From positions 53,621-117,620 of the forward strand of contig JBCLLY010000001.1 of the NCBI GenBank assembly GCA_039738415.1: a stretch of DNA of 64,000 nucleotides, in the 5' to 3' direction. The DNA is from Candidatus Levyibacteriota bacterium (lineage in GTDB: Bacteria > Patescibacteriota > Microgenomatia > Levybacterales > GWA1-39-11). A model generated the notes under the pieces. That model had not been told where the DNA came from. It saw nothing but the letters and a program-made list of their open reading frames with translations, and did not search any database. Both the position numbers and the translations under genes were made by a program. This document shows positions 1-64,000 of the stretch, piece after piece (the stretch's first letter is position 1; every line of letters starts with the position of its first letter).

Positions 1-32
1 CTCTCTCAGAAAGAGTAAACAGCAATAGAAAA

Positions 33-590
33 TTGGTTTCAAAAAACCAAACCTATCCACTAGAAAAAGCTGTTACTCTACTAACTCAATTTAAGACCGG
101 TAAATTTGATGAAAGTGTTGAGCTCCACGTAAGTACACGCGAACAAGGCGTTTCAGGTGTACTAAATCTTCCCCACGGAAGCGGTAAAACTTTGAGAATA
201 AAAATAGCAGATGATGCAATTCTCGCATCAATTGAGGCTGGAAAAATTGACTTTGACGTACTGGTCGCAACTCCTGACATGATGCCAAAGCTAGCTAAAG
301 TTGCCCGAATCCTAGGACCACGCGGCCTTATGCCAAATCCTAAAAACGGAACAGTAACTCCAAAACCAGAGGATGCTGTAAAAAAACTTTCAGGAGGAGA
401 AATACGATTTAAAACTGAGCCAAAAGCACCTATAATTCATTTGATAATCGGAAAAATGTCCTTTGGAGAAAAGAAAATTCTTGAAAACGCAAAATCAGCG
501 ATTGATGCAATAGGTGAAAATAAAATAAAGTCCGCAACGCTCACCTCAACTATGTCTCCGGGAATAAAACTCCAAGTTTCATCTATTTAA
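33..590 (+). CDS. rplA: 50S ribosomal protein L1 (reading frame open to window start; N-terminus may be truncated by window edge; TTG start at 33)
   Basis: Translation matches the L1 family (e.g. ...PLEKAVTLL..., GVLNLPHGSGKTLRI, GPRGLMPNPKNGTV). No in-frame stop upstream to position 3. Confidence 0.8.
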   Translation: MVSKNQTYPLEKAVTLLTQFKTGKFDESVELHVSTREQGVSGVLNLPHGSGKTLRIKIADDAILASIEAGKIDFDVLVATPDMMPKLAKVARILGPRGLMPNPKNGTVTPKPEDAVKKLSGGEIRFKTEPKAPIIHLIIGKMSFGEKKILENAKSAIDAIGENKIKSATLTSTMSPGIKLQVSSI

Positions 591-597
591 AAATCTT

Positions 598-1062
598 ATG
601 GAAACTCTCGCACCATCTTCTATTGAAAATTCTGTTGTAGGAAGGCCTTTCTTTTTATCAGGGAGTGTTCCTTTTCCTGAAGCAGAGCTTTCGGATAGAG
701 GAAATGTTGCTCTTCGTGATGAGCTTGAGGCTGTCTGGCCACAGGCAGAAGAGGATTTCGTAACCTTTTATCAAAGTACCCATGGTAATCCTATCCAGGA
801 AGCACTTGCACAAAGAGTTGATTATGAAAGCGTAACGCTTGAAGAGATAGGCAGTCTGGTAGACGTAAGCAGTCCCAATGCCTTACGAAAGGTAAGAGCT
901 GCACTACAAGTTGGAGAGCTTATTTATAAAGCAGATGTAGGTCTATGGAATTTTACAAAAATCGAAACGGTACAACTAATGGTAGGTCTTATTGGGAAAA
1001 AGTACAGAAATATTTATGTTAGAAATCTCTGCAATTCTCAGGATCTCAACCCGAATTCTTGA
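598..1062 (+). CDS. hypothetical protein; weak resemblance to a sigma-factor region-4 type HTH (TLEEIGSLVDVSSPNALRKVRAAL)
   Basis: ORF of 154 aa immediately after rplA; the motif resemblance is by eye only. Confidence 0.3.
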   Translation: METLAPSSIENSVVGRPFFLSGSVPFPEAELSDRGNVALRDELEAVWPQAEEDFVTFYQSTHGNPIQEALAQRVDYESVTLEEIGSLVDVSSPNALRKVRAALQVGELIYKADVGLWNFTKIETVQLMVGLIGKKYRNIYVRNLCNSQDLNPNS

Positions 1063-1092
1063 CCACTTTGAAAAAATTAGTATAATGCTTAT

Positions 1093-1464
1093 ATGAGACC
1101 TGAAGACTGGGACCATACCAAAAGAAACTATCTACAAGTTTTATATGATACAGAAAGCCAAGCAGAAATAGGCGAAGCAATGGGATTAAGTCCCGATAGG
1201 TCTACTCTAAAATCAAGTGAATCTCATCATCCTCAACATAAAGGACATAATTTACGACATTTAGGGCTTCTGCCAGAAGATATACTAGTTACTTCAATTG
1301 AAAATGGGGAACCAGAAATAAGAATTATTTCAGAAAGAGAAAATATAGCCACGCCAGAAGATATTGCAAAAAGAATGCATGAGCAAGATATTCGTATCGC
1401 AAAAATTCCATATGCAAAGCGAAGTCCAGTAGAGAGAAAATATCTAAAACACAGACAACAATAG
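1093..1464 (+). CDS. hypothetical protein (possible HTH, ...TESQAEIGEAMGLSPDRSTLKS...)
   Basis: 123-aa ORF with an extended -10 like TATAAT just upstream (tagtataatgc at 1079-1088). Confidence 0.3.
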   Translation: MRPEDWDHTKRNYLQVLYDTESQAEIGEAMGLSPDRSTLKSSESHHPQHKGHNLRHLGLLPEDILVTSIENGEPEIRIISERENIATPEDIAKRMHEQDIRIAKIPYAKRSPVERKYLKHRQQ

Positions 1465-1500
1465 ATTACCCTGAAAGAATTATTTGATTAATTCGTCTAA

Positions 1501-2160
1501 ATGAAACCGCTTGTAGCAATTTTTGCTCATCCTGACGACGAGGCTTTTGGACCCTCAGGAACCATTGCAAAATTTTCAAAAACCCACGATATTTACCTTA
1601 TTTGTGCAACCGGAGGCGAGGTCGGAAAGAATAGCTTGCCTCAAACCGAAAAAGCACTTTCACAAGTCCGCAAACAAGAACTGCTAGCATCTTCAAAAAT
1701 TTTAGGTGTCAAAAAAGTTTACTTCTTGGGATTTGAAGACGGAATGCTGTCAAACAATTTGTACCACAAATTAGCCTCGAAAATTGAGAGAAAACTTAAA
1801 GAATTAAAACCCGAAATAGTGATAACCTTTGAACCCCGCGGGGTCTCGGGACATATTGACCACATCACTGTTTCTTTCGTAACAACTTTTGTAGTCAAAA
1901 AACTAAACTTTGTAAAAAAACTTTTGTACTATTGCATAACGGACACTGAAAGGACCAAATACAAAAGAGACTATTTTATTTATTTTCCCGACGGGTACAA
2001 ACATAATGAAATTGATTGGAAAAATGATATCTCCTCTGTATGGGATACGAAAGTTAAAGCAATGAAGGCTCATAAGTCACAAAAACACGATTGTGATGTA
2101 ATACTGAAAGTTCTTGAAAAATTGCCCAGGAAAGAGAATTTTTTATTGCTCAAACCGTAG
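1501..2160 (+). CDS. PIG-L/LmbE family N-acetylglucosaminyl deacetylase
   Basis: N-terminal AHPDDE motif (VAIFAHPDDEAFGPSGT) and a later HxxH (GHIDHITV) typical of the PIG-L family. Confidence 0.7.
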   Translation: MKPLVAIFAHPDDEAFGPSGTIAKFSKTHDIYLICATGGEVGKNSLPQTEKALSQVRKQELLASSKILGVKKVYFLGFEDGMLSNNLYHKLASKIERKLKELKPEIVITFEPRGVSGHIDHITVSFVTTFVVKKLNFVKKLLYYCITDTERTKYKRDYFIYFPDGYKHNEIDWKNDISSVWDTKVKAMKAHKSQKHDCDVILKVLEKLPRKENFLLLKP

Positions 2161-2200
2161 TTATTTCTTTAACGCTTCAATGCCGGGAAGCGTTCCAGTC
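2161..2200 (-). pseudogene. duplicated 3' fragment of pgk (encodes MLLTGTLPGIEALKK*); a roughly 30-bp direct repeat of the true pgk 3' end at 2678-2707
   Basis: ctttaaCgcttcaatgccgggaagcgttcc at 2167-2196 vs ctttaaTgcttcaatgccgggaagcgttcc at 2678-2707. The minus-strand translation reproduces the pgk C-terminus. Confidence 0.6.
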
Positions 2201-2278
2201 AGCAACATCTATCTTTTCACTTAACAACTCAATAAAAGCTATTGTAATAATCAAAGTTTAAATTTATAATTCATTTTT

Positions 2279-2668
2279 ATGACAGCGGAGAACCCTAATT
2301 TTTCATCACCAGAAGAGTTTTACCAATTTGGCACTGAACTTGGTTTAGAATTTACTGAACCAGCAATAGAATCCGCTGAAGTAGCTCTCGCTCCTGAACC
2401 AGCAAATTCTGGAACAAATACAGATAAAACTGTTACGGGCTGGAGTGCAATACAAAAAGAAAGAAGAGAAAGGCAACATAAAGTAAATAAAGAACCTCCT
2501 CCAAACAATAGCCATGCTCATCGTTGGAGAATTGAAGAGGCTAAAGGACCGACTTCAGAAGGGCATTGCACAAATTGTGGTACTATAGAGATCTTTAGAA
2601 ATTGGTATGAAAATGATTATTCAGGGCTTAAAAAAACAAATAAACCAATAGATTTGTACGATTTATAG
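2279..2668 (+). CDS. hypothetical protein with C-terminal Cys pair (HCTNCG); lies between the two pgk-3'-end repeats
   Basis: 129-aa ORF; no family recognised. Confidence 0.35.
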   Translation: MTAENPNFSSPEEFYQFGTELGLEFTEPAIESAEVALAPEPANSGTNTDKTVTGWSAIQKERRERQHKVNKEPPPNNSHAHRWRIEEAKGPTSEGHCTNCGTIEIFRNWYENDYSGLKKTNKPIDLYDL

Positions 2669-2670
2669 TC

Positions 2671-3867
2671 TTATCTCTTTAATGCTTCAATGCCGGGAAG
2701 CGTTCCGTTTTCGATATACTCAAGCATCGCACCTCCACCGGTTGAAATGTGGGTAATATTATCAAGATATTCCTTTTTTGAAATCGCCGCAATAGTATCT
2801 CCACCACCGACAACTGAAATCGCATCATTATTGCGAGCTATTGAATAATATAGAAAATCCGTTCCACGCTTAAACTGCTCGTTTTCAATATATCCTACCG
2901 GACCATTCCAGATAATAGTCCTTGCACCCATTATTATCCTCCCATACTGTGCCATAGTTTCAGGCCCTACATCGAGAATTACATCATCACTTTTTACATT
3001 TTCAACTTTTCTAATACCTCCACCATTCTCATTATTTTTTTTATCTCCCACAGCAACGTCCTCCGGTAAAACTATTTGAGTTCCGTGCCGTTTTGCCTCA
3101 TCTATAATCTTTCTTACTTCTTTTTCCATATTCTTCTCACAAAGACTCTTTCCCACAGGAAATCCTTTTGCCGCAAGAAAAGTATTTGCAATTCCCCCGC
3201 CAAGAATTAATACGTCTGTTATTTTTGTTAATTTATGAAGTAAATGAAATTTTGTAGAAACTTTCGCTCCACCGATGATAGCAACAATCGGGTGCTTAGG
3301 ATTTTTTAAAAGCCCTTCTATAACCTCTATCTCACGCTTCAAAAGAAGTCCTCCATATGAGGGCAAAAGCCCGGCCACACCCACAACTGAAGAACTTTTC
3401 CTGTGACAAACACCAAAAGCATCATTGACATAAATGTCGGAAATGTCTGCAAGTTGCCTAGTAAGTTCTTGTCCCGAGGCGCTCGTTGGATCTTCCTCGC
3501 CTTTATAAAATCTGATATTTTCCAAAAATAAAATCTCCCCGTTTTTCTGATTTTCAAGCTGTTTTTTTCCTTTCTCAGCCAGAAAATCCTCAACTAAAGT
3601 AATTTTTACACCCGGCAGATATTCGCGAAGTCTTTTTACCACAACCCCCAGAGTGTGTTTTTTATCACGCTTTTTCGGTCTATCCAAATGTGCTACCAGA
3701 ATAAGCTTATTGTGTTTGAATAGTTTTTCAATAGTAGGAACGCCCTGTCGTATACGTTCATCGTCAGCAATTTTAAATTTTGGAGTTAAGGTTACATTAA
3801 AATCCACACGCAAAAGAATTTTTTTATTCTTAATCTTCTCGTTATCTATAAATTTAATACTTTCCAT
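2671..3867 (-). CDS. pgk: phosphoglycerate kinase
   Basis: 398 aa with canonical PGK motifs (RVDFNVP-like N-terminus, GGGASLE-like GGGAMLEY, C-terminal hinge). Length typical. Confidence 0.9.
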   Translation of the reverse strand: MESIKFIDNEKIKNKKILLRVDFNVTLTPKFKIADDERIRQGVPTIEKLFKHNKLILVAHLDRPKKRDKKHTLGVVVKRLREYLPGVKITLVEDFLAEKGKKQLENQKNGEILFLENIRFYKGEEDPTSASGQELTRQLADISDIYVNDAFGVCHRKSSSVVGVAGLLPSYGGLLLKREIEVIEGLLKNPKHPIVAIIGGAKVSTKFHLLHKLTKITDVLILGGGIANTFLAAKGFPVGKSLCEKNMEKEVRKIIDEAKRHGTQIVLPEDVAVGDKKNNENGGGIRKVENVKSDDVILDVGPETMAQYGRIIMGARTIIWNGPVGYIENEQFKRGTDFLYYSIARNNDAISVVGGGDTIAAISKKEYLDNITHISTGGGAMLEYIENGTLPGIEALKR

Positions 3868-3870
3868 AAT

Positions 3871-4857
3871 CTATTTAAAAAACTTTAAATATCTGCCAAT
3901 TTCAAGTTTGCTACCCATGGCAATAGGACGTCTTTCCGAAATTTGACTAGGCTGATATTTTAATGGATTTACCCCTTTACTATCAACCGCTTTTCCTCCC
4001 GCCTGCTCAATTATATACGACATCGGATTTACTTCATACATTAGTCTCAATTTCCCATTTATATCTTTCGTATTTGCCGGGTACATAAATATTCCACCTG
4101 AAATCATAATCCTGTGAACGTCTGCGACCATGCAGGCAATATATCTGGTTTTATACTCATCCTTTTTTATATCTTTAAGATATTTTTTGTGCCCATTATC
4201 AAGTAAATCATACAAGCCTTCATTAATTGAATATATTTTTCCCTCGGTTGGAACTCTCATATCCGGATGGGAAAGAAGAAAACTTCCTATCGAGGGGTCA
4301 AGAGTAAAGCCATTGACTCCTTGTCCTGCAGTATACACAAACATAATACTGGACCCATATAAAGCGTATCCTGCGGCAAGTTGCTTGCTTCCCTTTTGCA
4401 ATAATTCCTTTTCGTCGTGAGTGTCTTTTGACCTAATATTAAGAGGAGGCGCTTTATAAATTGAAAAAATAGTACCCATCGGGGCGTTGGTTGCGATATT
4501 ACTCGAACCATCCAGAGGATCAAAAAAGACTACGTATTCACCTCTCAAATTATCAGAAAAAATCGGTTTTTCCAGCTCCTCAGAGCCTACTGCATAGACA
4601 AGGCCTGAATTGATAAGAGTATCTATTAAAAGCTTGTTTGCGTACTCGTCCAGCTTTTGCACTTTTTCACCATATGTATTTATACTGCCGGCAGCACCCA
4701 AAATATCAACCAGACCTGTTTTTTTAATATGAGAGCCGATTATTCTAACGCTGTTTTCCAAAATAGTGAGAAGAAGCGTAAATGAACCGGTTGCATCCTC
4801 AATTTTTTTTTCTTCATTGAGTATAAACTCCGTAAGTGTCGTTACCTTATGGTACAT
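3871..4857 (-). CDS. fbp: fructose-1,6-bisphosphatase class 1
   Basis: FBPase-I signature FFDPLDGSSNIATNAPMGTIFSIY and a metal-binding region; 328 aa. Confidence 0.75.
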   Translation of the reverse strand: MYHKVTTLTEFILNEEKKIEDATGSFTLLLTILENSVRIIGSHIKKTGLVDILGAAGSINTYGEKVQKLDEYANKLLIDTLINSGLVYAVGSEELEKPIFSDNLRGEYVVFFDPLDGSSNIATNAPMGTIFSIYKAPPLNIRSKDTHDEKELLQKGSKQLAAGYALYGSSIMFVYTAGQGVNGFTLDPSIGSFLLSHPDMRVPTEGKIYSINEGLYDLLDNGHKKYLKDIKKDEYKTRYIACMVADVHRIMISGGIFMYPANTKDINGKLRLMYEVNPMSYIIEQAGGKAVDSKGVNPLKYQPSQISERRPIAMGSKLEIGRYLKFFK

Positions 4858-4858
4858 A

Positions 4859-6199
4859 TTATGCGATATACTTGCGGACAGTATGAGCAGTGCCTGCTAT
4901 ATTAAAACTTTCAAACAGAAATGCCAACTTCCTTCCTAAAGCCTCTCTTATTTTCTCTCTATCATTTTCAGATAAACTCCAGCAATCTTTTTTGAATGGA
5001 CCAACTGATTTTTTACGCATTTTATAAACAAACTGAGTATCATTCCAACCATCTTCGCGCTCGTCTGTACAGTTTTCCATAGTCCACTGATGCATTTTTT
5101 CCCGTAGAGAGCTAGGCAAATTATCAATCATAATATTCATAAATTCTGTCGCGAGGTGAACTTCTACCGTATCGTTTTGTACAAATTGTGTGAACATTTT
5201 TTCAGGTAAGGTTGACGCACCATGTTGAACCGAACCCGCAATTTTATATTTTTCCCGAGCAACACGACTTATATCTTTTAGAACGTTAAAGTCTATCGGC
5301 ACTTCGATTACTTTTCCGTTTTCATCAGGAATTCCTCCATGTGAAGTACCCGTCTGGACGCTTACTTTTGTAATCCCCGAAGTATCTCTGCCGATTATGT
5401 CTAAGTACCCTTCCATAAATGCCTCGAAATCCTCAACTGAACTATTTTTACCTCCTATATGTCCAATTTCCCCACCTATTGCGACAGTTACTCCGGGAGG
5501 CTGAATACCTCTAATATATTTGGTCAACTCGGCAGTCATTTCAAAATTTACTTTTTGCTGCTGTAAAAGTTCTTCTTTTTCTAAATCAACCAGCGTCGAT
5601 GCATCTATATCGATATTATAAAATTTCGCCATTAAAGAATCTTTTATCAAAAGCTTTATACTGTCAATTTCTTCCTGCGGATTAGTTTTAAATTTATCTT
5701 CTTTAAATTGGAAATGGTCTCCTTGGATAAAAACAGGACCGTTAAATCCTGCTTTTATCGCACCTGCCAAAACTGAAGCTGAAAACTCGTCAGGGTTTTG
5801 GTCACAATATTTCATTTCAGACCGGGCAATTTCAAAAATAAATGCGCCCGCCTCTATTTTTTGAGCCTGCTCAAATATGACTCTTGAAAAATCGTAATTC
5901 ATCATTCTAATATTCATAGCTGGAACGCTAAAACCATTAACTTCCCCATCACCAATCGCTTTATATAAAGGGTATATTGAAGCGGAAGCAATACCAACCG
6001 CAGAGGCAATTTTACGTATAAAAATTTGTGCCTCATGTCTTAACGATGAGTCCTGAGAAAGCGCTGATGTGTAGGCAAGTCTATCAATTCCATCAGCGCG
6101 TAACTTTTGCTCATCACAAACTTTAACAGAATTGTCCTGCTGCAGTGTCAAAAAGGTTGATATAAAAGAAGAGAGCTCCTGACTGCTATTTAGTACCAT
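4859..6199 (-). CDS. fba: class II (metal-dependent) ketose-bisphosphate aldolase family, likely fructose-bisphosphate aldolase (long form)
   Basis: Pattern GGEIGHIGG ... SHGG ... QHGAST parallels the class-II FBA ELGCTGGEEDG / VHGVY / FHGGSG blocks. Contiguous with pgk and fbp. Confidence 0.55.
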   Translation of the reverse strand: MVLNSSQELSSFISTFLTLQQDNSVKVCDEQKLRADGIDRLAYTSALSQDSSLRHEAQIFIRKIASAVGIASASIYPLYKAIGDGEVNGFSVPAMNIRMMNYDFSRVIFEQAQKIEAGAFIFEIARSEMKYCDQNPDEFSASVLAGAIKAGFNGPVFIQGDHFQFKEDKFKTNPQEEIDSIKLLIKDSLMAKFYNIDIDASTLVDLEKEELLQQQKVNFEMTAELTKYIRGIQPPGVTVAIGGEIGHIGGKNSSVEDFEAFMEGYLDIIGRDTSGITKVSVQTGTSHGGIPDENGKVIEVPIDFNVLKDISRVAREKYKIAGSVQHGASTLPEKMFTQFVQNDTVEVHLATEFMNIMIDNLPSSLREKMHQWTMENCTDEREDGWNDTQFVYKMRKKSVGPFKKDCWSLSENDREKIREALGRKLAFLFESFNIAGTAHTVRKYIA

Positions 6200-6279
6200 T
6201 AAATCAACATTAATGTATTTTGGTAAGTTTTGTCAATTCTCTTTTTATGAGTTTTTCTGATATCATAGACTAAATTTGT

Positions 6280-6624
6280 ATGAAAAATAATATATTTGGA
6301 GGTGCAATTTGGACCGACCATGCGCTTTCGCGTATGAAAGAACGAGGAATTCCAGATGATTATGCAATTTCTACATTCAAAAATCCCGATACTTCAAAAC
6401 GCAATGAAGGTGGGCTAAAACTCTCAAAACAAATAGATGATAAAACGGTCATATTGGTTATAAAGAAGAATGAAGAGAGCGAATGGCTGGTAGTATCAGC
6501 TTGGATGGATCCACCCATGGAAGGGACAAAAGATTTTAAGAAAAAACAAAGATACAATGAGTACAGAAAAGGATCCTTGGGGAAGAAAATCTGGCTAACA
6601 ATTCTCAAGCAGTTAGGTTTATAG
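6280..6624 (+). CDS. DUF4258-like small protein
   Basis: N-terminal HALSRMKERGI...NPD motif characteristic of DUF4258. Confidence 0.4.
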   Translation: MKNNIFGGAIWTDHALSRMKERGIPDDYAISTFKNPDTSKRNEGGLKLSKQIDDKTVILVIKKNEESEWLVVSAWMDPPMEGTKDFKKKQRYNEYRKGSLGKKIWLTILKQLGL

Positions 6625-6641
6625 AGGCTAGAAGCTAGAGG

Positions 6642-7367
6642 CTAGTAACTTACAAGTTTTACAATATCAGCGTCTTTTCTTAATTTCTCTATCCATGTTG
6701 TATATTGAGTTTGAAGTTTTTGCTGTTTTAACTGCTCTCTGAGCTGATTTCTTGTTTCCTCTTCGTTTTCAGCATTTGCCAAAAGGTCAGGATTTGCGCT
6801 AACAAATTCGTTAAATTCCTCGTCACTTACTTTCGTATTTTCGCTAAGCATTTTTTCAACTACAATCTGAATTCTTAGCTCTTGCGTAAATTCCTCTGAA
6901 GTTAATCCTTGAGCTTCTAATATCTGCTGGAAATTCTCTTCATTTCCACTACTTACCTGCTTAATAATTTCTTTTCTCTTAGTATCAACTTCTTCCTGTG
7001 TTGCGCTCAAGTTTTGCTTTCGTGCTTCCTGAAGAATTAATTTGCGGTCAACTAATCTAGTTATAACCTCTGCGCCGTGCTGTTTTTCTAATTCTCCAAT
7101 AATCGCAATCCTAGATACAGGCTCTCCATTTACAAGTGCTGCTATAAATAATCCTCTATTTATAAATAGAACAATTCCCAGTAATACCACACAAACTATT
7201 CCAATTAGAATATATCTTGTCTTTTTGGGAAGTACTTCTAATTTAAAAGGATTTAACCGAAACTTATCTCCTGCTTTAGAGAGGATTGGTACTAAAGACT
7301 TTGCTGCTGTTTTTATAACAGTGCTTGTTTTTTTTGCAGAACCTGTCGTTTTCTTTGCTGTAGCCAT
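6642..7367 (-). CDS. membrane-anchored SurA-N-like chaperone/PPIase-family protein
   Basis: N-terminal TM helix followed by coiled-coil-rich SurA_N-like region; 241 aa. Confidence 0.35.
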   Translation of the reverse strand: MATAKKTTGSAKKTSTVIKTAAKSLVPILSKAGDKFRLNPFKLEVLPKKTRYILIGIVCVVLLGIVLFINRGLFIAALVNGEPVSRIAIIGELEKQHGAEVITRLVDRKLILQEARKQNLSATQEEVDTKRKEIIKQVSSGNEENFQQILEAQGLTSEEFTQELRIQIVVEKMLSENTKVSDEEFNEFVSANPDLLANAENEEETRNQLREQLKQQKLQTQYTTWIEKLRKDADIVKLVSY

Positions 7368-7438
7368 GAGAACTAGTATAGATAAAATAAATCAAAAAAA
7401 CAATAGTGAATTATTACATTCAAACTTATACCTAGTAA

Positions 7439-8122
7439 CTATTCGCATTCGCTTACAATAGTATTTCCTAAAAACTTAATTTCATAAGTTGCTTTTTTAA
7501 TTGCGATTATTTGATAAGGATTTGTAAGCGCCTCAGTTACGATACAGCTATCACCAGGAATAGTCTCATTCACCATAAATTCTATTCTATCCTCAGTAAC
7601 TTCTATTTGCTTTAAGCCAACTGAATAACCCCCCGATGGCTTTTGCCCCATAATAACAGCAATAACCGTTTTCTCATTAAAATCAACGTCAGGGACAATT
7701 CCGCTTTCACCAAAAAGCACGTCCCATTCTTCCGGTGAATTTATAATGTAATTTCCTCGAGGAAACTGCAGGTTTATCTCGTTCGTCCCCTTTTTTATCT
7801 GTATTATCTCCAGGGGAGGAGTTTTGGTACTTTCAACAAAAGTCTTTTCTTTTACCTCGCACTGTCTGGGATAACTTTCCATAACAGCCCCTCCGACAGA
7901 AATACATTCTTCAAAGGAGGTTATCGAATTTCTTTTTATATTGTTAAACCCAAGATATAAAATGAATAGTGTAACTAAAAACACTCCAGATATGGCACCG
8001 TAACCTACGTGTCTTCTTCTTGAAACTTTTCTTGTAATTTTTTTTGGAGCTTTTGAAGCTCTCTTCTTGGGCATTAAGTAAAGTGTATCACAGGAAATGG
8101 TGGATGGTAAATAGCCAGCCAC
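7439..8122 (-). CDS. membrane-anchored protein, possible PrcB_C domain
   Basis: N-terminal TM segment; C-terminal ...TVIAVIMGQKPSGGYSVGL... resembles PrcB C-terminal domain. Confidence 0.3.
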   Translation of the reverse strand: MAGYLPSTISCDTLYLMPKKRASKAPKKITRKVSRRRHVGYGAISGVFLVTLFILYLGFNNIKRNSITSFEECISVGGAVMESYPRQCEVKEKTFVESTKTPPLEIIQIKKGTNEINLQFPRGNYIINSPEEWDVLFGESGIVPDVDFNEKTVIAVIMGQKPSGGYSVGLKQIEVTEDRIEFMVNETIPGDSCIVTEALTNPYQIIAIKKATYEIKFLGNTIVSECE

Positions 8123-8198
8123 ACATCGCTACGTTAGGACTTTAGCGGGCGGGTGAATTGTGAATAGGTTTCGAACTCAAACTAAAAGGGTTCAATAT

Positions 8199-8225
8199 TG
8201 TATAATATACTTGTGAGCGAGGGAG
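8199..8225 (+). promoter_or_regulatory. extended -10 (TGTATAAT, 8199-8206) and Shine-Dalgarno GAGGGAG (8219-8225) for the downstream CDS
   Basis: Read directly from the sequence. Confidence 0.4.
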
Positions 8226-8233
8226 ATGTTGAT

Positions 8234-9049
8234 ATGGGAATAGAAGCTTCTGGGGAATTTGCGGGTTTTTCTAGAGAAGATCTTGAATTAAAGCCCCAAT
8301 ACCCGGTTATTGTTCCGGCCGGCTTAAGAGATAGTGAATTAATGAAGCAAAGACCAGATGGCCCCATAATATTTGTAGATTCGCGTGATCCAAATACAGC
8401 AACTGTAATTAATCAAGACACCTGGGGTCCAAAACTAAAAAGAGATGGAAGAGCCGAAACTATCGCAATATCAAGCATTGCACTAAGACGCTTTGCAGCT
8501 ATTATTCTGCACACCTCTCCCAGAACTCCTGAAGATTCGCACGATAAAACTATTGAAATTCTTTCTGGCCTATTAAAAAAACCCAACGATGCTATCGCAA
8601 ATCAACACCTTGGGGTTATTGCAGTTGTTGAAGACCAAGGTAGTGACACGAGAACCGGCTGGCGAGAAGATGGGCTAAGAAAACATGGTATCATTATAGA
8701 CAGAAGGGGTGGTAAACAAGCGGTTTTTCAAAGCGGAGACTACACCATAAGCATGGGAAGGGTTGCTAAAAAAACTATTCTCCCAGAGCATCTTAAAGCA
8801 GATCCGCAGTCAAAAGATGTTAAGGAAAAAAGAGAACCAGGCGATGTTATTGAACTACCTACTACTTGCGGAGATTGCGGGCAACACCTTAAAGAAAAAT
8901 ATTACGAAAAATCCGGCAGACACGCAGTGCTATTAATACGTCAGGTTGAATGCGATAATAAAGCACATAGACGGGGGCCGAATGTAATTAGTAATATTTT
9001 TATCAGGACCTTGAGACCATTGGATAAAAATCCGAATCCAAAACCTTAA
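8234..9049 (+). CDS. hypothetical protein with C-terminal Cys-rich zinc-ribbon-like segment (CGDCGQH...CDNKAH)
   Basis: The ORF track start (TTG 8198) precedes the promoter-like element. ATG at 8234 has a good SD 8 nt upstream. Confidence 0.4.
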   Translation: MGIEASGEFAGFSREDLELKPQYPVIVPAGLRDSELMKQRPDGPIIFVDSRDPNTATVINQDTWGPKLKRDGRAETIAISSIALRRFAAIILHTSPRTPEDSHDKTIEILSGLLKKPNDAIANQHLGVIAVVEDQGSDTRTGWREDGLRKHGIIIDRRGGKQAVFQSGDYTISMGRVAKKTILPEHLKADPQSKDVKEKREPGDVIELPTTCGDCGQHLKEKYYEKSGRHAVLLIRQVECDNKAHRRGPNVISNIFIRTLRPLDKNPNPKP

Positions 9050-9906
9050 TCATCCTCCACAGTCAAATCCAGATAAATCCTGCGGTTTGTTGCTATCTCT
9101 AGTTCTCGTCTGCTCATAGAACCTATTTCTTTAATCTTACTCCCACCTTCACCAATAATCATTTTCTTATATTTTTTAGGGGCCAGAATTCTTGCCTTTA
9201 TATAAGTTAAATCCTTTTTCTTTCTGTTTTTTATCTCATCGACTACAACTCGAATTACATATGGCAGTTCGCGTCTGAGCCTCAGAAATGCTTTTTCCCG
9301 GATAAGCTCCTCGATAAATAAATTAGAGCTTATATTTAAAGCTTTATTGGGCATTTTTTCCAGATCAAATAATTTTCCCCCCTCAGGTAGCTTTTCAAAA
9401 ATCCAATCGATTATTTGATTTATATTTTCACCTTTTAGGGCTGAAACATAAACGATATCCTCAAATTCGTCTTCCAAAAATTTATATTGCTCTGAATAAT
9501 TTTTTTCTCTCTTATCAGTCTTGTTAAATACCAAAAGTTTTGGGATAGCAATTTTTCTCAACACTCCCAGGACTCTATTTTCTTCAAGTCCGCGCGCGCG
9601 AGTTGGGTCTATTACATAAACAACAGCATTTACTTCATCAGTTAGTGCGTGTTCTGCCGTAAGATTTATTTCCTTAAGTTTCGGATCATTTGTTTTTGCA
9701 AAAATTCCCGGTGTGTCTAAAAATAAAATTTGTCCTCGCCCCGGCTTACTCTTTGTCGCAGGATCTTCATACGCTGCCTGAATTAAAAATTGCGTAGTCT
9801 GGGGCCTGGGAGAAGTTATTGCAACTTTTTGCCCGATAATTCTATTTACAAGAGTTGATTTGCCTGCATTTGGCCGTCCGATAAGAGCTACTGTTCCCGA
9901 TTTCAT
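9046..9906 (-). CDS. era: GTPase Era
   Basis: G1 GRPNAGKST, G-domain motifs and C-terminal KH domain. Start chosen at internal Met (MKSGTVALIG) to avoid overlapping the upstream ORF; the track ORF extends to 9963. Confidence 0.85.
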   Translation of the reverse strand: MKSGTVALIGRPNAGKSTLVNRIIGQKVAITSPRPQTTQFLIQAAYEDPATKSKPGRGQILFLDTPGIFAKTNDPKLKEINLTAEHALTDEVNAVVYVIDPTRARGLEENRVLGVLRKIAIPKLLVFNKTDKREKNYSEQYKFLEDEFEDIVYVSALKGENINQIIDWIFEKLPEGGKLFDLEKMPNKALNISSNLFIEELIREKAFLRLRRELPYVIRVVVDEIKNRKKKDLTYIKARILAPKKYKKMIIGEGGSKIKEIGSMSRRELEIATNRRIYLDLTVEDD

Positions 9907-9907
9907 T

Positions 9908-10639
9908 TTAAACCCCAACCTCCTCTCTATATGTTTTTCCGATTTCAAAATATAAATTAACAAATGTGCGCACGCGCGCCTCAGTCACAGAACCGTTTTG
10001 AATTATTTCACCTAATCTTCTGTGCATTTCTGCCAAAGGAATTGCTCTTAATTTGAGGCTTGCGGTAACAAAATAATTGTGCCTATAAGGCAAAACTGAA
10101 GGGAAAAAATCTTCTGCTTCAATTGGCACTTCTATCCTTTTATAATGAAAATCTGAGAAATCTGTTCTACTTATTTCATGCTCCCATTCACCATTTTTAT
10201 CAAAATAATGTATCTTTTCTGAACCAATGACTACCCCTCCATTATTAGGTAGTTTAACTTTAATATCTCTGTCTCTTCCAATCTCTATTGCTGGCAAATT
10301 ACTGACAAGCTTCTCAGTAATTTCAACCTTACTTATTCCATGAGGGGTCGACAATACTGCTTCCTGAAGAAATTCTGCCGTTTGTGGGCTTATTTGAGGA
10401 CGGATATTGCATTGCCAATCAAAAACTTCACCTTTATTATCTACACATCTTGAAAGAGAAAATGAATTCCCCCTCGATGTTCTACCATTTCTAATAATTT
10501 CACCCAAATCAGCTGAGCCTCTTTGTTCAACAATCCAATCTTCACCTAAAATCCTAGCATCTGGAAATCTGGAATCATAGGACACAACAACCATTCCCAC
10601 TTCCCTTGCTCTATTAAAATCTGAAAATTCTGGAGTCAT
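9908..10639 (-). CDS. hypothetical protein
   Basis: 243-aa ORF between uppS and era; no family recognised. Confidence 0.35.
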   Translation of the reverse strand: MTPEFSDFNRAREVGMVVVSYDSRFPDARILGEDWIVEQRGSADLGEIIRNGRTSRGNSFSLSRCVDNKGEVFDWQCNIRPQISPQTAEFLQEAVLSTPHGISKVEITEKLVSNLPAIEIGRDRDIKVKLPNNGGVVIGSEKIHYFDKNGEWEHEISRTDFSDFHYKRIEVPIEAEDFFPSVLPYRHNYFVTASLKLRAIPLAEMHRRLGEIIQNGSVTEARVRTFVNLYFEIGKTYREEVGV

Positions 10640-10684
10640 AATAACAATTATACCTTATTATAGGATATTATTCAACTTATGCAC

Positions 10685-11479
10685 TTATAAAGTAGCTACT
10701 TTTGGTCTTTCCGCGTTCGTGCGAGGTTCGCCCCCTGGTCTGCCACCAAGTCGTCTTTCTCTTTTTGAAAAATCAATTATCGCCTCAACTATATCTTTTG
10801 AACCTGAGTTTGGCAAAAGCTTTTCTATAAAATATAACTCGGAGTTGGTGCAAAGCCATCCCAAATCCGAAGTTCTTTTCTCACCCGAAGTTCTAACTAC
10901 CAAATCCGCCGGAGGTATTTCTCCTCCCCCGTCTCTGTATTTAATTAAAATTTCAGGTGTTATTTCCTTTACTTTATCCGCAAGCATTTTTTTATAAATC
11001 CTAAGCTCCTGATCTGCCCCTGAATAATCAACTGCAAGGGAGAATACTGTGCCCGTATTTTTTGCGGTCATTTTTTCAGCTTTTTCAAACCGCTCTCTTA
11101 AATACTCAGGAATTCTATCCTTTCTGCCGATATGAACTATCCTGCCGTTTTTTTCCATCGCATCCGGAATCATTTCCTTTAACGTACTATCAATTACCTT
11201 CATTATTCCATCTGCTTCCTCGCGCGTTCTGGACCAGTTATCAGCCGAAAATCCCCAAATGGTAACGTATTTTATAGGAAGCTGCCATAAATCGTTATAA
11301 ATACGCTTTATTGCCTCAGCACCGGCTCTATGCCCGGCTGTAATACTTTTTTGAGCAAGCTTTGCCCAACGCCCATTTCCATCAGGAATTAAAAGAAAAT
11401 GCTTTGGAAATTTTTCAGTAGGAACTTTTTTTAGTTCTGGAAATTTTTCCCAGACCGTTTTTTCAGTTTTTGAGAACAT
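10685..11479 (-). CDS. uppS: isoprenyl transferase (undecaprenyl diphosphate synthase)
   Basis: LIPDGNGRWA motif and the cis-prenyltransferase fold signature. Confidence 0.85.
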   Translation of the reverse strand: MFSKTEKTVWEKFPELKKVPTEKFPKHFLLIPDGNGRWAKLAQKSITAGHRAGAEAIKRIYNDLWQLPIKYVTIWGFSADNWSRTREEADGIMKVIDSTLKEMIPDAMEKNGRIVHIGRKDRIPEYLRERFEKAEKMTAKNTGTVFSLAVDYSGADQELRIYKKMLADKVKEITPEILIKYRDGGGEIPPADLVVRTSGEKRTSDLGWLCTNSELYFIEKLLPNSGSKDIVEAIIDFSKRERRLGGRPGGEPRTNAERPKVATL

Positions 11480-11542
11480 AAAAATTTGTTACAGGTTTAT
11501 ATTTTACTAAATGTGAAAATAAAGTACAAATCCTATTACATT

Positions 11543-12202
11543 TTAAATATAACGTGCGATAAATTGCGTTCTGTGAGAAAAACTGGGACCAAATTCCTTA
11601 AGCGCATTCCGATGATTTAAGGTTCCATAACCTTTATGCGCTTCAAATCCGTATTCTGGATATTTGGCAGATAAATCAGTCATCACTTTATCACGCTCAA
11701 CTTTTGCGATAATTGAGGCAGCGGCAATTGAAATACTGCGGCTATCCCCTCTTATTATCCCTTTTTGCTTGCCCGCCATAGCCTTGGCGGCGGCGGGAGA
11801 AAACATTTTATCTGGAATTTGGAACGCATCAATAAGAAGGTATGGATTTTGTATTTTTCGAAACAATTCTTCAGCCACCTCTCTCATACCTTCATATGTT
11901 GCCTTACCAATTCCGATTTTATTTATTGTTGAAACAGGGATTAAACTTATGTGCCAACATTGAGCTAATTTTTTTATGACCAAACTCAACTCTTCGCGCC
12001 TTTTCTTAGAAAGCTTTTTTGAATCATTGATGCCAATGGAAAGTAAATATTCCTTTTCTTTTTGTTTTAAATTTGAAGAAAAAACTACTCCTCCAACCCC
12101 AACCGGTCCGGCAAAAGCACCTCTGCCTACCTCATCAATACCTATTACTGAAAAACCCTGATCCCACAATGGAGTCTCGTAAGACAAATCGGGAAGTATC
12201 AT
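11543..12202 (-). CDS. rnhB: ribonuclease HII
   Basis: GIDEVGRGAFAGPV N-terminal catalytic motif; 219 aa. Confidence 0.85.
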   Translation of the reverse strand: MILPDLSYETPLWDQGFSVIGIDEVGRGAFAGPVGVGGVVFSSNLKQKEKEYLLSIGINDSKKLSKKRREELSLVIKKLAQCWHISLIPVSTINKIGIGKATYEGMREVAEELFRKIQNPYLLIDAFQIPDKMFSPAAAKAMAGKQKGIIRGDSRSISIAAASIIAKVERDKVMTDLSAKYPEYGFEAHKGYGTLNHRNALKEFGPSFSHRTQFIARYI

Positions 12203-12448
12203 AAATTTAGTATATCAAAAGGAAATATCCATTTTGTCCCATGTATCGATTATCCTATCACAACAATCCACCCCTTCAGTTAAGCACCGCAAGCGACGAT
12301 AAGAAATACCTAGTCCCCTTGTGGGGCAATAGTTAGTACCAATGGGGTATATAGTCCTTAATCAGAACCGAAATTGAAAATAGTTAAAGTGGGTGGAATT
12401 GGGAGGCGTCCCGAGTTTTACCTCGGGACGCCGGATCTGTTGAAAGTG

Positions 12449-13225
12449 TTAGTTGATAGTGACAACCCCTTCCCGAAAGAAAAGTGTGTGGTTGGCCTCA
12501 AGGTGGGCAAGGAGCCGTAGGAGGCCGCTGTGGATGAATTGATCACCCTCTGAAGCTAGCCCTTTGAGGCTGAACGGCACGAAAACGCACCGTTTGATGC
12601 CCTCGTAAGCATCAATCATGCCTGCCTCTGCGATCACGTAGTTGTCTCCTTCCGCAGGCTCGAGAGCATCGAAAGGAACACGGTTGGCCATCATGGCAAT
12701 GCCATCAGGCTGGTTTTCTTCGTGATTGTAGGTCAAAAAGAAAGTAGAATTCGGGTTGATCCCGTCCCCACTCAACGCGAAAAACGTGTTTTCATCCGAC
12801 GAGTACCCCGTTTCCTCGAGACCTTCCCGTTGGGCGGTCTGAAGAACGGTTTCGTAGCGGTCGCGCATTCCTCGAGGCAGTTCTGTGACAGTGTTTCCTT
12901 CACGCGGATCGCGGAAAGGCCGTCGTACCTCAACGGTACCTATGTACACCCTACCATCCGGATGGATAGCAAGGGGTACGATGACAACACCGCCGCCGTG
13001 AACCTCACGATATACGGGCTGCGACCACTTGCCGTCGGGGTGACTACCCCAATCCAACTGATGCCCTTGCGACTCATTGATTAGAGTCAAATGGCTCAGA
13101 TGGATTTCCACCCCGTCAGAAAAGATCCTCCACCGCTGGTTGTAACCTGCAGGTAGAGGGTTCGGAACGGAATGAAGCAATGGTATCGGAACTTGGGAAC
13201 TGTTGGACACAATGGTCCTCCTCAA
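12449..13225 (-). CDS. NUDIX hydrolase (GC-rich, likely horizontally acquired)
   Basis: Nudix box ELPRGMRDRYETVLQTAQREGLEETG. Local GC roughly 55% vs about 35% in flanking DNA. Confidence 0.6.
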   Translation of the reverse strand: MRRTIVSNSSQVPIPLLHSVPNPLPAGYNQRWRIFSDGVEIHLSHLTLINESQGHQLDWGSHPDGKWSQPVYREVHGGGVVIVPLAIHPDGRVYIGTVEVRRPFRDPREGNTVTELPRGMRDRYETVLQTAQREGLEETGYSSDENTFFALSGDGINPNSTFFLTYNHEENQPDGIAMMANRVPFDALEPAEGDNYVIAEAGMIDAYEGIKRCVFVPFSLKGLASEGDQFIHSGLLRLLAHLEANHTLFFREGVVTIN

Positions 13226-13531
13226 ATAATTTCTCCTTAACGGAGAATTCGTCCACTAAATATAATGGAAAAATTCCCCGCAAGGAGTTTGCTTTCAACA
13301 GATTTTTAATGTGCCTTTGTACAATAAAAACCGGAGCTGTTCCAGCTTCTTATACAAAACAAGATATTCTACCTGAAAATCAGCTAAATGTCAATATTAT
13401 AGGATTCAATATTATGGGTTTTGAGCCTAAATCAGTGAGTGTATTAAAAAAGCTTTCTATCTATTATTGAACAAATATTTAAGAAGATTCGAAAGATTGA
13501 GTAATATCATCCTTGAGACTATAATCTCATT

Positions 13532-14206
13532 ATGAGCGCAGAATTTTTTTTCCAACACCACCCCCCTGTCCCTGAACTAAAACTCGCTATTGAGTCAAAC
13601 ATAAGAGAACAAGGCTCTAAAGACGAACCGGTAATTTATCTCGCGAAAAAACTTGCAGAATTTGCCGAAGAAGGATTACATACAGTAAATAATAGATTAG
13701 CTAATCAATATAAATATCTCCATCCCCATAAATTTAGAGATACCCTTTTTGCAATAACAAAGCTAGATAATGCTTATATTATTTTTTCAAATACAATTGT
13801 ATCGTTAGATGATGCTTTTAAGACGGGTAAATTTAATAATGCAGAATTTGAAAGAAGGATAAGAAAAGCATATGCAGGAACACCTTTTCGTTTTGAGGAT
13901 ATTGGTCTGCCACCTGTTGAGGAAATAAGTTCTGAATTTCTTGATACACAAAAATTAATGAGGGAAAAGGATCCAACATTCACCACATTCTTGCAAAATC
14001 CCCGCTGGCTTCCTGCTGGTCATCGACAAAGGCTTGAGGATATGGGAATATTGGATTTTTTCGCAAGACAAGGAATAATAGAGAGATGGAACAGCACTGC
14101 TATGAGTGCAGTCAATCTTTGCTCCGTACTACCTGAAAATGAATCTCTTGGGTTAGACTATAAACCAGATGAAGAATATATAGTGCAATTACTTAGAAAT
14201 TTTTAA
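13532..14206 (+). CDS. hypothetical protein
   Basis: 224-aa ORF; no family recognised. Confidence 0.35.
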   Translation: MSAEFFFQHHPPVPELKLAIESNIREQGSKDEPVIYLAKKLAEFAEEGLHTVNNRLANQYKYLHPHKFRDTLFAITKLDNAYIIFSNTIVSLDDAFKTGKFNNAEFERRIRKAYAGTPFRFEDIGLPPVEEISSEFLDTQKLMREKDPTFTTFLQNPRWLPAGHRQRLEDMGILDFFARQGIIERWNSTAMSAVNLCSVLPENESLGLDYKPDEEYIVQLLRNF

Positions 14207-14452
14207 AACACCTAACACCCTCTTATACAAATACACCAGTAGTAAAATTATCAGAATTCCAAATATAGTATAAAAGTATGACAGATAATTATCCTTTAAC
14301 CTCCATAAGCTTGAAGAAACGAATAATTTTGCAAACTTATCAAAATAGAAAAATACGATAGGATGAAGCGCAAAAAGAGCCAGGCCGGTTCATCAGGAAA
14401 ATTAACAGTTTTTACAGTTGTTCTTGTGGATGTTAATGTAATTACAGTCAGA

Positions 14453-15184
14453 TTATATCGCTTTTCCAGTAAATTTTACTTTTTTCGCAAATTTAAAGCT
14501 TCTTTCAATCCCCTCAAGGATGGCTTGTTTTTGCTCAGTAGAATAATCTGTATTTTTATTCACTCTTTCTGAAAGTCCTTGAGAATACTCTTCAAATCCA
14601 TCCTCACCGTTATTCAGGTAATACGCAAAACTTAATCGGGCTAGAGGATGAAAGTGTAGCACAATGCCAGCGTCAGTCCACGTAACTCCCTTACCCTCCA
14701 ACCATTCTTTTATTTCAGTGTTCAATGCTGTTTTTTGAGTGGGCGAAATTTCTGGCTCGGCTGGAAGTAACTCAAAATCCCCTCTTCTTGTTTTTGCAAG
14801 GGCAAAAGCAAAGCCAATTTTATATCCGTCTTGATAATGATTCAACGGACTTTTACCGAGATGTTTGTACTCGTCACTTTTAGGAACATTTAACCTCATG
14901 CCATCGGAAAGTCCTTCGATGCCGGAAGTGCCTTCAACTTTTGGATCTTGCACTACTATATGCATAAAACTTTCGTGAATACCAATCTGGTCAGGTTGGG
15001 TAATTCCAATTTCAGCAAGTCTCTTTACAACCGAATTCATGTAGCCCATGATGTATGCCGTTGCTATTTCCGGTGATGTTATTCCTCTTACTGCATCAAC
15101 CACAATCGGTTTACCCGCCTCTGCTCGGTGCACACCTTGTTCATATCTATGAAGCATTTTTCCAGCAAAATTACCTCTTTCCAT
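14453..15184 (-). CDS. hypothetical protein
   Basis: 243-aa ORF; no family recognised. GC-rich structured element lies in its 5' leader region. Confidence 0.35.
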   Translation of the reverse strand: MERGNFAGKMLHRYEQGVHRAEAGKPIVVDAVRGITSPEIATAYIMGYMNSVVKRLAEIGITQPDQIGIHESFMHIVVQDPKVEGTSGIEGLSDGMRLNVPKSDEYKHLGKSPLNHYQDGYKIGFAFALAKTRRGDFELLPAEPEISPTQKTALNTEIKEWLEGKGVTWTDAGIVLHFHPLARLSFAYYLNNGEDGFEEYSQGLSERVNKNTDYSTEQKQAILEGIERSFKFAKKVKFTGKAI

Positions 15185-15235
15185 GACGGTATTATATAAT
15201 AATTATCAGCTAAAGCATACATTATGTAAATAAAC

Positions 15236-15540
15236 ATTTTTATATGTCATGAGCGGCTGGATGGCTCTGCTGCGCCCGCTCATTCGAGTCTGAGCCTGAG
15301 GGCTTCGGCCGTGAGCTCAGCCGAATCGGCTCTTCCCTCAGAGTCGAAGATCTGCGGAGGGAGTCTGTCGAAGGGTTAGGACTTATTATTTAACGGAACA
15401 AGCGATAACTTTTAAGTAAACCAAGTCGTTTCCAACAGCGCTGTCATCGCGAGGCTACGAAGTAGACGGGGCGGTCTCATGAGATTGCTTTGTTACACTC
15501 CCTCCAAAGGCGGGCACAGCAGGGTAAACTTCTCATCCAT
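15236..15540. ncRNA. GC-rich highly structured element of unknown identity (candidate ncRNA, leader or REP cluster)
   Basis: Nested perfect stems: ATGAGCGG...CCGCTCAT; CTGAG-GGCUUCGGCC-GUGAG-CTCAG with a UUCG tetraloop; AGCCGAAUCGGCU; GAGTCTGAG...CTCAGAGTC. No ORF. RNase P P4 (AGGAAAGUCCGGGC) and the tmRNA tRNA-like end are not found. Confidence 0.3.
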
Positions 15541-15554
15541 TCAGCTTTATATTT

Positions 15555-15585
15555 AAAAAAACCAGACAAAAGTCTGGCTTTTTTA
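15555..15585. terminator. bidirectional intrinsic terminator (ACCAGAC-aaaa-GTCTGGC flanked by A6/T6 runs)
   Basis: aaaaaaaccagacaaaagtctggctttttt. Confidence 0.55.
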
Positions 15586-15589
15586 AATG

Positions 15590-15660
15590 CAGGGCCGGAT
15601 GGAATCGAACCATCTTCAAAAGTTTTGGAGACTTCTATTCTACCGGTAAACTACGGCCCT
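15590..15660 (-). tRNA. tRNA-Trp (anticodon CCA)
   Basis: Minus-strand fold: acceptor AGGGCCG/CGGCCCT, anticodon stem GAAGT/ACTTT with loop CUCCAAA, T-arm GATGG-TTCGATT-CCATC. D-stem is AU/GU-rich. Confidence 0.7.
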
Positions 15661-15791
15661 AAGGTTTTAAAGTACTGCTATACATTATATTTCATCTCTT
15701 ACCTCAAGTAAATCAAAAGTCCATACAATAACACCCGGCAGTTCTACATATCCTACAGAGACCCTACATACCCTATCATTTTTAATCTTGT

Positions 15792-15815
15792 GTATCATAT
15801 ATTAATATATAATAC
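15792..15815. promoter_or_regulatory. 24-bp palindrome GTATCATATATTAATATATAATAC (1 mismatch copy of the recurring operator-like palindrome)
   Basis: Seen at 4 sites (15792, 16254, 60106, 62456). Confidence 0.4.
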
Positions 15816-15855
15816 AATACCCTCAAATACCAAACAACATTCACTAAGCAGTAAA

Positions 15856-16248
15856 TTACGGCTTCATTCTACCCGAGGCAGCGCTAAGAGAATATGAGGC
15901 AAAGTCAACAAGAACTTTTTTTAACTCCTGCATTATTTTATCTTCATTTATTTTATTACGAGCAATTTCAAAACCCCTAGGTCGTAGGTTTAAAAATAGC
16001 TGCATCCTGTTTATGGTTATCTTTGTAACTCCTAGTGCTTCTGAAATCGCAGCATCATCAATCCCTTCTTGCAAGAGTGTTATAATCGCCAAACGCTTGG
16101 CAAGCATTATGCGTTCAGTTTCTGATAGTATTGAAAAGAGAAATTCTTTAGTTTCATTATTATTTAACTTCCCCAGAACCATTGCAAATACTTGTAAAAT
16201 TTCCTTCTTCGTCCTGGGGTCAAGTTCTCGTGGTGATAAATGCGGCAT
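15856..16248 (-). CDS. TrpR-like (YerC/YecD family) DNA-binding protein
   Basis: Helix-turn-helix region ...AKRLAIITLLQEGIDDAAISEALGVTKITINRMQ... typical of the TrpR-related family. Start placed at ATG (MPHLSP...) because the TTG at 16284 would translate the palindrome. Confidence 0.55.
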   Translation of the reverse strand: MPHLSPRELDPRTKKEILQVFAMVLGKLNNNETKEFLFSILSETERIMLAKRLAIITLLQEGIDDAAISEALGVTKITINRMQLFLNLRPRGFEIARNKINEDKIMQELKKVLVDFASYSLSAASGRMKP

Positions 16249-16253
16249 ATTTC

Positions 16254-16275
16254 TATCATATATTAATATATGATA
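16254..16275. promoter_or_regulatory. perfect palindrome TATCATATATTAATATATGATA immediately upstream of the TrpR-like gene start (candidate operator)
   Basis: Perfect 22-bp inverted repeat 6 bp from the ATG. Confidence 0.45.
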
Positions 16276-16737
16276 TATCGTCAAGCTACTTTAAGTAAAC
16301 AATTATGGAAGAATAGCAATGTACTTAAATGTACTTAAATGTGCTTATAAGAGAATCTCTCCTTGTCTTCCATAAGCCATATATAGAACAAGGTCTTTAA
16401 CTTTCTAAAAATTCGCGTTTTAATATTAAAGACGAGGCGAAAACCAAAATAAAAATTAAGCAGTTTATGATTAAATCTACCCCAACCTTTCTATTGGAAA
16501 ATCTTCAACTACTCGTTTGTGAATTATATATCGATATATAATTCACTGATATAAAAGGCTAATTTGAATATTGACACTCTGGTTGAACACTATTTAAAAG
16601 CTAAAAATCTGCTCTACCACCGGCAGCTTTTATGGAATATGAGGCTAATCTCACTAACATGTTTTTTATTTCTCTCATTGCCTGATCCTGATTTATTTTA
16701 GACATAGGCAGTTCAATTTTGCTATGATATAACCTAA

Positions 16738-17406
16738 GTGGAAAAAGTAAAAAAGCATATCAAGGAAAAACAGCTCACTGTCTCAAGGCACTGGAAATCC
16801 CTCCTGATTTTTGGTGTTGTATTTTTCACTATATTTATAATTTTTACCTTCATGGTTAGAGCAAATATGCTAACTGCTTTTGACTTTGATGCAACAGTAA
16901 GACTTCAAGACGATATTCCACTAAGATTTGACTCCTTCTTTTCAACGATTTCCATTCTCGGACGGTTTGAGTACACTTTTGGGGCATTTGTATTTGCTTT
17001 ACTATTTAGAAGACGAATTTTAGGCATAATCCCCTTCTTCTTATTTGGATTCGCGCACGTAATTGAGTTAATCGGAAAAACTATTTTAGAACATCCGGGA
17101 CCACCCCGTATGTTTTTACGCTCTCAATTCGGCGATTTCCCTGGACTTTATGTGTTTACAAATGGGTCTTATCCATCGGGTCATTCTCTACGGATAGTAT
17201 TTCTATCAATCGTATTTACTTACTTTATATTTAATTTTAAAAGACTTCCAAAACATATTAGGTTTGCGCTTTTTGCGCTTATCTTCGCGGTATTTTTTAT
17301 AATGCTCATATCCCGTGTAAGCTTGGGCGAACACTGGACAACCGATGTTATAGGGGGGTCACTTCTGGGTGCTTCTTTTGCCTTCTTAGCGCTAATTTTT
17401 CTTTAA
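16738..17406 (+). CDS. PAP2 family membrane phosphatase
   Basis: Multiple TM helices plus PAP2 motif SYPSGHS and a later SRxxxxxHxxxD-like block. Confidence 0.6.
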   Translation: MEKVKKHIKEKQLTVSRHWKSLLIFGVVFFTIFIIFTFMVRANMLTAFDFDATVRLQDDIPLRFDSFFSTISILGRFEYTFGAFVFALLFRRRILGIIPFFLFGFAHVIELIGKTILEHPGPPRMFLRSQFGDFPGLYVFTNGSYPSGHSLRIVFLSIVFTYFIFNFKRLPKHIRFALFALIFAVFFIMLISRVSLGEHWTTDVIGGSLLGASFAFLALIFL

Positions 17407-17415
17407 AATAGAGGG

Positions 17416-17589
17416 TTACTTCAGCTTATCTTCTTCCTTGTGCGCCGTCTTTTTTTTGCAAGTACGACAGTACTTTACCAATTGAAGCTTTTCAGGTGTA
17501 TTTATCTTATTTCTACTAGTAATGTAATTGCGTCGTTTACAAACTTTACAATCAAGCCCTAATTTTAGTCTTGTACCTTTTTTTGCCAT
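17416..17589 (-). CDS. rpmG: 50S ribosomal protein L33
   Basis: 57-aa translation MAKKGTRLKLGLDCKVCKRRNYITSRNKINTPEKLQLVKYCRTCKKKTAHKEEDKLK with two CxxC pairs. Not in the ORF track because it is under 60 aa. Confidence 0.8.
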   Translation of the reverse strand: MAKKGTRLKLGLDCKVCKRRNYITSRNKINTPEKLQLVKYCRTCKKKTAHKEEDKLK

Positions 17590-17671
17590 GAGGGTAATTA
17601 TAAATTATAAACTTTAAATTAGCAATATATTTGAAGGTATTTAATGTCAGTTAATCCGAGATAATCTTGAA

Positions 17672-17760
17672 TCCTAAATCTTAGGTCTTAAGTCTTAGGT
17701 CTCAAGTCTTAGGTCTTAAGTCTTAGGTCTCAAGTCTCAGGTCTTAAGTCTTAGGTCTTG
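17672..17760. repeat. tandem repeat of about 14-bp unit (AGTCTTAGGTCTYA)
   Basis: cttaggtcttaagtcttaggtctcaagtcttaggtcttaag... Related copy at 43600-43625 in reverse orientation. Confidence 0.8.
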
Positions 17761-17783
17761 AGCATTACACTATTTGAGCCTTC

Positions 17784-17804
17784 GGTCCCGCTTAGCGGGA
17801 CGAC
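17784..17804. repeat. recurrent hairpin GGTCCCGCTTAGCGGGACGAC (copy 1 of at least 7)
   Basis: Other copies at 21897, 29627, 38578 (TTT-loop variant), 38804, 38861 and 56952. Confidence 0.7.
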
Positions 17805-17844
17805 CTAGTTCTTATCCCAGTCGTTTCTTGTCGCGCAAAAAATG

Positions 17845-17916
17845 AGCCCAAAGGGGGAATCGGACCCCCGACCTAGTTCTTACCAAGAACTCGCTCTACC
17901 ACTGAGCCATTTGGGC
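17845..17916 (-). tRNA. tRNA-Thr (anticodon GGT)
   Basis: Cloverleaf: acceptor GCCCAAA, D-arm GCTC-AGTGGTA-GAGC, anticodon stem AGTTC/GAACT with loop UUGGUAA, T-arm GGGGG-TCCGATT-CCCCC. Confidence 0.75.
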
Positions 17917-17924
17917 ATACGCGC

Positions 17925-18045
17925 GACTTAGAACGACGGGATCCCGTACATCTAAGCCAATTCTATCAAATTGGCAAGATGGTACTGGGGCCAAGAACTC
18001 GCTCGGACCCTGTCCGCCTCTGGCGGAACTGAGCCATGCCGGCAA
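17925..18045 (-). pseudogene. degenerate tRNA-Thr-like fragment carrying a CCGCCAGAGGCGG hairpin insertion
   Basis: GCCGGCATGGCTCAGTT + CCGCCAGAGGCGG + ...GAGCGAGTTCTTGG shares D-arm/anticodon-stem sequence with the adjacent tRNA-Thr(GGT) but cannot fold as a tRNA. Confidence 0.4.
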
Positions 18046-18161
18046 CACTAGGCTATTTTATCAATAAGAATTACTAAAAACTAGACCTTGAATATATACT
18101 TTACGGATAGATTGGCTTGAAGGTAAACATATATTCAGGTAAAATATAGTTTGTGCTGCGA

Positions 18162-18231
18162 TGGCGGATCACCGCCCTAGCGGGACAAGGTGGTCAATCG
18201 CATCCCGACGTTACGTCGGGGCGCCCGTTTG
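18162..18231 (+). pseudogene. 5' portion of a degenerate tRNA-Tyr-like gene (acceptor and D-arm intact, anticodon arm replaced by TCCCGACGTTACGTCGGGG); ends in 42-bp direct repeat DR1 (18190-18231)
   Basis: GCTGCGATGGCGGA...GTGGTCAATCGCA...CGCCCGTTTG matches tRNA-Tyr(GTA) at 18485 in acceptor, D-loop and variable-arm segments. Confidence 0.45.
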
Positions 18232-18235
18232 CAAT

Positions 18236-18478
18236 ATGTATTATATTTATATATTAGTAAACTCAAGTGAAAAATATTACGTTGGAAGCACATCGCAGAT
18301 TGGAAAGAGACTAAAAAAACATAACGATGGCGGAGCTATTTGGACAAAAAAATACAGACCTTGGAAATTAATATACAGTGAGGAATTTGAACTAAAATCT
18401 GAAGCTGTAAAAAGAGAAAAACAAATAAAAGCTTATAAAGGCGGAAATGCATTTAAAAAACTTGTAAATAAAAAATAA
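18236..18478 (+). CDS. GIY-YIG nuclease family protein (small, YhbQ-like)
   Basis: MYYIYILVNSSEKYYVGSTSQIGKRLKKHN... has GIY-YIG motifs (YIYIL ... YVGST ... R ... H). Confidence 0.75.
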   Translation: MYYIYILVNSSEKYYVGSTSQIGKRLKKHNDGGAIWTKKYRPWKLIYSEEFELKSEAVKREKQIKAYKGGNAFKKLVNKK

Positions 18479-18484
18479 TCTAGT

Positions 18485-18569
18485 GCTGCGATGGCGGAGT
18501 GGTCAATCGCAACAGACTGTAAATCTGTCGCCCGTTTGGGCTACGTAGGTTCAAATCCTACTCGCAGCA
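18485..18569 (+). tRNA. tRNA-Tyr (anticodon GTA), long variable arm
   Basis: Acceptor GCTGCGA/TCGCAGC, anticodon stem ACAGA/TCTGT with loop CUGUAAA, variable arm CGCCCGTTTGGGCTAC, T-arm GTAGG-TTCAAAT-CCTAC. Confidence 0.85.
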
Positions 18570-18589
18570 CAAATAGTTAAGATTGCTCA

Positions 18590-18660
18590 GTGGTCAATCG
18601 CATCCCGACGTTACGTCGGGGCGCCCGTTTGGGCTACGTTCCGCCAAGGCGGAACTCGCA
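18590..18660 (+). pseudogene. 3' portion of degenerate tRNA-Tyr-like gene (DR2 18590-18631; T-arm replaced by TTCCGCCAAGGCGGAA; acceptor 3' strand CTCGCAGCAC intact)
   Basis: 42-bp near-identical direct repeat of 18190-18231, followed by tRNA-Tyr 3' end. Confidence 0.45.
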
Positions 18661-18841
18661 GCACACATTCAGTATTCGGTATTAAAGCATTAGTATATTA
18701 AAAGATTAAAAAACTTCCCCTCTACCACTTTTTAGAAAGTGACGAACATAAATCCCATAATGATTTCCTAAGCACTGGCAAGAAATCTTTATACTTAGAC
18801 TACAGGATGTTTATAACCTGTGGACAAATTTAACTATGAGT

Positions 18842-19075
18842 TTATTCTCTATCTATAGGATAGTTTGGGGGATTATTGAGGTAATCTCTGGTCTGAAGAA
18901 TCCTTTTTGCAGCCTTTTTGGGGTCATCTACCTGTATTCCGTGTCCACCCTTAATCATTAAAACTACATCTATGGGCGGTGGGGATTGATTCGTAGGTTC
19001 ATATACATTAATTGTTTCGTCAGCAAGGGGACGCCTTGCAAATGGCATAAGGACGGGCTGTTTGGAAATCCTCAA
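18842..19075 (-). CDS. hypothetical small protein
   Basis: 77-aa ORF only. Confidence 0.2.
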   Translation of the reverse strand: MRISKQPVLMPFARRPLADETINVYEPTNQSPPPIDVVLMIKGGHGIQVDDPKKAAKRILQTRDYLNNPPNYPIDRE

Positions 19076-19847
19076 AAAACCTGAAGCTATAGTATCGTCA
19101 ATATCTACTGCAATAAATTGGCAGCACTTCTGTCCTCTGTCAGTATTTGCCTAACAAATTCAGGCCTTGCGATAGTTCATGAGAAATAAGGTGAGGGTTG
19201 GATTTTTTTGAAGTGAAATCGATTTTCTATTTTTTTATGCCTGATTTGACACTACTTCTCATGAGACGCAAGCTTTTGGCTCAAATACTATCTTGCGTAA
19301 CTTGCTAAGAAAAAGTACACGAATTGTCTTCCTCTCCATCTCAATTTCCTAATAACTGCTGTCATACCCCATCACCCCCTCTCTATTAATATGCAAATAG
19401 CCCAATATGCAAATTTCAAATGGGTCATTTGAATTAATTAACTTGTTAATTTTTATTGATTTCATAATTAATGCTTTAACCTTCTAATCTTTTAATTTTT
19501 AAATCTTTTAATACTGTTCCTCTCCCCTGATCTCTTGATTTACATCCGGTGTTGCAAAACTCTGCTCCATCTCAACCACAAAAAATGAAATCATTAGAAC
19601 GGACACGATAAAGAAAAAAAATATTCTTTTCGGATGCGTGAAAAATTGGCTGTTCTGTTTAAAAGATATTAAAATTCTCATGGATATATCCATTGAATAG
19701 CTTCATTTGAACCTAGTCAAATCGGCTTTCATTTTGCATAATATTGCATATAATTACATAGTATTGTATACTGAAAATTAGAATAATTTTCAGATAGATA
19801 TAATAGTAGAAATACAGTAGATATAAATTGATATTGATATTAAACAA

Positions 19848-20258
19848 ATGGATACGAATAGCAACAACATAAAGGGTAAATATATTCCTTTAGATAAGCT
19901 CGAGATTTATCAGCTTTCACGAGAATTATCGTCTCTCGGATGGAAAGTCTATCAAGTACTTGGAGCGAGAGAAAGAAATATCATGGGTGATCAATTCATT
20001 CGTTCAACTGACTCAGTAGGCGCAAATATTGCTGAGGGTTACAGCAGATTTCACTACTTAGACAGAATAAAATTCTGCTATACCTCGCGTGCGTCGCTTA
20101 TGGAAGCCTCAAATCATTGGCTAGAACTCTTAAAGGAAAGGGGATTAGTTTTAAAAGCAGACTATGATTCTTATATCCTGAATTCGAGACTGTTATCCAT
20201 AAAACTAAATAATTATATAAGCTCTCTTTATAAAACAAGGTCCAAGAATTCACCATGA
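19848..20258 (+). CDS. four-helix-bundle protein (23S rRNA intervening-sequence protein family) copy 1
   Basis: GANIAEGYSRFHYLDRIKFCYTSRASLMEASNHWL signature. Confidence 0.75.
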   Translation: MDTNSNNIKGKYIPLDKLEIYQLSRELSSLGWKVYQVLGARERNIMGDQFIRSTDSVGANIAEGYSRFHYLDRIKFCYTSRASLMEASNHWLELLKERGLVLKADYDSYILNSRLLSIKLNNYISSLYKTRSKNSP

Positions 20259-20302
20259 ATATCTATGTATCAATGAATTTCAATAGTATATCTTAATTTA
20301 TC

Positions 20303-20578
20303 ATGGATAATTTTTACAACGTAAATCAGGCAGCCTATATCATGAAGGTCCACCCTCTAACTATCAGGAGGTATATCCGGGAGGGCAAGCTAAAGGCTGT
20401 AAAGCTGGGAGGAAATGTAAGAATAAAAGAACGTGATCTTCAATCATTTATGAAAGATTTTGAGCCGAGACAACAGGCAGACACCTTATCATTTAGAAGA
20501 ATTATTCAGCAGAAAGAATTTACAACCGCAGACCCATTCCTCCGACTTAAGGGGCGTGCGGCTACTGTGGAACTTTAA
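20303..20578 (+). CDS. excisionase-family helix-turn-helix DNA-binding protein
   Basis: VNQAAYIMKVHPLTIRRYIREGKLKAVKLGGNVRIKERDL matches the MerR/Xis-type HTH_17 pattern. Confidence 0.6.
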   Translation: MDNFYNVNQAAYIMKVHPLTIRRYIREGKLKAVKLGGNVRIKERDLQSFMKDFEPRQQADTLSFRRIIQQKEFTTADPFLRLKGRAATVEL

Positions 20579-20579
20579 C

Positions 20580-20667
20580 CATGAATTATGAATAATGAAG
20601 TAAGAAGCATGAAGTAGGAATTATGAAGCATGAAGCAGGAAGCATGAAGTATGAATAATGAAGCAGG
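20580..20667. repeat. heptanucleotide tandem array (CATGAAG/TATGAAT units)
   Basis: It fills the whole intergenic spacer and runs into the first codons of the next gene. Confidence 0.8.
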
Positions 20668-21040
20668 GAAGATAAAAAATTTTACCGATCTAAATGCATG
20701 GAAATATAGCCATAGTTTGGTTTTAGAAATTTATGAAATTACCAAGATTTTTCCTAAAGAAGAGCAATTTGGACTCACCAATCAAATAAGAAGAGCAGTC
20801 GTATCAATAAGTTCAAATATTGCTGAGGGATTTAGCAGAACTTCCTATAAAGATAAGTCTCATTTCTATTCAATGGCGTTAGGTTCTTTAACAGAGGTTC
20901 AAAACCAACTTATGATTGCGCGTGATTTAGGATACTTTTCAGTAGAAAAGTTCAATGAGTTAATAAAGGTCAGCATTACGGTAAGTAAACTTTTAAATGG
21001 ACTGCTTAAAAAATCAAAAACCATGATTCGTGACTCATGA
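20651..21040 (+). CDS. four-helix-bundle protein copy 2
   Basis: NIAEGFSRTSYKDKSHFYSMALGSLTEVQNQL signature. Confidence 0.75.
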   Translation: MNNEAGKIKNFTDLNAWKYSHSLVLEIYEITKIFPKEEQFGLTNQIRRAVVSISSNIAEGFSRTSYKDKSHFYSMALGSLTEVQNQLMIARDLGYFSVEKFNELIKVSITVSKLLNGLLKKSKTMIRDS

Positions 21041-21078
21041 TTCATGATTCGAGTTTAGGATTTAGAATTTAATTAATT

Positions 21079-21501
21079 ATGGCACTATCTAAAAAAGTAA
21101 TACTTGCCCCCGACTCTATCTATGCGTACATAGACCGTGTGTCTGAAAAACACCAGCAGGCGGTAGCATTTTTCCGATATTTTTCACAAGAGCATTACCG
21201 GCTCTTCATTGATTGCGTAAGTCTAAACAAGGTGTACGAGGACATATATCTTAAAATGAGCCAGGATTTGGCAAAGGATTTCATAAAGATTATAAGTGTC
21301 TCAGATATTAATATAGTCTACCCTGATGAAGGAGAAACAAAGGCAGCAATAAAGGCTTTGATTAATTACCGTACGCTTGATTTAACTTTCTCCCAAGCCA
21401 TTCTTTCAGTTGTAGCAAATAGAAGAAGCATTAATCAGGTGGTTACATTCTCTTATTTGCCTCCATTATTTGGTCTGCAAACGTTCTATTTACCGATATA
21501 G
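21079..21501 (+). CDS. hypothetical protein
   Basis: 140-aa ORF flanked by heptamer arrays on both sides. Confidence 0.3.
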   Translation: MALSKKVILAPDSIYAYIDRVSEKHQQAVAFFRYFSQEHYRLFIDCVSLNKVYEDIYLKMSQDLAKDFIKIISVSDINIVYPDEGETKAAIKALINYRTLDLTFSQAILSVVANRRSINQVVTFSYLPPLFGLQTFYLPI

Positions 21502-21507
21502 AAAGAA

Positions 21508-21633
21508 GAATGCTTCATTCTTCATACTTCATACTTCCTGATTCATGCTTCATTCTTCATACTTCATACTTCCTGATTCATGCTTCATACTTCATGCTTC
21601 CTGCTTCCTGATTCATACTTCATGCTATATATC
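21508..21633. repeat. heptanucleotide tandem array (ATGCTTC/ATACTTC/CTGATTC units; reverse complement of the 20580 array)
   Basis: About 18 units. Confidence 0.85.
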
Positions 21634-21809
21634 AAAAGGTTAATTAAGATATCAATATGTATCGTAATAATGCTAGTTTTGTCAGCAACCCCCGCACCCA
21701 CGGGACTTATCGATCGGGGAATTGGGTGCGGGGCAAAAAAACCACAACTAATTATCTAATTCAATTAGAGGATTTTGAAATGCTATTTATTTTGCTATAA
21801 TTACTTATC

Positions 21810-21881
21810 GCCGTCTTAGCTCAGTGGTAGAGCAGCTGTTTTGTAAACAGCAGGTCTAGGGTTCGAATCCCTAAGACGGCT
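21810..21881 (+). tRNA. tRNA-Thr (anticodon TGT)
   Basis: Acceptor GCCGTCT, D-arm GCTC-AGTGGTA-GAGC, anticodon stem GCTGT/ACAGC with loop UUUGUAA, T-arm TAGGG-TTCGAAT-CCCTA. Confidence 0.85.
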
Positions 21882-21888
21882 CAACAAT

Positions 21889-21944
21889 GTAGAGCATCCC
21901 GCTAAGCGGGACGGGTCGCGAGTTCGAATCTCGCCTCAGGCTCA
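21889..21944 (+). pseudogene. tRNA-like 3' fragment (D-stem 3' half, CCCGCTAAGCGGG hairpin as anticodon arm with TAA triplet, T-arm GCGAG-TTCGAAT-CTCGC, acceptor 3' strand, no 5' half)
   Basis: Read directly; lacks a 5' acceptor partner. Confidence 0.4.
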
Positions 21945-22082
21945 AATTTTGGCAAGCACGACTTGTACTGGGATAAACAGTCCTTCGACAAGCTCAGGAT
22001 TAGAAACAGGTCTAGGGCTTGCCCCGTATAGCCGCCACCGTGAGGCAAAGACGTAGACTTTGCGAACGGGAAGGTTTATGCG

Positions 22083-22107
22083 GGGTTCGAATCCCTAAGA
22101 CGGCTCA
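22083..22107 (+). repeat. 25-bp direct repeat of the tRNA-Thr(TGT) 3' end (GGGTTCGAATCCCTAAGACGGCTCA), about 200 bp downstream of the gene
   Basis: Identical to 21859-21883. Confidence 0.8.
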
Positions 22108-22141
22108 TAAAATTTTCTGCTAAATGGTACTGAAATTCAAA

Positions 22142-22267
22142 ATGAGATGGGGATATTTTTTAACATCTATCCTTGTTGCTGTTATTGTTGGTGTAGTATC
22201 TGGAATTATTGTTGATGGAGAAGATTGGAGAATATACTTACTTGCCGGAGGAGTTTACCCTGAGTAA
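22142..22267 (+). CDS. possible 41-aa small membrane protein (MRWGYFLTSILVAVIVGVVSGIIVDGEDWRIYLLAGGVYPE)
   Basis: Short ORF with one hydrophobic helix. It is below the track threshold and so speculative. Confidence 0.2.
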   Translation: MRWGYFLTSILVAVIVGVVSGIIVDGEDWRIYLLAGGVYPE

Positions 22268-22374
22268 AACCGAAGGGCTGGGACTGATTTTCTGGAAAAT
22301 CTTTATAAATTAAGGCTTGCTCAATTCTTTAAGATATCTTGACGCTTAAACGGCATTAACTGACTAAGAAGTCC

Positions 22375-22405
22375 TTGACATGAGGTGGGGGGGGGAGTGT
22401 TTAAT
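22375..22405 (+). promoter_or_regulatory. sigma70-like promoter TTGACA-19bp-TTTAAT with a G9 homopolymer (22387-22395) in the spacer
   Basis: The paralogous promoter at 23641 has G5 and a 17-bp spacer. Confidence 0.5.
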
Positions 22406-22414
22406 ATATATTAT

Positions 22415-23527
22415 ATGAGAGTTTTTCTGCCTAAAAGATCAAAGAAATCAATTTCGGTCATAGGGTTGATCGTAGTATTAATAAACCTTATGGTATTACC
22501 TCTTTTTGTAAGTCAAGTTGATGCCGGAACTTTTACCAGCCGTACAGTAACCATCTCTGACTCACGGGCAGGAAACACCGGCACAACGTATGATTTTGCC
22601 TTTACCGTTGTCGCAACCACAGCAATCAAGCAGTGGAACATTAAGTTTTGTACTGTTACAGGAGCCTACGATGACGCTTGCACAACACCAACCGGAATTG
22701 TAACAACCGGCGCAGCCATCGGATCAGACAACGTAACCGGCTCCGGCAGAACTAACACGTTTGGAGGAAACGGTGTTTTACAAACAGTTGTTACCACTCC
22801 TTCTACCCAAAGCCCGACAGGGGTTACTGTTTCTTACACCGGAATCACAAACCCAACAACAGCCGATACCACCTTCTTTGCCCGTATCATTACATATTCA
22901 GATCCGGGAACAACAGAGATTGACAGTGGGACAGTTGCCGCTGCCATTTTAACCTCCACCTCAATTGCCGTAACTGCCGCCATTGACTCAGCGCTTACTT
23001 TTACTGTGGCAGCTGTCAATAGCGGAGGAACCGTCAATGGAGCAACCACCAATATTACCACCACTGCTATCCTCATTCCTTTTGGGACGCTTTCTTCCGG
23101 TTCAACCAAAATTGCCGCTCATGACTTGACAGTGGAAACAAATGCTTCTGGCGGATACACGACCACTGTCAAGGCAACCGCTACTCCACCTTTAGTTAAT
23201 GGCTCAAATAATATTGATGTCTTTACCGGTGCTAATTCAAATCCAACAATTTGGAGTTCACCGGGTGGTACTGCCAACTCTGTTAATACCGGATTCTTTG
23301 GGTATACCACCAATGATGCGACTCTAGGCACAGGCACAGCCGACAGATTTACAGATACGGGTAATGAGTGGGCCGGAACTACCACCTCTCCTTTAGAGGT
23401 TGCCTTTTCCGCAACCGGTGCTTCTTCAGAGACAACAAGGGTAGGCTGGCAAGCTGAGGTTAACAGCATCCAAGCCGCAGGATCATATACCGGAACTGTT
23501 ATTTTAACGACTACGCCAACGTATTAA
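22415..23527 (+). CDS. Thr/Gly-rich secreted surface protein, tandem paralog A (signal peptide; C-terminal ...GSYTGTVILTTTPTY)
   Basis: Start set at ATG MRVFLPKRSKK. The track start GTG 22385 would translate the G tract. About 95% identical to paralog B. Confidence 0.6.
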   Translation: MRVFLPKRSKKSISVIGLIVVLINLMVLPLFVSQVDAGTFTSRTVTISDSRAGNTGTTYDFAFTVVATTAIKQWNIKFCTVTGAYDDACTTPTGIVTTGAAIGSDNVTGSGRTNTFGGNGVLQTVVTTPSTQSPTGVTVSYTGITNPTTADTTFFARIITYSDPGTTEIDSGTVAAAILTSTSIAVTAAIDSALTFTVAAVNSGGTVNGATTNITTTAILIPFGTLSSGSTKIAAHDLTVETNASGGYTTTVKATATPPLVNGSNNIDVFTGANSNPTIWSSPGGTANSVNTGFFGYTTNDATLGTGTADRFTDTGNEWAGTTTSPLEVAFSATGASSETTRVGWQAEVNSIQAAGSYTGTVILTTTPTY

Positions 23528-23640
23528 CTACGCGTACTATCAGAAAGATCACCAAGCAATTCTAGAACCTTATCCCTGAAGAAACCATAATCATAGCGGA
23601 GAAACTGTATACTATGTGTTGGACACCGTACAAGAAGTCC

Positions 23641-23669
23641 TTGACATGGAGTGAGGGGGAGTGTTTAAT
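23641..23669 (+). promoter_or_regulatory. sigma70-like promoter TTGACA-17bp-TTTAAT with a G5 tract
   Basis: Duplicated with gene B; the same architecture is seen at 49382-49410. Confidence 0.5.
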
Positions 23670-23678
23670 ATATACTAT

Positions 23679-24791
23679 ATGAGAGTTTTTCTGCCTAAAA
23701 GATCAAAGAAATCAATTTTGGCCATAGGGTTGATGGTAGTATTAATAAACCTTATGGTATTACCTCTTTTTGTAGGTAAAGCCAATGCCGACACCCTCAC
23801 AACCCGCAATCTAACCATCTCTGACTCACGGGCAGGAAACACCGGCACAACGTATGATTTTGCCTTTACCGTTGTCGCAACCACAGGAATCAAGCAGTGG
23901 AATATTAAGTTCTGTACTGCTGCGGGAGCCTACGCTGACGCTTGCACAACACCAACCGGAATTGTAACAACCGGCGCAGCCATCGGATCAGACAACGTAA
24001 CCGGCTCCGGCAGAACTAACACGTTTGGAGGAAACGGTGTTTTACAAACAGTTGTTACCACTCCTTCTACCCAAAGCCCGACAGAGGTTACTGTTTCTTA
24101 CACCGGAATCACAAACCCAACAACAACGGATACCACCTTCTTTGCCCGTATCATTACATATTCAGATCCGGGAACAACAGAGATTGACAGTGGGACAGTT
24201 GCCGCTGCCATTCTCACCACCACCTCAATAGCCGTAACTGCCGCCGTTGACCCAGCGCTTACCTTTACTGTAGCTGCTGTCAATTCCGGAACCGTCAATG
24301 GAGCAACCATCAATGTGACGACTTCAACTGCCGTCCTTATTCCTTTTGGGACGCTTTCTTCCGGTTCAACCAAAATTGCCGCTCATGACTTGACAGTGGA
24401 AACAAATGCTTCTGGCGGATACACGACTACTGTCAAGGCAACCGCTACTCCACCTTTAGTTGATGGCTCAAATAATATTGATGTCTTTACCGGTGCTAAT
24501 TCAAATCCAACAATTTGGAGTTCACCGGGTGGTACTGCCAACTCTGTTAATACCGGATTCTTTGGGTATACCACCAATGATGCGACTCTAGGCACAGGCA
24601 CAGCCGACAGATTTACAGATACGGGTAATGAGTGGGCCGGAACTACCACCTCTCCTTTAGAGGTTGCCTTTTCCGCAACCGGTGTTTCTTCAGAGATAAC
24701 AAGGGTAGGCTGGCAGGCTGAGGTCAACAGCATCCAAGCCCCAGGATCATATACCGGAACTGTTATTTTAACGACTACGCCAACATATTAA
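23679..24791 (+). CDS. Thr/Gly-rich secreted surface protein, tandem paralog B
   Basis: 370 aa; tandem duplication unit about 1266 bp. Confidence 0.6.
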   Translation: MRVFLPKRSKKSILAIGLMVVLINLMVLPLFVGKANADTLTTRNLTISDSRAGNTGTTYDFAFTVVATTGIKQWNIKFCTAAGAYADACTTPTGIVTTGAAIGSDNVTGSGRTNTFGGNGVLQTVVTTPSTQSPTEVTVSYTGITNPTTTDTTFFARIITYSDPGTTEIDSGTVAAAILTTTSIAVTAAVDPALTFTVAAVNSGTVNGATINVTTSTAVLIPFGTLSSGSTKIAAHDLTVETNASGGYTTTVKATATPPLVDGSNNIDVFTGANSNPTIWSSPGGTANSVNTGFFGYTTNDATLGTGTADRFTDTGNEWAGTTTSPLEVAFSATGVSSEITRVGWQAEVNSIQAPGSYTGTVILTTTPTY

Positions 24792-24808
24792 GCTAAAAAA
24801 AATTAAAA

Positions 24809-25762
24809 ATGAAAAATTCAAAGTTCAAAATGTTTAGCAAAACTCTTAATCAGAATAAACTGGTAGTAATTGCCTCTTTAGTCGCATCAACTTTGTTCTT
24901 ATCTGTTTTTCTAGGCTTCACGCTCGCTCAAAATACTGTTTCCAGCCAGTCTCTTGAGGTTTCTCCTCCATCACAAGAACTAAGAGCAGATCCCGGGCAG
25001 ACTATTACTGCAAAAGCAAAGGTGAGAAACAAGAGCGCGGAGAGCATAAACATTAAGGTTAGAATTGAAGATTTTACAGCAATTGGTGAGGAAGGACAGG
25101 TGGCTTTAATAGAGAAAGGCCCACAATCTTTAACTTCCTGGACTGTTGTTGAATCGGACACTTTTCCTTTAAAGCCCGGTGAGGCGAAAGAGGTTATCGC
25201 CAAAATTAGCGTACCCAAAGAAGCAGCCGGTGGCAAATATGGTTCTTTTGTCTTTTCAATCGGCGGGGAGGAGGCAGCTCCAGGTACTGCTGCCATTGCT
25301 CAAGAACTGGCCTCTCTTTTTTTAATCAGGATTTCCGGGCCAGTCAGCGAACAATTAACCATAGCCGAGTTTAAAGCACCTGCCTTTTTGGAGTTTGGGC
25401 CCGTCCCCTTTACCCTAAAGTTTCAAAACTCCGGTAATGTCCATGTCAAACCATTTGGGCTTATTAATATCACGGATGTTTTCGGCCGCGTGGTTAAAGA
25501 TGTAGTCGTAAGAGGTGAGACCAATATATTTCCAGGGGCATCAAGAATAGTGACAGTAAGCTACGATGAAAAACTGCTCCTTGGACCATACAAAGCCCAG
25601 GCAGTCTTAAATTTTGGCAGCAAGAATGAATCGATAACTGCCACCACCACTTTCTTTGTTTTTCCGGTTAGAATAGCTGCTGCTGTTCTTCTGGTTCTGT
25701 TCGTCCTTTACATTTCCAGGAAAAGGTTGGTTAAATCTATCAAAGCCTTGTCTGGAAAATGA
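24809..25762 (+). CDS. DUF916/CscA-like cell-surface protein (signal peptide, Ig-like body, C-terminal TM anchor plus KR tail)
   Basis: Architecture: N-terminal signal, ...LTSWTVV..., C-terminal AAAVLLVLFVLYISRKRL. Adjacent to Thr-rich secreted proteins, as in Gram-positive csc/WxL loci. Confidence 0.45.
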   Translation: MKNSKFKMFSKTLNQNKLVVIASLVASTLFLSVFLGFTLAQNTVSSQSLEVSPPSQELRADPGQTITAKAKVRNKSAESINIKVRIEDFTAIGEEGQVALIEKGPQSLTSWTVVESDTFPLKPGEAKEVIAKISVPKEAAGGKYGSFVFSIGGEEAAPGTAAIAQELASLFLIRISGPVSEQLTIAEFKAPAFLEFGPVPFTLKFQNSGNVHVKPFGLINITDVFGRVVKDVVVRGETNIFPGASRIVTVSYDEKLLLGPYKAQAVLNFGSKNESITATTTFFVFPVRIAAAVLLVLFVLYISRKRLVKSIKALSGK

Positions 25763-25786
25763 TACAATCGCGAATTTCGCAGTTGT

Positions 25787-25897
25787 CATTCTGGGGACTC
25801 AGAGCGAAGCGTGGAGGACTCCAGAATCTAATCAGATACGGATTCTGGACACCTGCCCGCAGATGCTGCGCATCAAGCGTTGCAGGCGGGAGCCAGA
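25787..25897. repeat. REP-like palindromic element (GTCATTCTGG...CCAGAATGAC outer inverted repeat with internal CCTGCCCGCA...GCGTTGCAGGCGGG hairpins)
   Basis: Read directly; related copies are dispersed across the window. Confidence 0.7.
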
Positions 25898-25935
25898 ATG
25901 ACGGGGAAGTGCGAAACTTGTAACAATGTTAATTA

Positions 25936-26343
25936 ATGAAACGCTCAAAATTACTATTTCTTATTATCCTCGCGGCAAGCGCAGGATTTGCACTACGCTG
26001 GCTGATTACAAATTTACAAACCAAGCCTGATATAAGTTTAATCCTGCAACAAAATGTAACGGGAGAACAGACCACTGCCGATCAGTTTATCACCTATATA
26101 GACTATGATGGCACTGAGTTTAAACCGGCAGCAGTCACTGTTAAAAAAGGCAACTATATTGCCATTACCAATCAGAGTAAAGATAAGCAGATGTGGCTGG
26201 TGTCTGATAATGCGGATTTAAATACAAAAAGGGGTTATGGGGAAGGTGAGAGGTTGCAACTTACTCTACTCAAAGAGGGTCGTTACATTGTAACCAACAG
26301 GCTTGATACAAAAGCCTCCATAGAAATTGTTGTTGAGCCTTAA
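25936..26343 (+). CDS. small secreted protein
   Basis: Signal-peptide-like N-terminus; 135 aa. Confidence 0.4.
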   Translation: MKRSKLLFLIILAASAGFALRWLITNLQTKPDISLILQQNVTGEQTTADQFITYIDYDGTEFKPAAVTVKKGNYIAITNQSKDKQMWLVSDNADLNTKRGYGEGERLQLTLLKEGRYIVTNRLDTKASIEIVVEP

Positions 26344-26378
26344 CTTTTCCTGTATAATACCCAAACCTATCCTAAAAT

Positions 26379-26900
26379 ATGGCCCAGAGATTAGTTTTAA
26401 CCCTAGTATTTATTACCTTACTCCTCATTCTTACTACAAGCCTGGTGGAGGCACAAGTATTAAGCGTCACTGCTACAGTACCTGTATCTGATGTTTGGGC
26501 AGAGGCTATTGTTAAAAATTCCAAGGTTCTTTCTGTTTGGGACGGACAAGAACTGTCTTATTTTGTTAGAGTCATAGGTCTAGATTATGAAATACTGGAC
26601 AATCATAAAGTCCAACTCCAGGTCTTTTTAGATGATCAACTGGTTACAGCCTTAACCCAAGAGTCTAAAGATTTTACTAAGTTTTCATTTATCCCCAAAG
26701 AAGAAGGTCGATACCACCTTATTTTCACCGATATCACTTGGGATCGTCACATAGAGCTGAAAGAATTAGAATTTGATCAGCCTCGTATTAAGATTTTCAA
26801 TGCTTTAGATACCTTTTTTCTATTGAGTAGTATGTATATTGATGAGAGCGTTCCTAATATTATCAGAACAGCCTTCGTAACAGGAAAACCAACAAAATGA
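26379..26900 (+). CDS. secreted protein
   Basis: Signal-peptide-like N-terminus; 173 aa. Convergently overlaps the next gene by about 120 bp. Confidence 0.4.
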   Translation: MAQRLVLTLVFITLLLILTTSLVEAQVLSVTATVPVSDVWAEAIVKNSKVLSVWDGQELSYFVRVIGLDYEILDNHKVQLQVFLDDQLVTALTQESKDFTKFSFIPKEEGRYHLIFTDITWDRHIELKELEFDQPRIKIFNALDTFFLLSSMYIDESVPNIIRTAFVTGKPTK

Positions 26901-27784
26901 GTTGTGGAATAGATGTAGTCGCCGTTTTCCAGTGAAACTGCAAGCGTAGCTGTATAGATTCCGCCGTAAAGATTGGGAATATCAAAAGCTCTTTGCCAGC
27001 GCCTGATCTTGCCTGGCAAAATAGTTTTTTCCTCCAGTTCAAAGGTTTGTTCTTCTCCGAATAATGGTTTAATAGTTAGAGCTGGTTTGGCACTGAAATA
27101 GTTAAGAGAAGTATTTTTGATCCTGATAGTTGCTCCGATAGGACCCCTTTCATAAATCTTATGGTCAAAATCAAAGGTGACAATTTCAGCCTTATTTTTT
27201 TGATCTTGTACTCCAATATTCGCCAAAGCCAACACCCCTATTTTAGAGCTAACCGGTACGCCTGGGAAGATAGGGGTAAAAAAGATCATGGCATAATAAC
27301 CGCCTAGTGGTACCTTATCAGGCACAGTAATTTGGATAGTAAAATCCTTTGCGGTTTTAGCTGGCAAGATGGCATCTTGGTCGCTGAGGGAAATCCAATC
27401 CATCAGTGGGGAAGCAATGTTTTCTTCAGATATTGTAATACCGTATTCCTCATCAGAGGCGTCAAAGCCTTCAACCGAGGCTCTTAGCGGTAAGGGAGCA
27501 TCAAGCAGGTTTTCTATTTTAACTTGATAATTTTGTTTTGTTCCCGGATCTAACTTCACTTTCAGGATAACCGGAGAAACACGAATCATTTGCTTAACAT
27601 GGGGCTGAACTTTTTCTAAAGCTATCGCTCTATTACTTAATATACTAAAACATATAGCAATAGTTAAAAGTGCACCTGCCCGCAATGCTAGCGCAAGCGT
27701 TGCCCGCCGGCATGCCTTTGGCAATGCCAATGGCGGCCAGGCAGGCGGGAGGTTAAAAGTTAGATACTTCTTCATAATTTTCAA
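26777..27784 (-). CDS. DUF916/CscA-like cell-surface protein (paralog); N-terminal region includes a translated GC-rich palindromic element
   Basis: ...LMDWISLS...GGYYAMIFF..., C-terminal TM plus NRKKVSK. N-terminal PPAWPPLALPKACRRATLALALRAGA is encoded by a REP-like palindrome (about 27655-27745). Confidence 0.45.
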   Translation of the reverse strand: MKIMKKYLTFNLPPAWPPLALPKACRRATLALALRAGALLTIAICFSILSNRAIALEKVQPHVKQMIRVSPVILKVKLDPGTKQNYQVKIENLLDAPLPLRASVEGFDASDEEYGITISEENIASPLMDWISLSDQDAILPAKTAKDFTIQITVPDKVPLGGYYAMIFFTPIFPGVPVSSKIGVLALANIGVQDQKNKAEIVTFDFDHKIYERGPIGATIRIKNTSLNYFSAKPALTIKPLFGEEQTFELEEKTILPGKIRRWQRAFDIPNLYGGIYTATLAVSLENGDYIYSTTHFVGFPVTKAVLIILGTLSSIYILLNRKKVSKALKILIRG

Positions 27785-27799
27785 TTTTTAATTTCTAAT

Positions 27800-27960
27800 G
27801 AGATTGCCACGCTCCATTTCATTCCGCTCGCAATGACAGTAAGTGCGAAAGTTGCCTTTCATAGTCGTCATTGCGATCCGCCAGCTGGCGGATCCTCGCA
27901 ATGACGGGTAAACTCATGATCGCAATGACGAGAGAAGGGAATTGTTTTTTAAAGTCTTGA
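27800..27960. repeat. REP-like cluster (GTCATTGCGA-TCCGCCAGCTGGCGGA-TCCTCGCAATGAC; CGCAATGAC four times)
   Basis: Long perfect inverted repeats. Confidence 0.7.
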
Positions 27961-28049
27961 TTGTTCATAATTTTGCACTTTGAATTCAAACTTTTAACTT
28001 TTAACTTTTAACTTTTTCAGCCAGAGGCTGATCCGCCTTTGGCGGAAAC

Positions 28050-29105
28050 TTAATACACCGGTACTACTACATAGACAACAGTATTAGTATAACTTCCTGC
28101 TCTGGTAGCAGAATCTCCTGTAACACGGTAAGTTATTGTAAATTGCTCGTTTGTTACAGTTGGATCCTCAATAACAGCCGTATGATCTGCTATCGGATCT
28201 CCAGGCGCTGATGTAGTAAATCCTGCATGTTTTGGCCCTCCAGTGGTAAACCTGTCTGCTGTGCCTCCCGCCAGATTATTATCATCAGTTGTATAACCAA
28301 AACCGGTTCCCGACCAGACAGCAGGGGCGGAATTAGGACTTGCAAAAGCTGGGATAGTATTTGATCCAGAGGTTAAAAGTCCTGTATTTCGACCATATAT
28401 AGTATAACCGTTATAGGCATTAGTCGAGGTGGTTAAAACTGTTGTTTTGGCACTGTCGGTAAAAGAGTTTCCGGAATTGAGGTTGGCAAAGGTGAGAGTT
28501 GCCGAGGATATGCCAAAAGTAAGCGAGGGGTTAGAAGTGGCAATGGCAGCAGATTCAGGTCCATACCCGCTTTCAGTAAAATTGCCCCTTTTGGCCTTCC
28601 CTTTTATCTCATAAGTAGTGTTGGCGTTCAGGGTTCTGACAAATTCACCCGTTGCCCCACCCCAGTCAGTATAGGTTTGCCAATCCTCTGTTCCTAAAAC
28701 TGTACCAACAGTATTATCATTTTGAACGTATTTAGTAGTAACAAAATCATCATCAGAGATAGCAATAGCAAATAAGGCGTCCGTGGGGTTACTCCCATTA
28801 TCGATAACGAACTTAAGCCTGTCATAATTGGTGGCCGGATTGGACAAAGTTGGCACTGGCGGAACATTGGCCTGCATAGTAAAGATTAACCCTGTACCAG
28901 CCTTAAAGCTTGTCGAACTTAATTGTCCAAACTCCAATTCCCCTGCTACCCCGAATAAGGAAAAATTAGTCGAATTAAAACCATCCGTTCCCCCACTGCC
29001 AAAAGTATAGTCTTTTAATTCGTAGTTAGTGCTGGTCGGCCCGGCAAAAACAGATAGAGGAAAGATTAATACAATTATAAAGAGTAAGATCAGTAGTTTA
29101 GCCAT
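28050..29105 (-). CDS. Thr/Gly-rich secreted surface protein (same family as 22415/23679; C-terminal ...GSYTNTVVYVVVPVY)
   Basis: Signal peptide and shared C-terminal block W..GFGYTT.D..L.GGTADRFT... Confidence 0.5.
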   Translation of the reverse strand: MAKLLILLFIIVLIFPLSVFAGPTSTNYELKDYTFGSGGTDGFNSTNFSLFGVAGELEFGQLSSTSFKAGTGLIFTMQANVPPVPTLSNPATNYDRLKFVIDNGSNPTDALFAIAISDDDFVTTKYVQNDNTVGTVLGTEDWQTYTDWGGATGEFVRTLNANTTYEIKGKAKRGNFTESGYGPESAAIATSNPSLTFGISSATLTFANLNSGNSFTDSAKTTVLTTSTNAYNGYTIYGRNTGLLTSGSNTIPAFASPNSAPAVWSGTGFGYTTDDNNLAGGTADRFTTGGPKHAGFTTSAPGDPIADHTAVIEDPTVTNEQFTITYRVTGDSATRAGSYTNTVVYVVVPVY

Positions 29106-29162
29106 AAATCAAAGATTAAAAATCAAATCTCAAAAATAAAAATCAAAAATCAAAAACTATCA

Positions 29163-29537
29163 TCATCTGTTTTTCTTCATAGTGATGATACTTGCCGCTA
29201 AAATATTGGCTAACTGTTCTACTTCATCAATTAAAGGGTTGATTTTTTCTGATGGAACCCTTTTTGTTTCTTTTAACAAAGTCAGCCAGTATTTTGCTTC
29301 ATTGGCACTTTTTAATGCATGAGTGTAAAAATTAATATAATCTCTTTTACTTGAGGCTGACTTTGCTTCGGTGATATTTGCCCCAATTGAAGTTGCACTT
29401 CTTATCAACTGATCTGCTATTACCCAACAAGAACGCACACTCGGCAAACTATCTGTTAATTCTATTACCTGAATTGAAAATTTAAAAGCTCTATCTAAAA
29501 AATTTTCTTTCTCTTTTTTTTGGTCTTTTATGTCCAT
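29163..29537 (-). CDS. four-helix-bundle protein copy 3
   Basis: IGANITEAKSASSKRDYINFYTHALKSANEAKYWL. Confidence 0.7.
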   Translation of the reverse strand: MDIKDQKKEKENFLDRAFKFSIQVIELTDSLPSVRSCWVIADQLIRSATSIGANITEAKSASSKRDYINFYTHALKSANEAKYWLTLLKETKRVPSEKINPLIDEVEQLANILAASIITMKKNR

Positions 29538-29570
29538 TTTTGAGATTTAATTTTTGATTTTTTATTTTCT

Positions 29571-30506
29571 TTATACCTTAGTATAGTATATTGACCGTCC
29601 TTTACCATAAGCAAAAAGAAGTCCCAATCCCGCTAAGCGGGATAAATCCCTTGAAGCAGTAACCTGGGCGACCTTAAACATTGTTTGGACTTGATGGTTG
29701 GTTATCTTGACCTCCGGAGATTCAAGGTAGCGTAATATCTCTCTTTGTCTTTCATTAAGCTGTAGGAGTTTAGTCGGCAGGGAAGAAGAAAACCGCCGTC
29801 TGACAATTTTATCCTCCATCTTGACTAAATGAGTCAAAACTACTTGGGTAAAATCTTCTAAAAAGGGGGTTAAAGCAGACTCGCTCTGCAAAAGTAAGCT
29901 TTCACTGTGGGCGAATAAGTCTTCCAATACTAAGAAACCTCTCATATCATAACCATGCTTGTATAAAAATAGATAAGAGGTGAGAATAGCAACACGTTCG
30001 TTACCTTGGCGGAATACCGGATCTTTGAGGAGTTTGATAAAGGCTAAACCGGATTGAATTACTGGTATTTCTTGACCAGCTTGGAGGTATTTGAGAAATT
30101 CTTCCAACTGTACAATAAAGTTTTCAAAATTGAGAACCCTTCCCAGAGTTGGTGCACAGGCTATATTGTAAAGCGCTAGTATCTCCTCAGATGTCACCTT
30201 CGACTTTGAAGCAATCCAGGTATGATGCAGAAAATCCAGGGCTTTTTTATAATTTATTAGTTCCTGCTCCTTAGTAGTGGTTTTTTTGGGATTATAAGTG
30301 GAAAGCAGATTAGCAATCTCTGTTTTGGTGATTGGCTCCTGTGTGGTTGTTGGTAATGAGTGAAGTCTATCTATCATTGTTTCCCATCTAAAGACAAGCT
30401 CGTCTTTTGGTGAGATAGGAGTTACAAGTAACTTCGTTCTCAGTAGGTCAATATCATCAATGGTTTTTTTTAACCTTGGTGAGAAACTATAACTTAAATT
30501 TAACAT
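29571..30506 (-). CDS. Fic-like protein with degenerate active-site motif (DPVFRQGNER instead of HPFx[DE]GNGR) and C-terminal winged-helix
   Basis: By-eye motif alignment. C-terminal ...VTASRDLSRLAGLGLLFAYGKGRSIYY is wHTH-like. Contains a CCCGCTAAGCGGG hairpin in frame. Confidence 0.3.
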   Translation of the reverse strand: MLNLSYSFSPRLKKTIDDIDLLRTKLLVTPISPKDELVFRWETMIDRLHSLPTTTQEPITKTEIANLLSTYNPKKTTTKEQELINYKKALDFLHHTWIASKSKVTSEEILALYNIACAPTLGRVLNFENFIVQLEEFLKYLQAGQEIPVIQSGLAFIKLLKDPVFRQGNERVAILTSYLFLYKHGYDMRGFLVLEDLFAHSESLLLQSESALTPFLEDFTQVVLTHLVKMEDKIVRRRFSSSLPTKLLQLNERQREILRYLESPEVKITNHQVQTMFKVAQVTASRDLSRLAGLGLLFAYGKGRSIYYTKV

Positions 30507-30759
30507 AAAATTCTCTTTCTTTAAAAATCATACTTTAATGTCAAAAAGAAAGCAATAGGGTATCTTATCACTTTCTTATCATCCATATACTAAGCATAAC
30601 AAGAATTGTTAGTACAGTCTAAACCTAATTTATTGATAAGAATAAGATAAGTTAAAAATTACGTAATTATATCTTGACAGACCACTAATAATCATTAGAT
30701 ACTTAAAATAAGGTAATTTACATAGGTAATTACATAGGTATTGTGAGTAACATCGAACC

Positions 30760-33700
30760 ATGAACAGAGATCAAAAAATAATTGTGATAAGTAAGGCGGC
30801 CAAATTTTTGGGAGTATCTATTGATACGGTGCGCCGCTATGACAAACTGGGCATTCTGCACTCTACCCGCCCCGGCGGTAAAATTCGTTACTTTGATATT
30901 CAAGAATTAAAAGCAGTTAAGTCCTCAAAACCTTTTATCGCTAAATCCCACATGGAAGGAGTCCCGCTTCGCCGCGAGGCGAGCCGGAGGGACTCCTTCC
31001 ATGTGAGAAGAAGGAAAATGGACAGCCAAGTTATTAACGCCATGAATACCTGCGTCACAACTGTCATTCCAGACTTTCTTACCATGAGCCTGTTGAATGA
31101 GATCCGGCATCTACATAAATATTTATGGATTCCCACTTTCGGGGTAATAATAGCACTTTTGCTACTCCTCCTCTTTTCTACACAAGCTCAGCCAGCTACA
31201 GGAACTAACAAACAGATCAATTTTCAGGGAAAAGTTGTTAACATTAATGGTACCAATGTTACCAATGGCAATTATTCATTTGTGTTCAGCTTATATACGG
31301 TTTCCTCCGGCGGATCCGACATCTGGACAGAAACAAAAACACTCACCGTAACAGATGGCATTTTCCGTACAGCTTTAGGATCAACCACTGCTTTTCCCGG
31401 ATCGGTTGACTTTAACACCGATAATATTTACTTGGGGATTAACTTCAACAGTGACGGCGAGATGACTCCAAGAGTCCAGTTCACCGCCGTGCCTCAAGCG
31501 TTTAATGCGTTAAAGGTTGCAGGGCTGACTGTGACTGATACCACCGGCACTTTTACGCTGGCTGATGCCAAAACCTTAACTGTCAGCAACACTTTAACTT
31601 TTGCAGGTACAGACGCCACCTCTTTTACCTTCCCTAGTACTACTGGTGGGACGGTCATAACCAGCAATGCGCCAACCCAATCCATTACCTCAACCCAAAC
31701 ATCAGGTACTGTATTGAGTGTTTCTAACTCCACTGGACTAGAAGCAGCTATTAAAGGTCAAGTCATTACCCTCTCCGGTGCTAACGCTTTTGACCAAACA
31801 GGTCTAGAATTTAACTTATCAGGGGCAACCGGCGCTAACTTAAATGACATTGTGGGTTCTGGCTCCACTTGGAAAGTATCAAAAGCCGGAGTTATAACCG
31901 TTGCATCTTGTACCGGTTGCAGCGGCGGAACTACTTGGAACAACATTACCAACCCAACTGGTACTCAGTCACTCACCTTCGACGATGGAGAACTAACTGC
32001 CTGGACAGTAAACTCAAATACCGAAACTTTCCAGACTATTACCGCAAACTCCCTAACCACAGGTACCGGCCTGTATATCGCTTCATCATCACTCTCATCG
32101 GGTACTCTCATTAACCTTGTTATCACTGGTACAGCTGGACTTACTAACCAAAAAGGTATTAATGTTTCACTCTCTGGCGCTAATGGTGCTGGAGCTCAAA
32201 CTACTTACGGTGGTTACTTTAGCAATACTCACACTGGAACTTCTACCAATGTCGGCCTGTACGCCACAGCCACTGGCGGAACAAACAACTACGCCGCAAT
32301 ATTTGCAGGCGGCAATGTAGGCATCGGCACCACTACTCCGACTGAAAAACTCTCCCTTGCCGGGGGTAACTTCTTACACACTGCCTCAGGTAATCCGACC
32401 TTAAAAGGGACATATGATACGACCGGGAATGCGTATGGAGTATATGTAAGCGGAAAATATGCATATGTTGCAGATGATCTCTCAGGTCTTCAGGTCATTG
32501 ATATAAGTACTCCTTCTAGCCCCACGCTTGTCGGGACATATAATACCAGCGGGAATGCGTATGGAGTATATGTAAGCGGAAAATATGCGTATGTTGCAGA
32601 TGATGGCTCAGGTCTTCAGGTGATTGATATAAGTACTCCTTCTAACCCCACGCTTGTTGGGACATATGATACGAGTGGGCTTGCGCGGGAAGTATATGTA
32701 AGCGGAAAATATGCGTATGTTGCAGATTATGACTCAGGGCTTCAGGTGATTGATATAAGTACTCCATCTGCCCCCACGCTTGTTGGGACATACGATACGA
32801 GCGGGGAGGCGTATGGAGTATATGTAAGCGGAAAATATGCATATGTTGCAGATGTTGCCTCAGGTCTTCAGGTGATTGATATAAGCGTACCATCTAGCCC
32901 CACGCTTGTCGGGACATATAATACGAGTGGGCTTGCGCGGGGAGTATATGTAAGCGGAAAATATGCGTATGTTGCAGATCAGACCTCAGGTCTTCAGGTA
33001 ATTGATATAAGTACTCCTTCTAGCCCTACGCTTGTCGGGACATATAATACGAGCGGGGATGCGTACGGAGTATATGTAAGCGGAAAATATGCGTATGTTG
33101 CAGATATTGGGCCAGGTCTTCAGGTGATTGATATAAGTACTCCTTCTAGCCCCACGCTTGTTGGGACATATAATACGAGCGATCTTGCGTGGGGAGTATA
33201 TGTAAGCGGAAAATATGCGTATGTTGCAGATGGTGCCTCAGGTCTTCAGGTGATTGATATAAATGGCATCGAAACACCTTCACTTTATGCAGGAAATATA
33301 GCCACAAATGACCTTACAGTTACAGAAAATGCCGATATCGCCAACAACTTGTCTATCGGAAATGGCCTCAATGTCGGGTCTGGCGGAATATTCTCAGCAG
33401 GAACCATCGCCCTTGTCTCAACAGATGTTAGCAATTCCCTGATCATTACAGCAAACTCGGTGACTACAGCAACGAGTATCAAAGTTAATACTACCGGACT
33501 TACTACTGGCAATGCTTTGGAAATTCTGGGCCCCTCCTCAACCAACCTTCTGACTATCGGAAGAACAAATCAGGGCTTTCTTGATTTTGCCAGAGTATCC
33601 ATTGGAACCTCTCAACAGCGCGATCAACTTCATGTTCAAGGCCGCATCAATACCACATGGGATTGGATAGATGAAAGTTTCCTTGGCTCAATTGCAGGAG

Positions 33701-36144
33701 GTGGTGCGGCCACTGCAGTAACAGCTGATACTCTCGTACGTAGTTTTGTAATGGATGAGATAACCGAATGTGGTTGGCGTTTACAGCAGTCAACGGGTTT
33801 TTCTGCCATTCAAGCTCGTGCCGGAGATGCCGCCGCCACCGCCAATGATGGTTGTCGCACAGGCTCTGGAGGTCTTGTTGGTCTTCGCAAGAATGAAAAC
33901 CCGGTAATGGAAACCAAGGTTACGATGGACAGCACCGCCGAACATATTGTCAGAATCGGCTTTACCAGTGATGCGGCCGGCGCGGCTATTCAAACCGAGC
34001 CGGTTGACGGTGTCTTCTTCCGCAAAACAGCAGCGCAAACCAACTGGTTCTGCGTTACCCGGGCCACCAACACCGAAACTGCTGTTGATTCTGCCACCGC
34101 GATTTCCGCTAGCGGAACTTTCCAAACTCTTAGGATTGAGATTGAAAATACCGCCGACGACGGAGCAAGATTCTTCATTAATGGCACCTCAGTCTGCAGC
34201 AGTCCGATCTTGACTAACATTCCGACCGCCAATCTTGGTTGGGGTAACGCAAATGCTGAAACCAATATAACTGTCAAAAACCTATCTACCGATTACATAA
34301 AAGTCTGGCAAGACGCGCCACCAGAAGGAGCCGGAGCCTCCGCGCAAGCAACTGAGGCAGCGCCACAGGCTGCAGATATGATTGAGAGTGCCGATGTAGC
34401 GGAGTTTTATCTTGGTGACCCGACAATTCTTGTGCCAGGAACAGTCGTCAGTCTAAAAGATCCAACTAATTCTAATGAAACACGACCTAGTGTTGAAAAA
34501 TCACAAAGGGCGTACGATCCTAGAGCGTTAGGTGTAGTCTCAACCTCCCCCGGATTGACTTTGGGTAATCCCGGAGATGAAAAGGCTGTTGAGGTTGCTT
34601 TGGCGGGAAGAGTACCAGTTAAGGTATCAACTGAAAATGGACCGATTAGGGCGGGAGATTTATTAACTTCTTCTTCCCAGCTAGGAGTGGCGATGAAAGC
34701 CACCAAAGCCGGTCGGATTATTGGGCAGGCCTTGACTTCATATGCAGGAGAAGAGATCGGCACCGTACTGATGTTTATTCATAATTCGTATTCACAGGGA
34801 TCAAAATTAGCGGATATTTTGCCGGGGTTAACTTCCACCTCCGAGGAGTCAGAGCCCACCTCGGAGGTGTCTCTGGGCAAGCTTGCGCTGGCCCAGTTTG
34901 TTGCCGAGAGAGAGCAGTTGGCGCAAGCGGTGGATTTATCAGAAATAGTTACCGATAGAGTAAGCGCTGGACTTGAGGTGATTACGCTAAAACTTATCGC
35001 TTCGGAAGTTAATCTTGACAGTATTTCAGCGGCAACAGGAGAAGATATTGCCCTTAATCTAACAAGCAATGGTAAGTTTATAATCAAAGATGAAGAGGGA
35101 CAGACTGCCATAAGTTTTGATAGCCAAGGAAATGCATTCTTTAAAGGAACTGTATCAGCAGACAAAGTTAAAGCAAACCAGATAGAAGGGTTGGAGATAT
35201 TTACCAATAAATTGGCAAGCTTGAGTCAGCAAGTGGTCCAACTTCGCCAAGGCTTCGATGGACAAGCAGGAATTGCAACATCATCTGCTGTCATTCTGGG
35301 GACGAGTGAAACGAGGACACCAGAATCAGGATTCTTGACAAGCCAGAATGACCCCTCGACTACGCTCGGGGCAGGCAATATAGTTACCCTTGGTAACATC
35401 ATATTTAAGAGTGGAAAAGTTACCCTCGACCTCACAGTTTTGGGCAGACTTGAAACACAGGGATGGCTAGTAGTGGGTGGCCCAGCTGAGTTTAAAGCTC
35501 CTACCCTATTTGAAGCACTGGTTACATTTGTTCAAAATGTGATTTTTAGAGGTGATGTCAGTTTCCTTGGGAACGTAAAATATCTTTCAGATATAACGTT
35601 CCAAGGTCGACCAACCTTTAACAAAGACACCGCAGGCTTTGCCGTTATTTACAAAGACGCCGACACAGTAGAAGTTGTGTTTGAAAAAGAGTACGCCCAG
35701 ATCCCCCTGGTTAATATAAGTATTACTTTAGATGACTTATGTCATCCTGAACTTGATTCAGGATCTCAAGATTCTTTGGCTACGCCTCAAAATGACAATG
35801 AATGTAAAACCAAACAAGAGACACTTGAGCAAGCCATATTGAGTGGAGATATCCGATATATTGTTACAAAACGAACAACAAAAGGATTCATTATAAAAAT
35901 TAATAAAGTTGCACCAGATGATGTAAAGTTTTCCTGGAGTGCCTTATCTGTAAAAGATGCAAAGACGTTTCAGTCTGTCATTCTGGGGACGAGTGAAATG
36001 AGGACGCCAGAATCTGATTCTGGACAAGCCGGAATGACGGCGTCAAACCCTACGCCTACACCTACTTCTACACCGGAAGCTTCCCCTTCAGCTACTTTAT
36101 CAGATACTCCATCAGCTATCCCAACAAGCACAGCAACTCCTTGA
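30760..36144 (+). CDS. giant cell-surface protein with eight LVIVD repeats (beta-propeller) and Thr-rich regions; N-terminal excisionase-type HTH is probably fused
   Basis: Eight units of ...GNAYGVYVSGKYAYVADD.SGLQVIDISTPSSPTLVGTY... (LVIVD repeat). Signal-anchor IPTFGVIIALLLLLLFSTQA lies after residue about 125. It carries at least four in-frame palindromic-element insertions. Real start may be about 31018. Confidence 0.6.
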   Translation: MNRDQKIIVISKAAKFLGVSIDTVRRYDKLGILHSTRPGGKIRYFDIQELKAVKSSKPFIAKSHMEGVPLRREASRRDSFHVRRRKMDSQVINAMNTCVTTVIPDFLTMSLLNEIRHLHKYLWIPTFGVIIALLLLLLFSTQAQPATGTNKQINFQGKVVNINGTNVTNGNYSFVFSLYTVSSGGSDIWTETKTLTVTDGIFRTALGSTTAFPGSVDFNTDNIYLGINFNSDGEMTPRVQFTAVPQAFNALKVAGLTVTDTTGTFTLADAKTLTVSNTLTFAGTDATSFTFPSTTGGTVITSNAPTQSITSTQTSGTVLSVSNSTGLEAAIKGQVITLSGANAFDQTGLEFNLSGATGANLNDIVGSGSTWKVSKAGVITVASCTGCSGGTTWNNITNPTGTQSLTFDDGELTAWTVNSNTETFQTITANSLTTGTGLYIASSSLSSGTLINLVITGTAGLTNQKGINVSLSGANGAGAQTTYGGYFSNTHTGTSTNVGLYATATGGTNNYAAIFAGGNVGIGTTTPTEKLSLAGGNFLHTASGNPTLKGTYDTTGNAYGVYVSGKYAYVADDLSGLQVIDISTPSSPTLVGTYNTSGNAYGVYVSGKYAYVADDGSGLQVIDISTPSNPTLVGTYDTSGLAREVYVSGKYAYVADYDSGLQVIDISTPSAPTLVGTYDTSGEAYGVYVSGKYAYVADVASGLQVIDISVPSSPTLVGTYNTSGLARGVYVSGKYAYVADQTSGLQVIDISTPSSPTLVGTYNTSGDAYGVYVSGKYAYVADIGPGLQVIDISTPSSPTLVGTYNTSDLAWGVYVSGKYAYVADGASGLQVIDINGIETPSLYAGNIATNDLTVTENADIANNLSIGNGLNVGSGGIFSAGTIALVSTDVSNSLIITANSVTTATSIKVNTTGLTTGNALEILGPSSTNLLTIGRTNQGFLDFARVSIGTSQQRDQLHVQGRINTTWDWIDESFLGSIAGGGAATAVTADTLVRSFVMDEITECGWRLQQSTGFSAIQARAGDAAATANDGCRTGSGGLVGLRKNENPVMETKVTMDSTAEHIVRIGFTSDAAGAAIQTEPVDGVFFRKTAAQTNWFCVTRATNTETAVDSATAISASGTFQTLRIEIENTADDGARFFINGTSVCSSPILTNIPTANLGWGNANAETNITVKNLSTDYIKVWQDAPPEGAGASAQATEAAPQAADMIESADVAEFYLGDPTILVPGTVVSLKDPTNSNETRPSVEKSQRAYDPRALGVVSTSPGLTLGNPGDEKAVEVALAGRVPVKVSTENGPIRAGDLLTSSSQLGVAMKATKAGRIIGQALTSYAGEEIGTVLMFIHNSYSQGSKLADILPGLTSTSEESEPTSEVSLGKLALAQFVAEREQLAQAVDLSEIVTDRVSAGLEVITLKLIASEVNLDSISAATGEDIALNLTSNGKFIIKDEEGQTAISFDSQGNAFFKGTVSADKVKANQIEGLEIFTNKLASLSQQVVQLRQGFDGQAGIATSSAVILGTSETRTPESGFLTSQNDPSTTLGAGNIVTLGNIIFKSGKVTLDLTVLGRLETQGWLVVGGPAEFKAPTLFEALVTFVQNVIFRGDVSFLGNVKYLSDITFQGRPTFNKDTAGFAVIYKDADTVEVVFEKEYAQIPLVNISITLDDLCHPELDSGSQDSLATPQNDNECKTKQETLEQAILSGDIRYIVTKRTTKGFIIKINKVAPDDVKFSWSALSVKDAKTFQSVILGTSEMRTPESDSGQAGMTASNPTPTPTSTPEASPSATLSDTPSAIPTSTATP
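30949..31005. repeat. 57-bp palindromic element translated in frame (CACATGGAAGGAGTCCC...GGGACTCCTTCCATGTG)
   Basis: Perfect 17-bp inverted repeat arms; 57 nt is 19 codons. Confidence 0.7.
35290..35352. repeat. 63-bp REP-like element (GTCATTCTGG...CCAGAATGAC) translated in frame (VILGTSETRTPESGFLTSQND)
   Basis: Same element family as 25787, 49232 and 56805. Confidence 0.75.
35741..35765. repeat. GTCATCCTGAA-CTTGA-TTCAGGATC hairpin inside the giant ORF
   Basis: Identical half-element to the start of the 42913 element. Confidence 0.6.
35977..36038. repeat. second REP-like element translated in frame (VILGTSEMRTPESDSGQAGMT)
   Basis: Near-identical to 35290-35352. Confidence 0.75.
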
Positions 36145-36177
36145 CAAAGGTTCAAAAATACCCTACTCTAAATTAAG

Positions 36178-36876
36178 ATGAGAGTTAAATTTCCCTTAAA
36201 AAGGGTAGTATTTGCTTTAACAGCTGTTTTGATTATTACAGCGGCAAGCGCTCCTGCTTATTACTTTTATTATCAAAACCAAAAATCGCAGGAGCTTTTG
36301 AAAAATCCCACAGAGGCAGCCCGCGAGGAAGTAAGGGCTCTGATGGCAAAAGTTGGTCAGCTTTTAGAGCTACCGCAGGGGGAAGAACCCACTGTTGCTA
36401 CAGTTTCTGATAAAGAGAAGCTAAAAGACCAGTCCTTTTTCGCCAAAGCAGAAAATGGAGACAAGGTCTTAATTTACACCAATGCAAAAAAAGCCGTCCT
36501 TTATAGACCATCTACCAATAAAGTTATTGATATGGCGCCGGTTAATATTGGTGCTTCGACAACCACAGGATCGGGACAAGCTGCGCTCTCACAAACACAG
36601 CTACTCAGAGTTGCTCTCTACAACGGTACAACAACCACAGGTTTGACCAGAACAGCTGAGGCGGATATAAAAAGTAAGCTGACCAATATTGAGGTGGTTT
36701 TAAAGGAAAATGCTAAGAAAAATGATTATACTAAAACTTTGGTAATTGACATCTCTGGTATTAAAAAAGAGGTAGCTGTGCAGGTGGCAAAAATCCTGGG
36801 AGGCGAGGTGGCAGAGTTGCCCGATGGTGAAACAAGGCCGGATGCGGATATAATGGTAATTATTGGTCAGGACTGA
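36178..36876 (+). CDS. LytR_C domain-containing membrane-anchored protein
   Basis: C-terminal LRVALYNGTTTTGLTRTAEADIKSKL...KNDYTKTLVI matches the LytR C-terminal domain pattern. Confidence 0.45.
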   Translation: MRVKFPLKRVVFALTAVLIITAASAPAYYFYYQNQKSQELLKNPTEAAREEVRALMAKVGQLLELPQGEEPTVATVSDKEKLKDQSFFAKAENGDKVLIYTNAKKAVLYRPSTNKVIDMAPVNIGASTTTGSGQAALSQTQLLRVALYNGTTTTGLTRTAEADIKSKLTNIEVVLKENAKKNDYTKTLVIDISGIKKEVAVQVAKILGGEVAELPDGETRPDADIMVIIGQD

Positions 36877-37209
36877 ATTTAATTTTCCTCCTTGTAATAA
36901 TCTTCTTTCCCAACGGACGCGGCCGCTACCGTCTTTTACACCAAAATCTAACCCCTGCCTAACCCATTCATGATTAATACCCTCTCAAGTTCCGTAAACC
37001 CCGCACCCACAACCTCACCACTCGCCTCGCTGAAGCTGGGGCGAAGCCAAGTCAGACTTGGCTTCGCCTAAGCGAAAAGTCAATCCCATAGAGTGAATCG
37101 AGAAGAATTAGTCCCTGAGAAATTGGCAAGGAAATTGGCAAGGACGGTCCTTGACATACCCATATGTTGCGGGGGGAAGAATTGAAAATTTCAAATTAAA
37201 AATTAATGC

Positions 37210-37845
37210 TTAATTTCCTTCCCGCAGCCATTTGGCACCGGCATAGACTAAAGGACTACTACTCATCCCCCAGATAATTTTAAAAATAAGATATGGAATT
37301 ATCATTTGTATAATAAAGCCAAATGTAAACATAGGTGTCAGCATATAAAAAGCTAAAAACATAAATACGAAAGTATCAATTGTCATAGACATAAAAGTCG
37401 ACAGATTTGTTCTGAGCCAAAGCATCTTTCCCTTGGTCTGAACTTTCCAAAAATTAAATGACCAGACATCGTGAAACTGAGAAAGAAGAAATGCTGTAAT
37501 TGAGGCAAAAACAATGCGTGCTGAAGTTCCAAATATAGTCTTGTATTCTTCATTATGGGCAAAACGGCTAGCAGGAGGCAATACGACAAATAGTATTATA
37601 AAAAATAAAAATACGATAAGAGTTATTACTCCCGCGATAATAAAATCGTGCGCTTTTTTCTTTCCATAAACTTCTTCAACGATGTCTGTAATTAGAAACG
37701 AAAGCGGAACTATTAAAAAGGCAACGGACACCTGGAACGGTCCGAACGGAACAATTTTTCCGCCCAAAACGTTCATGGCGATAAGAAACCCGATAAACAA
37801 ACCGAAAATTATATAAAGTCTTAATTCTTTTGAGATTGCAAACAT
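37210..37845 (-). CDS. YhhQ/DUF165-family membrane protein (queuosine-precursor transporter family)
   Basis: Multi-TM protein with ...FLITDIVEEVYGKK... conserved block. Confidence 0.45.
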   Translation of the reverse strand: MFAISKELRLYIIFGLFIGFLIAMNVLGGKIVPFGPFQVSVAFLIVPLSFLITDIVEEVYGKKKAHDFIIAGVITLIVFLFFIILFVVLPPASRFAHNEEYKTIFGTSARIVFASITAFLLSQFHDVWSFNFWKVQTKGKMLWLRTNLSTFMSMTIDTFVFMFLAFYMLTPMFTFGFIIQMIIPYLIFKIIWGMSSSPLVYAGAKWLREGN

Positions 37846-37869
37846 GAATGCAATTCTAGCAAAAAATTA

Positions 37870-38640
37870 AGCTAATAACAATTGGATTGGAAAATTTGAA
37901 TTGCTGAATGTGAATGAGTGCCGTGTCCCGAATTGATATCGGGACACGGCACAGAACTTGCGAGCGATGGAAGGATGTGAGCCCTCCTGTTGAACTTCCG
38001 CTTGAATTGGCGTCTCCGGTTTTGGATCAGATCTGTGAGCTGTTCGAACTCGTCTTGCCGACGAGGCAGATCTGGCAAGGCAGATCAGGCACAGTATCTG
38101 TCGGGCTAGGCTCAGGCACACATGGTATGAATGGTGGCTGACGTGGTCGTGAATCATCAGGGCATTGCGTTGATTGGTACGGTTGTGCGCTATCAGAACA
38201 CACAACCACTAGAAAAAGCACAAATAGTGCCGGGATGAAATACCGCATGATTGTCCTACCTTACAAGGATTGCAAGCGCCGTATCGTAGATTTCGCGCGA
38301 CGTGAATCGCGTGATGTGGGTCCTTCCGGGAACAACATGTACCCAAACGGCCACTTCGAGATTGCTCTCAAAAGGCACGCTAAGTCTGCTCCCCTTCGTA
38401 CCAGGCAAGATGTTTCCATCTTTGATGACGATTCCCCGGCGCATGCGCCTGAAAACCTTGAGTCATTCCCGCGAAAGCGGGAATCTATGTCCTGGATCCC
38501 GTATCCCATTCGACAGGTTCGACAAGCTCACTGCAGGCAAGCTCAGGGCAGGCAAGTACGGGATGACAAAACCTCTCGTCCCGCTTTGCGGGACTTTTGT
38601 CCGATACATATCGGACCTCGCAAGTTATTAAAGAACTAAT
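37870..38640. repeat. GC-rich non-coding block packed with palindromic elements (GTCATTCCCGCGAAAGCGGGAATC, GTCCTGGATCCCGTA...TACGGGATGAC, GTCCCGCTTTGCGGGAC)
   Basis: Many short overlapping ORFs on both strands with no coherent frame. Strong inverted repeats throughout. Confidence 0.5.
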
Positions 38641-38803
38641 TCCACCCCCCTAAGCACAGCAAATGCACTTATTCGAGTGAATTTATGGAAATATTCTACC
38701 ACAAAAGAGGCAAATAGTCAGATATACCTCCGAAGTGTATCAGGTAGGACACATCGGGATAAATTGAAATTGTAAAATTAAATTGAGCCAAAAGGTCCCG
38801 CTA

Positions 38804-38881
38804 AGCGGGACGACTTACTCTTTATCCCAGTACAAATCGTGCTTACCCATGTGAGCCAACGGTCCCGCTAAGCGGGACGAC
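38804..38881. repeat. two tandem copies of GGTCCCGCTAAGCGGGACGACTT(A/G)CTCTTTA
   Basis: 38804-38824 and 38861-38881. Confidence 0.7.
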
Positions 38882-38909
38882 TTGCTCTTTACCTGCCCGC
38901 CAATGCTTG

Positions 38910-38982
38910 AGCCGACTATCAGATTCGAACTGATGACCTACGCTTTACGAAAGCGCCGCTCTACCAGCTGAGCTAAGTCGGC
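38910..38982 (-). tRNA. tRNA-Thr (anticodon CGT)
   Basis: Acceptor GCCGACT, D-arm GCTC-AGCTGGTA-GAGC, anticodon stem GCGCT/AGCGT with loop UUCGUAA, T-arm ATCAG-TTCGAAT-CTGAT. Confidence 0.85.
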
Positions 38983-39182
38983 ATAGGCGAATGCAGGCAG
39001 GCGAAAGCGTTACCCCGCCTGCAACGCCCTGCTTGCAGTGGCGGGCAGGTCTACCAGCTGTCCGATGAGTGATTAATATCGCTATCGGACTCCGATCTCG
39101 CGCATCGGAGAGCTACATCGGCACAGACTAAATTATAGCAAAGAAAATTGCTTTTTATATGTAGTTTAAGATAACTTTAGAT

Positions 39183-40769
39183 ATGACCGGTTTTAAAAAA
39201 ATCATAAAAAAACGAATAAGAATTTTTCTTCTTCTTTTCTTTATTCTAATAACGCTTATCATACTCTCGATAACATTGATTTTGGTTCAAACTCAGAAAG
39301 ATACCCGTAGTCGCGCCGCGTCGGGGACTTGCACCGTAGATAGTCCAATTATAGTTGATCTGGTAGAACAGGAGTTTTTACAAATCCTAAATGACAAAAG
39401 AGAAGGGATGGGAAGAGGCAAACTTAGACCCTCACAAACCCTGACAAAAGCCGCACAATGGCAAGCAGAAGACCTAAAGCAGCACAACTCATTTTCTCAT
39501 TATGACTCTCTGGGAAGGATTACGCAGGAAAGATTTTTAGCCTGCGGAATATCCGCAACCACCGCTGGCGGAGAAAATATAGCAATGGCCACCAACGCCC
39601 AAAATGCATTCAATGCTTGGCAGAATTCCCCTAGACATAAGACAACTATGGAAAATGGAAGCTTTTCCCAAACGGGAATTGCCAGGGTTCAGCAAGGAAA
39701 CACGTGGCTTTGGGTACAAACTTTTAGCAGTGGCAATGACGGAACCTCTCCGGAGCTCGAGGGATCAAACACTCCCACCGCAACTCCTACTTCTACACCT
39801 TCACTGACGCCAACACCGACAACGGTTCAGGGGGAAGAATATGCTCATTCATTAAGTATTTGGTTTTCCAAAGCAAGCTATCAATACGGAGAAAATATGA
39901 ACATTGGTTGGCAATTAAGTCCAGCTCTTCAGCTTTTTTACGTTAATGGAATACTTGTATGTAATGGAACTAGAATTAGAACCTGGCGAATCGAACAATC
40001 CGGTGGCTCCGGTAAATATCAATGGCTTATCATTGGAAGCTACAGTCCCACAAGCCCTACCACGTGTACCGTAACGCTTACTGCAGATACGGGTACAGCT
40101 ACTGCTGTAATCGCAAGAAATAACGCTTTAATAAGTTTTGGTACCTTGTCACCCACCGCAACTCCTACTTCTACTCCTTCACTGACGCCAACACCGACTA
40201 ATGTTCCTGTATTAACAGCGACTCCAATTCTAATCTCTCAAGCGCCCTCTTCAACTCCAACATCAATTCCGACCACGACACCTCCACCAAATACAACGAC
40301 AATTAAATTTTCATTTAAGCTCGTAGGAATTGGCGCAAATACCTCTCTAGGACAAAATCCCAACCCCAAAAGACCTCAAAGAAGCCTTCCTGTTTTGATC
40401 TCGAAAACTATTAGCACCGTCACAATTGCTCAATACAATCCTATTACTTCACTTTTTGAGGGGACACTTTATCTTCCTAACGAATACCTTAAGCCTGAAA
40501 ACAACATAACTTTTATACTTAAAAGCATGCTGGAACATAAAGTCTTTTTATCCTCCCTCCTAACCGGCAATACCATTCCGCAATTTACATTTAGAAGCGG
40601 CGACATTACCTCAAGTGGCACTATTGACTTGAATGACTACATAGATATGATTGCCTGCATAAAAGAAATACGCTGTACACCGGACAAATCTAGCATAGAT
40701 CTTAATGACGACTCACTCGTAGATATCCTTGATTTGAATATTTTGTTCAGAAGTTTCTTGAAAAATTAG
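39183..40769 (+). CDS. secreted CAP (SCP/PR-1-like, YkwD-type) domain protein with Thr/Pro linkers and a C-terminal dockerin-like repeat
   Basis: N-terminal TM/signal; CAP block ...HYDSLGRITQERFLACGISATTAGGENIAMA...WQNSPRHKTTM...; C-terminal IDLNDDSLVDILDLNILF. Confidence 0.55.
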   Translation: MTGFKKIIKKRIRIFLLLFFILITLIILSITLILVQTQKDTRSRAASGTCTVDSPIIVDLVEQEFLQILNDKREGMGRGKLRPSQTLTKAAQWQAEDLKQHNSFSHYDSLGRITQERFLACGISATTAGGENIAMATNAQNAFNAWQNSPRHKTTMENGSFSQTGIARVQQGNTWLWVQTFSSGNDGTSPELEGSNTPTATPTSTPSLTPTPTTVQGEEYAHSLSIWFSKASYQYGENMNIGWQLSPALQLFYVNGILVCNGTRIRTWRIEQSGGSGKYQWLIIGSYSPTSPTTCTVTLTADTGTATAVIARNNALISFGTLSPTATPTSTPSLTPTPTNVPVLTATPILISQAPSSTPTSIPTTTPPPNTTTIKFSFKLVGIGANTSLGQNPNPKRPQRSLPVLISKTISTVTIAQYNPITSLFEGTLYLPNEYLKPENNITFILKSMLEHKVFLSSLLTGNTIPQFTFRSGDITSSGTIDLNDYIDMIACIKEIRCTPDKSSIDLNDDSLVDILDLNILFRSFLKN

Positions 40770-41246
40770 CCTAGAAAAATATAATTAGCGGAAAAAGGCT
40801 CAGCCTCAGGATTTAGTGTTCAAAAGCGGTCAAACATAGTCATTTAACTACCTAAATATATCAACTCTTTGTGGTAATTTTTTAATCAATTATTTCGAGG
40901 GTAAGTTTGCAGGCTTACTAGCTTCTAGCTACTAGCTCTTGTGTCTAATTTCCAATAATTTCGGCTCGAAAGTCTTTGGAACGCACCGATTTCCCTAATA
41001 TCTAAGTGAGTAAGACTCATTCATCCCGCAAAGCGGAACAAATATATGTCTCGTACCCTCAAATACATGATCGAGAATACTCGTATTGATTAGTGTAGAG
41101 AAAAACAATTGTGCGTTTTAAAGAGCTTTAGAGCCATTCTTAGAATATCCTAGTTTTATACTCTTGTCAAGAAATTTGACCAGCTCCTACTCCTACTCCC
41201 GACAACTATTTCCAAAGGTATAGAAGTATGATTTAAAGTATAGCAG

Positions 41247-41296
41247 TATACTAGATACTAGATACTAGATACTAGATACTAGATACTAGATACCCT
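41247..41296. repeat. (ATACTAG)n heptamer array immediately upstream of uppP
   Basis: Seven perfect units ending 2 bp before the ATG. Confidence 0.85.
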
Positions 41297-41297
41297 T

Positions 41298-42080
41298 ATG
41301 GAATTATTTCACGTCATTATTCTCTCTTTTATCGAAGGTGTCACCGAATTTTTGCCTATATCCTCTACAGGACATCTGATTATTGCCTCAAGACTCTTAG
41401 CTATACCCAATACGGAATTTCTGAAAACTTTTGAAATAGCTATCCAGTCAGGCGCGGTACTTGCTGTAGTTAATCTGTATTGGACTAAATTAATAAAGGA
41501 TAAAAAACTTATTTTAAAATCATTTGTTGGACTCTTTCCTACAGTAATTTTTGGAATAGTTCTCTATCCCTTCCTGAAAAATGTATTATTTGAAAGTACT
41601 CAAACTATATCAATCTCTCTAATAGTTGGAGGCTTGGCGATACTTTTCATAGAGAATAGGCTCAAGGCTCGTGGAAATAATAATGGAAAAGATAATAGTG
41701 AATTATCGGATATTACCTATAGACAAGCCTTTTTGACGGGTTTAACCCAGAGTATCGCAATTATCCCGGGAGTAAGCAGAGCAGGCGCCAGCATATTCGG
41801 AGGAATGCTATTTGGCATGAGTAGAAAAACAGCCACGGAATTTTCATTTATACTCGCGCTTCCCACGATAGTCGCCGCAACAGGATTTGATTTAGTCCAA
41901 ACTGGACCAAGTTTTTCTCAAACCGAAATTATTTACCTAATTGTTGGAATTGGGCTTTCATTTGTAATCGCTCTACTTGCTATTAAATGGCTTCTAAAAT
42001 ACGTCTCAACACACAGCTTCACAAAATTTGCCTGGTACAGGATAGTAATAGGAATAATATTCTTACTTTTGTTTTTGTAG
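41298..42080 (+). CDS. uppP: undecaprenyl-diphosphatase
   Basis: Multi-TM protein; ...IIPGVSRAGASIFGGMLFG... BacA/UppP signature. Confidence 0.85.
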   Translation: MELFHVIILSFIEGVTEFLPISSTGHLIIASRLLAIPNTEFLKTFEIAIQSGAVLAVVNLYWTKLIKDKKLILKSFVGLFPTVIFGIVLYPFLKNVLFESTQTISISLIVGGLAILFIENRLKARGNNNGKDNSELSDITYRQAFLTGLTQSIAIIPGVSRAGASIFGGMLFGMSRKTATEFSFILALPTIVAATGFDLVQTGPSFSQTEIIYLIVGIGLSFVIALLAIKWLLKYVSTHSFTKFAWYRIVIGIIFLLLFL

Positions 42081-42158
42081 GTTAGATAAACAAACCAAAT
42101 CCTTAATTCATGATTCTTTATTCTTAATTCTTTCTTTGTTGTGTTATAATCGCCTCAA

Positions 42159-42806
42159 ATGCCGTCACGTTACGTTTTAAGAGATTTCAAACAAAACGAA
42201 TACTATCACGTCCTAAACTACGGCGTGGACAAACGCAACATCTTCGGGGACGAGGAAGACTTCCGGACTTTTCTCTACTATCTCAAAGTCTACCTTTTAC
42301 CCAAAAGTACAATTGAGGAGAAAATGCCAAATCTGCCCAAAAGAATGCTTTCTAAAAATAGAAATAGTGAAGTTGAGATAATCGCATATACTTTAATGCC
42401 AAATCATTTTCATTTGCTTTTACGTGAAAAAGAGCTGGGAGGAATTTCACTTTTTATGAAACAACTATCCAATGCCTACACTAAGTACTTCAATGAACGT
42501 CATACCCGGTCAGGAAGCCTCTTCGAGGGTCCTTTTAAGGCAGCAAACGTAAAAAGTGAGGATATAACTCAAGTAGTACGATACATTCACCTAAATTCTT
42601 TTCTGGCAGGCATTGTAGACGATCCTGAAAAATACCGCTGGTCGGATTTCCCGACTTATACTAATTCAAAGGAAGTAAATATTTCAAATACAAAGGTCGT
42701 AATCTCACGCTTCAACACTCCGGCAGATTACAAGCATTTCGTGCACAACTACATGGATTATGCTGAAAAGGTGAAAACTCTCGACCACATTCTGATAGAT
42801 AACTAA
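42159..42806 (+). CDS. IS200/IS605-like Y1 (HUH) transposase, RAYT-like (REP-associated tyrosine transposase)
   Basis: HUH motif MPNHFHLLL and catalytic-Tyr block VVRYIHLNSFLAGIV. Its 215-aa length fits RAYTs better than minimal IS200 TnpA. TATAAT at 42147. Confidence 0.7.
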   Translation: MPSRYVLRDFKQNEYYHVLNYGVDKRNIFGDEEDFRTFLYYLKVYLLPKSTIEEKMPNLPKRMLSKNRNSEVEIIAYTLMPNHFHLLLREKELGGISLFMKQLSNAYTKYFNERHTRSGSLFEGPFKAANVKSEDITQVVRYIHLNSFLAGIVDDPEKYRWSDFPTYTNSKEVNISNTKVVISRFNTPADYKHFVHNYMDYAEKVKTLDHILIDN

Positions 42807-42854
42807 TTAGTTGGCAGGAATAGAATTTAGGAGATAGTTCCAATGTGAGGTGGA

Positions 42855-43020
42855 TTTAAACACGAGTTTCGCACTTCATTAAAAGATAGGCATACTTTAT
42901 CAAACACCTTTGTCATCCTGAACTTGATTCAGGATCCAAAATAGATTCCGGATCAAGCTCGCCTCGCTGAGGCTTCGTCGAAGCGGGTCCGGAATGACAA
43001 GTGAGAAACTCGTGTTAAAA
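42855..43020. mobile_element. MITE-like non-autonomous element with 16-bp terminal inverted repeats (TTTAAACACGAGTTTC / GAAACTCGTGTTAAAA) enclosing a GTCATCCTGAA...CCGGAATGACAAG REP unit; flanked by 16-bp direct repeats TAGTTGGCAGGAATAG (42808 and 43082)
   Basis: Read directly; lies immediately downstream of the RAYT stop. Confidence 0.55.
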
Positions 43021-43198
43021 AGACTTTTTGGGAAAAACTGTTTATCTCAACTACTCCTACTCCTAATAACTATTAACTAGCTAGTTGGCAGGAATAGGAG
43101 CTGGAAGATAGTTTACGAAATGAATTATTGTTAACAAATGGTTTTTGGGGTTACGCTCAAACTACTCCTACTCCTACTCCTAACAACTAAATCCTAAG

Positions 43199-43411
43199 CT
43201 ATATTTCCGTTTTCATCTGAATTCCTAGAAGATAATAAATCGCTTCTTTTTTATATCGTCTGTCACCTCTGGAGTTTATACGTATTGCAGGCAACTTTCC
43301 TCTTTTGCCCCATCTTTTTATAGTTAGGGGAGAAACTCTAAGCAACTCGGCAACCTCCCGTACTGTAAGAAGATCTGGTAAATCTGCTATTGATATCTTT
43401 TGATTACTCAT
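43199..43411 (-). CDS. excisionase-family helix-turn-helix DNA-binding protein
   Basis: LLTVREVAELLRVSPLTIKRWGKRGKLPAIRI matches the Xis/MerR-type HTH. Confidence 0.55.
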   Translation of the reverse strand: MSNQKISIADLPDLLTVREVAELLRVSPLTIKRWGKRGKLPAIRINSRGDRRYKKEAIYYLLGIQMKTEI

Positions 43412-43489
43412 TTTCTAAGTCTTATACTAACCTACTATATCTAATGTAGTAGAACACATACATAGTTGTCAAGTGGCAAATTAGTCAAA

Positions 43490-43680
43490 ATTGACACGCA
43501 GGCCCTGAGTCCGCCAGCTGGCGGATCGAATGGGTCAAGACCCAAAATGAGTCGCAGACCTTGAGCGAGACTGAAGACTGATGACTGAAGACCCTTAAGA
43601 CTTAAGACTGAATACCTAAGACCCTGAGCGAAGCCAAGTCAGACTTGGGCAAGACTGAAGGATGATAGCTTTTACATTAC
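43490..43680. repeat. repeat cluster (GAGTCCGCCAGCTGGCGGATCG hairpin; GCGAAGCCAAGTCAGACTTGGGC hairpin; AAGACTTAAGACTGAAT units related to the 17672 tandem repeat)
   Basis: Read directly. Confidence 0.6.
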
Positions 43681-43903
43681 TTTGATATTAATTGTTATAT
43701 GTTAAGCACAAAGCACTATCAAAATATAACAAAAGATAACAATCAAATACTAGAAACTGGTTGCTAGAAGCTAGTTTCTAGTTACTAGACTGTGCCTTCC
43801 CCGTTGATCCGGTACTTTTACCTGCCCCGCCTGCCAGCCTTTAGAGGAAGCATGCGCAAGGGTAAAAAGTACAAAGATGAACCTGAGGTTATTTCTCTTC
43901 TTG

Positions 43904-44683
43904 TTACCCAAAAAGGCGCTCTCTTATTACATAGTAGCCAAAAATAGGCAGTGAGAGCTGTCTTTTTAATCTCCAAGGCTCCATTATTAGTCTGAAGAGC
44001 CATTCAAACCCAGCTTTCCTCAAAAATCTAGGCGCACGAATAACTTTTCCACTAATAAAATCAAAAGATCCGCCTACTCCCATAGCACAAGTTACAGGAA
44101 TACTTTCCAAATTTTCCGCTATCCACTCCTCCTGCCTGGGAAATCCTAGAGCTACAAACAGAATGTCAATGACATTTGTAGATGGTAGATGGTAGGTGGC
44201 AGATGGTAGATTTTTGTTACTAACTTGATACTTTTGCGCGGTAGTAAAACCTTCCTCATTCCAACTCTCGCCAACGTAGTTAACCACAAGACCTGGGAAC
44301 TTTTTTATTAAGCAGTCGGCAGTTTTGTCTGCTACACCTGACTCCCCACCAAAAAATCCCACCGTTAAGCCCTCTTTTGCACATTGCTCAACTAGTGAAA
44401 GCATCATATCGATACCCGAAATCCTCTCCTCAACCCCCTTTTTTAACAATCTTGATGCCATGAGCACACCTATACCATCCGGAATTGACACTTGAGCCCC
44501 ATTCAATACCTTCTGATAGGACCTATCACTCAAAGCGTGCATCATGATTTCGGGATTTGGTGTTACTATATAGAACTTTTCACTACCCCCTTTTAGTCTT
44601 TTAATAATATATTTAAGGACGTAGTCGCTATTTTGCGTGGAAACATTTGTTCCGAGAATTTTTGTTGTAGTAAGAGTGTTCAT
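43904..44683 (-). CDS. WecB/TagA/CpsF family glycosyltransferase
   Basis: 259 aa with the family-typical central region and C-terminal FEWLFRLIMEPWRL-type block. Confidence 0.65.
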   Translation of the reverse strand: MNTLTTTKILGTNVSTQNSDYVLKYIIKRLKGGSEKFYIVTPNPEIMMHALSDRSYQKVLNGAQVSIPDGIGVLMASRLLKKGVEERISGIDMMLSLVEQCAKEGLTVGFFGGESGVADKTADCLIKKFPGLVVNYVGESWNEEGFTTAQKYQVSNKNLPSATYHLPSTNVIDILFVALGFPRQEEWIAENLESIPVTCAMGVGGSFDFISGKVIRAPRFLRKAGFEWLFRLIMEPWRLKRQLSLPIFGYYVIRERLFG

Positions 44684-44973
44684 AATACTAAAGGCTACAT
44701 ATTATAAATGATTATCTCTTTATTTTCAGCTCTTCGTTCACTTTTTTTACTCTCTAATTTATACTTTAAATTCAATAATAACTATCTATCTAAATAAAAA
44801 TGTTACCTAAATAAATAGATCAGTATAATTATTTATATAAGTTACTGCTATTTTACTGTTTCTTGGTCTATCCGTGAAAACTTTTTTCATTTTTTTTGTT
44901 ATTTCGCAATTTTAATAAATTTATCTAAAAAAATTGGTTGTATATAATAATTTTATATAAGATATCTTTTAAA

Positions 44974-45981
44974 TCAGCTATTATTTATGCTTCTTTTATA
45001 GAGTTCCAGATTTTCTATAGCGACTCCCGTTCCCCTTACTACACAATATAAAGGATCTTCAGCAACATATGCCGGAACTCCAGTTTCACGTGTAACGTAT
45101 TTGTCAAAGTTGCGTAGCAACACGGTCCCACCGGTAAGAACTATACCTTTCTCTATAATATCTGACGATAACTCGGGAGGTGTCATTTCAAATACATTTC
45201 GTATGGTAGAAATTATTTTTTTTAAAATAGGCTCAATTGCTTCAAATACCTGCTCCTCAGTAATTTCCTCCTGGCGCGGCAAACCGGTAACACTATCCCG
45301 TCCGCGGATTTCCATTTTCTTGTCAGAGTTTTTTGAAGGAATAGCATTGCCTATTTTTATTTTTATTTCCTCAGATGAGCGCTCTCCTATAATAATTCCG
45401 AACTTTTTTCTAATATAATTGGCAATCGTATCCTGAAGCGCATCTCCACCAATCCTCGCCGAAGCATGATTTACAATTCCTCCGAGTGAAATAACAGCCA
45501 CGTCTGTCGTCCCTCCACCGCTGTCTAGAATCATGTGCCCGGAGGCTGCAGCAATCGGAATTTTTGCGCCAATTGCAGCCGCAAGCGGCTCTTCTATCAA
45601 ATAAACGGCACGTGCTCCTGCAGAATGGGTTGCGTCTATAACTGCACGCTTTTCCACCTGAGTCACGCCTGACGGAATACACACCATAACCTCTGGCTTA
45701 ATTAGTCTGCTTTTGCCTGAAACTTTTTGTATAAAATATTCAAGCATCGCCTCGGTAATCTGATAGTCAGCAATTACTCCATCTTTTAAAGGTCGCGAGG
45801 CTACAATATTTCCCGGAGTTCTACCAAGCATTTCTTTTGCCTCAGCTCCAACTGCTACAACTTTATTTGTGTCAGCTCTCACCGCAACAACAGTTGGCTC
45901 GTTCAAAACCACGCCCTGACCAGCAACATATACAAGAGTATTTGCGGTACCTAAATCTATTCCAATTCTTTTTCCAAACAT
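44974..45981 (-). CDS. mreB: rod shape-determining protein MreB
   Basis: Actin-fold motifs IGIDLGTANTLVYV, DSGGGTTDVAV; 335 aa. Confidence 0.9.
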   Translation of the reverse strand: MFGKRIGIDLGTANTLVYVAGQGVVLNEPTVVAVRADTNKVVAVGAEAKEMLGRTPGNIVASRPLKDGVIADYQITEAMLEYFIQKVSGKSRLIKPEVMVCIPSGVTQVEKRAVIDATHSAGARAVYLIEEPLAAAIGAKIPIAAASGHMILDSGGGTTDVAVISLGGIVNHASARIGGDALQDTIANYIRKKFGIIIGERSSEEIKIKIGNAIPSKNSDKKMEIRGRDSVTGLPRQEEITEEQVFEAIEPILKKIISTIRNVFEMTPPELSSDIIEKGIVLTGGTVLLRNFDKYVTRETGVPAYVAEDPLYCVVRGTGVAIENLELYKRSINNS

Positions 45982-46051
45982 ATATTATTAGTTATTTCGA
46001 CCAGAGGTCAATCGGCCTCTGGTCGAAGTTATTAGGAGTAGGAGTTAGTTT

Positions 46052-46408
46052 TTAAACAGTCCTTCTACTCATTACATTTAACATTTTACAAATTTCCTCT
46101 AACAGTAATTCTGCTGGAGTATATTTTTTAGATTCAGAATAACCCAAGTTTTTTGCAATTAAAATCTGAGTATCAAGCTCTAAAGCAGAACCATACGAAA
46201 TTTTGTAAAATCTTTTATAATCGTTTTCACTTTTTCGTCCATATCCTTCAGCAATATTTGATGGTATGCTGACAACTGCTCTTCTTATTTGAGATGTAAG
46301 TCCATACATTTCTTCCTTTGGAAAATCGTTCGTTAATTTATATACAGCCTCAACCAATAAAATCGCTTTTTGCCAAACAACTAACTCTTTATAAGACTTA
46401 ATTTTCAT
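46052..46408 (-). CDS. four-helix-bundle protein copy 4
   Basis: NIAEGYGRKSENDYKRFYKISYGSALELDTQILIA. Confidence 0.7.
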   Translation of the reverse strand: MKIKSYKELVVWQKAILLVEAVYKLTNDFPKEEMYGLTSQIRRAVVSIPSNIAEGYGRKSENDYKRFYKISYGSALELDTQILIAKNLGYSESKKYTPAELLLEEICKMLNVMSRRTV

Positions 46409-46410
46409 AA

Positions 46411-46468
46411 CTACTCCTACTCCTACTCCTACTCCTACTCCTACTCCTACTCCTACTCCTACTCCTAA
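46411..46468. repeat. (TACTCC)n hexamer array abutting the start codon of the minus-strand gene at 46408
   Basis: About 9.5 units. Confidence 0.85.
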
Positions 46469-46570
46469 TTAACTATATCCCAATACTACTTTTATGTATC
46501 ATTTTTAGCTTGTTTATATTCACTATATCACTTCGATTGCATGATGGCAATCGATGATGGTATATGTCAA

Positions 46571-46703
46571 ATGATGAAGACTGAATGATGAATCATGAAT
46601 AATGGATCATGAATCATGAATACTGAATGATGAATCATGAATAATGAATCATGAATACTGAATAATGGATACTCTATACTGAATACTGGATACTGAAATG
46701 AAA
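46571..46703. repeat. heptamer tandem array (TGAATCA/TGAATAA/TGAATAC units)
   Basis: Same family as the arrays at 20580, 21508, 48974, 52066 and 58255. Confidence 0.8.
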
Positions 46704-46819
46704 TGCCGGAAGTTAGATTTTTGAAGTGAGAGATGAAAAGTGTGATATAATAAATATATACTTGAAACTTCTCTAGAAAGCACTTGATTCCTGAAATTAT
46801 TTCCTAGATACTAATTAAT

Positions 46820-48031
46820 ATGGTTAAACATATAAAAAACCCTATCTTCAGTACACTTTTAGTGATTGCACTGATTACTGCTGTTGCTTTGGGCGCAATC
46901 GCATATGGAAGAGGATATCGGGTAACCCGCGATGAGAACGGACGAAATATTGTGGCGGGAACAGGGCTTTTGGTTGTGACATCAGTACCTGATGGCGCCC
47001 GCGCATTTGTAGACGGTAAGCTAACTACGGCAACAGATAATACGATAAATCTCAAGCCGGGCAAATATAGCGTTAAAATCGAAAAGGACGGTTATTTTCC
47101 CTGGGAAAAGCAAATAGAAATAACAAATGAACGTGTAACCGAAACAAACGCTCTCCTATTTCCCAAAGCACCTCAACTTACAAATCTTACCACGACAGGC
47201 GTAAAAAATCCCGTTACAGACAAGGACAGACGCATTATCGCCTACACTGTTGCTTCCGCTTCTTCTGAGCTAAATGGTATATATACTTTGAATTTAAATC
47301 GCGGCATAATTCCTATCGGAAGTGCGAGACGGCAGCTCGCAAATAATCTTATCGATAATTTTTCTGAAGCAAAATTAGAGGTTTCACCCGATGGGCTAAG
47401 AATTCTTGCAACAATTAAATCAGAATTAACAGGCTCTGACAGAACTTATATTTTAAACACTAATGAATTTAACTCCTCTCCTTTACTTATCACTGCAACT
47501 GCACAAAATTTAAGAGATGAATGGAGACTGGAGGAGGAAAAAATTTACAGCGGTAAGATTAGATCTCTACCTAGAAAAACACAAGAAATATTTAACGCTT
47601 ATATTACATTTCCTCTTTTTTCACCCGAAGAAGATAAGGTTCTTTACATAGCGTCCATTAGCGGTAACCTATTACCAACGGTTAATCCGCCAATCCCAAG
47701 CACAAATTCAACCCCCGAAACAAGAAGCTTAGTTGAAGGAAATGTATATATTTACGACATAAAAGATGACAAAAACTATTTATTAAAGGAAAAAGGCGAT
47801 AATCCTTTTCCTAAATTTATTTGGCATCCCGGAAATAGACACTTATATTACATAGAAGGAAATCGTATAAACTCTATTGAATACGACAGATCAAATATCA
47901 CAACTATTTACGCAGGACCATTTCTAAATAACTTCATAACTCCTTGGGCGGATGGAACAGGACTTGTAATCTTAACCAGCTTTAATGACCCGAGTATCCC
48001 ACCAAATCTCTACAGGCTGATTTTTAGATAA
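46820..48031 (+). CDS. PEGA domain-containing membrane-anchored protein
   Basis: N-terminal TM; LLVVTSVPDGARAFVDGKLTTATDNTINLKPGKYSVKIEKDGYFPWEKQIEI is a PEGA domain. Confidence 0.55.
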   Translation: MVKHIKNPIFSTLLVIALITAVALGAIAYGRGYRVTRDENGRNIVAGTGLLVVTSVPDGARAFVDGKLTTATDNTINLKPGKYSVKIEKDGYFPWEKQIEITNERVTETNALLFPKAPQLTNLTTTGVKNPVTDKDRRIIAYTVASASSELNGIYTLNLNRGIIPIGSARRQLANNLIDNFSEAKLEVSPDGLRILATIKSELTGSDRTYILNTNEFNSSPLLITATAQNLRDEWRLEEEKIYSGKIRSLPRKTQEIFNAYITFPLFSPEEDKVLYIASISGNLLPTVNPPIPSTNSTPETRSLVEGNVYIYDIKDDKNYLLKEKGDNPFPKFIWHPGNRHLYYIEGNRINSIEYDRSNITTIYAGPFLNNFITPWADGTGLVILTSFNDPSIPPNLYRLIFR

Positions 48032-48091
48032 TTCGGTTTAAGAGGGCACTCCCCGCTTGCTACTTTTGTAAAAATGCGGAATACTTAATAT

Positions 48092-48946
48092 ATGAAAAAA
48101 ATCCTGTTTTATATATTTTCTGTGGCTTTGGTTTTTACGAATAATACTTCTTTTGCCCAAACACTTCTCCCCGAACACGCGCAGTCCGAACCGGTCATAG
48201 TCAAAGCAACAATTGGAGAATTCTATCTCAATATAACGGCCTACCAGTCTCCTAACGCATCTATCGTAATAGAAACTGTAAGTAGCATATTTCTCGCCTC
48301 CACAACCGCAGATGGAAACGGATACTTCGGATTTTCCAACATCTTAATTACGCAGGATTTTCCGGGATTTTGTTTTAGAGCAATAGATTTTAGAAGAATT
48401 GGAGAATCCGAATCATGCGTAGAAATTAAGGAGATAATAACCGAGGATAAGAAGTACTCAGATATATTTCTTCCTCCTACGATAGGGCTGTCGAAAAAAT
48501 TAATCCTTGCCGGAGAGAACGCTCAGATATTTGGATATTCGATGCCCTATGCAGCAGTTGCTATAAATTTTGAAAAAGAAACCATAACTCTTCAGGCAGA
48601 TGAAACAGGATACTATGAATACATTTTTGAAAATGCACCGGCGGGAGTTTATGCTTTTTCGTCTAGGGCAAAACTGCAAGAAGTTGACTCGCTTGAACCC
48701 AAAAACAAAGCAATACTTGAGGTAATAACCCCTCAGGAGCAGATAAGACAAGACATCACGGGATTTTTGGAAGATGTAGAGAAAAAATTTCCGGGAGCGC
48801 TTATTTTTGCTGCTCTTCTAATTATTTTGCTAGCGCTTCTTATAGCACTTATTTGGAAAACAAAGCCTAGATTTATTTACGCATTCTTTGACAAATTCAA
48901 GAAAAAATACCCAATGCACCACGACTACTTTTTGTTCAAACAATAG
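48092..48946 (+). CDS. secreted protein with C-terminal TM anchor (hypothetical)
   Basis: Signal peptide and C-terminal hydrophobic segment ALIFAALLIILLALLIALIW. Confidence 0.4.
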   Translation: MKKILFYIFSVALVFTNNTSFAQTLLPEHAQSEPVIVKATIGEFYLNITAYQSPNASIVIETVSSIFLASTTADGNGYFGFSNILITQDFPGFCFRAIDFRRIGESESCVEIKEIITEDKKYSDIFLPPTIGLSKKLILAGENAQIFGYSMPYAAVAINFEKETITLQADETGYYEYIFENAPAGVYAFSSRAKLQEVDSLEPKNKAILEVITPQEQIRQDITGFLEDVEKKFPGALIFAALLIILLALLIALIWKTKPRFIYAFFDKFKKKYPMHHDYFLFKQ

Positions 48947-48973
48947 GTTGGTAGAAAGTAGCATGTAGTATGG

Positions 48974-49165
48974 AGTATTCAGTATTCAGTATTCAGTATT
49001 CAGTATTCAGTATTTAGTATTCAGTATCCATGATTCATTATTCATGATTCATTATTCATTATTCAGTCTTCAGTATTCATGATTCATTATTCATGATTCA
49101 TGATTCATTATTCAGTATTCATGATTCATTATTCATGATTCAGTCTTCACCATCCACCATCTACA
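48974..49165. repeat. heptamer tandem array (ATTCAGT/ATTCATG/ATTCATT), about 27 units
   Basis: Read directly. Confidence 0.85.
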
Positions 49166-49231
49166 AGTCTCTCTTCCCTCCGCCAGCTGGCGGATTGTAG
49201 CTAGTATCAGTTATAAGTTAATTTCACCGTT

Positions 49232-49310
49232 GTCATTCTGGAGGAAACGCAGTGACCGATAGAATCTAAAGATTCTGTAGAGATCCTGAAATAAATTCAG
49301 GATGACGAGG
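49232..49310. repeat. REP-like element (GTCATTCTGG...TTCAGGATGAC); the reverse complement of the copy at 52522-52600
   Basis: Near-identical inverted copies sit upstream of the paralogous genes 49422 and 52684. Confidence 0.75.
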
Positions 49311-49381
49311 GGGGTTTTTAGGATGACTACATCAATTATCTATCTTCCCTCTTCCCTCTTCCCTAATACCCAATAATGTGC

Positions 49382-49410
49382 TTGACATTTATAGAATAAG
49401 TGTCTTTAAT
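49382..49410 (+). promoter_or_regulatory. sigma70-like promoter TTGACA-17bp-TTTAAT
   Basis: Same architecture as the promoters of the 22415/23679 paralogs. Confidence 0.45.
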
Positions 49411-49421
49411 AATAACTAGGT

Positions 49422-50978
49422 ATGATTATTGGAAATTATTCCGTTTATAAAGCTTCTCTTATTTTTAGCTTAACAGCTGGATTTCTTTTGTTTCTTTACC
49501 TAATTACGCCCAAAGCCTACGCCGCGAATCTTCTTAATTCCAGCAATACCATTACAACCTCACGTCCTTCAGCCTCATCTCCGTTTTTCGTGAATGCCGC
49601 AACAGGTGACACACTTGCATCAATTTATAATAACGGCTCGTTTTATCTTGCTTCAGACTCCGCAAAGACTATTAAAAGCTTTACAGGAAGCTATACTGAC
49701 GTAGGAACAATTGTCGCTTCACAGTCTGCAGCTCTTACTACGGTATATTTTGGCGAGACACTCGGCGTCGCCGCATTTAAAGATGCTGACGTTCTAGTTG
49801 TACCTATATCCGCAAGACATAAAATTCAATTTACCATTCCTACTACAATTCCAAATACCGGAGATATAATAATAACTTTCCCATCGCTTGCAACTGGCGA
49901 TGCAAATAACGAAGCATCCCCTTCTGCAAGCACTTTCCAGTTCAATAATATGGATGCAAATGATGGAACGCTTATTAAAATTCTCGATGATAATACTGAC
50001 ATCACTGCAAATACAACTATCTCTGCGACTAATCCTTCAGGGGTTGGAGATGGTCCTGATATAAATATTACGATAGATACTGGAACTATCGCAGCAGGAA
50101 GCTTAGTTGAAATATTTATAGGGTGCACGACTGTTGCGGCCGGTGACTGCACAGTATCAACACCCACTCTAATAAATCCTACAAAATCTGCAGTTGCAGG
50201 AACCGCTGATGTTTGGAAAATAAATGTTCAAACAAGAGATGATAGTGATATTAACCTAGACAATGCTACGATAGCTATCGGTACGATAGACTCAGTCGCA
50301 GTTAGAGCGACTGTCGACCCCACTCTTTCATTTACCATAGTAGGACTTGCAAATGGCGACCAGGTAAATTTAGGAAATACAGATGGATGTCTGCAGGCCG
50401 AAACAACAAATACAGGGATACCCGCTACTGCTACTGAGGTAAATTTAGGTCTTCTTTTAGATCCTCCCGGAACCGATGTAAAAATAAGAAGTATCGCAGC
50501 ACAAAGGATAAATATCAGCACAAATGGTGCTGGAGGATATGCTCTAACTGCGACCAGCTCAGGCACACTGATAAATCCTTCTACCGGATTTTTCCTAGAA
50601 TCATCCACCACACCAACAGCTTTCCCTGCGGCAACTGATTGGTTCGGAATTCATGCCTGTGGACTAGACACGTATGGAGGGGGTATTTCAACCACTTTTT
50701 GGAATACTACAGCAACAAACACCGAATGTGGGACCTGCGTTACGGGCTCAGGTTCTTGTCCTGACGCAGCAGGCCCGGGTACAAATATATGTAAATATGG
50801 ATGGCCTACCCAGGCCTCAGCATTAACTCTCGCATCTGATACTACTGGGCCTATTGGAAATACCGTAGCTCTAGGAAACGGCATAATTTCTGTTGCATAC
50901 GCCGGCACTGTTGATGCTCTTATTCCTCCAGGTGAATACAGAACAGTTATTACTTATGTCGCGACACCGACGTTTTGA
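49422..50978 (+). CDS. Thr-rich secreted surface protein (family member; C-terminal ...PGEYRTVITYVATPTF)
   Basis: Signal peptide; shares sequence blocks with 52684..54177. Confidence 0.55.
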   Translation: MIIGNYSVYKASLIFSLTAGFLLFLYLITPKAYAANLLNSSNTITTSRPSASSPFFVNAATGDTLASIYNNGSFYLASDSAKTIKSFTGSYTDVGTIVASQSAALTTVYFGETLGVAAFKDADVLVVPISARHKIQFTIPTTIPNTGDIIITFPSLATGDANNEASPSASTFQFNNMDANDGTLIKILDDNTDITANTTISATNPSGVGDGPDINITIDTGTIAAGSLVEIFIGCTTVAAGDCTVSTPTLINPTKSAVAGTADVWKINVQTRDDSDINLDNATIAIGTIDSVAVRATVDPTLSFTIVGLANGDQVNLGNTDGCLQAETTNTGIPATATEVNLGLLLDPPGTDVKIRSIAAQRINISTNGAGGYALTATSSGTLINPSTGFFLESSTTPTAFPAATDWFGIHACGLDTYGGGISTTFWNTTATNTECGTCVTGSGSCPDAAGPGTNICKYGWPTQASALTLASDTTGPIGNTVALGNGIISVAYAGTVDALIPPGEYRTVITYVATPTF

Positions 50979-51081
50979 GTTAGTGATTAGTGATTGATAA
51001 ATTTAATAAGTAAGTAGTATATTTAGATATACAGCACAATATAACAATAAAACAATTTAACAATATAGCAATTTAATTAAT

Positions 51082-52062
51082 ATGAAAAGGTCTGTCCAAA
51101 CGAAACACTTTCTAAAAATCAGCCTACCGGCTATTCTTATTTCTTTTTTTCTAGTCGCAATAGCACAGATTGCTCTCGCTCAAACCACTCCAACCAGAAG
51201 CATCGTAATCTCCCCGCCTACAATTGAGCATACTCTAAATCCTGGAGAAAGAGCTGAGGGGATTTTGAAGGTCACAAACAGCGGAAATACAGATCTTGCT
51301 TTCGGAGCAAATATACACGATTTTATAGTTGAGGATAAAAACGGAACACCTGTCATTCTTACTACAGATAAATTATCTGAAAAATATTCCGGCGCATCGT
51401 GGATAGCTGTTACTCCAAAAACATTTACTGTTCCCGCCGGAACAACAAAAGAGATCAACTATTATCTTCAAGTTCCCCTCGATGCTGCTCCCGGAGGACG
51501 TTATGCTGCCGCAATTTATGAACCAATTGACATAATTAGAGTCGAGGGTACCGGCGCCGGAGTTAATACACAATTAGGGTCACTTTTTTACATAACTGTC
51601 GCAGGACCGGTGACGGAAAGCGCGCAAGTCGAGCTTTTTTCAGCTCCTCCATTCTCGGAATATCCACCGGTAAAGATTTTTACAGAAATAAGCAATAACA
51701 GCGATGTGCATATAAAACCAAGTGGCAATATCGTAATTAAAAATATGTTTGGTCAGGAAATTGCCAGACAAACTTTTTCCGGAGGAAATATATTTCCAGA
51801 GGCAAATCTAAGATATACAAATGAATTCTTTTCAGACTCAAATTTTAAAATAGGCCGCTATACTGCTGAGCTTTCCGCGATATACGGACAGGATAACAAT
51901 CTACCTCTTTTTGCAACACTTAGCTTCATAATTTTCCCCTGGAAAGTCGCACTGGTACTAGTACTAATCGCGTCAATCTCAGTAGTCGCATTCTTACTAT
52001 TCAAAAGGAAGAAGAACAAAAAAGACACAAAACCATCTGAAACCCCAACGCCACGGGGATAG
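51082..52062 (+). CDS. DUF916/CscA-like cell-surface protein (paralog)
   Basis: ...ASWIAVTP...GGRYAAAIY..., C-terminal TM plus KRKKNKK tail. Confidence 0.45.
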   Translation: MKRSVQTKHFLKISLPAILISFFLVAIAQIALAQTTPTRSIVISPPTIEHTLNPGERAEGILKVTNSGNTDLAFGANIHDFIVEDKNGTPVILTTDKLSEKYSGASWIAVTPKTFTVPAGTTKEINYYLQVPLDAAPGGRYAAAIYEPIDIIRVEGTGAGVNTQLGSLFYITVAGPVTESAQVELFSAPPFSEYPPVKIFTEISNNSDVHIKPSGNIVIKNMFGQEIARQTFSGGNIFPEANLRYTNEFFSDSNFKIGRYTAELSAIYGQDNNLPLFATLSFIIFPWKVALVLVLIASISVVAFLLFKRKKNKKDTKPSETPTPRG

Positions 52063-52065
52063 GTA

Positions 52066-52318
52066 AGTATTCAGTATTCAGTATTCAGTATTCAGTATTC
52101 ATGATTCAGTATTCATGATTCATTATTCAGTCTTAAGTATTCAGTATTCAGTATTCAGTCATCAGTCTTCAGTCTTCAGTATTCATGATTCATGATTCAT
52201 GATTCAGTCTTCAGTATTCATGATTCATGATTCATGATTCAGTCTTCAGTATTCATGATTCATTATTCATGATTCATTATTCATTATTCATGATTCATTA
52301 TTCAGTATTGAGTCTTAA
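52066..52318. repeat. heptamer tandem array, about 36 units
   Basis: Read directly. Confidence 0.85.
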
Positions 52319-52444
52319 GGGTATTCAGAAGTTAAGCAAACAATTTTCAATTTGAAATTTAAAATTTTAAATCAATTTAAAATGCTTAAAAATTAAAATA
52401 AAACTGTCATTGTGAGTGTTTCCCTTGTCATGCTAGAACTATTT

Positions 52445-52600
52445 ATAAGTCATCCTGAACCCCCCCCGTCATCCTGAAAACTCCTCTCGTCATCCTGAAC
52501 CCCCCCCGTCATCCTGAATTTATTTCAGGATCTCTACAGAATTTTTAGATTCTATCGGCTCTTCGAGCCTCCAGAATGACAACGGTGAAGTCGTCAGCTA
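52445..52600. repeat. REP-like cluster: four tandem CGTCATCCTGAA units followed by a full GTCATCCTGAA...CCAGAATGAC element
   Basis: Read directly. The spacing is too short and the units too small for a CRISPR array. Confidence 0.7.
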
Positions 52601-52683
52601 AAAATTATTTGACAATGTTCACTATTTATGCGCAAAATAAGTCAGGCCTTCCGCCAACTGGCGGATTTAGGTTTTATTTTTAT

Positions 52684-54177
52684 ATGCACCAAAAGATCTT
52701 ATTTAAATTTTTTCTAAGCTTATCAGGCTTTATAGCTTTATTTTTGGCAAATAACGAGGTCTACGCCGCGGATTTGGTAAATGCCAGCAATACCATCACA
52801 ACCTCACGTCCTTCAGCCTCATCTCCGTTCTTAGCAGACGCTGCCTCCGGTGATACACTTGCGTCAATATTTAATAACGGCTCTTTTTATCTTGCTTCAG
52901 ACTCCGCTCAAACCCGTCAAGGAGGTACTGGTACGCTTATGGATACTGGCACCATAATCTCTTCCCAGTCTGCAGCACTCACTACAGTGTATTTTGGGGA
53001 ACAGCTAGGCGTCGCAGCGGGCGCAAATGCAGATGTCCTAATCGTACCAATTACGGCAATGCATAGAATCCGATTTACTATTCCTACCGAAATTCCAGCT
53101 AACGGAGATATTGTTATTACTTTCCCATCGCTTGCCACGGGCGATGCAAATAACGAAGCATCCCCTTCTGCAAGCACTTTCCAGTTCAATAATATGGATG
53201 CAAATGATGGAACCCTAATACAAATCGTTGATGATGGAACAAATATAGATGCCTCGACAACACCTACCGCAACTAACTCTACAGGGGATGGAGATGGTCC
53301 TGATATACATATTGCAACTACATCAATTATTGCGGCAGGGAGCGTTGTTGATATATATATCGGATGCTCAGCTGCAATTACTTCCTGCTCTGCGCAAGTC
53401 CCCACTCTAATAAATCCTACAAAAACAGCAGTCGCGGGAACCGCTAATGTTTGGAAAATAAATGTTCAAACAAGAGATGCTACCGACGTTAACCTAGATA
53501 ATGCAACAATAGCTGTCGGTACGATAGACTCAGTCGCAGTTAGAGCGACTGTCGACCCCACTCTTTCATTTACAATTACCGGAGTAAATAACGGACTGGC
53601 GGTAAATACCGGAAATACAACAGGATGTTTGCAAACAGAAACAACAAACGCGGGCGCGGCTTCCACTTCAACCGAGGTAAATCTGGGGCTTCTTGCCAAC
53701 GCTCCATCCGGAACAGATGTCAAGGTAGGAAATATAGCAACACAAAGGATAAATATCAGCACAAATGGAGCTGGAGGATATGTTCTAACTGCAACTTCTT
53801 CCGGTCAGCTTATAAATCCTGCAACCGGATTTTTCCTAGCTTCAGCAACAACTCCTACTGCTTTTCCTGCAAGCGGAGCTGATTGGTTTGGAATTCACGC
53901 ATGCGGATTGGACGTGACAACCGCTACGTGGAACTCTACTGCAAGCACTGCATGCAATACTTATATTTCAGGCTCAACAGATCCTATTTGCCTTTATGGT
54001 TGGCCTACCCAAACAACCGCAGTTACGCTTGCTTCAGACGCCACAGGACCGGTGGGAAATTCTCTCACTGCCGGAAATGGAGTTGTCTCTGTTGCTTACG
54101 CAGCTGCAACTGACGCTGGCGTACCCCCTGGAGAATACAGGACTGTTATAACTTACGTTGCAACGCCGGCATTCTAG
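52684..54177 (+). CDS. Thr-rich secreted surface protein (paralog of 49422)
   Basis: Start placed at ATG before the signal peptide (MHQKILFKFFLSLSGFIALFLA). The track ORF begins at 52576 inside the REP element. Confidence 0.5.
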   Translation: MHQKILFKFFLSLSGFIALFLANNEVYAADLVNASNTITTSRPSASSPFLADAASGDTLASIFNNGSFYLASDSAQTRQGGTGTLMDTGTIISSQSAALTTVYFGEQLGVAAGANADVLIVPITAMHRIRFTIPTEIPANGDIVITFPSLATGDANNEASPSASTFQFNNMDANDGTLIQIVDDGTNIDASTTPTATNSTGDGDGPDIHIATTSIIAAGSVVDIYIGCSAAITSCSAQVPTLINPTKTAVAGTANVWKINVQTRDATDVNLDNATIAVGTIDSVAVRATVDPTLSFTITGVNNGLAVNTGNTTGCLQTETTNAGAASTSTEVNLGLLANAPSGTDVKVGNIATQRINISTNGAGGYVLTATSSGQLINPATGFFLASATTPTAFPASGADWFGIHACGLDVTTATWNSTASTACNTYISGSTDPICLYGWPTQTTAVTLASDATGPVGNSLTAGNGVVSVAYAAATDAGVPPGEYRTVITYVATPAF

Positions 54178-54265
54178 AAGAGTTCAAAATTCAAAATGAA
54201 AAGTTCAAAATTGCAACTCAAAATTTAAAATTAACTTTTGACTTTGCACTTTTAACTTTGAACTT

Positions 54266-55987
54266 TTAATTGAGGTAATCTCGACTATTCATGCTATTTT
54301 CCGCTTGAATATCCTGCTTTTCCCGCACTCCTATCATAGGAATTTCAAATGTAACCTTTGTCCCGCGCCCCTGTTCTGATTCAAGGCTGATTTTACCACC
54401 GTGCGCCTCAACTATCGCCTTCGAGATATACAAACCTAACCCCGTTCCGCCCCCTCTATACTCAGAGCTTGTTTGATAAAATTTGGTAAATAATTTATCT
54501 TGAAGCGGTTTGGAAATTCCAACGCCATTATCCTCAACACAAACCCGGACGTTTTTACCCTCAACTAGGGTTGAAACTTTAATATTTCCGCCGTCATGAT
54601 TATATTTAATAGCATTTGACAGCAAATTATTCAAAACTTGCCCCATTCTAAGCGAATCTAAGGAAAAGACGGGCACATCCCCATCTTTTTCAAAAACCAA
54701 GCTTATATGGCGCTTTTCTGACAGAATTTTAAACATTTTAACGCGTTCCTCGATGATACTTATGATATCCGAAGGTTTCATTTCCGTTTGAAAACTCCCA
54801 CTCTGAATTCTGGCAGCATCAAGCAGCTGATTTACATCATTTAGCATACGCTCGGATGAAACCAGAATCGTCTCCATCATTTTTACTCTGTCCTCATTGT
54901 CAAGCTTATTTGAGCGCAGCAGTTCTGCACTTCCCCTAATTGAACTCAAAGGGGCTCTAAGCTCATGAACGACCATATTTGTGAAATTCTCCCTGAGGCG
55001 TTCTGCCTCATACTCCATCGTCACGTCTTGAATGGTGACTGCTACCCCAATTACGTTCAGAGTTGCGTTATCAAAAACAGGGTTAATGTATAGGTTAAAC
55101 CTCTTTTCGTATAACTCAATACCCCTAAACAGCTTCATTTGCTTCTTCTCCATTACGGCTCTTACCTCAGCAACCATATTACCCTCAAACTTAAATTGTG
55201 AAAGCACTATTTGAGCGTCCAGCGGACCATCCAGATGCAAAAAGGCTCTTGCCGCGTTATTTAGAGTTACTAACTTCAAATCTCCCTCTTTTTCTCTCAT
55301 AAAAAGTAAGGCTCCTGAAGAGAGAGAGAAAATAAGCGACTGAATTTTTCCCTTTTCGGTTTCTATAACATTTTCAAGCCGTCCTATCGCAAGTTGGCTC
55401 TGATTTACAATTTTATAAAGCAAACTCATATCTTTGTCCTGATAGACTTTTTCTTTTGGTGAGGTGATGGAAATAATTCCGACGAATTTGTTATTTAAAA
55501 CTAAAGGAATATTAAAATATGACTTGGGGACTATATCAGAAGATATATCATTATCAACCTCTGCATCTTTTTCTTCGAAAATTTGAGGTGGAATTTGGGT
55601 AATACTAAAGTGTTTTAGGCTGTCATCCAGCGCATACATAGAGTTAAGAACGATATTTTTTACCTCCTGCTGATATTTTTCAGATGCTACGCCGTAAATG
55701 AAGCTCTCAAATATCACTTGCGCGTCCTCTACTACAGCGTATGAAGCAGTCTTAAGTGGAAAAAGGCGCTTGGCGGTAAGTGCTATTGTCTTTGCAATAT
55801 CGCGGGTCTTAAGACTATATCCGATTTTATCATTTACCTCACGCAGTATATTTAACTCATAAAGCTGGCGCCCTAACTCTGCCTGCGTTTCTTTAAGTTT
55901 TTTGCGGTTTACCTCCCAGAGGAAAGAAAAAACTATAGCAAGTGAACCAAATAGAATAAGCGAAAGAAATAATAAAAGAATAAGCAT
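54266..55987 (-). CDS. sensor histidine kinase (TM, GAF/PAS-like, HisKA, HATPase_c)
   Basis: H-box HELRAPLSSIRG; N, G1 and G2 boxes (NLLSNAIKYN, DNGVGI, GGTGLGL). Confidence 0.8.
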   Translation of the reverse strand: MLILLLFLSLILFGSLAIVFSFLWEVNRKKLKETQAELGRQLYELNILREVNDKIGYSLKTRDIAKTIALTAKRLFPLKTASYAVVEDAQVIFESFIYGVASEKYQQEVKNIVLNSMYALDDSLKHFSITQIPPQIFEEKDAEVDNDISSDIVPKSYFNIPLVLNNKFVGIISITSPKEKVYQDKDMSLLYKIVNQSQLAIGRLENVIETEKGKIQSLIFSLSSGALLFMREKEGDLKLVTLNNAARAFLHLDGPLDAQIVLSQFKFEGNMVAEVRAVMEKKQMKLFRGIELYEKRFNLYINPVFDNATLNVIGVAVTIQDVTMEYEAERLRENFTNMVVHELRAPLSSIRGSAELLRSNKLDNEDRVKMMETILVSSERMLNDVNQLLDAARIQSGSFQTEMKPSDIISIIEERVKMFKILSEKRHISLVFEKDGDVPVFSLDSLRMGQVLNNLLSNAIKYNHDGGNIKVSTLVEGKNVRVCVEDNGVGISKPLQDKLFTKFYQTSSEYRGGGTGLGLYISKAIVEAHGGKISLESEQGRGTKVTFEIPMIGVREKQDIQAENSMNSRDYLN

Positions 55988-56100
55988 ACATTAGGTTAGC
56001 ACCTAATAGTATTTAGTATCAAGTATGGGGATATGGAGCCGCTTTGATAAGACTTTATACTACTTGATTTATTTCAATACATTGATACAATTGTATTGTA

Positions 56101-56336
56101 TGAGTAACTATGTAGTAACCAATATTAGACTTGCCGAAGAGGACTATTTGAGACTAAAGGAGGAAGCGGCAAGAGGAAGAAAAAGTTTTTCAGCTGTTAT
56201 CAGAGAGAAAATATCGATTAGAAAAGCCGATGATAACTATGCAGCAAAACTGTTGTCTGTAAGTGGTAATTGGTTTGATAAGTCTGAATATGATGCAAAT
56301 AGAACAGAACTTGATAAAAGGCTATCCTTTTCATGA
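56101..56336 (+). CDS. vapB: VapB-type antitoxin (ribbon-helix-helix-like)
   Basis: Small ORF overlapping vapC by 4 bp (ATGA). The perfect 12-bp palindrome ATACAATTGTAT sits at the start, a candidate operator. Start set at ATG MSNYVV. Confidence 0.45.
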
Positions 56337-56725
56337 AAAAAATACTGCTCGATACTTCAATCATCATAGATTTTCTCAGAAGAAAAGATAAAGAACATAG
56401 TCTTTTTTATGCTTTTGCAAAAATTAACACTCAATTTTATACTTCAATTATTACTCATTCAGAACTATATGCAGGTAAAAGTGTATGGACTGATACACAA
56501 GCACCAAAAGATCTTGAGTCTATATTTTCAGGGATTGAGCTGCTCCCTTTGCAGGAAAAAGTTTCAAAAAAAGCAGGTGAAATAAAAGCTACCACTGGTC
56601 TTGATCTCATTGATTCAATTATTGCAGCTACTGCAATAACAGCAAGTCTTCCTCTTCTTACCCTAAACATTAAGGATTTTAGAAAGGTTAAAGAACTTAT
56701 ACTTGAACTTCACCCAACTCTGTAA
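56333..56725 (+). CDS. vapC: PIN-domain toxin VapC
   Basis: MKKILLDTSIIIDFL... with PIN acidic residues; 130 aa. Confidence 0.7.
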   Translation: MKKILLDTSIIIDFLRRKDKEHSLFYAFAKINTQFYTSIITHSELYAGKSVWTDTQAPKDLESIFSGIELLPLQEKVSKKAGEIKATTGLDLIDSIIAATAITASLPLLTLNIKDFRKVKELILELHPTL

Positions 56726-57026
56726 TCATAAAACCAAAAAAACTCATGGCAAACGGAGTCGAAGAAATCTTCATTTTTCGAGGAAAGTCCGATAACTATT
56801 TCATAATGTCATTCTGGCGTAGACCAGAATCTATTTCCAAAACTGAACTCTATTCCCTTTTACTTATTCTCTATTACCTATCTGGGGTGTGGTGCCCCCG
56901 CCTTGTCCTTTCGGACGCGGCGGGGACGGATTTGAAAACGTGCCCTCCTTCGTCCCGCTAAGCGGGACTATGGCGGGCTAAGCAGGTCATGCGGCATTTG
57001 CCCCGCTTTCCGAGGCGTGCTTGGCT

Positions 57027-57242
57027 CTATAACGAGCCGGATGCTTTGGATCCGAACTGCTCAACCTGAACTTTTCCATACTCGCGAAGGTGTCTTGGCT
57101 TGAGTTTGCCTTTTTCAAGCAATATAGCAAGCTTTTTCAAGTCCCTTCTGAGCTGAAACGGACAAGTTCCGGATGCCCGCGTAGGGAGTTCACCAGGGCG
57201 GACTTCCAACGATTGAACCACAGAAGTTTTCTGGGCGTTCAT
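57027..57242 (-). CDS. hypothetical small protein in GC-rich islet
   Basis: 71-aa ORF; flanked by the repeat GCCCCGCTTTCCGRGGCGTGCTTG. Confidence 0.25.
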   Translation of the reverse strand: MNAQKTSVVQSLEVRPGELPTRASGTCPFQLRRDLKKLAILLEKGKLKPRHLREYGKVQVEQFGSKASGSL

Positions 57243-57361
57243 GGTATTTCCTCCTTCTAGCCTTTCCAGGCACTTGTACCCTTCGGCGAGCCTCAGGGTT
57301 TGGGTGTGAATCTAGGCTTTTTAGGGGTTCAACCCATAATAGGGGTTGAACCCCTATATTG

Positions 57362-57661
57362 TCACCGCTGATCTAGTGGGGCAGCGTAACCTCTCAAGTC
57401 GGCACCATCTATAAAGATGCTTTCAAGATTAAGCCTTGCTTTTAAAAGCCGCTCACGGACTTCATCGGAATTATCCTTTTCGGAGGCAGCAAGCGCAGCC
57501 AAATACCCGATAATGGCCTTCTGAAGCTTGCGCTTCTCTGCTTTTGCTTTCACTGCTTGATACAACCGAAAATTCGGCAAAACCTCACCAAGATCGATAC
57601 GCGCTAGGAGTTGTCGGCGAATCTCCTCACGATATTCTTCAGATGACTTACTGGTTGCCAT
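57362..57661 (-). CDS. hypothetical small protein in GC-rich islet
   Basis: 99-aa ORF; same flanking repeat upstream (57680-57702). Confidence 0.3.
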   Translation of the reverse strand: MATSKSSEEYREEIRRQLLARIDLGEVLPNFRLYQAVKAKAEKRKLQKAIIGYLAALAASEKDNSDEVRERLLKARLNLESIFIDGADLRGYAAPLDQR

Positions 57662-58254
57662 TGGATCTCCCTTTCTTGCCCCGCTTTCCGGGGCGTGCTT
57701 GTATCCTTCATTGAGCTCAGGATTTGGGCGTGAACTTCGAAAGTGTTGGCAGGGTTCAACCCTGTCACTTATGGAGTGGGTTCGCTCTTTTGAAGCTTTT
57801 GCTTGATGTTATCGATAACCATGCTTCCCACTATGGGAATACACGCTATGAAAACGGTAAGGACTGCTCCGAGAAAAAGGAAAGCTCCCCCTACCTTGCG
57901 AACGATTTGCACCTACGCCTCCTCATGTGTGATTGCGGTTTTACCCGAAATTGTGAAGTTAAAAATTACTAGTTACTAGAATCCAGTTACTAGTCTGACC
58001 TGCGTATTTTCAAGGAGCTTCACTTCTTTCGAAGTGACGCAGACCCGTCAAAATCGCTCTTTAAGGCGTGTATGAATAATACCTGAAGCCTTCAAGTAAG
58101 ATATGTCGGGTCAATGTGCTGCCTAGCGCAGCCAACAGAAACGCAAGCAATCCGCCGATGAGGCGGAGCGAAGTTGACCGCCTAAGCGATTACGCAAATT
58201 ATACTCCCGGAAAGCAATAAATTCAAACTATGGGTTAAGTTTATGCTAGAGGCT

Positions 58255-58380
58255 AGATACTGAATACTGGATACTGAATAATGAATAATGAATAATGAAT
58301 AATGGATACTGAATAATGAATAATGAATACTGAATACTGAATACTGAATACTCTATACTGAATAATGAATACTAGATACT
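58255..58380. repeat. heptamer tandem array (ATACTGA/ATAATGA units)
   Basis: Read directly. Confidence 0.85.
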
Positions 58381-58732
58381 ACTTTGTGAGGTTTTCGAGT
58401 CTGTCAGCGGTTCTTTTACTTCCAATTACGATTATATATGTTCCTATCACAAAACAGCTTCCTTTTATCAAAAATACGCCAACTGAAGCTAAATCTGTGT
58501 AGGAAATCTGAAGATAAGTGTTAACTGCGTCTATTATTATGCCTAATGCGAGGAATAATACTCCCGTTCCGATTGTTTTAAATCCATGCGCGAGTATCCC
58601 GCTTCCGAATTTTTTCGTTACCTGATACATGATAACTGAGGCTGTAACTGCGGCAAACGCAGCGATAAATGACACTCCCTGAACGAGAATTGTTAAAAAT
58701 TGAAGATTTTGTAATATTTCCATGGGCAGCAT
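58379..58732 (-). CDS. small multi-TM membrane protein (hypothetical)
   Basis: 117 aa with 3-4 hydrophobic helices. Confidence 0.4.
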   Translation of the reverse strand: MLPMEILQNLQFLTILVQGVSFIAAFAAVTASVIMYQVTKKFGSGILAHGFKTIGTGVLFLALGIIIDAVNTYLQISYTDLASVGVFLIKGSCFVIGTYIIVIGSKRTADRLENLTK

Positions 58733-58737
58733 AAATT

Positions 58738-59325
58738 TTAATTACTATTTGATTGTTGCATATTATCTGTTTTGTTTTCAAGTGGAGTCTGTGGTTGCGA
58801 TGCTATTGGATTATTATTTAATTCTGATAATGCTTTATTTATACTATCCATTTCTTCTTTCGGAAATTGTCCTGCTCCAGTATTTGACTGAGGGGAATTT
58901 GCTGAAGATATTACCTCTGGAGTAGCTACGGCTACATCTGAAAATGGATTTGCTCCCATAACAGCTGGCTCAGGATTTTGGGTTTTAACTTGTGGATCCT
59001 GAATAGAAGATGCTGAAACCGGAGGAAAAACAGAACCTGAAATAGCGCTTGTTTCTATTACTGCAATACCGGGATAAGTGGCAAGAATTGACTCCATGGT
59101 TTTTTTCACAATCAAGCCAGAGAGTTCTACAAATTCATTTATGAGAAGCTGTAATGTTCTTTGCGCGTCTCCCTGAATACTTATTACTTCACCCTGCTCG
59201 CTCATCTCAATTCCCTGCACATTTTTAACCTTCGCAAGAGTAATATCCGGACCAAGAACAATAATCTGCTTTTTTATAAGCTCGGTAAATATTTTTTTAT
59301 AGTCGGAATCGCTTTGCGGCTGCAT
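58738..59325 (-). CDS. hypothetical protein
   Basis: 195-aa ORF with a Q/N/P-rich C-terminal tail. Confidence 0.4.
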   Translation of the reverse strand: MQPQSDSDYKKIFTELIKKQIIVLGPDITLAKVKNVQGIEMSEQGEVISIQGDAQRTLQLLINEFVELSGLIVKKTMESILATYPGIAVIETSAISGSVFPPVSASSIQDPQVKTQNPEPAVMGANPFSDVAVATPEVISSANSPQSNTGAGQFPKEEMDSINKALSELNNNPIASQPQTPLENKTDNMQQSNSN

Positions 59326-59434
59326 AATTTTTTAATTTTTAATTTACAATGAAATCTAAATTATTAAATATTTTATTTTTTAAACATTTTAAATTGATTA
59401 AAAATTTAAAATTTCGAATTTCAAATTTGGCTTC

Positions 59435-59806
59435 CTATTCTCCAATCATTTCTTTTACTTTAGTAACTAAATCTTCAGGTGAAACCTGATATTTGAGTAT
59501 GTATCCTATTGCACCCAAATTCAAAGCCTCTTTTACCATGTCGTCGTGTCCGAAATTTGTGAGCATGGATACTTTCATACTTGCAGTATTTGGATTTGCT
59601 TTAATATTTTTTAAAGTCTCGTTTCCGCTCATCTCAGGCATCATCTGATCAAGTAAAATTAGGTCAAATTGCTGAGTTTGGAGCAGGTCTAGAACTTCTT
59701 TTCCATTTGATGAAACTGCTACGTCAAATCCACCGCTTTTTAAGGCTGTTTGAAAGACGTTTCTCGTCTCCTCCTCATCATCAACTAAAAGAATTCTTTT
59801 TGCCAT
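59435..59806 (-). CDS. response regulator receiver domain protein (CheY-like, single domain)
   Basis: RILLVDDEEETR...DLILLDQMMP...K receiver motifs. Confidence 0.8.
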   Translation of the reverse strand: MAKRILLVDDEEETRNVFQTALKSGGFDVAVSSNGKEVLDLLQTQQFDLILLDQMMPEMSGNETLKNIKANPNTASMKVSMLTNFGHDDMVKEALNLGAIGYILKYQVSPEDLVTKVKEMIGE

Positions 59807-60105
59807 AATGGTTAAGGTAATAGTTATTAAAAATTAGGTAATAGTTAAAACTTCAAACTTGTATCTATTTTCTATTACCTACTACCTATTGCCTCTCTTC
59901 TACCGTATCACCTATACAAATAAAAATCAAGCTGTCGCTTAATTAAAGTTAAATATCGGCTGTGTCAAGAAAATTATTTTGCAATTTTGATATAACAAGG
60001 TCTCGTTAGGGAAAGAGGTTAAGCTCCCCTTCAAAACTATTACACCACTTACTATCATCATGCCTTTTTAATTTTTATAAATTTTTAAACCTAAAGTTTT
60101 CCTCC

Positions 60106-60129
60106 ATCTCCATGTGTATCATATATTAA
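60106..60129. promoter_or_regulatory. perfect 24-bp palindrome GTATCATATATTAATATATGATAC (operator-like), 58 bp upstream of the next CDS
   Basis: Identical copy at 62456-62479. Confidence 0.45.
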
Positions 60130-60187
60130 TATATGATACAGAATAACTAACAACTACTGCTTAGCCAATTTGTTATAATAAATTATT

Positions 60188-61471
60188 GTGAGCGAGCAAG
60201 GTGAAATAAGACCATTTGAGATTAATGAAACAATAGATGTCAAAAAGCCCCTTTTTGATGCTGGTGCATTTACTATAACCCACGCATCAACAAGCGGATT
60301 TGAGCTTAAAATAGACCATCCTCTACGAAGAAGAACACCTGACCAGCCCCTTCCTTTAAATACTACAGAAAAAGAACTACTAAGAGATAACTTAAAAGGA
60401 AATCCTGAAAAAGGAATTGGGAGTGAAATTGATTTTGTGAAAAATCAAGCCAAAAAAACGGCTGGAAAAGAAGACCGTGAACCATCCACGCAAGACTATA
60501 CAGATAAATTTGCTCCAAATGTGGGCATTAGAAATATTTACGAAGAAAAGGTCGCTGGAAGAGACGTCCTTCATGTTGACACAAAACCTGTTACATTCAA
60601 ATTATACAGTGAATTAATTACACGTGAGCAAGCCGGCAGAGAAGACTTGATGGGATTGGGCGAATCTACAGGTACAGCTGCCGCAATTTTTACAAAAGAC
60701 GGAAAGCTGATTCTGCAATATAGGGGGAAAGGAAATAGAGCCTATGGCAATATACCTGGAGCAAGCGCAGCTGGAATGCTTAAAGGAAAATTTAATAGAG
60801 AGCAAGAAACTGATGAAAACGGAAAAGTTCGTAATGTAAATAGAGGAATTTTAACTGATGTTAATCCTCTTGCAAATATAAATACAGAAATATCCGAAGA
60901 GCTTCAAGTTGACCCAAAAGATGCTGATATAATACTCGTTGGAATAGCTCATGACGAGATAAAACCCCACAGTGAATTTATGTATATAGCAACTCTTGAT
61001 AAAACCTCCGATGAGTTAGCTGAAAAAGGACTTATACCTGACGATATGGAAGGACATGACTTCAAGGAGAGATATTTTACAATTGATGGCACACCTGAAG
61101 CTATAAGAACTCTTTTAACCAAAGTTAAATGCCCTCTACCCTCAACTCATTCTGCTGCATTTTTTATGGCAGGATATATGAAGGTGGGTGAACAGGATGG
61201 AGATAAAGCAGCCGAAGAATGGGCAAGACAAGTTGCGCTTGAAATAAAGTCTAACGCTGAAGAAATCGACCGCTTTGTAATTGAAAACCACGATAATTTC
61301 CCTTCACAAGCTCCTGGTAAACCAGAAAGAAGCAAAATAGGATACGACCCACTCTATCTTCCGGAAGAACAAGGTCTTCCATCACTATTAGATGAGCTTG
61401 TCAGAACTCAACTCGTCTCTGAAGCTATGTATTGGAAGCTAAAAAGCAAATATGATCCTCAGAATGAATAA
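60188..61471 (+). CDS. hypothetical protein (427 aa)
   Basis: No family recognised. GTG start in the track. Confidence 0.4.
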   Translation: MSEQGEIRPFEINETIDVKKPLFDAGAFTITHASTSGFELKIDHPLRRRTPDQPLPLNTTEKELLRDNLKGNPEKGIGSEIDFVKNQAKKTAGKEDREPSTQDYTDKFAPNVGIRNIYEEKVAGRDVLHVDTKPVTFKLYSELITREQAGREDLMGLGESTGTAAAIFTKDGKLILQYRGKGNRAYGNIPGASAAGMLKGKFNREQETDENGKVRNVNRGILTDVNPLANINTEISEELQVDPKDADIILVGIAHDEIKPHSEFMYIATLDKTSDELAEKGLIPDDMEGHDFKERYFTIDGTPEAIRTLLTKVKCPLPSTHSAAFFMAGYMKVGEQDGDKAAEEWARQVALEIKSNAEEIDRFVIENHDNFPSQAPGKPERSKIGYDPLYLPEEQGLPSLLDELVRTQLVSEAMYWKLKSKYDPQNE

Positions 61472-62369
61472 CAAGACTGGCTTAAATCCTGAAATGAAAA
61501 ATCCAGTTCAAGCTGCTTTTATTTTTGATGTAGACGGGGTAATTACTAACCCGAGAGAAAAAAGGGTTACGAAAGTAGAACTGCTTGAAAGACTGGCAAC
61601 AGAGCTTGAATTAAATACTCCAGTAATACTTAACACCGGCCGTTCAAATGAATGGATGATTGAGCGCGTAATACTACCTCTAAAAGACAAGCTTAACGAT
61701 AAAACCGCCCTATCTAACTTTTTTGCAGTTGGGGAGAAAGGCTTAACGTGGGTATCATTCGATGAGGATGCAAATATCAAACAAGGAGTATTTAATAGAA
61801 ATGGAGCTCTGGTTGAGGGATTTGACCTGTCTGTGTTTTTGGATAATCAAACCGTTGAACATTTCCAAACGCTGGAACGTGAAACAAAACAACTAATTGA
61901 CTCCAAATATTCTCACTCTACTTTTTTTGACGCAACTAAAAAAGCTATGATTTCAACCGAAATGCACGACGGATATGACCAACCAAAATATGCACTTGAG
62001 CAAATCCAATTTACCGCTGACCTTCATGAACTCCTGAAACGAGAAGGTCTTGAGGGTAAATTTAAAGTCGACCCGACGACCATTGCAACAGATATTCAAA
62101 TTCCTGAAGCTGGAAAACATCTTGGCGCAAAACATATTCTTGACTGGCTTAAATCGGCAAATATTAATCCAAAGCATTTTATAACCTTTGGCGATAGTGC
62201 CTCAGACCTTGAGATGGCGGATTATCTGAATGAGCAAAACCTATCTGTTGATTTCATATTTGTGGGTGGAAAAGAAAATCTCAGCATTACTCGCCCCTAC
62301 CGTATTCATTACACAACCAAATCCTTTGATGAAGGGACACTGGAATATCTTTCTGGTCTTGCTTCTTAA
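61452..62369 (+). CDS. HAD-superfamily hydrolase
   Basis: Motif I FIFDVDGVITNP, plus later HAD motifs (GRSN..., GDSASD). Confidence 0.6.
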   Translation: MILRMNNKTGLNPEMKNPVQAAFIFDVDGVITNPREKRVTKVELLERLATELELNTPVILNTGRSNEWMIERVILPLKDKLNDKTALSNFFAVGEKGLTWVSFDEDANIKQGVFNRNGALVEGFDLSVFLDNQTVEHFQTLERETKQLIDSKYSHSTFFDATKKAMISTEMHDGYDQPKYALEQIQFTADLHELLKREGLEGKFKVDPTTIATDIQIPEAGKHLGAKHILDWLKSANINPKHFITFGDSASDLEMADYLNEQNLSVDFIFVGGKENLSITRPYRIHYTTKSFDEGTLEYLSGLAS

Positions 62370-62455
62370 ACGTAATTTAGTCAGTACGTACTTATATAAG
62401 ATATAACGGAACCCCTTTTACTTTTACTACCTAAAGACTTAACAAATCTTACCCC

Positions 62456-62479
62456 GTATCATATATTAATATATGATAC
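62456..62479. promoter_or_regulatory. perfect 24-bp palindrome GTATCATATATTAATATATGATAC between convergent genes
   Basis: Identical to the copy at 60106-60129. Confidence 0.4.
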
Positions 62480-62496
62480 ACGGTAATCCAAACGGA

Positions 62497-63333
62497 CTAT
62501 TGTGGTAATAATTTGAAGCCACTACCATCTGAGGTGATCACGATATCTCCATTAACCGTAGAAAGATATTTGAGTTTAAATTTATCTAATGCTGAAATTA
62601 CTTCTTTGTGCGGGTGACCGTAGCGGTTATTACGACCAGCAGAAATCATAGACAGTTCTGGTCGGAAGGAACTAAAAGTATCATCATTAGTTCCGGTATA
62701 AGACCCGTGATGCGCAAGCTTAAATATTTCAATTTGATTTAAATCATTTAATAATAAATTAAGATACTCTTTGTCCAAATCTCCGGTTAATATAGCCTCA
62801 AAATCCACATAATCTAGTAAAAATACCAAAGAGCTGTTATTTCTGTCTTCGTCAATGTCTGTAAATTCCTTAGGCGGCCACAAAACGTCAATTTTAAGTT
62901 CATCATTAATCTTTATACTCTCACCCTGCTCGAGGCGGCGAACCGATATGTTCATCTTCTCAAGCTTATTTAAAAGCGCCTGATAACCCAGAACATCACT
63001 ATCTCCATCACTTGTAGCAAAGTTACTAACCGAATAGCTATCCAGAACGTCTAAAAATCCTGCATAGTGGTCGGAATCTGCGTGAGTTACCACCATAAGC
63101 TCAATATTATGGTCATACATGGGCATAAAACGCCCTAAGCATTCCACGATTTTTGCGTCGGGACCTCCATCAATTACGATATCCTGTGAAAAGGCGCGGA
63201 TATAAATACCATCTCCCTGCCCTACATCACAAAACACCATTTTAAAGGAAATATTACTGGAAGCTCTAAATTGAGCTATCAAAACGATAATAATTATTAT
63301 AAATGAGCCTAATATGGGTAATATTAACTTCAT
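62497..63333 (-). CDS. comEC: ComEC/Rec2 C-terminal metallo-beta-lactamase domain protein
   Basis: HxHxDH-type motif VTHADSDHYAGF. Overlaps the upstream competence-domain ORF by 4 bp. Confidence 0.65.
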   Translation of the reverse strand: MKLILPILGSFIIIIIVLIAQFRASSNISFKMVFCDVGQGDGIYIRAFSQDIVIDGGPDAKIVECLGRFMPMYDHNIELMVVTHADSDHYAGFLDVLDSYSVSNFATSDGDSDVLGYQALLNKLEKMNISVRRLEQGESIKINDELKIDVLWPPKEFTDIDEDRNNSSLVFLLDYVDFEAILTGDLDKEYLNLLLNDLNQIEIFKLAHHGSYTGTNDDTFSSFRPELSMISAGRNNRYGHPHKEVISALDKFKLKYLSTVNGDIVITSDGSGFKLLPQ

Positions 63334-63986
63334 GTCTTGCTTCTCTTTCTAAGTAGAAAATAAACTATAACTAGATAATAAAGTATAACAATTGGCAAAG
63401 TAAAACTCGTAAGTGACAAAGGCACATAGAAAATTGAGGTTAACTCCACTACTTTTGAAAAGATTAATAAAAATGGATAGGCCAAAAGTAAAAGCGGCAG
63501 CGATAAAATAGGCGCAACCAAACTTAATACGCCGGAAATTAAACCCAAAATCATAATTATAGGCACGGTCCAAAGAAGCAGAACATTAATAAAAATTGAG
63601 AGCAAGTTTACCTGCCCAAAAGCTATCAGAAGAAACGGCAGTGCGCCAATTTGAGCTGAAAAAGTTGTCGCAAAGTCCTCTTTAACTAAATTTGGAATTA
63701 TTTTAAAAACAACACTTACCACTTTTTGAAATAAGATTATACCTAAAGTAGCAGAAAATGAGAGCTGAAATCCTATATCTGAAATTAGATTTGGAGCAAC
63801 CAAAAGCATTAGCCAGCCTGAAAAAAACAGCGACATCAATGCGGTCCTCTGTCTGCCAAATAACATGGCAACGAATGCAAATGTCGCCATAATACTCGCT
63901 CTGACTATCGGAGGGTCAAAACCGGTTAAAAGTGCGTAGAAAAAGATACCGATAACCGTGAAAATAATTGCGTACTTCTTTTTCAC
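63330..63986 (-). CDS. comEC: ComEC/Rec2 membrane competence domain protein (separate ORF from the MBL domain; may extend beyond window end)
   Basis: Multi-TM protein with the competence-domain pattern immediately upstream of the MBL-domain ORF. Confidence 0.55.
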   Translation of the reverse strand: MKKKYAIIFTVIGIFFYALLTGFDPPIVRASIMATFAFVAMLFGRQRTALMSLFFSGWLMLLVAPNLISDIGFQLSFSATLGIILFQKVVSVVFKIIPNLVKEDFATTFSAQIGALPFLLIAFGQVNLLSIFINVLLLWTVPIIMILGLISGVLSLVAPILSLPLLLLAYPFLLIFSKVVELTSIFYVPLSLTSFTLPIVILYYLVIVYFLLRKRSKT

Positions 63987-64000
63987 AACTCCATTTATGA

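What the first reader, a model, noticed from the sequence alone, without database searches (positions are those of the whole stretch)
20580..58380. Dispersed heptanucleotide tandem arrays (ATTCAGT/ATTCATG/ATTCATT and complements) abutting gene starts
At least seven arrays of the same 7-bp unit family, with 10 to about 36 units each, occupy intergenic spacers. They sit at 20580, 21010, 21508, 46571, 48974, 52066 and 58255. Other short-unit arrays directly touch start codons: (ATACTAG)7 before uppP at 41247, and (TACTCC)n at 46411.

Several arrays flank the four-helix-bundle genes and the surface-protein clusters. One array supplies the first codons of gene 20651. Unit-number changes would alter promoter-to-start spacing. 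These are possible contingency loci or recombination substrates.
Basis: seen in the sequence. Interest (0 to 1): 0.55.

Follow-up and report, generated by a model that had tools for sequence, protein, structure and literature searches.

The report
Heptamer-array stems bracketing four-helix-bundle genes
The 7-bp repeat arrays are real and change length between near-identical strains, and many of them are the paired, mutually complementary arms that bracket small four-helix-bundle genes, the same layout as the intervening sequences of ribosomal RNA genes but here sitting among ordinary genes of a candidate-phyla-radiation bacterium.

Summary
The window holds 11-18 period-7 arrays against 0-2 for any other period and 0 in shuffles.

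Unit number varies. A 99.7-99.8% identical assembly differs by exactly one unit at two arrays. A ~96% relative differs by about 12-13 units at two others.

The promoter-spacing reading is not supported. Many arrays form inverted pairs whose arms face a cargo. Three of the four PF05635 four-helix-bundle (4HB; S23p/Avd-like) genes are bracketed by complementary tandem arrays, each with its own unit.

The layout recurs elsewhere:
- 76 metagenomic relatives of one 4HB gene show it (period-7 signal only; 5'/3' complementarity 18.0 against 8.1 shuffled).
- Six further candidate-phyla-radiation (CPR) 4HB genes show it.
- 4HB genes in Verrucomicrobia and Bacteroidetes show it, with different but complementary units.

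The 4HB genes sit co-oriented inside operons (99 of 101 neighbours).

The closest precedent is the Coxiella 23S rRNA intervening sequence: an S23p ORF, terminal inverted repeats cut by RNase III, and strain-variable heptamers before the start codon.

Best reading: hypermutable arms of IVS-like hairpin elements outside rRNA. The paired structure is shown. RNA-level processing is inferred, and a wobble-pair test did not support it.

The parts
20581..20665 (+). 5' arm: (ATGAAKN) about 12 units. It fills the whole spacer between the HTH_17 stop (20578) and the 4HB gene and contains that gene's start codon.
   Evidence: It is 84% complementary over 89 nt to 21511-21599. It is about 12 units longer in relative L126.
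20651..21040 (+). Four-helix-bundle gene (PF05635, S23p/bAvd-like), the cargo of the bracket.
   Evidence: Pfam E=2e-38. PDB 2GSC E=1e-22. Thousands of CPR homologues.
21022..21050 (+). Short 3' arm, (ATTCATG) about 4 units, overlapping the last codons and the stop of the 4HB gene.
   Evidence: Identical in L126. The same arm is present in Levybacteria-type homologues.
21079..21501 (+). 140-aa ORF of unknown function, enclosed with the 4HB gene between the long arms.
   Evidence: no family match.
21509..21626 (+). 3' arm: (NCTTCAT) about 17 units, starting 7 nt after the stop of the 140-aa ORF. Synteny with the ~96% relative ends here.
29536..29568 (-). 5' arm of the minus-strand 4HB gene ((CAAAAAT)n in the sense strand). 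It fills the spacer to the upstream ORF.
   Evidence: 51 nt, 80% complementary to 29106-29156.
29163..29537 (-). Four-helix-bundle gene (PF05635).
   Evidence: E=1.6e-24.
29106..29157 (-). 3' arm of that gene ((TTGATTT)n in the sense strand). It fills the spacer to the next ORF.
   Evidence: The fold has a closing stem, z=-4.1.
46411..46467 (-). 5' arm of the minus-strand 4HB gene: (AGGAGT)9.5 in the sense strand, a run of Shine-Dalgarno-like hexamers ending 2 nt before the ATG.
   Evidence: Absent, together with the gene, from relative L124.
46052..46408 (-). Four-helix-bundle gene (PF05635), a presence/absence cassette upstream of mreB.
   Evidence: E=6e-40.
46033..46046 (-). Short 3' arm ACTCCTACTCCTA, complementary to the (AGGAGT)n arm.
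   Evidence: The fold has a closing stem, z=-2.9.
46570..46697 (+). Left arm, (ATGAATN) about 18 units, 122 nt upstream of the PEGA-domain gene.
   Evidence: It is 88% complementary over 128 nt to 48999-49126.
48951..49144 (+). Right arm, (ATTCAGT/ATTCATG) about 24-27 units, starting 4 nt after the stop of ORF 48092-48946. It varies by one unit between assemblies.
52058..52320 (+). Solo array, (ATTCAGT/ATTCATG) about 35-37 units, overlapping the stop of ORF 51082-52062. No complementary partner on the cargo side.
58245..58373 (-). Solo array reading (ATTCAGT/ATTCATT) about 17 units on the minus strand, starting 5 nt after the stop of minus-strand ORF 58379-58732.
   Evidence: does not fold on its own, z=+1.0.
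41248..41293 (+). (ATACTAG)6.6, a perfect array 4 nt upstream of the uppP start. It varies by one unit between assemblies.
54181..54269 (.). Two abutting, mutually inverted heptamer runs (TTCAAAA / AACTTTT) that fill the spacer between convergent genes and fold into one hairpin (an empty bracket).
   Evidence: z=-3.0.
17663..17762 (+). (GTCTTAG/GTCTTAA)n array with palindromic units beside tRNA-Thr. It self-folds.
   Evidence: z=-4.6.
42098..42132 (+). Short (ATTCNNN)n run between the uppP stop and the Y1-transposase gene.
19848..20258 (+). Fourth, divergent PF05635 gene, without clear complementary arms.

Best explanation
The window comes from a candidate-phyla-radiation (Patescibacteria) genome. 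In it, intergenic heptamer arrays are largely the arms of hairpin-type brackets. A run of units of the form NNNGAAT on one side is matched by its reverse complement, ATTCNNN, on the other. The arms face a cargo, which is most typically a PF05635 four-helix-bundle gene (S23p/Avd family).

Shown:
- The arrays exist and are period-7-specific.
- They expand and contract by whole units between close strains.
- Three of the four 4HB genes here are bracketed by complementary arrays that overlap their start and stop codons. So are about 80 homologues elsewhere, with different unit sequences.
- These genes are inserted co-directionally inside operons.
- Empty brackets (hairpins without cargo) also exist.

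Inferred:
- When the operon is transcribed, the two arms pair into a long double-stranded stem.
- That stem sequesters the 4HB start codon and is a substrate for RNase III. This is the demonstrated behaviour of the 23S rRNA intervening sequences that carry the same ORF family.
- Unit-number slippage then changes stem length, and so processing and expression.
- Dispersed arrays of one unit family also give homology for recombination, cassette gain or loss, and synteny breaks.
- The solo ATTCAGT arrays at 52058 and 58245 are read as single arms that have lost or never had a partner, or as ordinary members of the widespread heptamer microsatellite class.
For: Period-7 excess.

Unit-number polymorphism.

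Inverted pairing in the window:
- 89 nt at 84% complementarity.
- 128 nt at 88%.
- 51 nt at 80%.

Predicted closing stems between the arms: z=-4.1; z=-2.9.

76 metagenomic loci with homologues of 57-79% identity:
- Flank periodicity score 12.9 and 12.3 at period 7, against about 4 at periods 4-11.
- Own 5'/3' complementarity 18.0, against 8.1 shuffled (p=5e-14) and 14.8 for the arm of another locus (p=6e-5).
- ATGAA occurs 178 times upstream against TTCAT 9 times. TTCAT occurs 149 times downstream against ATGAA 36 times.
-.

Locus-specific units that stay complementary:
- GTATTAN / NTAATAC.
- TGTATAA / TTATACA.
- TAGAGAG / CTCTCTA.
- GTAACAA / TTGTTAC.
- GTAGGTA / CTACAAC.

The same layout occurs around PF05635 genes in Verrucomicrobia and Bacteroidetes contigs.

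Array density is 1.63 per kb within 160 nt of 4HB genes, against 0.18 per kb elsewhere.

Co-orientation with neighbours is 50 of 50 upstream and 49 of 51 downstream, with median gaps of 30 and 22 nt.

Empty hairpins occur in L147, L195, L197 and L124, and in the window at 54172-54275.

Precedents from the literature:
- Coxiella IVS: an S23p ORF, a 28-bp terminal inverted-repeat stem cut by RNase III, and 2-3 strain-variable GACAGAT heptamers before the ATG (PMC4990558).
- PF05635 ORFs in CPR 16S and 23S insertion sequences (10.1101/2024.02.27.582315).
- The H. influenzae hmw (ATCTTTC)n hairpin cut by RNase III (PMC12721329).
Against: - No transcript or cleavage data exist for any of these loci.
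- A strand test gave no excess of G.U over A.C mismatches in the arms (88 against 122). Selection on the sense RNA in particular is therefore not supported, and DNA-level concerted evolution of the arms could maintain complementarity.
- The fourth 4HB gene (19848) lacks arms.
- Two of the largest arrays (52058, 58245) have no partner and do not fold alone.
- ATTCAGT arrays in 120 contigs of other phyla are almost all solitary (3 of 120 with an inverted partner). Only 5 of 120 have a PF05635 ORF within 8 kb. Heptamer arrays as a class are therefore broader than the 4HB bracket.
- Short arms are invariant among 99.9-100% identical metagenome contigs.
Confidence: 0.55

Rival explanations
1. Classical contingency loci. 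Slippage in the arrays changes promoter-to-start or 5'-UTR spacing and switches the adjacent genes (surface proteins, uppP) on and off. The inverted arrangement has no role.
For: - Whole-unit length changes between near-identical assemblies.
- Arrays abut the starts of uppP and of two 4HB genes.
- Many neighbours are signal-peptide surface proteins.
- Heptamer phase variation of hmw is a known case.
Against: - Five of the seven family arrays are immediately 3' of stop codons.
- The promoter scan was at chance.
- 7-bp steps in a non-coding 3' position have no obvious switch logic.
- This reading does not explain complementary arms that are conserved with changing unit sequence across about 80 loci.
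Confidence: 0.15
2. Neutral microsatellites. Heptamers are the preferred slippage unit of the replication machinery in this lineage. Arrays grow wherever there is non-coding space and stop at ORF borders. The pairing is incidental.
For: - Heptamers are the most abundant long simple repeats in many prokaryotes (Mrazek 2007, as summarised in PMC4679880).
- Several unrelated units occur in the window (ATACTAG, AACTTTT, GTCTTAG).
- Arrays fill spacers exactly.
- ATTCAGT arrays occur in many phyla, mostly alone.
Against: - Arm complementarity is far above shuffled and above other-locus controls.
- Arms are retained around homologues down to 57% identity and in other phyla, with compensating unit changes.
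- There is a nine-fold enrichment next to 4HB genes.
- There is a polarity rule: the ATTC-5' side faces the gene in 47 of 60 abutting cases (p=1e-5).
Confidence: 0.15
3. DNA-level mobile element. The arms are terminal inverted repeats (MITE/REPIN-like) of a non-autonomous cassette. It is moved in trans, for example by the Y1 (IS200/RAYT-like) transposase at 42159-42806, or copied into empty hairpin sites by gene conversion. Any RNA stem is a by-product.
For: - Presence or absence of the 4HB cassette upstream of mreB, with a different, ORF-less hairpin at the same site in the relative.
- A synteny break at an arm.
- Empty brackets.
- PF05635 ORFs are scattered over several rRNA insertion sites in CPR.
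- No sense-strand G.U bias.
- A Y1 transposase gene lies in the window with an ATTCNNN run beside it.
Against: - No target-site duplication or clean empty site was found. The relative's spacer is unrelated sequence.
- The ORF is co-oriented with its operon in 99 of 101 cases, which random transposition would not give.
- 4HB position is conserved in pilin operons across diverged genomes.
- The transposase is flanked by a different palindromic repeat family, not by inverted heptamer arrays.
Confidence: 0.25

Closest known systems
23S rRNA intervening sequences carrying an S23p (PF05635) ORF (Coxiella burnetii, Leptospira, Brucella)
   Same: - Same ORF family.
- The ORF is bracketed by complementary termini that form a long stem.
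- In Coxiella, tandem heptamers lie directly before the start codon. Their number differs between strains, and the RNase III site lies at the first repeat (PMC4990558).
   Different: - The elements here are not in rRNA (no rRNA in the window). They sit between protein-coding and tRNA genes, inside operons.
- The arms are long tandem arrays, up to 17 units for the arms that bracket 4HB genes and up to about 37 units in the same unit family, rather than a 28-bp unique stem.
- One bracket encloses two non-4HB genes (46570/48999).
- RNase III processing is untested here.
Heptanucleotide long simple-sequence repeats: TAACTGA repeats of Beggiatoaceae, Cyanobacteria and Bacteroidetes (MacGregor 2015), cyanobacterial STRR heptamers, and the Mrazek 2007 survey
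   Same: - Intergenic tandem heptamers, strongly favoured over other periods.
- Placed within a few nucleotides of start codons with an orientation bias.
- Indels in 7-nt steps between close strains.
- Long mixed-unit arrays in some Bacteroidetes.
- The unit ACTGAAT resembles TAACTGA.
   Different: - That literature describes direct repeats only (one inverted case among 170 sets).
- It makes no link to PF05635 genes or to paired complementary arms.
- CPR bacteria were not covered.
Haemophilus influenzae hmw1A/hmw2A (ATCTTTC)n phase-variable 5'-UTR repeat
   Same: A heptamer simple repeat is transcribed, pairs with a complementary region into a long hairpin and is processed by RNase III. Unit number tunes expression (PMC12721329).
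   Different: - There the partner arm is a unique G-rich segment in the same 5'-UTR, and the regulated gene lies downstream.
- Here both arms are arrays, they enclose the gene, and no expression data exist.
REP/REPIN elements with RAYT (Y1) transposases
   Same: - Short dispersed repeats in intergenic and 3'-of-gene positions.
- Inverted pairs that form hairpins.
- A Y1 transposase gene is present in the window.
   Different: - REPs are single imperfect palindromes, not tandem heptamers.
- The window's Y1 gene is accompanied by a separate GTCATCCTGAA...TTCAGGATGAC palindromic family, which is the better REP candidate.

Membership tests
rRNA intervening sequence (IVS) with S23p ORF | The ORF belongs to PF05635 / the S23p four-helix-bundle family. 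| tested here: met
   Pfam E=2e-38, 6e-40, 1.6e-24 and 1e-19 for the four genes. PDB 2GSC E=1e-22.
rRNA intervening sequence (IVS) with S23p ORF | The ORF is bordered by complementary termini able to form a stem. | tested here: met
   Three of the four genes in the window. Also 76 homologous loci and 10 further genes.
rRNA intervening sequence (IVS) with S23p ORF | The element is inserted in a helix of the 23S (or 16S) rRNA gene. | tested here: not met
   Rfam finds only five tRNAs in the window. The elements lie between protein-coding genes.
rRNA intervening sequence (IVS) with S23p ORF | The element is excised from the precursor by RNase III cutting in the stem. | not testable with these tools
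   Needs RNA end-mapping or an enzyme assay. Only fold predictions are available.
rRNA intervening sequence (IVS) with S23p ORF | Tandem heptamers lie before the ORF start, with strain-variable number (the Coxiella case). | tested here: met
   The array at 20581-20665 overlaps the ATG and is about 12 units longer in the ~96% relative.
Contingency locus (SSR phase variation) | A simple repeat whose unit number differs between closely related genomes. | tested here: met
   One unit of difference at 41248 and at 48974 against a 99.7-99.8% identical assembly. About 12-13 units of difference at two arrays against the ~96% relative.
Contingency locus (SSR phase variation) | The repeat is placed in a promoter, 5'-UTR or reading frame, so that unit changes switch expression. 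| tested here: inconclusive
   Three arrays abut start codons, but five of the seven family arrays are 3' of stops. Promoter-like sites are at chance level.
Contingency locus (SSR phase variation) | Reversible ON/OFF or graded expression of the linked gene. | not testable with these tools
   No expression data.
Heptanucleotide long simple-sequence repeats (TAACTGA/STRR type) | Intergenic tandem 7-nt units, over-represented relative to other periods. | tested here: met
   18 arrays at period 7 against 0-2 at other periods. 11 arrays against 0 in shuffles.
Heptanucleotide long simple-sequence repeats (TAACTGA/STRR type) | Non-random placement and orientation next to gene starts. | tested here: met
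   All seven family arrays in the window follow one polarity. In 120 other genomes, 47 of 60 abutting arrays face the gene with the ATTC-5' side (p=1e-5).
REP/REPIN with RAYT | The Y1 transposase gene is flanked by the repeats it mobilises, in inverted orientation. | tested here: not met
   A Y1_Tnp gene is present. No inverted heptamer arrays flank it, and a different palindromic repeat lies downstream.
Diversity-generating retroelement (Avd accessory protein) | A reverse transcriptase gene and a template/variable repeat pair lie next to the Avd-like gene. | tested here: not met
   No reverse-transcriptase family among the roughly 45 window ORFs scanned, nor among 99 neighbours of homologues. 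Template/variable repeats were not searched for specifically.

The most novel reading that the evidence does not exclude
PF05635 four-helix-bundle genes with their heptamer-array arms form a widespread, so far undescribed class of intervening elements that live inside operons as well as inside rRNA genes. They would be removed or regulated at the RNA level through the arm stem, and spread between hairpin sites. The pentameric 4HB protein itself would recognise the heptamer arrays. This would also account for the long-unexplained heptamer repeat families of Cyanobacteria, Bacteroidetes, Beggiatoaceae and CPR.
Probability: 0.2. Interest if true: 0.85.

Novelty: new variant of a known kind. Interest (0 to 1): 0.62.

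Why it matters
PF05635 proteins are very abundant: each of two searches here returned about 7,000-8,000 hits below its E-value cutoff out of the 8,000 candidates scored. Outside diversity-generating retroelements they have no known function. The origin of rRNA intervening sequences is unresolved, and so is the meaning of bacterial heptamer repeats.

The same ORF family carries complementary heptamer-array arms whether or not it sits in rRNA. The arms co-vary across phyla, and the genes are embedded co-directionally in operons. Together these facts tie the three puzzles together and give a concrete, testable object: a stem of tunable length enclosing a start codon.

There is also a practical consequence. 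The arrays break short-read assemblies at these sites. Contigs of the sister assemblies end near them. Such loci are therefore likely under-represented in metagenome-assembled genomes.

Tried and rejected
- **Pentamer numerology.** A 35-nt (5 x 7) super-period appears in the arrays at 20581 and 21509 (autocorrelation 0.86 and 0.92). It is absent from the same arrays in the relative and from all other arrays. I read it as local duplication history, not a five-subunit footprint.
- **Wobble-pair strand test for an RNA stem.** G.U 88 against A.C 122. No support for sense-RNA selection.
- **General link between ATTCAGT arrays and 4HB genes in other phyla.** Only 5 of 120 contigs have a PF05635 ORF within 8 kb, and 3 of 120 have an inverted partner. 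The array class is wider than the bracket.
- **Promoter scan around uppP.** At chance level.
- **Rfam.** Only tRNAs. No known RNA family covers the arrays.
- **Array length variation among 99.9-100% identical metagenome contigs.** None for short arms.
- **The 140-aa ORF 21079-21501.** It looked PIN-like by eye, but Pfam gives no match.
- **A divergent four-gene alignment.** It could not seed the metagenome scan. A closer alignment was used instead.
- **Organism name.** The accessions GCA_039731645.1 and GCA_039738455.1 are not in the paper library. The CPR assignment rests on the named closest homologues: Levybacteria, Blackburnbacteria, WWE3, Parcubacteria and Patescibacteria.
- **Exact look-up of the 140-aa ORF.** It found nothing.

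Full report
**Observation**

Tandem Repeats Finder lists all the arrays named in the finding. A simple self-identity scan finds 18 arrays (1370 bp) at period 7, against none to two at periods 4-12. A stricter score gives 11 arrays, against 0 in 50 shuffles that keep local composition.

The unit counts are as stated, with one exception: the array near 21010 has only about four units. (ATACTAG)6.6 ends 4 nt before the uppP start. (CTACTC)9.5 ends 2 nt before the start of a minus-strand gene.

All arrays but one are intergenic, and most touch a stop or start codon within 0-7 nt. Several fill a spacer completely.

**Source and gene content**

- The window has about 39% G+C and carries five tRNA genes and no other Rfam match.
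- It encodes housekeeping genes: L1, pgk, fbp, mreB, uppP and a wecG-like gene.
- It encodes clusters of signal-peptide proteins with a shared C-terminal motif.
- Four ORFs are PF05635 four-helix-bundle proteins (S23p/bAvd-like): 19848-20258, 20651-21040, 29163-29537 (minus) and 46052-46408 (minus). One of them hits PDB 2GSC at E=1e-22.
- The closest named homologues are from Candidatus Levybacteria, Blackburnbacteria, WWE3, Parcubacteria and the 'Patescibacteria group'. The organism is therefore a CPR bacterium.
- Two sister assemblies, GCA_039731645.1 and GCA_039738455.1, carry the same proteins.

**Length polymorphism**

Comparison with GCA_039731645.1 (99.7-99.8% identical):
- In 7.8 kb the only indel is one ATACTAG unit in the uppP array.
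- In 15.5 kb the only indels are a 1-bp change and one AGTATTC unit at 48974.
- The other long arrays have the same length.

Comparison with GCA_039738455.1 (about 96% identical):
- The array before the 4HB gene is 156 bp instead of 72 bp.
- The array after the 140-aa ORF is about 207 bp instead of 118 bp.
- The short array at the 4HB stop is identical.
- Synteny with this relative stops at the 21509-21626 array.
- The 4HB gene 46052-46408 and its hexamer array are missing. They are replaced by an unrelated 91-bp spacer that itself folds into a hairpin.

**Architecture**

The family arrays are not merely dispersed. They are inverted pairs.

| Arm 1 | Arm 2 | Length | Complementarity |
|---|---|---|---|
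| 20577-20665 | 21511-21599 | 89 nt | 84% |
| 46570-46697 | 48999-49126 | 128 nt | 88% |
| 29106-29156 | 29517-29567 | 51 nt | 80% |

In addition, (AGGAGT)9.5 before gene 46052 is answered by ACTCCTACTCCTA after it. Three of the four 4HB genes are thus bracketed by complementary tandem arrays, each with its own unit: ATGAAKN, CAAAAAT and AGGAGT.

In the sense of the adjacent gene, all 5' arrays read NNNGAAK and all 3' arrays read MTTCNNN (7 of 7).

RNA folds of the three cassettes close with a stem between the arrays (z=-4.1 and -2.9 where shuffles were run).

The window also has an empty bracket. Two abutting inverted heptamer runs fill the spacer between convergent genes at 54181-54269.

**Generality**

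The 4HB gene 20651 has thousands of close homologues. A Levybacteria-type homologue (74% identity) has the same ATGAATN units over its start and ATTCATG units over its stop. The conserved protein termini, MNxE... and ...TMIxDS, are encoded by array units.

A metagenome scan returned 80 loci with homologues of 57-79% identity. In the 76 usable loci:
- The flanks have a period-7 score of 12.9 and 12.3, against about 4 for every other period.
- The 5' flank pairs with the reverse complement of its own 3' flank with a mean local score of 18.0.
- The corresponding score is 8.9 for the direct control, 8.1 for shuffled flanks (p=5e-14) and 14.8 for the 3' flank of another locus (p=6e-5).
-.

Individual loci use other units and remain complementary: GTATTAN/NTAATAC, TGTATAA/TTATACA and AAGAATN/NATTCTT.

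Homologues of the second subfamily were fetched. All six 4HB genes in these loci have heptamer-periodic complementary arms with yet other units.

PF05635 genes that happened to lie in contigs of Verrucomicrobia, Bacteroidetes, Flavobacteriaceae and an unclassified bacterium show the same layout. The Flavobacteriaceae case is weak.

Further properties of the 4HB loci:
- Arrays are nine times denser within 160 nt of 4HB genes than elsewhere in these loci.
- Pairs of adjacent inverted arrays without cargo occur and fold strongly.
- The 4HB genes are co-oriented with their upstream neighbour in 50 of 50 cases and with the downstream one in 49 of 51, at median gaps of 30 and 22 nt.
- The neighbours are diverse, with pilin genes the most frequent.

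**What is broader than the bracket**

Exact (ATTCAGT)3 occurs in more than 120 contigs. They come mainly from Bacteroidota, with Chloroflexota, Planctomycetota, Verrucomicrobiota, CPR and Microcystis also represented.

- These arrays are nearly always solitary and seldom near a PF05635 ORF.
- They nevertheless abut a gene end on their ATTC-5' side in 47 loci, against 13 on the other side.
- The two largest arrays in the window (52058, 58245) are of this solitary kind. They follow the same polarity and do not fold on their own.

**Comparison with the literature**

- **Coxiella burnetii 23S rRNA intervening sequence.** It carries an S23p ORF between terminal inverted repeats that form a 28-bp stem cut by RNase III. 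Two or three GACAGAT heptamers, varying between strains, lie directly before the start codon, and the 5' cut is at the first repeat (PMC4990558).
- **CPR rRNA insertions.** PF05635 ORFs occur in CPR 16S and 23S insertion sequences at several sites.
- **H. influenzae hmw.** The (ATCTTTC)n repeat of hmw1A is transcribed, forms a hairpin and is processed by RNase III. Unit number sets expression.
- **Heptamer repeat surveys.** Heptamer repeats next to start codons, with 7-nt indels between strains, are described for Beggiatoaceae, Cyanobacteria and Bacteroidetes, without a mechanism and without a link to PF05635.
- I found no paper describing free-standing PF05635 genes bracketed by inverted heptamer arrays.

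**Mechanism**

Shown:
- Paired complementary arms.
- Their conservation with compensating unit changes.
- Co-directional insertion in operons.
- Whole-unit hypermutability.
- Coincidence with cassette presence or absence and with a synteny break.

Inferred by analogy with rRNA intervening sequences and hmw:
- The arms pair in the transcript, hide the 4HB start codon and are cut by RNase III.
- Slippage tunes the stem.

One test I could run does not back the RNA reading. Mismatches in the arms are not enriched for G.U on the sense strand (88 against 122 A.C). A DNA-level explanation therefore stays open: terminal repeats of a mobile cassette, or concerted evolution of inverted repeats. The strong co-orientation with operons argues for a transcription-linked role, or at least for a transcription-linked constraint.

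**Verdict**

The arrays that bracket 4HB genes are best described as the arms of intervening-sequence-like hairpin elements outside rRNA. This is a new variant of a known kind. The solitary arrays belong to the known, unexplained class of bacterial heptamer repeats.

Noticed in passing
window 42913-42998, 49223-49330, 52400-52570: A second repeat family: palindromic GTCATCCTGAA...TTCAGGATGAC units, partly in 19-bp tandem copies with a C8 run at 52449-52518. One copy lies just downstream of the Y1 (IS200/RAYT-like) transposase gene 42159-42806. The copies at 49223-49327 and 52489-52593 are about 90% identical in inverted orientation. This looks like a REP/RAYT system.
   Followed up: partly
window 21810-22108: tRNA-Thr (21810-21882) is followed by a tRNA 3'-half-like fragment and then, at 22083-22108, a duplicate of the tRNA-Thr 3' end. 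The 224-bp segment between the two 25-bp copies is absent from the 99.9% identical assembly (L125). This is the signature of an integration or excision remnant at a tRNA gene.
   Followed up: partly
window 18571-21809: The stretch between tRNA-Tyr and tRNA-Thr holds two 4HB genes, an HTH_17 (excisionase-type) gene, a 140-aa ORF and about 1.2 kb without ORFs (18712-19481). The ORF-less part is bracketed by a 33-nt inverted repeat of AAAGATT-like units. In the ~96% relative, the HTH_17-4HB-140aa module is followed by hicAB and ATP synthase genes instead of tRNA-Thr.
   Followed up: partly
window 41184-41199, 43051-43065, 43162-43182, 46033-46046, 46411-46467: Five runs of the hexamer ACTCCT/AGGAGT. 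In one orientation they are Shine-Dalgarno-like, in the other anti-Shine-Dalgarno-like. Contigs of the sister assembly end near three of them (window 43114, 43229 and 46363).
   Followed up: no
window 22385-24791, 28050-29105, 49422-50978, 52576-54177: Paralogous signal-peptide proteins share a C-terminal motif (...G(E/S)Y(R/T)xTV(I/V)xYVxTP(T/A)(F/Y)) and sit next to WxL-interacting-protein-like genes. 22385-23527 and 23661-24791 are about 94% identical tandem copies. 49422-50978 and 52576-54177 are about 77% identical.
   Followed up: no
window 32407-33262 (inside ORF 30760-36144): 6.8 copies of a 126-bp in-frame repeat lie in a 1794-aa LVIVD-repeat protein gene. Substitutions against the sister assembly are clustered in and near the repeats (33153-33348, 35187-35475).
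   Followed up: no
window 44175-44214: (GTAGATG)n is the one period-7 array that lies inside a coding sequence (the wecG-like gene 43904-44683). The ~96% relative has a 264-aa product here instead of 259 aa, with a patch of indels at this site.
   Followed up: no
window 18161-18478: A small GIY-YIG nuclease-domain ORF (105 aa) lies directly upstream of tRNA-Tyr, next to the (GTCTTAG)n array and tRNA-Thr(ggt).
   Followed up: no

Follow-up and report, generated by a model that had tools for sequence, protein, structure and literature searches.

A candidate slippage-prone poly-G tract in the promoter of a probable Pam-type pilin gene from a Levyibacteriota bacterium

A gene for a probable secreted pilus subunit (gene A) in a Candidatus Levyibacteriota bacterium is preceded by an uninterrupted run of guanines that lies between a conserved -35 hexamer and the start codon. 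This run counts nine residues in one assembly of the organism and eight in the other, and comparable runs recur at the same promoter position in related species. On balance, we favor the interpretation that this slippage-prone G8/G9 run is part of the promoter spacer and alters transcription of A, with the tandem paralog (gene B) being locked.

The DNA under study (the window) comprises 64,000 nucleotides and contains genes A (22415–23527, plus strand, 370 residues) and B (23679–24791, plus strand) in tandem. An earlier note on this sequence described the two as about 95% identical, including 60 bp of upstream sequence. The first part of this description is accurate to within a percent (94% identity between the nucleotide sequences and 92% between the proteins, blastn and MAFFT). 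The shared upstream sequence is shorter, about 49 bp, and begins at 22366 on the A side and at 23632 on the B side, as judged by both blastn and MAFFT. A and B have diverged as a mosaic, a pattern suggestive of gene conversion, and paralog-specific patches lie at codons 30–50 and 170–225. Diversifying selection between the two genes is not indicated (dN/dS = 0.48), and we dropped this idea.

Direct reading of the duplicated segment upstream of A (22366–22414, plus strand) identifies a -35 hexamer TTGACA at 22375–22380 and the G9 homopolymer at 22387–22395. An AT-rich -10 region follows at 22400–22407, 7–15 nt 5' of the ATG at 22415. Read directly and aligned with orthologous promoters, this region contains two candidate -10 hexamers, TTTAAT (22400–22405) and TAATAT (22402–22407). 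The corresponding segment of B (23632–23678, plus strand) contains TTGACA at 23641–23646, an interrupted tract GAGGGGG at 23653–23659 with G5 at 23655–23659, and TTTAAT (23664–23669) or TAATAT (23666–23671), followed by the ATG at 23679. The distance from TTGACA to ATG is 32–34 bp in A and B. Counted to TTTAAT, the spacer measures 19 bp in A (tgaggtG9agtg; 18 bp with G8) and 17 bp in B (tggagtgaGGGGGagtg), exactly as the earlier note had it. Counted to TAATAT, it measures 21 bp in A (20 bp with G8) and 19 bp in B. The proposal that both genes use TTGACA and TTTAAT holds as far as the presence of the motifs is concerned; as a -10 element, TTTAAT is ambiguous with respect to TAATAT. A consensus promoter scanner called neither the A nor the B promoter, because TTTAAT does not have the A that is nearly invariant at position 2 of the -10 element and TAATAT lies at 19–21 bp. 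Consensus rules may also not be those of the RNA polymerase of the Candidate Phyla Radiation (CPR). The spacers measured to TAATAT are odd even for B, the supposedly locked-on copy. Both known alleles of A, G8 and G9, are on the long side, and an allele with optimal spacing is not among the two assemblies.

Homopolymers of about 7 nt or more are prone to slippage, and the A tract is of this kind with either G9 or G8. One G9 in 64 kb is by itself only mildly unusual, given that dinucleotide-shuffled versions contain 0.15 on average and 14 of 100 shuffles contain at least one. The combination of TTGACAT with G5 within 8 nt occurs twice, against 0.03 occurrences expected. Rfam returned no match at the tract or the promoter. 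A third related motif with G7 had been listed at 37141–37165, and this description does not hold. The motif GTCCTTGACAT at 37147–37157 is followed after 13 nt by G6 at 37171–37176. The genes on either side of it converge, no plus-strand open reading frame follows, and its similarity to the A and B promoters ends with the 11-mer. We rejected this site as a related switch on account of the G6, the different spacing, the lack of a recognizable -10 element and the missing downstream gene; it is probably unrelated to the A and B promoters.

Orthologous loci in related Microgenomates (labeled L002, L052 and so forth) support the promoter placement, which the earlier note had considered open to refutation if the true promoter mapped elsewhere. 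An exact TTGACA occurs in the roughly 90 nt ahead of the start at 40 of 63 loci (0.04 expected), and its position across the family is 28–36 nt before the start. Within the closest sub-clade, the G tract is invariably found between this -35 hexamer and the AT-rich -10 region. The tract is G7 in L002 (an ortholog with 71% amino acid identity) and L074, G9 in L052, G11 in L053 and G5 in L070–73, and interrupted G-rich runs occur at the same position in L068 and in gene B of the window. Five sub-clade orthologs have a TAnnnT-type hexamer 16–18 bp downstream of the -35 hexamer, with 6 nt separating it from the start codon, which would place the tract within the spacer. L052 and L053 share only 86% DNA identity, and each has kept a long tract. 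The window and the related loci (445,778 bp) contain 12 G/C runs of at least 7 nt. Five of these, among them all runs of at least 9 nt, occupy this promoter position. Judged from these sequences, a tract recurring at the same site in several species is far beyond chance. A G tract is absent from the sister sub-clade and from most of the family, which shows that pilin expression does not need it.

The same comparison bears on the rival explanation that survives best, which is that the tract is hypermutable with little consequence: an inherited G-rich spacer subject to neutral length change or fine-tuning, without selected ON/OFF switching. Birth and decay of homopolymers would be expected to leave interrupted or short versions such as those in B, L068 and L070; the absence of a tract in most family members and the dN/dS between A and B, with its lack of any hint of diversifying selection, also fit this explanation. 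We still consider it unlikely, since five lineages have kept runs of at least 7 nt even though their proteins diverge by up to about 35% and their upstream DNA can no longer be aligned, and since runs of at least 9 nt are absent elsewhere in the 446 kb. In addition, several orthologs keep the total spacer at 16–18 bp while their G counts range from 5 to 11, a pattern that implies selection on the spacing around the tract.

We find it quite improbable that the G-rich block is instead a conserved recognition or structural element at the -35 hexamer, such as an activator or repressor site, with incidental variation in length. The block always begins 1–6 nt past the hexamer, a conserved (A)nCTGC often comes next, and the C-stretch of Bordetella acts together with an activator-binding "fim box" (PMC1891110). 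One would expect a binding site to have a constant length, but this block ranges from G5 to G11 and differs between otherwise identical strains. A candidate regulator was not identified.

The difference between strains comes from GCA_039731645.1 (L001), the sole other assembly of the same organism, and the comparison is one of two assemblies. Over window positions 22083–29791 (7,709 bp), L001 aligns with no mismatches and one gap, and this gap is G8 in L001 versus G9 in the window. Absence of length polymorphism had been set beforehand as the observation that would speak against a switch; comparison of the assemblies revealed such a polymorphism in the A tract as the sole difference over 7.7 kb. 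A tract that differs in length between identical flanks is what a contingency locus would be expected to show and, together with the conservation of the promoter, supports the reading of the A tract as a slippage-type contingency tract. The B promoter including its G5 is identical in both assemblies. As a negative control, four contigs that come from three independent samples all carry an identical orthologous G5 allele.

Homopolymers are the commonest place for consensus indel errors, and only two assemblies are at hand. Look-ups of the exact proteins of A and B, of versions with alternative starts and of the 310-aa gene downstream yielded either nothing or GCA_039731645.1 alone, and the exact 39-nt promoter pattern had no match among JGI metagenome contigs. 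Nevertheless, it is very unlikely that the tract has one fixed length and that G8 versus G9 reflects a consensus error in one metagenome-assembled genome (MAG). The 10.6 kb common to both assemblies contain no second indel despite many shorter homopolymers, and independent assemblies of other species have long G tracts of differing lengths at the same site.

The least probable explanation, and one to which we assign hardly any weight, is that transcription begins at a promoter further upstream and runs through the G tract, which would then serve the 5' UTR as a Shine–Dalgarno-like GGGGAG or a stability element, or would be read in frame starting with a GTG at 22385: G9 does leave the reading frame open from this GTG, and GGAG ends 17 nt 5' of the ATG, but this gap is too long for a Shine–Dalgarno interaction, which rules out such a role, G8 puts the GTG out of frame and the N-terminus MRVFLPKRS is conserved in orthologs from the ATG onward, which excludes a translational frameshift through the tract, TTGACA keeps its distance from the start across the family, and good -10 hexamers are located 3' of the tract in L002, L070 and L052.

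Genes A and B probably encode Pam-type pilins of a CPR donor-strand-exchange pilus, as far as sequence and predicted structure can tell. Protein A contains a signal peptide and two Ig-like beta domains, as would be expected for a component of a surface structure. In an AF2 model (pLDDT 82) these domains span residues 43–179 and 232–369, and are separated by a low-confidence linker (185–192) and a strand (194–200). The C-terminal Pam-pilin model NF058581 (CPR_Pam_pilin_C) matches A over model positions 6–148 of 148 with 26.6 bits (E = 5e-6), below the cutoff of 55 bits, and is matched by 34 of 38 family members with a best E of 3.6e-11. Pfam contains no family for A or B, a profile search against PDB sequences gave nothing meaningful, and Foldseek of the A/B model against the PDB (April 2026 copy, without a Pam entry) returned only generic two-Ig-domain adhesins with TM scores of at most 0.25. 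With these searches being uninformative, Pam membership rests on the subthreshold NCBIfam match and the locus context. Relatives with informative record names are Gottesman-, Roizman- and Levyibacteria, Microgenomates and Patescibacteria MAGs, consistent with a CPR-restricted family. Many TPA MAG titles among the relatives are evidently mislabeled, for example as "Gammaproteobacteria". Secreted pilus subunits, as the product of A probably is, belong to the usual target class of phase-variable switches.

The neighborhood may point in the same direction. [quoted passage not shown] The order of a pilin gene and a gene for a protein of about 310 residues is kept in L002, L070 and L074. A small secreted cupredoxin-like protein follows (25936–26343, plus strand), and is conserved 3' of the pilin and chaperone genes in orthologous loci. 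[quoted passage not shown] The Pam pili of Ca. Mycosynbacter amalyticus are restricted to CPR bacteria (Saccharimonadia, Microgenomatia), with homologues reported in Microgenomatia (Troman et al. 2026, bioRxiv 10.64898/2026.03.03.709456). Like the Pam system, the locus described here encodes signal-peptide-bearing probable pilins with two predicted beta domains beside membrane-anchored chaperone-like proteins; a point of difference is that A scores below the NCBI cutoff.

How might the A tract act as a switch? Gain or loss of a G at replication, presumably reversible, would shift the distance from -35 to -10 in the promoter of A by 1 bp at a time, and the changed spacing would raise or lower transcription of A. 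Transcription may start at or very near the start codon, since the ATG lies 7–9 nt past the -10 candidates, and the A mRNA would then be leaderless or nearly so. B has the same promoter but would be effectively locked, because its tract is 2 bp shorter than that of A and broken by a G-to-A change. Expression of B and of the downstream chaperone-like genes would persist, and cells of one population would differ in the presence or amount of pilin A in a Pam-type surface pilus.

Switching by promoter spacing is well-known. In Neisseria meningitidis, a homopolymer in the spacer from -35 to -10, poly-G for porA and poly-C for opc, sets expression of the surface protein to high, intermediate or none. 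The (TA)n repeat of hifA/hifB in Haemophilus influenzae and the poly-A tracts of vlp genes in Mycoplasma hyorhinis also control this spacing, and each copy of these fimbrial and surface lipoprotein gene families carries its own tract. The porA and opc products are outer-membrane proteins rather than pilins, and their switching has been demonstrated experimentally, whereas for pilin A we infer it. The hif and vlp repeats (dinucleotide TA or poly-A) differ in type from the poly-G tract, and the hif promoter is divergent and bidirectional. The closest parallel in kind are the fim2, fim3 and fimX genes of Bordetella, which are also paralogous genes for major subunits of a donor-strand-exchange (chaperone–usher type) fimbria with a G/C homopolymer in the promoter. 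Single-base changes in tract length alter transcript levels in this system, and lengths differ between paralogs and strains. At the fimX promoter, C7 and C8 differ about fourfold in transcript (PMC1891110). In contrast to the tract of A, the Bordetella tracts are longer (C10–C19) and located between the site of the activator BvgA and the -10 element, not past a consensus -35 hexamer. Furthermore, the present case concerns a CPR bacterium and a Pam-type pilus that, unlike the Bordetella fimbriae, has no outer-membrane usher.

CPR bacteria possess tiny genomes, and an attached lifestyle on host cells is assumed for them. To our knowledge, essentially nothing has been described about variation or regulation of their attachment structures, and we know of diversity-generating retroelements as the only hypervariation system commonly discussed for this group. 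Full-text literature searches for phase variation together with Patescibacteria returned incidental mentions only, and the Pam paper is silent on promoter, homopolymer and phase-variation features (Troman et al. 2026). On this basis, an A tract that acts as proposed would give the CPR its first described case of repeat-mediated phase variation. Since the mechanism itself is textbook knowledge from Bordetella fim and Neisseria porA and opc, the value of the finding lies in the new taxon and pilus system and in its testability, not in a new principle. We tentatively propose, with somewhat less confidence than we place in the switch itself, that the promoter of the operon for the major Pam-pilus subunit contains a poly-G contingency tract which is maintained in one sub-clade of Microgenomatia, that, as a consequence, the pilus with which these ultra-small episymbionts probably attach to hosts is phase-variable, and that duplication in the present organism gave rise to a switchable A and a locked B. 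If true, pilins A and B would be flagged as functionally distinct, and tract length would be a marker of pilus state in natural populations that can be read from metagenomic reads. A slippage switch on the major Pam subunit would also mean that CPR bacteria share the bet-hedging logic of mucosal pathogens.

Genes A (22415-23527, + strand) and B (23679-24791, + strand) are tandem paralogs that share 94% identity at the DNA level and 92% at the protein level. Direct reading of the window from 22000 to 24200 confirmed their promoter anatomy as first described. Promoter A contains TTGACA (22375-22380), a 19 bp spacer of the form tgaggt-G9-agtg with the G9 tract at 22387-22395, and TTTAAT (22400-22405) ahead of the ATG at 22415. 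In promoter B, TTGACA (23641-23646) and TTTAAT (23664-23669) are separated by 17 bp (tggagtga-G5-agtg, G5 at 23655-23659), with the ATG at 23679. The duplicated unit starts approximately 49 bp 5' of the ATG (22366 and 23632) and ends 3 bp past the stop codon, so that the duplication comprises promoter and coding sequence; the 60 bp of shared upstream sequence claimed previously is slightly generous. About 100 bp of unique DNA lies between the copies. Divergence between A and B across 22415-24791 is mosaic, with dS of about 0.54 in codons 30-50, 0.23 in codons 170-225 and 0.02 elsewhere (overall dN/dS = 0.48). This mosaic suggests that gene conversion or recombination homogenises most of the gene and that two patches stay distinct.

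The closest database protein (P0001) corresponds to gene B and originates from contig JBCLLX010000011.1 of assembly GCA_039731645.1 (locus L001), which is collinear with the window. Positions 1-2908 of this contig match window 18976-21883 with one mismatch, and positions 2884-10591 align with window 22083-29791 over 7,709 bp without a single mismatch and with just one gap. This gap is the G tract, which is G8 in L001 and G9 in the window. The length polymorphism suspected at 22387-22395 in the earlier note is thus present between two assemblies with otherwise identical flanks. The B promoter is the same in both. The differences in all amount to a 224-bp insertion beside a tRNA gene, one substitution and the G tract, which is what a hypermutable tract would predict. 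Exact protein and promoter-sequence look-ups found no third assembly of this organism; cluster members P0122 and P0123 put the length of the window's own contig at 133,768 bp. The inserted segment (about 224 bp, window 21884-22107), which L001 lacks, is flanked by a 25-bp direct repeat of the tRNA-Thr(TGT) 3' end (21859-21883 and 22083-22107) and contains tRNA-like fragments, including the T-arm/acceptor-like GGTCGCGAGTTCGAATCTCGCCTCAGGCTCA. Rfam returned no family for it beyond a weak match to the tmRNA 3' end. It resembles a small integration at the 3' end of the tRNA or a duplicated tRNA fragment there.

A and B are probable pilins of the Pam type, a donor-strand-exchange pilus system of CPR bacteria. 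Both carry a typical signal peptide (MRVFLPKRSKKS..., a hydrophobic core, ...VDA|GTF) and match no Pfam family. The single NCBIfam match is NF058581 ("CPR_Pam_pilin_C, Pam pilus system pilin subunit"; E 5e-6 over the whole 148-position model), which at 26.6 bits falls below the 55-bit cut-off; 34 of 38 aligned relatives also match it (best E 3.6e-11). Modelled with AlphaFold2 from the alignment of 38 sequences (pLDDT 82), A contains beta domains at 43-179 and 232-369, with a low-confidence linker and strand between them. In a Foldseek search of the PDB no Pam entry came up, and the hits were confined to generic adhesins with two Ig domains, at low TM. A 2026 cryo-EM study of Ca. Mycosynbacter amalyticus described the Pam pili, whose two-domain pilins carry a signal peptide and assemble by donor-strand exchange; the operon also encodes membrane-anchored PapD/FimC-like chaperones, and the homologues are confined to CPR, for the most part to Saccharimonadia and Microgenomatia (bioRxiv 10.64898/2026.03.03.709456). 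The 317-aa protein encoded 17 nt after B combines a signal peptide with weakly Ig-like (WxLIP_PGBD) sequence and a transmembrane helix at its C-terminus. Convergently oriented downstream, a second module encodes another chaperone-like protein with these three features (26777-27784, − strand) and a third, divergent Pam-like pilin (28050-29105, − strand; NF058581 E 1e-8, PamT N-terminus E 2e-12), upstream of which lie TTTTTGA-like repeats. The assignment of A and B is based on the NF058581 matches, the signal peptide, the two-domain model and these neighbours; their scores fall short of the curated threshold, so they do not count as certified family members. Three genes for PF05635 four-helix-bundle '23S rRNA intervening sequence proteins' (19848-20258, 20651-21040 and 29163-29537 on the − strand) lie on either side of the pilus locus, one with bAvd-like similarity. 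Homologues of A and B number in the hundreds, and the informative record names are Microgenomates/Patescibacteria MAGs (such as Gottesman-, Roizman- and Levyibacteria). Many TPA MAG records with this CPR-specific family (L004-L050) are titled 'uncultured Gammaproteobacteria' or 'Pseudomonadales', evidently wrongly, as judged by gene content and homologues.

One G9 per 64 kb is only mildly unusual (mean of 0.15 in dinucleotide shuffles), and TTGACAT followed by G5 within 8 nt occurs twice against 0.03 expected. The decisive evidence beyond chance is comparative. We compared 47 loci from species-representative genomes, 16 from metagenome contigs and several more found by exact-protein look-up. 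An exact TTGACA is found no more than about 90 nt from the start codon in 40 of the 63 loci (background density 0.04 per such interval); it is a conserved and strong −35 element of the pilin family. The G tract is missing in most of the family. The sub-clade nearest to A and B, marked by the N-terminus M-x-x-F-L-P-K/R-x-S, always carries a G-rich block after TTGAC(A/G)T or TTGCAAT. Examples are L002 (TTGACA-tga-G7-aactac-TATAAT-6 nt-ATG, spacer 16), L074 (TTGACG-t-G7-aaaagctgc-TTAATA, spacer 17), L070-73 (TTGACG-t-G5-aacctgcttac-TATAAT, spacer 17, the same in all four contigs, which come from three samples), L052 (TTGCAA-t-G9-aaactgc-TACTTT-6 nt-ATG, spacer 17) and L053 (the same frame with G11, spacer 18). 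The last two share only 86% DNA identity, with long tracts in both. Interrupted blocks occur in L068 (GGGAGGGGAAGG) and in B (GGAGTGAGGGGG). The block of B resembles a G7 tract with one G-to-A change, which would cut the longest run to G5 and fix the spacing. A sister sub-clade (L054, L067, L069) has an A-rich spacer in place of the G tract; L069 carries another simple repeat in a like promoter, (TA)9 between the −10 region and the ATG (~950-1000). Across 445,778 bp of window and loci, 5 of 12 G/C runs of at least 7 occupy this promoter position, as do all runs of at least 9. Conserved presence and position, variable length, decay by interruption in some copies and a stable G5 together form what appears to be the pattern of a contingency locus.

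L002, L052, L053, L068 and L074 contain a TAnnnT-type hexamer 16-18 bp past the −35 element, with exactly 6 nt between it and the start codon, a distance that implies leaderless transcripts. For A and B, the −10 hexamer and transcription start are inferred, with two candidates in the AT-rich segment: TTTAAT (spacer 17 in B, 19 in A and 18 in A of L001; 9 nt to the ATG) and TAATAT (spacer 19 in B, 20-21 in A; 7 nt to the ATG). A consensus promoter scanner reported neither promoter, since TTTAAT does not have the canonical A in its second position and TAATAT is spaced at 19-21 bp. On either reading the tract would separate the −35 hexamer from any candidate −10, the spacer of A would be 1-2 bp longer than that of B, and each slippage event would shift it by 1 bp.

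It is doubtful that the tract is hypermutable but neutral, with no selected switch: interrupted copies and the lack of a tract in most of the family speak for it, but long tracts persist through considerable divergence and spacers of 16-18 bp are maintained around 5-11 G's. We consider it quite improbable that the G-rich block is a protein-binding or structural element, although the Bordetella C-stretch does work jointly with an activator site. An assembly artefact behind G8 versus G9 is unlikely; all other homopolymers in the 10.6 kb agree, so that a generic assembly error is hard to invoke. A transcribed tract, acting as a Shine-Dalgarno-like element or within an ORF from GTG 22385, is contradicted by the distance of 17 nt to the ATG and by the conservation of both the N-terminus and the −35 position.

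The earlier note had also listed GTCCTTGACAT followed by G7 at 37141-37165. We find GTCCTTGACAT at 37147-37157 and, starting 13 nt later, a G6 run (37171-37176); a G7 search does not recover it. The site lies between convergent genes, a LytR_C-domain ORF (+) and a Vut_1 transporter (−), with no gene downstream on the + strand. Given the G6, the 13-nt gap and this lack of a downstream gene, we treat it as unrelated. A direct repeat, GAAATTGGCAAG x2, lies before it (window 37120-37180), and the motif could be a small RNA promoter or a remnant. The only other G/C runs of at least 7 in the window are two C8 runs (52460-67 and 52500-07) between copies of GTCATCCTGAA, which occurs five times in an intergenic repeat cluster (52449-52518 and 52105-52349) that also holds a tandem array of 35-nt period (14 + 21). 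This cluster, upstream of a 533-aa ORF (52576-54177) without a Pfam family, could be another variable region.

Tract position, polymorphism between two near-identical assemblies and recurrence across species are observed directly. The promoter-tract observation is real, with minor corrections, and its interpretation as phase variation is supported as far as the comparison of sequences reaches. Slipped-strand mispairing at G8/G9 would toggle or grade transcription of pilin A, presumably reversibly, and B would be constitutive, giving a population that varies in pilus composition. Since we found no terminator-like site between A and B and the chaperone-like gene directly follows B, the B promoter could maintain expression of B and the assembly genes irrespective of the state of A.

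Repeats in promoter spacers also occur in Neisseria porA and opc, Haemophilus hif and Mycoplasma vlp. The closest analogue is Bordetella fim2/fim3/fimX: these paralogs encode the major subunits of fimbriae that assemble by donor-strand exchange, and each promoter contains a poly-C tract. At fimX, C7 and C8 differ about fourfold in transcript level (PMC1891110). In light of these precedents the mechanism is of a known kind; the setting is new. A full-text literature search linked phase variation and Patescibacteria nowhere beyond incidental mentions, and the Pam pilus paper mentions neither promoter, homopolymer nor phase variation (bioRxiv 10.64898/2026.03.03.709456). Because of the tract, how pili are regulated in an uncultured phylum can be tested directly on read data.

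Follow-up and report, generated by a model that had tools for sequence, protein, structure and literature searches.

Three short palindromic segments, here called E1, E2 and E3, are read in frame within the gene for a giant surface protein in a CPR bacterium of the Microgenomates group (Levybacteria-like). They are probably (at about 0.78, or nearly four chances in five) inverted dimers of the CGTC-tagged REP superfamily which entered this gene, survived at tolerant sites and have been decaying since then. This reading is based on their family membership, their absence from orthologues, their compatibility with the reading frame, their location in flexible regions, the purifying selection on the host gene and the recurrence of such copies elsewhere. 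The window referred to below is the whole stretch of 64,000 nucleotides analyzed. The host gene and its inserts are as follows:

30760..36144, + strand: giant CPR surface-protein ORF with a fused MerR-type helix-turn-helix module, uninterrupted over 1794 codons.
35235..35273, + strand: relic of an older right-hand unit directly upstream of E1, with TGGACAAGCAGGAAT at 35259-35273.
35289..35352, + strand: E1, a CGTC-type REP dimer, TGTC-ATTCTGG-20 nt-CCAGAAT-C AG G-ATTCTTG-ACAAG-CCAGAAT-GAC.
35740..35796, + strand: E2, a decayed dimer, TGTC-ATCCTGAA-CTTGA-TTCAGGAT-C ... GATTCTTTGG...TCAAAATGAC.
35976..36038, + strand: E3, a CGTC-type REP dimer whose nearest relative is E1, with which it has a 12-nt loop deletion in common.

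The giant protein consists of a signal anchor, seven LVIVD repeats and a conserved C-terminal domain, and its ORF is open and free of frameshifts across the palindromes, as a preliminary description of this DNA had stated. The architecture of the ORF is identical in strain GCA_039731645.1 (L001), which is 99.8% identical to the window where the two overlap, and the ORF agrees between two independent assemblies. Between the two strains, 30 codons of this gene differ synonymously and 6 nonsynonymously, which shows that it is not a pseudogene, a condition that the preliminary description had named as one which would speak against it, and indicates purifying selection on the host gene.

E1 reads as VILGTSETRTPESGFLTSQND (aa 1511-1531), and E3 as VILGTSEMRTPESDSGQAGMT (aa 1740-1760), where the Pro/Thr-rich tail begins. 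Both start at a codon boundary, no same-strand frame other than that of the host is open in either of them, and their folding z-scores are -2.1 and -3.2, respectively. They correspond to the two 62-63-bp elements described previously (35290-35352 and 35977-36038), and the likeness between the two was confirmed, since they are 95% identical across 40 nt. What had been taken for a half element (35741-65) turned out to be E2, a complete, degenerate dimer (35741-35796), which reads in another codon phase as CHPELDSGSQDSLATPQND (aa 1661-1679) and the left unit of which is identical to the intergenic unit 42912-42936. The suggestion that insert lengths might be multiples of three did not hold for all the elements, the GTC-to-GAC lengths of E1, E2 and E3 being 63, 56 and 62 nt. 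The relic lies mostly inside a 30-bp in-frame stretch missing from strain L001, and this site beside E1 is the sole length difference between the two strains in the giant gene; the substitutions between them form clusters flanking E1 on both sides, and none are clustered within it. All three dimers and the relic are packed into roughly 800 bp of a single surface-protein gene. Peptides predicted from a reading through the inserts include SSAVILGTSETR, TPESGFLTSQNDPSTTLGAGNIVTLGNIIFK and TFQSVILGTSEMR.

In an alignment of 46 C-terminal sequences, the peptides encoded by E1-E3 were found to have no counterpart in 44 of the 45 homologues, the only exception being the 99%-identical strain; the comparison with orthologous proteins proposed in the preliminary description indicates that these peptides are lineage-specific. 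The syntenic orthologues P0015 and P0004 carry plain short linkers at the positions of the elements. In a phmmer search of 1.84 billion representative proteins, a 35-aa query spanning E1 matched only the sister-strain protein and P0242, an unrelated tandem-repeat protein whose match was dismissed as due to chance. Empty alleles of E1-E3 were not found: every element is present in the only close relative, the 99.8%-identical strain, and in the next relatives, at about 85% protein identity, the intergenic DNA has diverged too far to be aligned for a filled/empty comparison. E1-E3 are most probably insertions and not ancestral sequence. It is highly improbable that they are native coding sequence which is palindromic by chance, or that they belong to a pseudogene or an assembly artefact. 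The native-coding reading is true of a hairpin in the Fic-like gene discussed below, the peptide of which is conserved in an orthologue, but for E1-E3 this set of explanations is largely refuted by the family copies present in other parts of the window and in further genomes, the lack of the peptides in homologues, the fold z-scores of -2.1 to -3.2, the two agreeing assemblies and the 30:6 ratio of codon differences.

In an AlphaFold2 model covering aa 1441-1794 (mean pLDDT 64), E1 falls in a disordered inter-domain linker (pLDDT 32-36) and E3 in the C-terminal tail (45-62). E2 (64-70) occupies a variable loop that separates blocks of the folded C-terminal domain with scores above 90. The core of the model, residues 181-300 of the fragment, is at about 90 or above except in the E2 loop, residues 221-240. 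The positions of E1-E3 coincide with indel-rich alignment columns, where the length is variable across the family. The three segments are presumably translated, as judged purely from the conservation of the reading frame. That they are removed from the transcript or skipped, and hence remain untranslated, is very unlikely. CPR genomes are reported to be unusually intron-rich, but segments of 56-63 nt are far below the size of self-splicing introns; Rfam at the gathering threshold gave only tRNAs and no family match to the elements; and all the intragenic copies examined keep the frame and are stop-free, whereas excised segments would need neither.

According to the insertion reading, CGTC dimers would have entered the giant gene, and the survivors would be those insertions which kept the frame by chance, were stop-free in the host frame and landed at sites tolerant of extra hydrophilic residues, namely a linker between domains, a loop at the surface and the Pro/Thr-rich tail. 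The elements would afterwards have been passed on as ordinary coding sequence, slowly losing their symmetry. The filter would presumably be selection acting after random insertion. REPs are usually assumed to spread when a trans-acting enzyme copies them as single strands in a hairpin-dependent manner, and the dimers analyzed here may have spread in the same way; we know of no mobilising enzyme for CGTC repeats.

As described in the survey by Di Nocera, De Gregorio and Rocco (BMC Genomics 2013; PMC3733652), CGTC REPs comprise the families CGTC-1 to CGTC-4 and carry a CGTC or TGTC tag (often TGTC or CCTC) as an unpaired terminal tetranucleotide, followed by a stem of 8-9 bp starting with AT, a loop of 4-5 nt and a short tail (consensus CCA). 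They occur mostly as inverted dimers, often heterodimers, mainly in intergenic DNA near ORF ends; the intragenic dimers encode 20-30 aa, with sometimes two per gene, and aberrant loops have been noted in some hosts (PMC3733652). The units analyzed here consist of YGTC, an AT-led stem of 7-8 bp, a loop, the second stem arm and a C-tail, and they are paired with their tags outward. The TGTC tag is present on E1, E2 and E3 and at 25784, 42911, 49231 and 56807, and the stems ATTCTGG(C)/(G)CCAGAAT, ATCCTGAA/TTCAGGAT, ATTCCCGC/GCGGGAAT and ATTCCGGA/TCCGGAAT are all 7-8 bp long and AT-led. Short loops are found in the unit at 38462 (GAAA), in the right-hand unit of both E1 and E3 (ACAAG) and in the left-hand unit of E2 (CTTGA), and long loops in the left units of E1 and E3 (20 nt) and the units at 25842, 42945 and 38496 (36-55 nt). 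The stem is always followed by C, and the tail is then variable (CTA, CAG, CTG, CCA, CTC). The window units mostly form inverted dimers, are multi-copy and mostly intergenic, and have no dedicated flanking transposase. Measured against its textual definition, the units fit the CGTC-tagged REP superfamily.

The preliminary description had presented these palindromes as a new example of the behaviour known in Rickettsia. Since the units fit the CGTC REPs, in which the Rickettsia elements RPE-4 (CGTC-4) and RPE-6 (CGTC-1) are already included, along with the Neisseria dRS3 (CGTC-1) (PMC3733652), this is a known repeat family in a new phylum and not a new phenomenon or a new kind of element. The hosts listed in the 2013 survey belong to five phyla and are mostly Alphaproteobacteria (PMC3733652), whereas the present host is a CPR/Patescibacteria genome. 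The units here differ in addition in that many window copies have loops expanded to 20-45 nt, some of them via nested GC-rich hairpins, and in that three dimers and a relic occur in one gene.

The likeness to the Rickettsia palindromic elements consists in the presence of palindromic repeats in frame in coding genes, at fold-compatible positions. These elements were reportedly described by Ogata and colleagues in 2000 and 2002 as in-frame inserts in protein genes. The classic RPE-1 is about 150 bp long, and the hosts of these elements are intracellular Alphaproteobacteria. RPE-1 is unrelated in sequence to the E1-E3 units. RPEs were found chiefly in housekeeping genes; in the present case the principal host gene encodes a giant surface protein, although ArgRS-type examples also exist. 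The REPIN-RAYT system of the GTAG REPs, said to have been described by Nunvar in 2010 and by Bertels and Rainey in 2011 and 2017, resembles the present dimers in its short palindromes with an unpaired conserved head and its inverted doublets foldable into one long hairpin, but the head is GTAG there and YGTC here. The 38462 unit, ATTCCCGCGAAAGCGGGAAT, is presumably dRS3-like, the dRS3 consensus being ATTCCC-N8-GGGAAT; to our knowledge, the Neisseria dRS3 repeats are known as targets of phages and Correia elements and not as translated inserts. Intragenic MITEs of enterobacteria and Coxiella are another known parallel, and in-frame fusions of MITEs have been reported in several bacteria (PMC10969869). 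MITEs are characterized by target duplications and by terminal inverted repeats of considerable length, neither of which was seen in the window elements: the 10-nt termini GTCATTCTGG/CCAGAATGAC are inverted repeats, and no target-site duplication was visible at the element flanks. Nothing relevant was found in the literature on CPR/Patescibacteria in connection with palindromic repeats, REPIN or RAYT.

The same family also occurs between genes, as had been noted previously, the intergenic copies being located at seven loci in the 64-kb window:

25784..25902, + strand: intergenic dimer of the E1/E3/ArgRS subfamily; the loop of the right unit contains a nested GC-rich hairpin.
27802..27929, strand not assigned: intergenic cluster of GTCATTGCGAG-type units, one loop of which has a ATCCGCCAGCTGGCGGAT hairpin.
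38462..38567, + strand: dimer GTCATTCCCGCGAAAGCGGGAATC ... GATCCCGTA...TACGGGATGAC, within a probably spurious 134-aa ORF.
42911..42998, + strand: intergenic dimer, 105 nt downstream of a Y1 transposase gene.
49231..49327, + strand: intergenic composite element.
52449..52580, + strand: intergenic cluster of four tandem GTCATCCTGAA heads and a dimer.
56807..56833, + strand: intergenic single unit, TGTCATTCTGGCGTAGACCAGAATC.

This set includes at least six dimers or clusters and one singleton, which lie 15-386 nt from ORF ends. In the 64 kb and about 8 kb more of this genome covered by the count, the density is approximately one CGTC-type repeat locus per 6-8 kb. The GTCATTCTGG motif gave 10 matches versus 3.1 expected, a number reached in none of 100 shuffles. 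E1, E3, the dimer 25784-25902 and a dimer in an ArgRS gene align as one subfamily, in which the 12-nt deletion common to E1 and E3 is derived.

One gene in the window is a candidate mobiliser:

42159..42806, + strand: Y1 (HUH) transposase, RAYT-like, the sole Y1 gene in the window.

It is improbable that the dimers are non-autonomous elements moved by this enzyme in the REPIN/RAYT style, as in the case of the GTAG REPs. The protein has PF01797 (Y1_Tnp) among its precomputed Pfam matches, the HUH and catalytic-Tyr motifs, and a match with the NCBIfam entry 'REP-associated tyrosine transposase' (E = 2e-12); one dimer lies 105 nt downstream of the gene, and the inverted-dimer anatomy is REPIN-like (PMC5581495). 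Its score against NCBIfam NF047646 is however 47 bits, below the RAYT cut-off of 80, and in this genome the gene has a dimer downstream only, with no unit upstream, whereas in REPIN-RAYT systems doublets flank the RAYT gene and have the most abundant 16-mers of the genome. This downstream dimer is missing in the six closest Y1 relatives (79-86% identity) and likewise from 79 related loci. At 79 metagenomic loci of Y1 relatives, 0-2 doubtful units occur within 500 bp versus 0.1-0.27 per kb further off, which amounts to no enrichment, and tblastn detected a Y1 homologue at 3 of 120 unit-bearing genome loci, 1-2 kb away. The RAYT/REPtron hypothesis was rejected on the basis of the latter two analyses. 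No transposase flanked by CGTC repeats is reported in the 2013 survey (PMC3733652).

Insertion followed by decay is also supported by the recurrence of units in other genes. In other genomes, units were found in frame in the Pfam-verified ArgRS, LepA, UvrC, ATP-dependent DNA ligase, CarB and GT2 genes, in a screen for ORF-spanning units that favours in-frame cases by construction. Every intragenic copy examined keeps the host frame and is stop-free, even where only one of the three frames is open. At these two kinds of site in the giant gene, another dimer, of the GTCATTGCGAG type, is present in the orthologues P0033 and P0040, in one clean and one decayed copy; the P0040 copy has lost its symmetry and its ORF is still open. 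The ArgRS dimer lies on another contig of GCA_039731645.1 and has the tag CGTC. The ArgRS unit is identical at 22 of 23 nt between genomes of which the ArgRS proteins are only 63% identical, and this near-identity is not predicted by passive decay.

The intragenic CGTC hairpins might be maintained at the nucleotide level, by homing, gene conversion or selection on DNA or RNA structure, but we consider this rather unlikely. The hairpins would then be kept for a role as recombination or gene-conversion hot spots diversifying surface proteins, or as mRNA structures, a possibility of comparably low odds. There are hints of this kind in the same-site ArgRS unit, the other dimers gained by orthologues at the same linker and tail, the indel at the relic with its two tracts of substitutions on either side of E1, the concentration of three dimers and a relic in about 800 bp of one surface-protein gene, and the presence of a gene fusion beside a palindrome (see below). 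If this were true, hairpins in CPR giant surface proteins would be recombination and indel hot spots reshuffling linkers, tails and neighbouring genes. The P0040 copy is nevertheless asymmetric while its ORF persists, as neutral decay would lead one to expect, and E2 is likewise decayed; the host genes are unrelated in function; indels of any kind survive in linkers and tails; and the conservation of the ArgRS unit could be due to independent insertion at a preferred site.

A genome-wide pattern scan of 596 Gb, in which we estimate that about 500 chance matches are to be expected on the assumption of uniform lengths, gave a sharp length peak at 23-24 nt, which shows most of the canonical matches to be real; long odd-length matches such as the SusC-like 'VILVTTKRG' were rejected as native sequence. 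In 90 canonical copies from other genomes, the base preceding GTC is C (50 cases), T (39) or A (1) and never G, the next base at the tail is C or T in 82, and the loops are mostly 5-6 nt long, CTTGT being the commonest. Single 23-nt units are common in other genomes. GTC stands directly before the tag in E3, in ArgRS and in the L006 copy, which is suggestive of a target motif.

Other palindromes of the window, and the features associated with them, are as follows:

27655..27745, - strand: GC-rich palindrome, belonging to a second repeat family, within the signal-peptide region of a DUF916/WxLIP-like gene.
29628..29642, - strand: hairpin in a Fic-like gene, native conserved coding sequence (SRLAG).
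30787..30894, + strand: MerR helix-turn-helix, aa 10-45 (Pfam PF00376, E = 1e-8).
30946..31008, + strand: unique 63-nt palindrome in the linker of the MerR module, with 17-bp perfect arms and a structured GC-rich loop.
31042..31044, + strand: M95 ('MNTC...'; cf. 'MTTC...' of orthologue P0040), the ancestral start codon from which the giant gene began, which the fusion has placed inside the ORF.

The palindrome in the DUF916-like gene reads as about 29 additional residues (NLPPAWPPLALPKACRRATLALALRAGA; z = -3.0), which are missing in two syntenic orthologues, and it resembles the loop nested in unit 25842-25902 (score 43 versus a shuffle maximum of 23). It is a true lineage-specific insertion. 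The Fic-like gene hairpin, by contrast with its earlier interpretation as an insertion, encodes ...SRDLSRLAG..., and an orthologue has the same peptide with nearly the same codons; the hairpin matches the GTCCCGCTAAGCGGGAC family in 15 of 17 nt.

The 57-bp palindrome formerly counted among the mobile elements of the giant gene is a real one, with 17-nt perfect arms within 20-nt arms, a 23-nt loop and a DNA fold of -26.6 kcal/mol (z = -8.1); it reads as SHMEGVPLRREASRRDSFHVR. Its location is however the linker of the MerR module, which at the syntenic loci L002 and L004 is a separate gene of 101-113 aa that encodes a C-terminal membrane helix and has a stop codon of its own. Only in this lineage is the module joined to the giant gene, and the palindrome lies 12 codons ahead of the site at which this helix and stop codon are missing. 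No second copy was found in the window and 1.4 Mb of loci, the CGTC tag is lacking, and the similarity to the loop of unit 42945-42998 is marginal (score 27 versus a shuffle maximum of 25). Neither its mobility nor its status as a repeat family was upheld: it is a single-copy feature separate from E1-E3. The picture of mobile-type, RPE-like palindromes inserted in frame stands for E1-E3 and the DUF916 insert, which are multi-copy and absent in orthologues, and falls for the Fic hairpin and the 57-bp palindrome.

CPR/Patescibacteria genomes are among the smallest and most streamlined in bacteria, and here one of them carries frequent CGTC repeats, several of which are apparently read as protein. 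The family behind RPE-4, RPE-6 and dRS3 extends into the CPR, and since CPR genomes are tiny, they could be convenient for finding the mover of CGTC repeats. CPR giant surface proteins are thought to mediate the contact between CPR bacteria and their hosts; small selfish palindromes would add length variation, and perhaps gene fusion, to these proteins. As regards annotation, peptides encoded by the elements (VILG..., DSGQARMT, SFPRKRES...) may inflate or create ORFs and can give start codons: the terminal AATGAC of the cluster 52449-52580 provides the ATG of ORF 52576.

The repeat unit present in the window consists of Y-GTC, a 7-8-bp stem (AT first), a loop, the complementary stem (AT last) and a C, and this structure is common to all the copies. 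Most of the copies are formed by two inverted units with their GTC tags facing outward, as in E1, the first of three copies (E1, E2, and E3) carried by the giant surface-protein gene, which is laid out as TGTC-ATTCTGG-(20 nt)-CCAGAAT-C AG G-ATTCTTG-ACAAG-CCAGAAT-GAC. When one mismatch at most is allowed, the window contains 10 copies of GTCATTCTGG versus 3.1 expected, a count reached in 0 of 100 shuffles; with the stem sequence left free, the unit architecture gave 28 matches, as against 6 (15 at most) in mononucleotide shuffles. The copies judged convincing are as follows:

25785-25902, intergenic
27802-27929, intergenic
35290-35352 (E1), inside the giant gene
35741-35796 (E2), inside the giant gene
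35977-36038 (E3), inside the giant gene
38462-38567, in the 134-aa ORF 38235-38639
42912-42998, intergenic
49232-49327, intergenic
52449-52580, intergenic
56808-56833, single unit, intergenic

The family thus occurs between genes as well, as stated in the preliminary description, the nearest ORF ends being 15-386 nt away from the intergenic copies. The ORF 38235-38639, a gene call in the near-identical strain GCA_039731645.1, is mostly the translation of a CGTC dimer (…ESFPRKRESMSWIPY…) and is probably an annotation artefact. The copy at 52449-52580 is made up of four GTCATCCTGAA half-units in tandem and a dimer ending in CCAGAATGAC, which would supply the ATG of the 533-aa ORF further on (52576-54177; no Pfam match).

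Going by the written definition, the repeat matches the published features of the superfamily of CGTC-tagged REPs (Di Nocera, De Gregorio and Rocco, PMC3733652). These REPs have a terminal CGTC, often TGTC, a short tail, stems of 8-9 bp (AT first) and loops of 4-5 nt; they mostly form inverted dimers, often heterodimers, and are intragenic in several species, where the dimers amount to 20-30 aa and there are at times two per ORF (PMC3733652). They include RPE-6 (CGTC-1) and RPE-4 (CGTC-4) of Rickettsia conorii, along with dRS3 (CGTC-1) of Neisseria (PMC3733652). Since RPE-4 and RPE-6 are placed in CGTC families, the analogy previously drawn with the Rickettsia palindromic elements proves to be a family relationship. 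Unlike those of the published REPs, the loops here are often 20-45 nt long, some via nested hairpins, and the host phylum (CPR/Patescibacteria) is new: no paper tying CGTC repeats, REPINs or RAYTs to CPR/Patescibacteria was found in a literature search. The nearest named relatives of the PGK in the window belong to Patescibacteria, Levybacteria, and Microgenomates (57-62% identity). The core of the in-frame palindrome finding is real, two of its details (the Fic hairpin, and the location and nature of the 57-bp palindrome) being wrong. What had been presented as a new example narrows to a host phylum that is new for repeats whose behaviour of this kind was already known, together with three striking insertions in one gene.

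Scanning the GTDB species genomes with the pattern GTCATTCTGG-N(4-34)-CCAGAATC yielded at least 120 loci. By our own estimate, a few hundred matches, spread evenly over 22-52 nt, would be expected by chance. Among the matches listed, the lengths are not even: they are concentrated at 23-24 nt, and in 90 copies of this size C or T precedes GTC in 89 cases and CTTGT is the most frequent loop. The hosts among the matches listed are highly varied and include Levybacteria, Roizmanbacteria, Shapirobacteria, Daviesbacteria, Kazan, WWE3, and Peribacteria, as well as Acidobacteria, Nitrospirota, Chloroflexota, Alpha-, Beta-, and Gammaproteobacteria, and Bacteroidota.

The giant gene (30760..36144, + strand) is open throughout its 1794 codons and encodes a MerR-type helix-turn-helix (HTH; aa 10-45) and seven LVIVD repeats (Pfam), the DNA of which forms the 126-bp tandem array at 32281-33336. 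The fact that 30 of the 36 codons differing between the window and GCA_039731645.1 are synonymous argues strongly against the possibility that the gene may be a disrupted pseudogene. With the exception of codon 1697, these differences (35/36) all fall, mostly as synonymous changes, in two short tracts, 33151-33348 (codons 798-863) and 35185-35475 (codons 1476-1572), a distribution which suggests that these tracts were imported by recombination; the latter tract flanks E1 on both sides, E1 itself being identical in both strains. A relic right-hand unit is kept in the window 17 nt upstream of E1, and most of it is contained in a 30-bp stretch, the only length difference between the strains in the giant gene.

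E1 and E3 were both found in the ORF where they had been reported, and show 95% identity across 40 nt; the alleged half element at 35741 is actually a whole, degraded copy (GTCATCCTGAACTTGATTCAGGATC...GATTCTTTGG...TCAAAATGAC). The folding z scores are -2.1 (E1), -2.3 (E2), and -3.2 (E3). E1 (63 nt) and E3 (62 nt) begin at codon boundaries and their only same-strand frame without a stop is that of the host; E2 (56 nt) begins in phase 1 and has two such frames, including that of the host. In the canonical 23-nt unit, five of the six frames are open. We infer that the following segments are translated:

E1, aa 1511-1531, VILGTSETRTPESGFLTSQND
E2, aa 1661-1679, CHPELDSGSQDSLATPQND
E3, aa 1740-1760, VILGTSEMRTPESDSGQAGMT

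In the AlphaFold2 model of aa 1441-1794, built with 44 homologues (mean pLDDT 64), the C-terminal domain (fragment residues 181-300) has a pLDDT of about 90 or more except in the E2 loop, which connects a strand and a helix of this folded domain (64-70), while E1 lies in a stretch at 32-36 and E3 in the tail (45-62). The three segments therefore sit where added residues should do least harm.

Hundreds of homologues that have its N-terminal and C-terminal regions in common were found for the giant protein in the CPR. When its last 354 residues were aligned with 45 homologues using MAFFT, the three peptides were found only in the window and in P0001, the giant protein of the 99%-identical strain GCA_039731645.1, and all three occupy columns of variable length within the family. 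A phmmer search of 1.84 billion representative proteins with a 35-aa query spanning E1 retrieved only P0001 and an unrelated tandem-repeat protein. Two loci, L002 (encoding P0040) and L004 (encoding P0015), show synteny with the window, one strand carrying the DUF916-like, pilin-like, and Fic-like genes and the other MerR, the giant gene, and LytR_C; the giant genes are therefore orthologous. The linkers of P0015 and of another orthologue, P0004, are short and plain at the insert sites. A single subfamily in the alignment brings together E1 and E3, a dimer located within the ArgRS gene of this organism, and the copy between genes at 25784-25902; in it, a derived 12-nt deletion common to E1 and E3 makes them each other's closest relatives. 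These comparisons show E1, E2, and E3 to be lineage-specific insertions of a multi-copy element, and the same peptides are not carried by the aligned homologues other than P0001.

Among the 142 pattern matches in the loci listed, 41 lie within stop-to-stop ORFs of at least 200 codons, some of them because native sequence fits the pattern by chance or because an intergenic cluster is read through. Using Pfam, canonical in-frame units were confirmed within the following real genes:

ArgRS of a Levyibacteriota MAG (DSGQARMT, aa 475-482)
LepA of a Kazan MAG, in the GTPase domain
UvrC
ATP-dependent DNA ligase
CarB
GT2 glycosyltransferase

In the giant protein family, a GTCATTGCGAGCGAAGCGAAGCAATC...CTCGCAATGAC dimer is clean in the tail of the relative P0033, at the position of E3, and decayed in the linker of P0040, at that of E1; along with the relic near E1, this indicates that insertion, retention, and decay recur at the same permissive sites. 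On the best-supported account, hairpins are probably needed for the repeats to spread; nearly all the surviving copies would be intergenic and landings in coding regions rare, a copy surviving there only where it preserves the frame, introduces no stop and lies at a structurally permissive site, and thereafter evolving as protein sequence. The ArgRS genes do not fit passive decay. The ArgRS gene of this organism carries its in-frame CGTC dimer at 14198-14271 of L204 (GCA_039731645.1, JBCLLX010000004.1; this assembly is 99.8% identical to the window in the overlap, and its PGK is identical), and that of the Levyibacteriota MAG has a single unit at the same site (L026 5344-5366): the right-hand units are identical at 22/23 nt, versus 63% identity between the proteins. 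The conservation of the ArgRS unit could be due to re-insertion at this particular site, to conversion between gene copies of the repeat, or to selection acting on its hairpin. In the giant gene, moreover, differences between the strains are clustered on either side of E1, with none inside it. These observations support a minority reading in which the hairpins are maintained or recombinogenic.

The RAYT-like Y1 (HUH) transposase gene at 42159-42806 (+ strand) was rejected as a candidate mobiliser. A dimer lies 105 nt downstream of it and no unit upstream in the window; the protein scores 47 bits versus a RAYT cut-off of 80, units are not enriched near the gene in 79 related metagenomic Y1 loci, and the downstream dimer is absent in its closest relatives. 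This agrees with the report that no transposase gene is flanked by CGTC REPs (PMC3733652).

The 57-bp palindrome previously assigned to the giant gene does exist (63 nt, 30946-31008; 20-nt arms, 17 nt of which are perfect, and a 23-nt loop; -26.6 kcal/mol as single-stranded DNA, z = -8.1 versus dinucleotide shuffles), in a fused MerR part and not in the actual surface-protein gene. The MerR HTH has a gene of its own in L002 and L004 (101-113 aa), which goes on to encode a linker and a membrane helix before its stop; the giant gene begins 12 nt further on with 'MTTC...' or 'MKNA...'. In the window, what comes after the HTH is the stretch encoded by the palindrome, then RRRK and eight residues, and then 'MNTC...', where the giant gene ancestrally started (M95, 31042). 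Neither the membrane helix nor the stop is left between the HTH and M95, which means that the MerR and giant genes have fused in this lineage (window 30760-31044 versus L002 2648-3012 and L004 2683-3003); the fusion is common to both strains, with its junction 12 codons beyond the palindrome. As the palindrome has no YGTC tag and no second copy in the window or in 1.4 Mb of loci, it cannot be called a mobile element.

The GC-rich palindrome described in the DUF916/WxLIP-like gene (26777-27784, - strand) is a real insert, which adds about 29 residues to the signal peptide, those of both syntenic orthologues being ordinary. The unit at 25842-25902 has, within its loop, a GC-rich hairpin to which this insert (27655-27745) is related (alignment score 43, shuffle maximum 23); the insert is a second repeat family tolerated in frame. 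The hairpin in the Fic-like gene was not found to be an insertion: it encodes ...ASRDLSRLAGLG..., as compared with ...ASRDLSRLADLG... in the orthologue, with nearly identical codons, and matches the 17-nt hairpin GTCCCGCTAAGCGGGAC at 15/17 nt. The latter occurs at 17785, 21897, 38578, 38795, 38862, and 56952, in addition to 29628 in the Fic-like gene, and most copies adjoin the three tRNA-Thr genes. A third small palindrome, ATCCGCCAGCTGGCGGAT, has four copies (27876, 43510, 49179, and 52650), one of them within a GTCATTGCGAT unit, in its loop; hairpins nested in the loops of others seem to be common in the window. The gene adjoining the Fic-like gene (28050-29105) matches two NCBIfam models, each at a score under the cut-off: those of the CPR-type pilus protein PamT and of the C-terminal domain of Pam pilins. 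The giant protein therefore adjoins a putative CPR pilus locus.

An insertion of about 200 bp (21884-22083), absent from the 99.8%-identical strain (L001), is bounded by the duplicated 24-nt 3' end of tRNA-Thr(TGT) and contains a CCCGCTAAGCGGGAC hairpin and what appears to be half of another tRNA (the 3' half). An integrative element may have left it as a scar, or it may stem from a rearrangement of tRNAs. The tandem paralogues at 22385-23527 (380 aa) and 23661-24791 (376 aa) have a DNA identity of about 94%.
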